20,000 nucleotides of DNA from an uncultured virus (IMG/VR IMGVR_UViG_3300025632_000002) (lineage: Duplodnaviria > Heunggongvirae > Uroviricota > Caudoviricetes > Crassvirales): IMG/VR virus record IMGVR_UViG_3300025632_000002. The stretch is one strand, 5' to 3'. A model generated the notes under the pieces. The model ran no database searches, was not told the origin of the DNA, and saw only the letters and a list, made by a program, of their open reading frames with translations. This document shows positions 1 through 20,000 of the stretch, in pieces; the first letter of the stretch is position 1, and each line of letters opens with the position of its first letter. The translations under genes and the position numbers were made by a program.

Positions 1-171
1 GTTACAAACCCCGTTACAGGGGAATCGGTAGAGATTAGAACTTCGGATAGCGAAACCGCTAAAAACAACTTATTGTCATTCATAAATAGCCAGGTAGCGA
101 CAGCAGAGGATATAATGAGAGTAAATTTGCAGTCAGGAGGAGCGGGAACTATAGACTACGGCAACCTATAA
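1..171 (+). CDS. 3' end of upstream gene (partial), possibly a virion/internal virion protein
   Basis: Frame 1 is open from the window edge (VTNPVTGESVEIRTSDSETAKNNLLSFINSQVATAEDIMRVNLQSGGAGTIDYGNL) to TAA at 169-171, 11 nt before the giant gene ATG. The function is inferred from context only. Confidence 0.7.
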   Translation, partial: VTNPVTGESVEIRTSDSETAKNNLLSFINSQVATAEDIMRVNLQSGGAGTIDYGNL

Positions 172-182
172 TTAACTAAGAG

Positions 183-3100
183 ATGAACGAACAGGTAATT
201 GACGACTTATATGCGCGAGCCTTACAGAGTGGTTACAAGAAAGGACGTGCTGATTTCGTTCAATTGATACAATCAAATGAAGATGTATTCAATGATATGT
301 ATCAGTATGTTCAGTCTAAGGGATATGCTAAAGACGCTCAAAGTTTCTCCTCACTTGTAGGAAAGCGAACCGCCCCCACTGTAAAAAAAAAAGTTACGGC
401 ATCCGTATCGGAGCCTGGTTCTTTGGTCTCACCAGAGCCTGAAGTTCCTGTTGAGACAGCTATTGCCCCAGCGACTGAAGCTGCTGAACCAGCGACTACC
501 CTAACGGGAGCGGCTGACCCTGACTTTTTTGAGGAGCGTATGGAAATGATTTCGCCTCAACTTATCGACCGAGGCGATGAGGACGAAGTGGCTCAAGAGC
601 TTACCGATGTGTTTAAGCCTTACGGATTTGAGGTTGAGCCCGCTGGTATAGGAGATGCTATAAAGGTAACCGCAGGCAATGGGAAGTCTATTGAGGTTGA
701 CCTTGACCCATTTGAGATGCCTAAGATTCTAAGCCCCTTTGGCCTAGACTTCAATACCGAAACCGAGACCGCTGAAGCAAAAAAGCTACAAGACTTTTTA
801 AGGGAAAACAGGCAGGAAGGATTAGACGCTCCCCGCAGGTTTGTAACCAATAAGCAACGAGACGATGAGGTAAAGCGCATTAATCAAAAGCAAAAAGAAA
901 TAAACCGCTCCGCTCAAGACTACCTTAAAAGAAAACTAGAATTTCAAAATAAATACCCTCAGTTTTTAACCTATGACCCAGAGTATATAAAAAACAACCC
1001 CGAGGAGTACCAGAGGTTTTTGAATGATAGAGACAGCCTCGAAAAAGAACGAGAGTTTCTAGTTGAAATAGACCAAAAGGCAAAAGAAGAAGGGGCTCAG
1101 CTAGATAGGCTAGCGGGAGAGTATACTGAGATGTTAGCCCAAAGAGGTTACTGGAGTGGAGGTGTGTTTAGAAATGAATTTATTCAAGGCATCGCTGAAA
1201 TTGTGGCTGGCGCAAAGGACTTTGCTTTAGATACAGCCTACGACCCTAAGTTTCTTATGGAGACTGACCCCGAGTTCTTTAGGGATAACTACCTAAAAGA
1301 AGCTGCGGACAAGGGCTATGACGTTCCGTCTGCGTCTGATATGACGGTTGATGAATTTAAAGCTTGGATGAAAACCGACAAGGGTATCCCAGCAAAGGAA
1401 AGCATAGCTATACAGACTAGTATAGTAGACACTAAGCTCAAGAGGCGCAAGCGCGGAGAACCAATTGATTACGAAGAAGCCTTAAACGCATACTCTCAAT
1501 ACGCTACCTCTAAAAATATGGAGGTAACGGACGGCGAGCTTGCCGCTTTACGTCGCGGGCTTGACTTCTTGAAAGACCCCGAGTCTACTCCCGAAGCCGC
1601 AGACTTGATGTACGAGTCGTTTTGGGGCGGCGCTTTGTTAGGCGTTACTCGTTCGCTTCCAGCTATACTAGTCCCAGGTGGCTTTATTACTCGTACAGCG
1701 GCTATGTACTCTCAAATAAGCAGCGCCTTAGAGCAAGAGATGGCTAAAGACCCTGACTTTCGGGATATATCTGAAGCTGAGAGGTTTCGATTGAAATTAG
1801 CTATTGGCTCTGCGTCTTCGGTTTTAGAATCCTTGGGTGTTAGGAATGTTCTAAAGCAAAAGGGGTTGCTTACAGGAATCCTTATGAAGGCTTTGAAAAA
1901 AACTCCTGCAAATGTCAAGGGTAAGGCTTTCAATGAAGTCGTTATGCGCGAAATTAATAGCGCTATTGGTCGAGGAGCGTTGGTTGTAACAAGCGCGGGC
2001 TTAGCTGAGTTTGAAACAGGGTTTTTGCAAGAGGGTGTAGACATCGGGTTTAAAAATGTCTACAACGAGATGAAGGGTAGAGATATGTTTGAAACCCCAG
2101 AAGGGGCTAGAGACATATTTGGTCGGATGCTTTATGCGGGAGCTCAAGAGGCTGTGGGTGGTTTTGTACTGGGAACTCCTGGGGCTATCAGCGCAGCGCG
2201 AAGGAGCTATGACTTTACGGCTGTCGATGACGCGACGTTTGAGATGTTTGAAAACGTAAGCTCCCAAACAGCTCGTGGCGAGCTGACTTACCGCCATATG
2301 TTTTATACAAACCTCCAGGCTAGGATTAACCGAGGCGAGATAAGCAAGGCGGATGCACAGCAAGAGATGGACAACCTCGATGAGGTAATCGCCGTCAACC
2401 GAGATATCCCGTCCGACTTAACGGTAAGCCAGAAGAAGAAGGCTTTAGGGATATTACTTAGGAAGAAAGACTTACAGGAACAAATTGAAGGGAAAGACCC
2501 TATCCTTGTTAAACGCCAGCAAGAAGAACTGAACAGCCTTAACAGGGAACTAGACCAGATACTATACGGAACACCAGAAACAGATGCCATTCAAGAGCAA
2601 GGCCCAGAGAGCGTGGATGCACCAGAACCTACCAGAGATAGCGAAGCGGTGGGAGAAGGAGTACCCGACATCGGAGAACCTACCACAGAGGTTGAAGCCC
2701 AAGACGACGTTACGGATGAAGCTCCAGCGCCGACGACGGAAGTCGCGGTAGACGAGGCGCCGACGGAGAAGCAACAAAAAGGATTGCAAAGGAGGATTGA
2801 CAGGAGTAAAAAGGATTTTGCTGCCGCTACAAGTCTTGAAGAAAAAGCTAAAGCCCTTGTTAGGTACCTTAATAGCGTCTCTAACTCCAAGGGTATTGCA
2901 AGTGAAGAGGATGCGGCTTGGTACGAAGCGAATAAAGCTGAGCTAGAAGCTGAGGGATTTGTATTTGATGATATAGGTGATGAACTAGCTGATGGAAAGC
3001 CTGCTGACATCCGCAACGAAGAAACTAGCGATGCTGTTCCTAAAGGGAAAATAATTATAAAGGCTGTAGTCAAACCAGGGCGGGTGGTAGACGGGAAGGC

Positions 3101-6100
3101 AGTCAGCCGACCTACCTACGACGTAATTAGAGGAACAGGAACAACGGCTGCAAGGGATGCCTTAGTTGCTGAATTAAAGGCTTTGGAGGATGAACTAACT
3201 ACAGATAATTTTAATGAAATATCTCCTAAGCTAAAAGCCGCAAGAAAGGCTTTGAAGGATTACGATGATGCTAATTTCCCTTCATCTAAATCTGTTGCCG
3301 CCCCTAAGAAATCAGCCCCTAAGAAAACTGTGTCGGAGCCGACACAAGAGGTGACGGAGGAAGTCGCGGTAGAAGAAACCGTTCCCGTAGAGGTAGAACC
3401 TGTAACCGCTCAAAGCGCGAGATATGCTCAGCTAATCGAGGACACCCCCGATAGTGTAGTTGAGCTGTTCGAGAATTGGACAAAGAGCCTTTTCTCCCCT
3501 GAAATTGAAGCTATTGAAAATAAAGAACCATCTAACAGAACTCGCTCTGAAAGTGCTAAGCTTGCCGCTGTAACCCGTCGAATGAAGAAAGCTTTGGCAG
3601 CAGCAGAGGCGGCGGGTCTAGATAACTCAGCTCAGATAGAGTTGGAGAGGGCTGTTAGGGAGCGGCTTGAAACCCAAGAAGCTGCGGCTGTAGTAGCTGA
3701 AAATGTGTCGGAGCCGACACAAGAGGTGACCGAAGAAGAGCAGGTAGATATTGACGAGTTTTTTGGAGAACAAGACATAGAAGGCGTAGAGAAGGTCTCT
3801 GAGAACCTCGTTATCAACCGCAAGCAAAAAGCTCCCACAGCTGACCCCAAGTCACAGCGGCGAATGAATCGAGTTCGTCAGATGTCGGTCAAGGCAGCGG
3901 CGTCCATAAGGAAGATAGCTCCCGAAGTAAAAATCCTTATTCACGAAAGCCCTGAAGAATATCAGAGATTTGCAGGGGAGCAAACGGCAGGGAATTACAA
4001 CCCCAAGACTAAAACGATTCATATCAACCTCGGCAAAGCGAATCTGTATACGGCGCCTCACGAAGTATTTCACGCTTTGCTTTTGCAAACCATAAGCACT
4101 GATTCCGAAGCTTTAACGGTTTCACGCAAGATGCTCGAGTCGGTACGTAAAGTTGTCGACCCCAATAGCCAAATGGCTAAGGACATAGATGAGTTCGTTG
4201 CTCGCTACGGAGACGCTCCTACCATACAGGACGAAGAGTACCTTGCGCAGCTAACGGGCATCCTTACTGCTGAATATCGTACGCTCAATAAGCCAGCAAA
4301 GAACGCCGTTAAGGATTTTTTACGAAAGCTGGCAAAGATGCTCGGGCTAGAGAAATACTTAGGCCCTGAGTTTCTGAAGACGGACGAGCAGGTCATCGAC
4401 CTTTTGAATACCATCTCTCGGAGGATGTCTGAAGGAGAGTATATCGAGGCAGCTGACGTGCAGGCTATGGGTGATATCCTGTCTGAAGCTACTCCCGCTG
4501 AGCAGGCTCAAGCACAGCGTGAAGTTAGAGACTTCAAACGTAAGGAGAGGGAGAGGAAAGCCACTGAGGAAAACCTTTTAAATAGGAGTCAGGAATACGT
4601 TCAAGACTTTGATGAGTTAGAAAGGCTCAACAATGAAGGCGTTATGTTTCACTTTGGCCCAGTCGATATCCAAGAAGTGATGCCTGAAAAACTTAGGCTA
4701 ATGGTTTCAGGATATGGTATCTACTTTATAGACAAAGCCGAAAGCCCTACAACATATTCTTTGTACGCGAGTCGATATGGAAAAAGGGTTACCCTTGTTG
4801 ATGGAAATGGTATGAATTTAGTTGACTCTGGCTCTAAGATTAGCAAAGAAGAGTTTACCACTCTTATGGACACTTTCAACAAAGAGGTTGCTGCTTTGGA
4901 CGAGGTGAGCCCTGAGATAACCGAGTTGTCTGATTACTTAAACGAGTTAGACTTGGACCTCCAAGGAGCCAATCCTACTTGGTACGAGATGTTAACCACT
5001 ATGTCTCCTGACTTACTGCCTTCTGATAGTGATTTCTTTTTGGGCGGAGTGATTGATAAAGCTTACAACTATACTAATCCTCAGAAGATGTTCATTGCTG
5101 AGGTAACGGCTAAAGCTTTGGGGTATGACGGGGCTACAAGTATAATAGGTAAGGGTAGCATTGAAGAACACAGTGTCGTTAACGTATGGAACTTCGACAA
5201 GGTAAATAAAAATATCATCTCTGACGAGGCAGTTACACCACGTATGCAGGTGGTTCCTCGCCAGCAGGTAGCTGATGCAGCTACATCTATACAGGAATCT
5301 CTGAAGTTTGCAGATAAGAGTTCATTCCCCAACAAGCTTGAGTTTAAGCGAGCTTTACAGGAGCGCTTTGATAACGAGGTGTACCCTCTCATTAAGGAGC
5401 GCTATGGAGTAAAGGACAACCGCTCCAATACCGACCAAGGTCTCAAAGACTATCTCGTTGATGCGTATCTCAACGAGACGCTCACCGCTATCGAAGCGTA
5501 TCCCGACGCTTTGGGATGGTATGACGCTCGTATCACAGGTGCTATGTCGTTGATGGAGAAGCTGCACCCTGAGCTCGCTACCGATAAAGACGCTGCATCT
5601 ACCTTTAAGATTGCATTGGCTATTACATCGAACGGAAACAAGGTATACGACAACTTCGTAGAAGCCAATCGTCAGTATGAATACTTTAAGGAAAACGGTA
5701 AGTTCGATGACACTTACTCTATTGGAGACCAGAGGGCGGGGATACTCTCTACACTAGCCTTTACCAACAAGGCGTTGGAGTCGATGTCTATGGCGGACTT
5801 CACAGCGTTTCTTACTACCAAATACAGGGCGGGCGATTTGAAGTATATGAAGGACGGCAAGAAGACCCCGCTCCTTCCAGGATTCGCTGTTGATGAAGAG
5901 GTTTACGGAGCATCTATCTTTGGTCCTAAGATTGGTAATGGGTTCTTTATGAATCTATATGGCGAGTTCAACCAGCTCACTATGGATAGGTGGTTTATGC
6001 GTCAGTTCGGTCGATTGACGGGAACCCTCATTGATTATGACCAGAAGAAGGTAGACGCGGGAACCAAGCGTTTGAACCGAGCTATCAAAGCTTTGGCTAA

Positions 6101-9100
6101 ACGCAACGCTGCTAAGCTATCTGAGATGATTCCTGGATGGGATAAGATGTCCGCTGAAGAGCTGTCAAGTAAGATTCAGAAGGCTAGTATGGACCTCAAG
6201 AAGAGGGCTACCTTCAAGTCTAACCCTAAGCTCGACGAGGTACGTAAGGCTGGAAATAACTTGAGCAAGCAAGTAAGCGCTGAAGTTGAAGCTCCTCGTA
6301 ACAGCTCACAGCGTAAGTTTATCAACGAGGTCTTTACTGAGTTGCAGGCTAAGCTCAAGAACGATTACGATATTGACATTACGATTGCAGATTTGCAGGC
6401 GGTAAACTGGTATCCAGAGAAGGCTTTATATCAAACATTTAAAGCTGACCAAAGTACGAAGACAGGGAAAGTCGAGACCAGTGACAATGAGCAGCCCGAC
6501 TATGAGAGTGCTGCCAAGAAATTAGTAGAAGAACAGGGCGTATCTAAAAAAGAAATTAAAGAAGATGAAGCAAGACGAAGTAAACAGCTTGAGCGAAACA
6601 CCGCCAATCGAGAAGCTATCGAGCAAAGAGCAGGGGAGCTTAATAAAGATGATATCGAGGCTTCCGAAGTCAAGCGTCTCAAAGACAAAATAATATCCGT
6701 CAAAGAAGACGTCACTTCGTCGGGCCTTGAAGAAGGCGTAGCCCCTCGCCAGCAACTGAGTGATATCGCTACTCCGCTTCCGCGTCAGCAGAAGTCGGTA
6801 CGTGAGGTGGTGCAGCAGGCGAGAGACAATAACTTCAAGGACGCAGCAACCAAAGACTTCCTCAAGCGCAAGGGTGTGCCAACAGCAGACATAGACAAGG
6901 CTATCAAGACCTTGGACGAGGTATACGCCCGAGTGATGAAGGAGATTGACGGCGTCATCACTAAGTCTCAGAAGCGCGGTGTCGACTTCGACACACAACT
7001 GAAGAACGCGCTGGCTTACCTACAAGGCACTAAGCTCTACGAGGATACCACGGATATCCACAGAGAGAAGTTGATGCGTGAGGTACGCGCTAAATTCGAT
7101 AAGAAAGAAAAGCGAGCACCGTCAGCGAAGCGTATCCTTGGAAACATTAAAGACGTCAAGAAGGTGACGCTAAAGGAGAAGGAGGCGCTCAAGATGCAGC
7201 TGAGGCTCGTAGCTAAGACCGCTAAAACCACAGCGAGAGCTTTGGTGGTAGCGAGCAATGAACTGACTAAGTCACTGAAGGAGATGGTCAAGGGTGGTGT
7301 CATCACTGCCAATCAGATGAGCTCTGTCCTGCGTCGGTTCAGCCGAGTGGACCTGTTCAACCCCGCCAGCATCGATAGCTTCTTGGACTATATGGCTAAG
7401 ATATTCGCCGATGCTGAGTACGGAGCGAAGATTGCTAGAATCAAGAAGCTGCTTCCTCGAGCCAAGAAGAATATAAAGTCTAAGATTGGCGTTGCCGACG
7501 TGCTCGGTGACACCCTCACTAAGCTCTTCAATGTCAACCCTACGTTGATACCGATGGAGATGCTTGAGGACTATCAAAATCTCCTTGAGATGATGGGTGC
7601 TGCGAAGAAGGTGCTCCCACTTGCAGACATCAACGATGTAACGGAGGTAGCTAATAAGCTGCTTAACGCGGTATACGAAGAGGTATCGATGGCCGAGGAC
7701 TTGGCCGAGGTATTTGCGAACTACGAGAATAAAGTCATCAAGGACGGCAAGGTAGACTACGCAGCTACCGTTCGCGCTATGATAGCTGACGAGACCATAT
7801 CAGAGGCGGAAGCCACTGTAATGATTAAGTACAAGTCCCGTATCGTAGAGTCTACCACGAAAGAACCTAAGACCGAGGAGGAGCTAGCCGAGGAAAGGGC
7901 TGAGCTTATGTCGGCGGTTGATGCGGCCAAGGTCAACGTCTCGCGTCTCGTTATGGACGAGGAACGAACCTTAGCTCGTCAGCTCGCCAAGCTGATGCGT
8001 ACCGAGGCTATCGAGAGGCTCAGCAACCAGCAGCTAGAGACGCTGCTAGCCGTCATCGACAACATCAACAACGGCTTCGTAACCCACGCGGCCAATAGGT
8101 TGTATGTAAATATGAACGCTTTAAACAATGATAATCAATTGGCAGACTCTTTACAGGAAGCTGACCCGTTATCTATATCAAAGTTTGTAGCCAAGATAAA
8201 AGGTGGCATTACTCAGAATAATAAATTCTTTGAAGCTATCAAGAGACGGCCATTGGCATATATAGATTCATTGTTCGGAGACTTCAAAACTAACCGTATA
8301 TACAACTCTGTATTTAGGCCATTGGCAAAAGCTTTTGACTCTATGAATGTAGAGATTCAAAGAATCGAGGAGCGGTTAGATAATGCAGAAAATGCAGTAA
8401 GAAAGTCTTTTAAACGCAATCCAAATAAAGTTCGCTTGTCATCGTACAAGAGGATGACGTATATGTTACAGCGTGAGTTTGAAGCTAATCCTGATAACGG
8501 ACAGGTAAACCCAGCTGCTGACTTCATCCGAGCTACCATTGACCATATCAATGAAGGGAAGTCTTTCTTCAAGGGCAGAGACGCAGAGATGCTTCAGCAA
8601 ATACTTGACGACTTCGGTGTAAGTGTTAAGGACGCGGACGGAAATGAAGTTATACAGATTGACTCTCAGAAGCTGTACGACTCATTCAATAAAGCAGAGC
8701 GCAATGCGATTGTAGTAGCAGAAGACATAAACAAGTCTCTTGCAAGCAAAGCTTCATTTACAGCAGCAGTAATTCAAGGTAGAAGAGCCGATATATTAAA
8801 CCAGTACGCACACCATAACGTACTGAGTAGTAGCGAGCAAGCTGACAAGTCAACAAGTATATCAGAAATTCAGAAATACAACCAGTCACTTCGGGCCTCT
8901 ACCAAAGCTAAGAATTCAATTGAGCGTACGGGAGCCGTAACTCCATTGAACTTTGATGTGTTAACGTCGGTGTCGCGAGGCGCTAAAATGATGCTAACAG
9001 ACTTCTACCTTACAGACCCTGTACGCACATCACGAAAGACCATATCGAATACGCGTAAAGTTTTAGAGGAAAGGGGCAACGCAACAAAGCAGGACAAAGA

Positions 9101-10715
9101 AATATTAAACGCAATTGACCAAGCCCTTGAACTTGCCCTTGACGACGTCTTAACCAAGACTTTCACGCAGGGAACTATGGTAGACAACATCATTCAGTAC
9201 ATATCGAAGACGGGCTACCGAGTAGTTTTGGCCTCAGTGAGTCGTTTTGGAGCGGAAGGGTTGAGTAATAGTGGATTTGTATCCTTGTTTGCTCCGAAAC
9301 AAATGGCGTTGGGTTTGTCGAAAGAGAATATGAAACTGTCCATTGGTAGTGGGGGAACCGCAGTAGATATTCTGTCTGCTCTAGGTAGCACACAAATTTC
9401 TAGGTTATTTCCTGACCAGATGCTGTCTGGACGTATGATTGACACTTCAGTTCTTGGGGAAAAGTCTGGAGATAAAGGGGGTAGAGCTTATGGCGAGGTA
9501 GCCAACAAGATGTTGCAGATATATAATGGAGTAGTAAAACCTGGGAAAGAGGGTGTCGAGAGGGTGGCTGATGGATTAATATCTACCCCAGATAAAGCCG
9601 TTATCCGACCGCTATGGTTTGGGTCTTTTGAATATAAGTTCGAGGAACTTACAAAGAAGAAACCAGATATGGACAAGATAGCCGCAAACGATGAGGCTTA
9701 TATGGATGCTAATCAAAAAGCCCTAGACGAAGCTACTGACTATGCGGACCAGATGACGACATTTGCTGGAGCCGCCGACAATCCATTCAAAGGTCTTCTT
9801 AAAGGCAAGTACCCGTCAAGCGTGAAGCAGTCGGCTATGCTTCAAGCGTTTAACATATCTAACAGCTTTATGACCCGCTTCTTGATATATGAATTTATAT
9901 CAGCTCAAATAGGAACGTACGCTATGATGGGTAGGGGTATGATTTCTAAACGTCAAGGTGCGGCACTCCTCGGAGCCGTTACCACCCGTATGGTAGTGTA
10001 TACTTTGTTAACCACTTTATTTGCTCAGATATTTAAGCAAGCGTTTGGATTGGGTGATGAGGAAGAAGAGAAAGACATAGAGAAGCAGTTCGGTCAGGCA
10101 CTGGCCTCTACTGCCGTCAGCCTTATAGTAGGCCGAGACTTCGGTAACATAGTGAAGGGTCTCCTTAACTACGGGGTGGAGAACCTCAACGAAGAGTTCC
10201 TAGACGAGCTACGTGACGGAGACTACGACCCGTACCGAGACGCTATCGCGTACACCTTTGTTCCGCCAGACAAGGAGTACAAGTCCAACACGCTAGCGGA
10301 TTACATACGTAACCTGATGGGTCCGTTCGGCCCCTTCTATAAGATGGCGGAGTTCGGTGTGAAGACGCTTAGCGCCGACGAGAAGAAAGACCCAGCGGCA
10401 CGTATACGTCAGCAGCGAGAGCTCAATGAACGACTCCCGCTCGAGTTACTCGGAAACTTAGGATTGATTCCTCTGTACCGCGATATCAGGGCGCTCTTAC
10501 TAGCCGATATCTACAAGGGTATGGGCAAGGAGAAGAAAGGAAGCAGTACAGGTATGACTAAGGCTGAAAAGGCTCAGATGAAGGAATACTTCCCTGAACT
10601 ATACAAGATGCAGATGCAGATGGAAGAAGATATGAAGAACCCTGAGCTCGAGAAATTCGAAAAAGAGATGAAGCTACTTGAAAAGCAGCTTGAAGAATCC
10701 CTAAAGCAGCGCTGA
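183..10715 (+). CDS. Giant (3510 aa) polyvalent protein, putative virion-packaged/ejected protein
   Basis: Uninterrupted 10.5 kb ORF with an AT-rich leader. It has Gly/Ala-rich hydrophobic helices (about 1600-2200), acidic Pro-rich linkers, an HExxH peptidase, ART-like and HhH-like modules, and a long helical C-terminal region with a hydrophobic segment (AALLGAVTTRMVVYTLLTTLFAQIF). This architecture is typical of phage polyvalent/internal virion proteins. Confidence 0.85.
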   Translation: MNEQVIDDLYARALQSGYKKGRADFVQLIQSNEDVFNDMYQYVQSKGYAKDAQSFSSLVGKRTAPTVKKKVTASVSEPGSLVSPEPEVPVETAIAPATEAAEPATTLTGAADPDFFEERMEMISPQLIDRGDEDEVAQELTDVFKPYGFEVEPAGIGDAIKVTAGNGKSIEVDLDPFEMPKILSPFGLDFNTETETAEAKKLQDFLRENRQEGLDAPRRFVTNKQRDDEVKRINQKQKEINRSAQDYLKRKLEFQNKYPQFLTYDPEYIKNNPEEYQRFLNDRDSLEKEREFLVEIDQKAKEEGAQLDRLAGEYTEMLAQRGYWSGGVFRNEFIQGIAEIVAGAKDFALDTAYDPKFLMETDPEFFRDNYLKEAADKGYDVPSASDMTVDEFKAWMKTDKGIPAKESIAIQTSIVDTKLKRRKRGEPIDYEEALNAYSQYATSKNMEVTDGELAALRRGLDFLKDPESTPEAADLMYESFWGGALLGVTRSLPAILVPGGFITRTAAMYSQISSALEQEMAKDPDFRDISEAERFRLKLAIGSASSVLESLGVRNVLKQKGLLTGILMKALKKTPANVKGKAFNEVVMREINSAIGRGALVVTSAGLAEFETGFLQEGVDIGFKNVYNEMKGRDMFETPEGARDIFGRMLYAGAQEAVGGFVLGTPGAISAARRSYDFTAVDDATFEMFENVSSQTARGELTYRHMFYTNLQARINRGEISKADAQQEMDNLDEVIAVNRDIPSDLTVSQKKKALGILLRKKDLQEQIEGKDPILVKRQQEELNSLNRELDQILYGTPETDAIQEQGPESVDAPEPTRDSEAVGEGVPDIGEPTTEVEAQDDVTDEAPAPTTEVAVDEAPTEKQQKGLQRRIDRSKKDFAAATSLEEKAKALVRYLNSVSNSKGIASEEDAAWYEANKAELEAEGFVFDDIGDELADGKPADIRNEETSDAVPKGKIIIKAVVKPGRVVDGKAVSRPTYDVIRGTGTTAARDALVAELKALEDELTTDNFNEISPKLKAARKALKDYDDANFPSSKSVAAPKKSAPKKTVSEPTQEVTEEVAVEETVPVEVEPVTAQSARYAQLIEDTPDSVVELFENWTKSLFSPEIEAIENKEPSNRTRSESAKLAAVTRRMKKALAAAEAAGLDNSAQIELERAVRERLETQEAAAVVAENVSEPTQEVTEEEQVDIDEFFGEQDIEGVEKVSENLVINRKQKAPTADPKSQRRMNRVRQMSVKAAASIRKIAPEVKILIHESPEEYQRFAGEQTAGNYNPKTKTIHINLGKANLYTAPHEVFHALLLQTISTDSEALTVSRKMLESVRKVVDPNSQMAKDIDEFVARYGDAPTIQDEEYLAQLTGILTAEYRTLNKPAKNAVKDFLRKLAKMLGLEKYLGPEFLKTDEQVIDLLNTISRRMSEGEYIEAADVQAMGDILSEATPAEQAQAQREVRDFKRKERERKATEENLLNRSQEYVQDFDELERLNNEGVMFHFGPVDIQEVMPEKLRLMVSGYGIYFIDKAESPTTYSLYASRYGKRVTLVDGNGMNLVDSGSKISKEEFTTLMDTFNKEVAALDEVSPEITELSDYLNELDLDLQGANPTWYEMLTTMSPDLLPSDSDFFLGGVIDKAYNYTNPQKMFIAEVTAKALGYDGATSIIGKGSIEEHSVVNVWNFDKVNKNIISDEAVTPRMQVVPRQQVADAATSIQESLKFADKSSFPNKLEFKRALQERFDNEVYPLIKERYGVKDNRSNTDQGLKDYLVDAYLNETLTAIEAYPDALGWYDARITGAMSLMEKLHPELATDKDAASTFKIALAITSNGNKVYDNFVEANRQYEYFKENGKFDDTYSIGDQRAGILSTLAFTNKALESMSMADFTAFLTTKYRAGDLKYMKDGKKTPLLPGFAVDEEVYGASIFGPKIGNGFFMNLYGEFNQLTMDRWFMRQFGRLTGTLIDYDQKKVDAGTKRLNRAIKALAKRNAAKLSEMIPGWDKMSAEELSSKIQKASMDLKKRATFKSNPKLDEVRKAGNNLSKQVSAEVEAPRNSSQRKFINEVFTELQAKLKNDYDIDITIADLQAVNWYPEKALYQTFKADQSTKTGKVETSDNEQPDYESAAKKLVEEQGVSKKEIKEDEARRSKQLERNTANREAIEQRAGELNKDDIEASEVKRLKDKIISVKEDVTSSGLEEGVAPRQQLSDIATPLPRQQKSVREVVQQARDNNFKDAATKDFLKRKGVPTADIDKAIKTLDEVYARVMKEIDGVITKSQKRGVDFDTQLKNALAYLQGTKLYEDTTDIHREKLMREVRAKFDKKEKRAPSAKRILGNIKDVKKVTLKEKEALKMQLRLVAKTAKTTARALVVASNELTKSLKEMVKGGVITANQMSSVLRRFSRVDLFNPASIDSFLDYMAKIFADAEYGAKIARIKKLLPRAKKNIKSKIGVADVLGDTLTKLFNVNPTLIPMEMLEDYQNLLEMMGAAKKVLPLADINDVTEVANKLLNAVYEEVSMAEDLAEVFANYENKVIKDGKVDYAATVRAMIADETISEAEATVMIKYKSRIVESTTKEPKTEEELAEERAELMSAVDAAKVNVSRLVMDEERTLARQLAKLMRTEAIERLSNQQLETLLAVIDNINNGFVTHAANRLYVNMNALNNDNQLADSLQEADPLSISKFVAKIKGGITQNNKFFEAIKRRPLAYIDSLFGDFKTNRIYNSVFRPLAKAFDSMNVEIQRIEERLDNAENAVRKSFKRNPNKVRLSSYKRMTYMLQREFEANPDNGQVNPAADFIRATIDHINEGKSFFKGRDAEMLQQILDDFGVSVKDADGNEVIQIDSQKLYDSFNKAERNAIVVAEDINKSLASKASFTAAVIQGRRADILNQYAHHNVLSSSEQADKSTSISEIQKYNQSLRASTKAKNSIERTGAVTPLNFDVLTSVSRGAKMMLTDFYLTDPVRTSRKTISNTRKVLEERGNATKQDKEILNAIDQALELALDDVLTKTFTQGTMVDNIIQYISKTGYRVVLASVSRFGAEGLSNSGFVSLFAPKQMALGLSKENMKLSIGSGGTAVDILSALGSTQISRLFPDQMLSGRMIDTSVLGEKSGDKGGRAYGEVANKMLQIYNGVVKPGKEGVERVADGLISTPDKAVIRPLWFGSFEYKFEELTKKKPDMDKIAANDEAYMDANQKALDEATDYADQMTTFAGAADNPFKGLLKGKYPSSVKQSAMLQAFNISNSFMTRFLIYEFISAQIGTYAMMGRGMISKRQGAALLGAVTTRMVVYTLLTTLFAQIFKQAFGLGDEEEEKDIEKQFGQALASTAVSLIVGRDFGNIVKGLLNYGVENLNEEFLDELRDGDYDPYRDAIAYTFVPPDKEYKSNTLADYIRNLMGPFGPFYKMAEFGVKTLSADEKKDPAARIRQQRELNERLPLELLGNLGLIPLYRDIRALLLADIYKGMGKEKKGSSTGMTKAEKAQMKEYFPELYKMQMQMEEDMKNPELEKFEKEMKLLEKQLEESLKQR
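383..392 (+). repeat. A10 homopolymer within the giant gene (VKKK), potential slippage site
   Basis: GTAAAAAAAAAAGTT at 381-395, directly after the small N-terminal repeat domain. Confidence 0.6.
2940..3140 (+). other. GrpE C-terminal (head)-like domain within the giant protein
   Basis: ELEAEGFVFDDIGDELADG...VPKGKIIIKAVVKPGRVVDGKAVSRPTYDVIRG follows the GrpE pattern L..xG......G..f.......g.I..V..xG....G.v.R...V.V and is preceded by a helical segment. Confidence 0.5.
3330..3345. promoter_or_regulatory. Palindromic site GTGTCG-N4-CGACAC, copy 1
   Basis: GTGTCG GAGC CGACAC. The sequence is seen directly; a protein-binding role is inferred. Confidence 0.6.
3705..3720. promoter_or_regulatory. 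Palindromic site GTGTCG-N4-CGACAC, copy 2
   Basis: GTGTCG GAGC CGACAC. Confidence 0.6.
3870..4430 (+). other. Zincin-like metallopeptidase domain (MPTase-PolyVal-like) within the giant protein
   Basis: AGNYNPKTKTIHINL...TAPHEVFHALL (HExxH at 4059-4073), then DEEYLAQ (EE at 4233-4238) and a KDFLRKLAKMLG helix. This is the usual arrangement in polyvalent-protein zincins. Confidence 0.8.
4638..5210 (+). other. ADP-ribosyltransferase-like domain (ART-PolyVal-like) within the giant protein
   Basis: Ordered motifs MFHFG (H at 4650-4652), GYGIYF (4710-4727), YASRYG, LGYDG (5118-5132) and a terminal strand EEHSVVNVWNFDKV match the H-Y-type ART layout. Confidence 0.6.
5238..6791 (+). repeat. Repeated PR(Q/M)Q linker motif (5238-5249, 5256-5267, 6744-6755, 6780-6791)
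   Basis: VTPRMQVVPRQQ and VAPRQQ...PLPRQQ bracket one module. CCTCGCCAGCA is identical at 5256-5266 and 6744-6754. Confidence 0.75.
5490..6440 (+). other. HhH-GPD DNA-glycosylase-fold-like domain within the giant protein
   Basis: Motifs WYD, LAITS-N, GPKIGNGFFMNL (from 5922), TMDRWFMR (D at 5985-5987) and ADLQAVNWY (6387-6413) resemble the G-x-K hairpin, the catalytic-Asp D-x-W/H motif and the C-terminal QA..W motif of phage HhH-fold proteins. Confidence 0.6.
6979..6994. promoter_or_regulatory. Palindromic site GTGTCG-N4-CGACAC, copy 3
   Basis: GTGTCG ACTT CGACAC, encoding GVDFDT in a different codon phase from copies 1 and 2. Confidence 0.6.
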
Positions 10716-10793
10716 TAGTAAATGGAGGAGGCCCCAGAAAAGGACTGCGTTAAGAACCAAAACCAACAAGAGATTATGTGTTTGTTTTCTCAT
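10701..10793 (-). CDS. Small (30 aa) hydrophobic single-TM protein, not in the ORF track
   Basis: MRKQTHNLLLVLVLNAVLFWGLLHLLSALL*. Its ATG overlaps the TGA of the preceding gene (ATGA coupling at 10790-10793) and it fills the gap to the convergent giant gene, overlapping it by 15 nt. Confidence 0.6.
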   Translation of the reverse strand: MRKQTHNLLLVLVLNAVLFWGLLHLLSALL

Positions 10794-11206
10794 AGCAGCA
10801 TATCTGTGATGTCCTTACCCATCGATATGTGAAGGTACGATACTTCTTTTCGCTTGGTTTTTCCCCTGTCCCAATGCGTCTTTACGGGCAGCGTTTTAAA
10901 TGACCACGATAAAGCGTCGCTTTTTTTAATGTGGTCTAAATCAAAAGCCCATACCCCTTTGGGGGTGGAGTTTAAGTAGATAGGACGAGTGCCGTTCTTT
11001 CCTGATTCCCGAAGCAGTCGGTCCCATTTGCTACGCTCTATCATAAGGTCGTCATAGTGTCGGCGCCGACACTTTAACTCTATCTGCATATTGAGGTCCT
11101 CGCTAAAGCAATCGTAGGTGCTATTGCTTTTTTTGTATGATAGTAAGTCTGGGATTAACTTGTCGCGAAGAACTTTATAAAGGTCTTTCTCATTTATGTA
11201 TCTCAT
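10790..11206 (-). CDS. Putative PD-(D/E)XK-fold nuclease
   Basis: YDCFS...IELKCR motif (D...ExK), then DDLMIERSKWD and IYLNSTPKGVWAFDL. Confidence 0.6.
   Translation of the reverse strand: MRYINEKDLYKVLRDKLIPDLLSYKKSNSTYDCFSEDLNMQIELKCRRRHYDDLMIERSKWDRLLRESGKNGTRPIYLNSTPKGVWAFDLDHIKKSDALSWSFKTLPVKTHWDRGKTKRKEVSYLHISMGKDITDMLL
11057..11072. promoter_or_regulatory. Palindromic site GTGTCG-N4-CGACAC, copy 4 (within the perfect 18-bp palindrome 11056-11073)
   Basis: AGTGTCGGCGCCGACACT, encoding KCRRRH on the - strand in the third codon phase. Confidence 0.6.
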
Positions 11207-11387
11207 CCTCTGTTGAATCTCCTAAATCGATAAGACGTTGATTCAGTATTTTAACGGTGGACCTTAACGATACATAGTCCTCATCCACAAAGCTTTCATA
11301 AATTTCGTCAACAAGGTCGTGGAGTTCACCAACTACATAATTTATGTGGTTGATTTTTCTAACTGTTTCCACGTCCCATTTGCTCAT
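11190..11387 (-). CDS. Hypothetical protein (65 aa, acidic, helical)
   Basis: Packed tightly in the operon; abuts or overlaps both neighbours. Confidence 0.65.
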   Translation of the reverse strand: MSKWDVETVRKINHINYVVGELHDLVDEIYESFVDEDYVSLRSTVKILNQRLIDLGDSTEDEIHK

Positions 11388-11609
11388 CTATCTAAGTAGT
11401 ATTTTGGCCTCTTCAGGGTTAACGCTTTTAATAGCTTGATATATTTTCCTTGATTTCTTGTGGACCTCTTCTATTTCTTTCTTTAAAGAATCGGCCCCAA
11501 GCTCAGTATACATAAAGCAATCTATCTTTAAAAGCGCGTCCACCTTCTGTCTGTCCGTCCACGTTTTAAACCCTAAAATCTTGTCAATGTCGTTTACGTT
11601 ATAACTCAT
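11388..11609 (-). CDS. Hypothetical phage protein (73 aa)
   Basis: Operon packing and protein-like composition. Confidence 0.7.
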   Translation of the reverse strand: MSYNVNDIDKILGFKTWTDRQKVDALLKIDCFMYTELGADSLKKEIEEVHKKSRKIYQAIKSVNPEEAKILLR

Positions 11610-12123
11610 TGATTAATTGAATTAATTTAGATTGTAATTTTTCTTCTTTACCCTCAGGAACTCGGCTCTTAAGGATAAAAAAAAGTTTCGAAAATCTACC
11701 GCCATTGCTTTCATAAGTATCTACAGTAGTTTTTAATTCCTTTAACTGCAAAGATAATGTATCTACAGAATCCCGTAATTCATAAATATATTCCCTGAGC
11801 TCTTTAGCTCCCATATCGTAGACAACATCATACTCTACGCTGTGTGATTTTTTTACTCTGGAGTATATTTTTCGCAGTTCAGGAAGTTGCCCTAGCAAAT
11901 CATTGGCAATTCGCAAATAGTGCAATACGGTACAATGAGTTTTATTTATCGAGCGCGAGATAAGAGTGCATCCGTAGCCCCTTTCTTTTAAAATTAAGGA
12001 GTAAATCATACGAGCATCCACATATTTTCTCGCCCTGGTATTCTCCATTATATCCAACCCGAACTCAATCCCTATGGTTTTTTTCAGCTTCGCTGATTCT
12101 GTATCAAATCGGAATGTGCTCAT
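11599..12123 (-). CDS. DnaA domain IV-like HTH protein with C-terminal coiled coil
   Basis: EFGLDIMENTRARKYVDARMIYSLIL...TLISRSINKTHCTVLHYLR parallels the DnaA_C pattern R......RQ...Y...IG..f.RdHtTVlhA. Confidence 0.7.
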   Translation of the reverse strand: MSTFRFDTESAKLKKTIGIEFGLDIMENTRARKYVDARMIYSLILKERGYGCTLISRSINKTHCTVLHYLRIANDLLGQLPELRKIYSRVKKSHSVEYDVVYDMGAKELREYIYELRDSVDTLSLQLKELKTTVDTYESNGGRFSKLFFILKSRVPEGKEEKLQSKLIQLINEL

Positions 12124-12433
12124 TCGATAGTATTTTATCTAAGTAATTATCTGAATCCACCTTTCTAATATCAATCATCACCACCCATTCAGGCTCTTCC
12201 TTTATGTACTCTACCTCTAAAAAAGTTGCTTCGCCTTCCCTGTTATGAATAACCAATCCTGCCTGTTGCGGAAACAGGTTTCTAATGGGCAAGAACACAA
12301 CGGAGTCTTCGAGCTTCACCCATATATTCATTGCCTCTGAGATAGTAAACAGGCTCTTTATGCTTTCAAGGAATCCATCCTCGGCCACGAATACCGCTTC
12401 GCTATCCTCTGTATACTTCTGTTTTAAATCCAT
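12104..12433 (-). CDS. Hypothetical protein (109 aa)
   Basis: Operon packing with overlaps to both neighbours. Confidence 0.65.
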   Translation of the reverse strand: MDLKQKYTEDSEAVFVAEDGFLESIKSLFTISEAMNIWVKLEDSVVFLPIRNLFPQQAGLVIHNREGEATFLEVEYIKEEPEWVVMIDIRKVDSDNYLDKILSNEHIPI

Positions 12434-12641
12434 AGCCCTCTAGTTCGTTTAATCGGTATTCCTGCAAGCGAGATACCTTCCCTTTCGGGCGTTTAACTTC
12501 CGAGAATAAAACGTCAGCCCCTGGCTTCAAGGCCAGTATATCGGGGATGCCGTTCTTGTTGGTCTTCATAAGCTTCAGGACGTAGTACCCCTCAGCCTCC
12601 AGCTCCTTGATTCGATTGGATTGGATTTGTTGTTCAGTCAT
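12402..12641 (-). CDS. VRR-NUC domain nuclease (putative Holliday junction resolvase)
   Basis: MTEQQIQ...GIPDILAL...FSEVKRPKGKVSRLQ...L...G is the canonical VRR-NUC signature; it sits next to an SNF2-like helicase, as is common in phages. Confidence 0.9.
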   Translation of the reverse strand: MTEQQIQSNRIKELEAEGYYVLKLMKTNKNGIPDILALKPGADVLFSEVKRPKGKVSRLQEYRLNELEGYGFKTEVYRG

Positions 12642-12643
12642 AT

Positions 12644-13876
12644 TTACAAACTTAATAAATCCCTTTTGAAGTGCTTGAGCGTGTAGTCTTTCTTACGCGC
12701 CACAGCTTGGTAGATATCCTTCTCGATACCGCCCTCGGAGAACACCCAGTAGACATCGTTCTTGAGCCTGTCCTTAGTGGTCATCCTATCCCTTGACTGC
12801 CAGTAACTTGTCGCACTGAAGTCGATGTTGTAGTAGACCAAGGCGTCAGCCTTCCTTAGCGATATCCCCTCGCGACCGCTCACTATCTGAAGGGCTATGT
12901 TCTTGTCCGTCTCGTTGAACTCGTCGAGCTCCGTAGTAAGGTCATCCCCGAACACCTTCTTCAAAGCGTTGAGCTCTTCCTTGAACTTATAGAAGATACC
13001 TACCTTCTGCTTCTTGAATCGCTCGCGTATAAACTCCGCCTTGCTGTAGTCCAATACCATCGAAGCGCCGCTCTCGAACTTGACCGTTCCCGAGCATAGT
13101 TGGTGTACCTTCTGCATCAGCTTGACCGCTGTATCCGCCAGTATCACCTCCTCCTTACCCTCGACCACCTTGTCGCGCTTGAGCCGCCGCACCAGATTTT
13201 GTGTCGAGTCCGACATTTTTACGTGCAGCACGTGCTCCTTGGTGTCCACCACGAACCCCGCTTCCTTCTGCGTATACATCAGGGTGTACGGCTTGACCGC
13301 GTCTATGATGGTCTCTTTGCCTCCCGAGTAGTCATTGACCATATGTAGCCCGCGCCTCTGCTGTCGTACGTTGACGAACTCGTTGGCGAACTTATAGAAG
13401 TTCGAGTAGTAGGAGAATGGATTCCCTGGTATCCCATAGACCTGGTGGTACATAGCTGAGTAAGACTCAGGCGTTGGCGTACCTGACATAAGTATGACAT
13501 ACGGCCCGTACTTCGCCAGCAACGACCTTACTTGCTTGGACCGCTTGCTCGGCTTCGGGAACGCACCCATCGTGTGCGCTTCGTCACATATCACCACGTC
13601 CCAATCCCGCGCTGGTATCTTGTGGATACTCTCGTAGTTGATGACGTGGATGAAGTAGTCAGCTCCAAGCATAGCGTTGTCCGCTTCGATACTCGAGATA
13701 GCTTTCTTCTTAGTGAGGAACAATACGTTGCGGGCACCTAACTCTTCGGCAACGGACAGGCTTGTCAATGTCTTACCTGTGCGTACCTCCATCGCTAAGT
13801 AACACCACCCCGAGTCACGCATCTTAGCAACCGCTTTGTCGCGTATCTCTATTTGGTAGTCGCGGAGCTGTATCAT
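12644..13876 (-). CDS. SF2 (SNF2-like) DEAH helicase
   Basis: LRDYQ (Q motif), EVRTGKT (Walker A), ICDEAH (motif II), MSGTP (III), SGREGISL (V) and QSRDR (VI). Confidence 0.9.
   Translation of the reverse strand: MIQLRDYQIEIRDKAVAKMRDSGWCYLAMEVRTGKTLTSLSVAEELGARNVLFLTKKKAISSIEADNAMLGADYFIHVINYESIHKIPARDWDVVICDEAHTMGAFPKPSKRSKQVRSLLAKYGPYVILMSGTPTPESYSAMYHQVYGIPGNPFSYYSNFYKFANEFVNVRQQRRGLHMVNDYSGGKETIIDAVKPYTLMYTQKEAGFVVDTKEHVLHVKMSDSTQNLVRRLKRDKVVEGKEEVILADTAVKLMQKVHQLCSGTVKFESGASMVLDYSKAEFIRERFKKQKVGIFYKFKEELNALKKVFGDDLTTELDEFNETDKNIALQIVSGREGISLRKADALVYYNIDFSATSYWQSRDRMTTKDRLKNDVYWVFSEGGIEKDIYQAVARKKDYTLKHFKRDLLSL
13201..13216. promoter_or_regulatory. Palindromic site, copy 5 (one mismatch)
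   Basis: GTGTCG AGTC CGACAT. On the - strand, TGTCGGACTCGACACAA matches copies 1, 2 and 6 at 15 of 17 positions. Confidence 0.5.
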
Positions 13877-16311
13877 ATGTCCAGCTTAGTATTGACCTCC
13901 AGCTCGTGCGAGAACCGCATACGCATCCAGTTGCCGCTGGAGTCCCGCCCCTCCTCTGGTTTTACACCCGTTTTGTAATCGCTGTATTTGTTCAGCCACC
14001 TGTAGAATTTAATCCTTGACAGAGACTCTCGAGATTTAGGCCCGTAATCGGGGTAGTCCCTTATAAACTCCTCGTACAAGAAGTTTTTGTATACCTTGAC
14101 CCCTACCTCGAGGTATTGGTTGCGCTCGCTATTCTCTACAAGCCCGCACCACTCAAGGAACTCGTGAGAAGTTTCAGTCCCTAGCCGATTTTTTTTGTTG
14201 TTTACCATAGGGCCTACCACCAATCCTTTATTGATGTACATCTGTAAGCAGGAGACCATATAGTTATCAAACTGACACCACTCGTCGTCGTCCCAGTCGC
14301 TGAACATAAGCTTCTTAAACTCGTCCTGTGGGGTAAATGTCTTCGTATAAAACTGATGTAGCTCGAGCTCCCACTTCCTGCGTTCGAAACTGTTGCCGCT
14401 ACCCTTGATAGCATAGTTGGTGGTGATAGCCACCTTTGGGCTTTTATCGAACGGTATTTTGATGGCGTCCTTGTTCTTCTTCTCGAGGGTCAATCCCTCC
14501 GTCACCACTGAGAACAAACGCTCGAACTCGAAATGTTTCCTTACATCATCGAAGCAAAGTATCTGCGTATCTGCCGACACCAGCTGGTAGGCAAAAGAAC
14601 GCTCGAAAGCGAAGCTCTTGCCGTCAATTACGACCATCTTCTTCATCTGCGAAAGAGCATTCATAAAGATACCCTTCCCCGTTCCTCCCTCTGGATTGTC
14701 GCTTATAACCTCGTCATTGAGTATTACTGCGGGGCAGTAGCTGAGGTTCTTGTAGCCGTGCATCATATAACCTATTGTGCTCTCCATCGAGGTAATTCGA
14801 GCTTGGTCCCCGTTGCATATATTGGATATAAATACCGTGTAGTCGCATCCTTTTATTTCGCATACTTCAAAATTCCTGTCTATTACGTGGTCTTTCCATA
14901 CGTAACCATCTAGGTCAAGATAGTCAATTGGTTTGATATCTTTTCCTGAGATACGTACCGCCCGATTGCGGTAGTATAGATACGCGGTGTCCTTGGTGTC
15001 CGCGATAAAGAGTACTTCGATGGAGCTGAGGAGCGTAAGGAATTCTTCCCTAAAGTATTTCGTGTTCTCCGCGAAGTAATTGTACACCGCCATATCGTCG
15101 AGCTCAAGGAGGTGGTCAAGGATAAAGTCTTTAATCTCTTTCTCGGAAGTGTGGTCGATGAGGTTGTTGGTGACGCGTACGAAGATATAGTTCTTGCTGC
15201 CTTCAGGGCAGTACTTAAAGAACCCGTTTTCCTCCAAGAAATCTTTAAAGAGTATGTGGACTATCTTGATGACGCCCTTCTCGGATTTTTCCCAAAAGGT
15301 TTGGCTTGCCTGTTCTTTTTCTAGCGCATCGATAACGCTATCTATTTCTCCGCCCTCAATCGACAAGTCTTCTAGTTGAGAGCGGATTTCTTTTTTTGAC
15401 ACACCACGTCGTAGCTTGTTCTTGACTTGGTTTAACCTGTCTTCATCCTCGTAGCACTTCGTGTTGAAGTTAGCGGTCTGGCTGTACGCTGAAGCTACCG
15501 TAGCCTTTATCTCTTTTTCTTTGAAGTCGTCGCTTTGGTAGCGCGATAAGACGTACTCGGCAAGCGAACGGTTGATACCGAAATCGTTGAACGCTGCGGC
15601 CAGTATATATGTGTTCTGATTGCGCTGTCCCTCGACCATAGGGTACTTACGCTCCCACCACTTAACCAGACGCTCCACTACTTTATTTTCGTCGGTGATA
15701 GGTATAGTAGGCGCATCCATATGCCTGTGTACAGGCGTGTACTCTATCTCGTCAACCCTATCCCATACGCTGGCTTTTTCGTTGATATGGATAAGCGGGT
15801 CGTGCGATTCATAACAAACCCTACTTATATTTTTCGAAGTGGTATCGAAATGGGAGTTCTGATAAAATCGCTCAAGCGAGTTAAAGAAATTCTTATGGTT
15901 CTCTATATCGGATGGGACCTTGACCAATACCTTGAGGCCATTGCCGCTAGGAGATATAAATACCGCATAGCTGTATTTGCTTTCGCTCAGCTTTTTCTTA
16001 TCGCTCAATAAGTCCTTCTTCTTTTCGTATCCGTCGAAGTCGAGACAGATGAGTCCGCTGTGTTCTTGTATGGCAGAGTCCAATCGTTTCGTAAACGTAC
16101 CGCTAAAGCAAATCGCGGGCAGCTGTTTCTTAAGCTCGTTGCGCTCGGCTTTGCGCTTCTCTGCGCGTACCTTTTTTATGATGTCTTTGGTCGGAGTAGC
16201 GACTCCGTTGCTGTTCGCTCCTTCGCGAATCCTGTCCAATACCACAGTTACATCCCTGTAGAATGGGGTGGATGTATCTTGGATATTGCGAAATATGGTG
16301 ATTTGATGCAT
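13873..16311 (-). CDS. Primase-helicase (BT4734/VirE-N-like primase, PriCT-like domain, SF3-like P-loop helicase)
   Basis: KKQLPAICFSG, SGLICLDFD, FISPSGNGLKVLV and SRVCYESHDP (BT4734-like AEP); GQRNQNTYILAA (PriCT-like); GGTGKG Walker A, LCFDD Walker B, ITTN sensor and SFERR Arg finger. Confidence 0.88.
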   Translation of the reverse strand: MHQITIFRNIQDTSTPFYRDVTVVLDRIREGANSNGVATPTKDIIKKVRAEKRKAERNELKKQLPAICFSGTFTKRLDSAIQEHSGLICLDFDGYEKKKDLLSDKKKLSESKYSYAVFISPSGNGLKVLVKVPSDIENHKNFFNSLERFYQNSHFDTTSKNISRVCYESHDPLIHINEKASVWDRVDEIEYTPVHRHMDAPTIPITDENKVVERLVKWWERKYPMVEGQRNQNTYILAAAFNDFGINRSLAEYVLSRYQSDDFKEKEIKATVASAYSQTANFNTKCYEDEDRLNQVKNKLRRGVSKKEIRSQLEDLSIEGGEIDSVIDALEKEQASQTFWEKSEKGVIKIVHILFKDFLEENGFFKYCPEGSKNYIFVRVTNNLIDHTSEKEIKDFILDHLLELDDMAVYNYFAENTKYFREEFLTLLSSIEVLFIADTKDTAYLYYRNRAVRISGKDIKPIDYLDLDGYVWKDHVIDRNFEVCEIKGCDYTVFISNICNGDQARITSMESTIGYMMHGYKNLSYCPAVILNDEVISDNPEGGTGKGIFMNALSQMKKMVVIDGKSFAFERSFAYQLVSADTQILCFDDVRKHFEFERLFSVVTEGLTLEKKNKDAIKIPFDKSPKVAITTNYAIKGSGNSFERRKWELELHQFYTKTFTPQDEFKKLMFSDWDDDEWCQFDNYMVSCLQMYINKGLVVGPMVNNKKNRLGTETSHEFLEWCGLVENSERNQYLEVGVKVYKNFLYEEFIRDYPDYGPKSRESLSRIKFYRWLNKYSDYKTGVKPEEGRDSSGNWMRMRFSHELEVNTKLDI

Positions 16312-16494
16312 AAATGTGTAGGCTTATGTAGACTTGGTGTAGACTTTGTGTAGCCAATTAAAGGCTAACTTATTGATAACCAATACCAGTGTTAAGAATG
16401 TTAACTTTTACTCTACTCTAGTGAGAAAAAAAATATATATACAGTAGTAATATATATATATATATAAGGGGACGTAAAGTCAACACACATCACT
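16312..16494. other. Putative replication origin
   Basis: Non-coding and AT-rich, with (TA)8 at 16451-16466 and an A8 run. It is flanked by the imperfect inverted repeat TGTTAACTTTTAC (16399-16411) / GTAAAGTCAACA (16474-16485) and lies next to the primase-helicase gene. Confidence 0.5.
16316..16353 (+). repeat. Four helically phased direct repeats (G/A)TGTAG(RCTT), iteron-like
   Basis: TGTAG starts at 16317, 16327, 16338 and 16349 (spacing 10, 11, 11), immediately upstream of the primase start. Confidence 0.7.
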
Positions 16495-16538
16495 CGATAG
16501 AAAAGGGGTTGAGGAACAGACACCCCAACCCCCTATCG
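16495..16538 (-). terminator. Putative hairpin/intrinsic terminator after the SSB-like gene
   Basis: GGGGTTG (16505-16511) pairs with CAACCCC (16526-16532), extended by CGATAG/CTATCG. There is only a short U4 tail on the - strand. Confidence 0.5.
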
Positions 16539-16551
16539 TTATGGTATCGAA

Positions 16552-16809
16552 TTAGAACGGAGATTCCTCCGCCTCTTCTTTCTTCTTGCCCTTGCTGGGG
16601 TCAGGGACGAAGGTGTCAAGCAAGAGGTTGTACCCCCCTGCTTTACGTGGAGCAAGCGTGAAGCGTACCTCACCGCGTTCGGTCTTGTGTTCTTCTAAGA
16701 ACTTCACGAATTCTTCAACACGTACTACTACGTTACCTGTGACCCAGTCGGGTGCTTCTTTGCGTGGTTCATAGATATTGAACCCTTCAGCATAAATTGT
16801 ATCTGACAT
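16552..16809 (-). CDS. Small putative single-stranded DNA-binding protein
   Basis: Beta-rich core with an acidic tail ending EEAEESPF, downstream of the SSAP and exonuclease genes. I prefer the ATG at 16809 to the track's TTG at 16830. Confidence 0.6.
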   Translation of the reverse strand: MSDTIYAEGFNIYEPRKEAPDWVTGNVVVRVEEFVKFLEEHKTERGEVRFTLAPRKAGGYNLLLDTFVPDPSKGKKKEEAEESPF

Positions 16810-16870
16810 AGATATGATTTTATTCCCCAAATTAATAACCTCACCCCATCGGGGACATAGAGCTCGGCTT

Positions 16871-17629
16871 TTATAGTGTCTCTCTGATGATATACGACTC
16901 TAAATTGTCAGTGGCATTTTCTCCGAAGAACTGCTCGTATACCTTTAGTGCTCGCTCGACCTTCTCCTCACCACCACGCACGAAGGCTTCGCTAGGCTCA
17001 TAGATACCTACCTGTGCGCTCTTCTTGTCGATGGCATAGAACACCAATGGCTTACCGAATATATTCTGGTATATATAGCACTGGCTGTCGTAGTTGTATT
17101 TCTTCGCTGAGAAGCGGAACTCCTTGATGTTGCTCGTGGTCTTTAGGTCGATGATGCAATCCTTGGATATGATGTCGGCTTTCCCTTTCCACCATACGCC
17201 ATTAAACTGCTTCACGCCTGGCACCTCGAAGACGTTTTCATTCAAGTAAATCTGCTGGTACAGCTCGAAGTTCGTCATCATAACGTTGACCAAGTAGTCC
17301 ATCTCTTGCTTCTCTTTCTCAAGAAGCAAGACCTCTTTGCCGCTGTCTTCAATTGCCCTCTTGTACACGTTAGTATTGCGAGAGTAACTATCTACGAACT
17401 GCCAATCCTTGACCTTCTCAGGCTCGAGAATCGATTGGTGGAAGTACCTACCCTTGGCGAACGCTTGGTTGTCAGGTCGGCTGATGCGGAACTCACGCGG
17501 GTTACTCAGCAGAGAGCCTACGTCTGAGTTCGATATGAACTTCTTACCGAAATCGCCATAGTAGTCGTTGTCGTCACGTAGACGTTCAATAGCCTTAGCT
17601 ACCTGTTCCTTCGTGAGCTTACTCAGCAT
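16871..17629 (-). CDS. RecE/exonuclease VIII-like PD-(D/E)XK exonuclease (DUF3799-like)
   Basis: ISNS, GRYFHQSILEP, KGKADII, IIDLKTT and YNYDSQCYIY motifs. Confidence 0.85.
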   Translation of the reverse strand: MLSKLTKEQVAKAIERLRDDNDYYGDFGKKFISNSDVGSLLSNPREFRISRPDNQAFAKGRYFHQSILEPEKVKDWQFVDSYSRNTNVYKRAIEDSGKEVLLLEKEKQEMDYLVNVMMTNFELYQQIYLNENVFEVPGVKQFNGVWWKGKADIISKDCIIDLKTTSNIKEFRFSAKKYNYDSQCYIYQNIFGKPLVFYAIDKKSAQVGIYEPSEAFVRGGEEKVERALKVYEQFFGENATDNLESYIIRETL

Positions 17630-18212
17630 CTGCTATGGCCTTCTTAAAAGATTTCTTCACTGAGGCCGTGACCTTGTACTTAGAACCAATCTCTTCGACG
17701 AGGGCTTCTAAACCCTTGGCTTTGTTTTTTACGATATACTTTAGAACCTTGTCCCAGTTCTCATCGTCTACGTCAAGCTTCAAAAGCTTCTTTTCCTTTG
17801 GAGCTTCTTCTTGTGTCGGCTCCGACACACTTTCTTCGCCCGTCCATAAGCTTAATCCCAAACCGTGAAGCGCAATCGCCTTGACTGTAGAGCGCATAAT
17901 GGTGTCGTTGATATCGCGAGAAGTGACCTTTTCGATATTGATGGAGTTATTGCGGTTGTCCATCACAGGCAAGTAGTCGATATGTTCGAGACCGTTAACT
18001 ATCAAGCCTACCTTTACATAAGCAGTAACGCCATCGGTAAAATAGTTTAGACCCGTGTGCTCGCTTTCGTAAACTATGCGCTGTGCGCTAGGATAATGCG
18101 TTTTAAGGATATGCCACGCGTGTGACCAAGGTAGGTAGTTAAGGTGTCCTTTCTTTTTTACCTTCTCTTTTACGCTTATTGCGCTGAGAGTTTTGTATGA
18201 ATTGTTTTCCAT
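17619..18212 (-). CDS. Sak-like (DUF1071/Rad52-fold) single-strand annealing protein
   Basis: KKGHLNYLPWSHAW, LPVMDNRN and INDTIMRSTVKAIALHGLGLSLWTGE. Confidence 0.85.
   Translation of the reverse strand: MENNSYKTLSAISVKEKVKKKGHLNYLPWSHAWHILKTHYPSAQRIVYESEHTGLNYFTDGVTAYVKVGLIVNGLEHIDYLPVMDNRNNSINIEKVTSRDINDTIMRSTVKAIALHGLGLSLWTGEESVSEPTQEEAPKEKKLLKLDVDDENWDKVLKYIVKNKAKGLEALVEEIGSKYKVTASVKKSFKKAIADAE
17813..17828. promoter_or_regulatory. Palindromic site GTGTCG-N4-CGACAC, copy 6
   Basis: GTGTCG GCTC CGACAC. The reverse complement shares 21 nt (TGTGTCGGAGCCGACACAAGA) with copies 1 and 2 and encodes the same VSEPTQE in an unrelated protein. Confidence 0.6.
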
Positions 18213-18601
18213 TTTTGTTCCTCTATTTTTTGGAGTTTTTCTTTTGATTTTTTGAGCTGTTGCTGGAGCGAAGAAGTATGACTTGGTCGCTCGAAATCGT
18301 CATCCTCTATCTTTTTTAACAAGGATGTTATTTTGTTCTTGTAGTTCTCTATGCATACGTTGTACACACCGAGCCGCCACCCTTCTTGTTCGAATACAGA
18401 GTACTCTCTGCTGGTGACCTCGTCGTAGTAGTCCCCCTGTAACATCGTGTTATAAATAGTTATGGTCTTCTTTTTATTTGACCTAACTATCTTTACTCCG
18501 TACAAAAGGTACCCCTCCGATTCGTCGCTGCCTAATTGGATGCTGTATGCATCGTTCTTTGCCAGCTCGTATATTTCTCGGAGGTCATATACTTTCGACA
18601 A
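18176..18601 (-). CDS. Hypothetical phage protein (141 aa) with C-terminal coiled coil
   Basis: Operon packing; no recognised motif. Confidence 0.7.
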   Translation of the reverse strand: MSKVYDLREIYELAKNDAYSIQLGSDESEGYLLYGVKIVRSNKKKTITIYNTMLQGDYYDEVTSREYSVFEQEGWRLGVYNVCIENYKNKITSLLKKIEDDDFERPSHTSSLQQQLKKSKEKLQKIEEQKWKTIHTKLSAQ

Positions 18602-18875
18602 AGCGGGCTATCTCAGGGTCGTGGTCATACATCTCTTTCGCTTTCTTCTTACCATATATAATGGTAGAGTGCAGAGGAGATGAGCCTGTGCGTTCTTCTA
18701 AGAACTTCTGTATGTAGGAGATGGGTATGTCTTTTTTCTCGCATACAAGGAAGAATACTTGACGTGGCTCACTGCTCACGCGCTTCTTACTCATACTAAG
18801 AGCGACATCCTCGTCTACACCGAATTGCTTGCATACCTCTGTGAGATACTCAGGCATTTTATTGTGATTTAACAT
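18585..18875 (-). CDS. Stand-alone DnaA domain IV-like HTH protein
   Basis: VCKQFGVDEDVALSMSKKRVSSEPRQVFFLVC...HSTIIYGKKK matches the DnaA_C pattern V...f.v....l.s..R.......RQ...HsTv. Confidence 0.7.
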   Translation of the reverse strand: MLNHNKMPEYLTEVCKQFGVDEDVALSMSKKRVSSEPRQVFFLVCEKKDIPISYIQKFLEERTGSSPLHSTIIYGKKKAKEMYDHDPEIARFVESI

Positions 18876-18901
18876 AGGGGTTATTGAATTTTATTATTGA
18901 T

Positions 18902-18932
18902 TAAAGATAAGGAATGAACGCGGATTAAACAA
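18902..18932 (-). promoter_or_regulatory. Putative Bacteroidota-type sigma70 promoter
   Basis: The - strand reads TTG-N20-TATCTTTA, against the known consensus TTG-N19-21-TAnnTTTG (one mismatch), about 27 nt upstream of the 18875 start. Confidence 0.5.
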
Positions 18933-19024
18933 GTATTGGTTACTTTTTCTTTTCGTTATATCCGCGCTTTTTATTGCCCCATTCGTATATGTGACGCGCC
19001 CATTCGTTAAAGTCTTTGGCGGGA

Positions 19025-19999
19025 TTAGGGGGCAACGCCGTGAGCTTTGCTTTCGGTTTCTTCTTCGATAGATTCATTGGTTAGATTTACGTTATACATA
19101 TCTTTTATCTCTTTAGCCATAGTCAGATAGCGGGTTGCCGCTTCATCCAACTTGCCCTGCTCTTCTTCCAAGCGTACAGCCAAGTTAGCAACAGATGAAG
19201 TAAGCTTTATTGTGGCATTATAAAAGTTGGCATAATCCTCTAGTTTATCAAGAAGCTCCTCAGCCTTCTTGTACGGGAGGTTGTCTACCACTATATCAGC
19301 ATCACCCCTGTTGGGGTACAGCTTCAATCTCTCTTCTTCATTGATGTCCACAAAGAATCTGCGGTATCGCTTTCCTTTGTACTTATACACACCATACTTG
19401 CGCGGGGCGGGGCGTTCATATGAATCTATGAAATCATTGAGCACTTTGTCGCTCAGACGTCTCGTCAAGTAGTCCTTTTGGCATAGAGACAACAGGTCAT
19501 CGATGCCTCGGTGACAAGCAGTCTCCAGGAACTTCTCTAGATTAGAGTAAGCCTTCTCTAGTTCTTCAGGCAAACTGTGAGCCGCCTCTATCAATGATGA
19601 GAAGCAAGACACATAATAGACTACTTTGCTTTCGCCATTGCGCGTAATGAACACATCGTATGAGCCGTACTCATCCTTCTTTAGGTAGTAATCGCCCGCT
19701 TGAATAAACTTGTGACGCATAAGAGGTGAGCCGTCAGCTATGGTGTAGTGCTTGGTCTCCTTGTCATAACTGAAGTAATCGCCACGCTTGAATGACTTTC
19801 GTGCCTTGCGTATGGTATCTGCTATTCGGTAAAGTTCATTGCGGAAAGCAACACGCACGTGTTGCTTATACCCATACTCTATTTCAAAGTTGAACTCGTG
19901 CTTTTCCTGCGAGGTGAAGTCCATCAAGAAGGGAGGGTTGTCGCTAAATAAATCATATGACGCACTGCGGGCGCGTGCGTCAACATCATTATCCGACAT
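19025..19999 (-). CDS. Hypothetical protein (at least 324 aa, possibly 5'-truncated)
   Basis: Long ORF reaching the window edge; Tyr-rich with a C-terminal coiled coil; no family recognised. Confidence 0.75.
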   Translation of the reverse strand: MSDNDVDARARSASYDLFSDNPPFLMDFTSQEKHEFNFEIEYGYKQHVRVAFRNELYRIADTIRKARKSFKRGDYFSYDKETKHYTIADGSPLMRHKFIQAGDYYLKKDEYGSYDVFITRNGESKVVYYVSCFSSLIEAAHSLPEELEKAYSNLEKFLETACHRGIDDLLSLCQKDYLTRRLSDKVLNDFIDSYERPAPRKYGVYKYKGKRYRRFFVDINEEERLKLYPNRGDADIVVDNLPYKKAEELLDKLEDYANFYNATIKLTSSVANLAVRLEEEQGKLDEAATRYLTMAKEIKDMYNVNLTNESIEEETESKAHGVAP

Positions 20000-20000
20000 C

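What the first reader, a model, noticed from the sequence alone, without database searches (positions are those of the whole stretch)
3330..17828. Dispersed intragenic palindrome GTGTCG-N4-CGACAC: candidate genome-wide protein-binding site system
Seen: five perfect copies (3330, 3705, 6979, 11057, 17813) and one single-mismatch copy (13201), all inside CDSs of four unrelated genes on both strands. The 4-nt spacer varies (GAGC, ACTT, GCGC, AGTC, GCTC). The motif is read in all three codon phases (VSEPT, GVDFDT, KCRRRH, MSDST), so protein-level selection cannot explain it. With 12 fixed bases the chance expectation is about 1e-3 per 20 kb at uniform composition; the motif was chosen post hoc, but four perfect copies remain after discounting the local duplicate. 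Inference: fixed arms with a free spacer suggest an operator for a dimeric protein. Spacing of roughly 2-5 kb within genes fits a parS/matS/stoperator-like role (genome organisation, ejection, packaging, replication or transcriptional roadblock) better than ordinary promoter control. Candidate binders in the window are the two DnaA-IV-like HTH proteins.
Basis: partly seen in the sequence, partly recalled or inferred. Interest (0 to 1): 0.85.

Follow-up and report, generated by a model that had tools for sequence, protein, structure and literature searches.

The report
Phage-specific palindrome punctuating gene starts
The repeated 16-base palindrome is real and under selection, but in the whole phage genome it mostly sits just in front of early genes, so it looks like a lineage-specific gene-boundary signal and not a chromosome-organising site.

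Summary
The window has 5 perfect and 1 one-mismatch GTGTCG-N4-CGACAC, against about 0.01-0.04 expected. Only the N4 spacer occurs, and the arms are kept at all 5 orthologous sites in a relative that is 78-95% identical around them.

The window gives a biased view. It is a piece of a ~60-65 kb podophage of a large uncultured aquatic family, probably infecting Flavobacteriia. In the complete relative G001, 14 perfect copies exist. Five of them end 14-16 nt before the ATG of small early genes.

About half of 80 related loci carry their own palindrome of similar build, with other arms, at the same place. In some it is followed at once by a type III hammerhead ribozyme.

Flanks in relatives lengthen the stem with G:U pairs on the sense strand. 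Homology between close relatives breaks at the palindromes.

Best reading (about 0.45): an intercistronic RNA stem-loop or regulatory cassette boundary, comparable to the PeSLs of T4-type phages. A DNA operator read by a dimer, stoperator-like, stays a live rival (about 0.25).

The two DnaA-IV-like HTH proteins do not covary with the palindrome. Transcript ends were not obtained.

The parts
3330..3345 (+). Perfect copy GTGTCGGAGCCGACAC inside the 3510-aa ORF; encodes VSEPT in an acidic linker
   Evidence: same 16-mer at the orthologous place in G001 and in L018, L004, L031, L034 and L009
3705..3720 (+). Perfect copy, second member of a 26-nt direct repeat (3330-3355 / 3705-3730)
   Evidence: G001 has one copy here (34270) and lacks the segment between the repeats
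3330..3730 (+). 375-nt in-frame segment bounded by two motif copies; an insertion/deletion difference from G001, consistent with recombination between copies
6979..6994 (+). Perfect copy GTGTCGACTTCGACAC inside the 3510-aa ORF (GVDFDT)
   Evidence: identical in G001 at 40085, flanks 95% identical
11057..11072 (-). Perfect copy, full 16-bp palindrome GTGTCGGCGCCGACAC, inside ORF 10790-11206; the only window copy not followed by A on the coding strand
   Evidence: G001 keeps the arms and changes the spacer (GCGT), flanks 81%; RNA fold -13.3 kcal/mol, z -3.7
13201..13216 (-). One-mismatch copy (coding strand ATGTCGGACTCGACAC) inside the helicase gene; the changed base makes a Met codon
   Evidence: the same mismatch is kept in G001 at 46429, flanks 88%; weak hairpin, -5.1 kcal/mol, z -0.7
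17813..17828 (-). Perfect copy in the linker of the Sak-like annealing protein (coding strand GTGTCGGAGCCGACAC, VSEPT). The orthologous place carries each lineage's own palindrome
   Evidence: L061 8476 has GTGTCTTCAAAGACAC (VSSKT); MW202828.1 has GTGTCGTTAACGACAC (VSLTT) in its Sak-like CDS
11599..12123 (-). 174-aa protein with a DnaA-domain-IV-like HTH; Pfam also gives a sub-threshold syntaxin-like (helical) match at 69-144. Proposed binder, tested and not supported
   Evidence: Bac_DnaA_C E 0.0013; STX6_10_61_N E 4.7e-05, both under the curated cut-offs; alignment by palindrome class
18585..18875 (-). 96-aa DnaA-domain-IV-like HTH protein; proposed binder, tested and not supported
   Evidence: E 2.4e-6; alignment by palindrome class

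Best explanation
The palindrome is a lineage-specific gene-boundary element of a large family of ~60-65 kb aquatic podophages. Its normal place is the gap between two cistrons of the long early/middle operon: stop codon, a few bases, the 16-nt palindrome, a 14-23 nt A-rich and G-poor leader, then the next ATG. I read it as an RNA stem-loop of 6 pairs with a 4-nt loop in the sense transcript that punctuates the polycistronic RNA. In this reading it marks the 5' edge of the unstructured ribosome landing pad of the next gene. After a cut just 3' of it, it stays as a 3' cap on the upstream RNA. In relatives that cut would be made by a hammerhead ribozyme that starts 2-3 nt after the palindrome; in this phage it would presumably be made by a host endonuclease in the A-rich leader. 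The arms are perfectly kept while the loop drifts, and all copies in a genome share one arm sequence that differs between lineages. A sequence-specific reader (a phage factor, not identified) or homogenisation among copies must therefore act on top of the structure. As repeated homology, the copies also serve as crossover points at which early genes, and in-frame protein segments, are swapped. The six copies in the window are the minority class, set into coding sequence at tolerant linker positions. Shown here: enrichment, spacing, conservation, position, orientation, the ribozyme next to it in relatives, flank pairing in relatives, and homology breakpoints. Inferred: that it acts as RNA, that cleavage happens, that it stabilises or insulates RNA, and what the intragenic copies do.
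For: 1. Position. In G001, five copies end 14-16 nt before the ATG of successive early ORFs. In MW202828.1, 7 of 14 copies lie 16-39 nt before depositor-annotated CDS starts, mostly 3 nt after a TAA. Across 34 loci, of 186 non-redundant copies, 62 lie within 35 nt and 56 lie 36-120 nt upstream of an ORF of at least 40 aa; 30 are intragenic and 38 are other.
2. Leader. For about 18 nt after the palindrome, G is 1-14% and A is 32-56%.
3. Orientation. The base after the motif on the coding strand is A in 5 of 6 window copies, 13 of 15 G001 copies and 7 of 7 G002 copies. The mirror base before it is T in only 3 of 6 and 5 of 15.
4. Ribozymes. Rfam type III hammerhead matches (E 3.7e-6 to 2.8e-4, below the gathering score) begin 2-3 nt after the palindrome in L072 and L126. 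A pattern scan gave 19 hammerhead-like sites on the sense strand and 1 on the antisense strand; 15 of the 19 directly follow that locus's own palindrome.
5. RNA-type pairing in relatives. At least 3 further flanking pairs, counting G:U on the sense strand, occur in 36% of spaced, 18% of direct, 21% of other and 3% of intragenic copies, against 5% in a control with swapped flanks. The sense strand folds better than the antisense strand by more than 1 kcal/mol in 28 spaced copies, and the reverse holds in 9.
6. L063 has no fixed palindrome. Ten of its early genes are each preceded by a different hairpin followed by one conserved leader. By my reading of those sequences about half the loops are GNRA and one is UUCG.
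7. Window copies fold as hairpins of -8.9 to -13.3 kcal/mol in 5 of 6 cases.
8. Crossover points. Homology between the G001 and G002 early regions ends at or just after palindromes, with unrelated ORFs in between. The window has a 375-nt motif-flanked segment that G001 lacks.
9. No host-type -7 box (TAnnTTTG) lies on the coding strand between G001 48.1 and 62.3 kb, although several late genes have one. Only 14 of 186 copies have one within 60 nt upstream. The early genes are therefore probably co-transcribed through the palindromes.
Against: No transcript ends could be obtained: the RNA runs are contigs only. This phage, G001 and the window have no hammerhead match. In the GTGTCG lineage (window, G001, MW202828.1) the flanks do not lengthen the stem; all flank-pairing evidence comes from relatives. 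The loops here are not stable RNA tetraloops. The 7th and 10th bases are purine and pyrimidine on both strands, in proportions that fit two independent half-sites, which suits a duplex read by a dimer. Inner arm positions vary independently in L084, and hybrid sites with a mid-stem mismatch (GTGTCT....AGAGAC) occur above chance: 5 'other' single mismatches against 0.4 expected. Intragenic copies are conserved and follow each lineage's own sequence, and a boundary-element model does not explain that. L071's AT-only arms (ATTAATCCGGATTAAT, 1-4 nt before the ATG) would make a very weak RNA hairpin. A purely structural role does not explain why all copies in a genome share one arm sequence.
Confidence: 0.45

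Rival explanations
1. DNA operator network. A phage-encoded symmetric dimer binds the duplex palindrome at every cistron junction and at some sites inside genes. It blocks or times transcription of the early/middle operon, working like the stoperators of cluster A mycobacteriophages or the KorA/KorB operators of IncP plasmids (both recalled, not read here).
For: Arms are perfect while the centre is free. The N4 spacing is strict and puts the half-site centres 10 bp apart. The purine/pyrimidine preference at positions 7 and 10 is symmetric and fits independent half-sites. Arm position 6 varies independently in the two arms, and hybrid half-site combinations exist. Both arms change together between lineages. 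Conserved copies inside genes follow the lineage's sequence. Gene gaps of stop + 3 nt + palindrome + leader leave no room for separate promoters, so a roadblock would act on read-through transcription.
Against: No covarying DNA-binding protein was found. Both HTH candidates keep the same recognition helix across palindrome classes and occur where there is no palindrome. No repressor, ParB or KorB family hit appeared. Flanks in relatives lengthen the stem with G:U pairs on the sense strand only, and a duplex site does not need that. L063 has varied hairpins at the same place. The flank is asymmetric and co-oriented with the genes. Hammerheads lie directly next to it on the sense strand.
Confidence: 0.25
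2. Phage-specific promoter. The palindrome with the A-run after it is where a non-host-type transcription machine starts (an injected virion RNA polymerase as in N4, or host polymerase redirected by a phage factor), giving short leaders.
For: Host-type -7 boxes are absent from the leftward early/middle region but present before late genes. The distance to the ATG is fixed at 14-23 nt. A follows the motif. The hammerhead stem III starts about 3 nt after the palindrome. N4 promoters are hairpins centred at -11, followed by a four-base run before the start (review PMC4496689, passages read). The genome encodes giant virion proteins, and the 3510-aa ORF has a weak hit to PF21769 vRNAP_dom (E 0.0064, below threshold).
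Against: No polymerase was found: no hit to solved structures apart from a chance-level one, no T7-type B/C motifs and no DxDGD motif in the giant proteins. Some copies sit between a stop codon and a canonical terminator with no gene to drive; 9 of 186 have a terminator-like hairpin within 80 nt downstream. Copies lie inside late structural genes. Flank pairing uses G:U on the sense strand, so the RNA must start upstream of the palindrome, and the N4-type hairpin forms on the template strand. In several relatives a host-type TATATTTG box lies 15-17 nt upstream of the palindrome, which puts the palindrome inside the leader.
Confidence: 0.1
3. A repeat kept mainly by its own spread. A short palindromic repeat is copied or homogenised by the phage's Sak/exonuclease recombination system, as with REP or Rickettsia palindromic elements (recalled), or is a dedicated cassette-exchange site, with little or no regulatory role.
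For: Homology breakpoints lie at palindromes between G001 and G002. The window has a motif-flanked 375-nt insertion/deletion. Three different proteins carry the same peptide E(T/S)VSEPTQ(E/D)E, encoded by a near-identical stretch of about 25 nt. The palindrome class changes among phages with near-identical primases in a quick tree. The phage encodes a Sak-like annealing protein and an exonuclease.
Against: In this lineage the loop between the arms varies while both arms stay perfect. Short conversion tracts would homogenise the loop too, so this points to selection on the arms. The tight distance to the ATG and the co-orientation with genes point to function. No transposase or integrase family was hit. 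Copies at orthologous places persist across lineages whose primases are about 65% identical.
Confidence: 0.1

Closest known systems
PeSL (promoter-early stem-loop) cassettes of T4-type phages (Arbiol et al. 2010, PMC2839356, search listing only; Comeau et al. 2014, PMC4122927, abstract read)
   Same: A short conserved motif that contains a stem-loop is repeated before many small, variable early ORFs. Insertions, deletions and gene replacements between close relatives have their breakpoints at the motif.
   Different: PeSLs are composite terminator/promoter sequences with a host-type early promoter. Here only 14 of 186 copies have a host-type -7 box nearby. The conserved part is only 16 nt, it is a strict palindrome with a lineage-specific sequence, it also lies in frame inside genes, and in relatives it is coupled to a hammerhead ribozyme.
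Stoperators of cluster A mycobacteriophages (L5, Bxb1; recalled, no paper read here)
   Same: Many copies of one short site spread over a phage genome, in short gene gaps and inside genes, co-oriented with transcription.
   Different: As recalled, stoperators are asymmetric 13-bp sites bound by the immunity repressor of a temperate phage. Here the core is a palindrome, no repressor or integrase was found, and the relatives show signs of RNA folding.
Hairpin promoters of the coliphage N4 virion RNA polymerase (review PMC4496689, passages read)
   Same: A short GC-rich inverted repeat followed by a run of one base, just upstream of early genes, in a podophage with a giant virion protein.
   Different: N4 has three such promoters at one genome end, with a 3-nt loop, and the hairpin forms on the template strand. 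Here there are 14-15 copies including late genes, a 4-nt loop, pairing evidence on the sense strand, and no recognisable polymerase.
Tandem hammerhead ribozymes in phage and prophage polycistronic RNAs (Perreault et al. 2011, PMC3088659, passages read), and RNase III sites between T7 early genes (recalled)
   Same: The early polycistronic RNA is cut between cistrons. As recalled for the T7 sites, a stem-loop is left at the 3' end of the upstream piece.
   Different: This phage has no ribozyme match. The hairpin has one fixed sequence per genome. A 6-bp stem is too short for RNase III (established knowledge).
REP/BIME elements, Rickettsia palindromic elements and integron attC sites (recalled)
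   Same: Palindromic repeats specific to one genome at gene boundaries (REP, attC), or inserted in frame in genes (Rickettsia elements); cassette-like arrays of small ORFs (attC).
   Different: Much shorter at 16 nt. No RAYT transposase or integron integrase was found. The distance to the next start codon is tightly fixed.

Membership tests
PeSL-type mobile regulatory cassette | Conserved motif repeated upstream of small early ORFs | tested here: met
PeSL-type mobile regulatory cassette | Contains a host-type early promoter | tested here: not met
   TAnnTTTG lies within 60 nt upstream of 14 of 186 copies; none on the coding strand of the G001 early region. The Bacteroidota -7 consensus is recalled
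PeSL-type mobile regulatory cassette | Contains a stem-loop | tested here: met
PeSL-type mobile regulatory cassette | Insertion/deletion and replacement breakpoints between close relatives lie at the motif | tested here: met
   G001 against G002; window against G001, 375-nt segment
N4-type hairpin promoter | Phage encodes a T7-like virion RNA polymerase | tested here: inconclusive
   Only PF21769 at E 0.0064, below the cut-off; no PDB relative; no RxxxKx(5-9)YG, [VIL]HD[SAG] or DxDGD motifs; no fold prediction was made
N4-type hairpin promoter | Hairpin forms on the template strand, 3-nt loop, centred at -11 | tested here: not met
   The loop is 4 nt. Flank pairing in relatives uses G:U on the sense strand. 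Start sites are not testable with these tools
N4-type hairpin promoter | A few copies, confined to the early end of the genome | tested here: not met
   14 copies in G001, including 16434, 34270 and 40085 in late genes
Stoperator (cluster A mycobacteriophage) | Asymmetric site bound by the immunity repressor of a temperate phage | tested here: not met
   The core is palindromic. No repressor or integrase family hit. The definition is recalled
Stoperator (cluster A mycobacteriophage) | Many copies, co-oriented with transcription, in gene gaps and inside genes | tested here: met
parS/ParB, KorB operator or matS/MatP type organiser | Cognate ParB, KorB or MatP protein encoded | tested here: not met
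   No such family in PHROGs or Pfam scans of window and G001 proteins. Many early ORFs have no family at all, and some G001 ORFs were never scanned (20 of 62 were scanned in neither library), so absence is not proven
parS/ParB, KorB operator or matS/MatP type organiser | Sites placed without regard to gene starts | tested here: not met
   118 of 186 copies lie within 120 nt upstream of an ORF start; distances are tight at 14-23 nt
DnaA box / DnaA domain IV site | Site specificity follows the HTH protein | tested here: not met
   The recognition helix is the same across palindrome classes, and both proteins occur in relatives without a palindrome
Intrinsic terminator | Hairpin followed by a T/U run on the transcribed strand | tested here: not met
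   In the window and G001 an A-run follows. Of 186 family copies, 20 have a T-rich tail
Hammerhead-coupled processing site | Self-cleaving ribozyme directly next to it | tested here: not met
   Met in relatives; no match in the window or in G001 40-64.5 kb

The most novel reading that the evidence does not exclude
The palindrome is the recognition or crossover site of a dedicated exchange system that belongs to this phage family. A lineage-specific reader, RNA- or DNA-binding and still among the unnamed early ORFs, co-evolves with a private 16-nt code. The same site serves as the joint at which whole early genes, and in-frame protein segments (the VSxxT linkers in the giant virion protein, the Sak-like protein and a head-region protein), are swapped between co-infecting phages. 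In effect this would be an integron-like or PeSL-like cassette system that also works inside open reading frames.
Probability: 0.15. Interest if true: 0.8.

Novelty: new variant of a known kind. Interest (0 to 1): 0.55.

Why it matters
If the reading holds, a large and widespread family of uncultured aquatic phages marks the start of each early gene with a private 16-nt palindrome. The search found 272 relatives in IMG/VR, and only one GenBank genome had a full-length primase match. Some lineages pair the palindrome with a self-cleaving ribozyme. That would be a compact natural design for expressing many genes from one transcript in hosts that are not thought to use Shine-Dalgarno sites (recalled). 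It would also give a handle for annotating gene starts in these genomes. It is a concrete case in which regulatory repeats double as joints for swapping genes and protein segments. The lineage-specific switches of the arm sequence give a clean system for asking how a many-copy cis code and its reader change together.

Tried and rejected
1. Own genome: none is held. Megablast of the window against 50,697 phage records found nothing.

2. RNA evidence: four marine metatranscriptome runs hold 11-14% of the sampled words. Laid on the window, they are short, low-depth contigs scattered over it and say nothing about RNA ends, strand or level. They give no support either way.

3. Rfam: no family at gathering score in the window, G001 40-64.5 kb, L072, L126 or L057. 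At E up to 5 nothing relevant turned up in the window or G001.

4. tRNA-like T-arm strings next to two G001/G002 copies: ARAGORN found no tRNA.

5. Giant protein as virion RNA polymerase: not shown. I made no fold prediction.

6. DnaA-IV-like HTH proteins as readers: rejected on alignments. Their presence is only weakly linked to having a palindrome.

7. Host-type promoter in front of each copy: rejected. The sigma-70 style scan is not informative: 26 sites against 24 expected.

8. My early idea that position 7/10 is a G:U pair on the sense strand was wrong. Counted on both strands it is purine/pyrimidine symmetric.

9. Compensated double changes within a genome: 1 observed against 0.35 expected, so not informative.

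10. My first hammerhead pattern was mis-specified and was corrected.

11. The primase tree is the quick version only, because the careful search did not finish.

12. Host genome check, covariation screen over whole genomes, structure prediction and complex prediction were not done.

13. Earlier-findings look-ups by place gave nothing.


Full report
OBSERVATION

The pattern GTGTCG-N4-CGACAC occurs five times perfectly (3330, 3705, 6979, 11057, 17813) and once with one mismatch (13201). Dinucleotide shuffles predict 0.01. All six copies lie inside ORFs on both strands: three in a 3510-aa ORF, one in an unnamed 138-aa ORF, one in a helicase gene and one in a Sak-like annealing-protein gene.

- In 300 codon-preserving shuffles the mean was 0.037 perfect copies (maximum 1), against 5 observed.
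- Among spacers of 0-12 nt only N4 occurs: window 5, G001 14, G002 7, plus one N5 copy in G001.
- Everted and direct arrangements give none.

One detail to add: 3330, 3705 and 17813 are the same 16-mer on their coding strands, and all three encode VSEPT.

WHAT THE WINDOW IS

No whole genome is held, and no close phage record exists in the GenBank collection. The exact 16-mer led to IMG/VR contigs. One of them, G001, is 64,532 bp long, has 127-bp terminal repeats, is rated complete, and is 84-94% identical to the window over most of it. The window corresponds to about G001 31.1-53.2 kb.

G001 has structural genes on the plus strand from 1 to 43.8 kb. These include terminase, portal and giant ORFs of 2336, 1821 and 4162 aa. 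Replication genes and many small unnamed early ORFs lie on the minus strand from 43.9 to 59 kb. It also encodes GroEL/GroES-like genes.

The primase-helicase finds Flavobacterium, Polaribacter and Maribacter phages only in part. It finds one metagenomic podovirus, MW202828.1, at 65%. The host is therefore probably a member of the Flavobacteriia; this is inferred. In IMG/VR, 272 stretches encode a relative of the primase, and 80 were fetched.

THE MOTIF IN WHOLE GENOMES

G001 has 14 perfect copies and the fragment G002 has 7. The reversed-pattern control gives 0. In G001 ten of the 14 lie between 51 and 59 kb.

Read on the coding strand, five of them end 14-16 nt before the ATG of successive small ORFs. 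The motif is followed by an A-run: A at +1 in 13 of 15 G001 copies, 5 of 6 window copies and 7 of 7 G002 copies. The mirror position before the motif is T in only 5 of 15 and 3 of 6. The element is therefore asymmetric in its flank and co-oriented with the genes.

In MW202828.1, whose CDSs were annotated by its depositors, 14 copies of GTGTCGTTAACGACAC lie in 27 kb. Seven are 16-39 nt upstream of a CDS start, usually 3 nt after the previous TAA. Seven are inside CDSs.

The intragenic picture in the window is a sampling effect. The window covers the giant gene and the replication genes, and it stops just short of the early region.

SELECTION

At the five orthologous places the window and G001 share all 12 arm bases, including the same mismatch at 13201. 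Their flanks are 78-95% identical, and a spacer base differs at one site.

The site in the Sak-like linker carries each lineage's own palindrome:
- VSEPT here;
- VSSKT (GTGTCTTCAAAGACAC) in L061;
- VSLTT in MW202828.1.

A site downstream of the helicase gene is GTGTCT....AGACAC in many relatives and GTCTCT....AGAGAC in L113, with the same flanks. The intragenic copies are therefore kept, and they follow the genome-wide sequence.

FAMILY-WIDE PATTERN

About half of the 80 loci have a dominant repeated palindrome of similar build, mostly 6-N4-6, but with their own arms:
- GTGTCG, GTGTCT (about 20 loci) and GTGTCC;
- GTCTCT, GAGGGT, GAGAGT, GGGGAC, GACGCC and GGAGCG;
- ATTAATCCGGATTAAT;
- three with other spacings.

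GTGTCG, GTGTCT and GTGTCC share the core GTGTC-N6-GACAC.

Of 186 non-redundant copies in 34 loci:
- 62 lie within 35 nt of the start of an ORF;
- 56 lie 36-120 nt upstream of one;
- 30 are intragenic on the operon strand;
- 38 are other.

The leader after the palindrome is G-poor and A-rich.

The 36-120 nt class is largely explained by an inserted type III hammerhead ribozyme. Rfam matches it at E 3.7e-6 to 2.8e-4, below the gathering score, in L072 and L126, starting 2-3 nt after the palindrome. A pattern scan found 19 such sites on the sense strand and 1 on the antisense strand, and 15 of the 19 directly follow the locus's own palindrome. Tandem hammerheads that cut phage-associated polycistronic RNAs are known (PMC3088659, passages read). 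This phage has none.

L063 lacks a fixed palindrome. Ten of its early genes are each preceded by a different hairpin followed by one conserved leader. By my reading of those sequences the loops are often GNRA, and one is UUCG.

DNA OR RNA

For RNA:
- In relatives the flanks lengthen the stem beyond the 16-nt core, often through G:U pairs that exist only on the sense strand. At least 3 extra pairs occur in 36% of spaced, 18% of direct, 21% of other and 3% of intragenic copies, against 5% in a swapped-flank control.
- The sense strand folds better than the antisense strand in 28 spaced copies, and the reverse holds in 9.
- Five of the six window copies fold at -8.9 to -13.3 kcal/mol.

For a duplex read by a dimer:
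- In this lineage the flanks do not lengthen the stem.
- Positions 7 and 10 are purine and pyrimidine on both strands, in proportions expected for independent half-sites.
- Position 6 varies independently in the two arms in L084.
- Hybrid sites with a mid-stem mismatch exist above chance: single-mismatch copies number 26 against 0.5 expected, and 5 of them are not wobble-type.
- The loop drifts while the arms stay perfect, which argues for selection on the arm sequence and not mere homogenisation.

Against a promoter:
- No polymerase was found.
- Some copies are followed at once by a canonical terminator.
- The flank pairing requires transcription to start upstream of the palindrome.

Two points keep the promoter idea alive. 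The G001 early region has no host-type -7 box on its coding strand, although late genes have them. And the geometry recalls N4 promoters.

THE PROPOSED BINDERS

Both HTH proteins are DnaA-domain-IV-like. The orthologues keep the same recognition helix, (D/N)H(S/A)T(I/V)(I/L)H, in phages whose palindromes are GTGTC, GTCTC, GAGGG, GGGGA, GGAGC or ATTAA. They are also present in relatives that have no palindrome. They are not the specificity determinant.

A better target for them may be the region upstream of the primase gene (window 16312-16551). It holds a terminator, a (TA)n tract and three AAGTCTACAC-like direct repeats. This was not tested.

RECOMBINATION

The window has a 375-nt in-frame segment bounded by a 26-nt direct repeat that contains the motif, whereas G001 has a single copy there.

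Between the G001 and G002 early regions, homology ends at or just after palindromes. Unrelated ORFs lie between them, and one 531-nt insertion begins 12 nt after a palindrome.

In a quick primase tree the palindrome class changes among close relatives: L093, L095 and L091 have near-identical primases, and L059 lies inside a GTGTC clade. The tree carries long-branch warnings and the careful search did not finish.

This is the behaviour described for PeSL cassettes of T4-type phages (PMC4122927, abstract read).

VERDICT

Its most likely nature is a lineage-specific gene-boundary stem-loop, or regulatory cassette joint, of the early/middle operon, and not a chromosome-organising or packaging site. 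I put RNA-level punctuation at about 0.45, a stoperator-like DNA operator at about 0.25, a promoter at about 0.1 and a mainly self-propagating repeat at about 0.1.

Two questions stay open: what reads the arm sequence, and what the conserved intragenic copies do. Transcript ends, which would decide between the models, could not be obtained.

I did not search the papers specifically for this element. The searches made were on other terms, so I make no claim that it is absent from print.

Noticed in passing
L072 600-654, 984-1038, 2030-2084; L126 1113-1167 (and pattern hits in L057, L068, L089, L092, L103, L119, L127): Arrays of type III hammerhead ribozymes in the early operons of relatives, each starting 2-3 nt after that phage's palindrome. 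Rfam scores are 36-43 bits, below the 48.5 gathering score. Successive cuts would release unit-length RNAs with 5'-OH and cyclic-phosphate ends.
   Followed up: partly
window 16312-16551 (minus strand); similar element in G001 about 59.56-59.76 kb: The gap upstream of the primase gene holds an intrinsic terminator, a (TA)n tract, the string AAGTTAACATTCTTAACA (also present near G001 59.68 kb) and three direct repeats AAGTCTACAC / AAGTCTACAT / AAGCCTACAC just before the ATG. It looks like an origin or a control region and is a more natural target for the DnaA-IV-like HTH proteins.
   Followed up: no
G001 about 58.70-59.08 kb (L048 18700-19080, minus strand): A GC-rich stretch at the head of the leftward operon with many self-complementary segments and tRNA-like T-arm strings (GGTTCGAA). 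ARAGORN and Rfam find nothing. It may be a structured non-coding RNA. Two palindrome copies lie in it.
   Followed up: partly
window 183-10715: The 3510-aa ORF is mosaic against the 4162-aa G001 version: the middle 2-4.6 kb does not align. It carries an HExxH string (HEVFH, near residue 1293) and a weak hit to PF21769 vRNAP_dom. Its function is unknown; it is probably an ejected virion protein.
   Followed up: partly
L063 790-4854: This relative has no fixed palindrome. Ten early genes each have a different hairpin, directly followed by the conserved leader GTCAGTTACAAAC...ATG. The conserved and variable parts are swapped compared with this phage.
   Followed up: partly
G001 about 59585-59601: A single N5 variant, GTGTCGAGAGTCGACAC, lies in the divergent control region. 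Its A-run faces the plus-strand genes to its right.
   Followed up: no
G001 16434 (ORF 16305-17393), 34270 and 51048; window 3330, 3705, 17813: Three unrelated proteins (the giant protein, a head-region protein after the portal, and the Sak-like protein) share the peptide E(T/S)VSEPTQ(E/D)E, encoded by a near-identical stretch of about 25 nt around the motif.
   Followed up: partly
G001 60886-62511 and 10761-11324; MW202828.1 40671-42561: The phage encodes GroEL-like and GroES-like chaperonins. In G001 a host-type -7 box lies before the GroEL-like gene.
   Followed up: no
L064 about 15832-15907; L128 about 17324-17370: Short tandem repeats (15-nt units containing AGAGAGAGCCG; 12-nt units CTACCTGATGAC) in relatives, probably coding repeats in late genes.
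   Followed up: no
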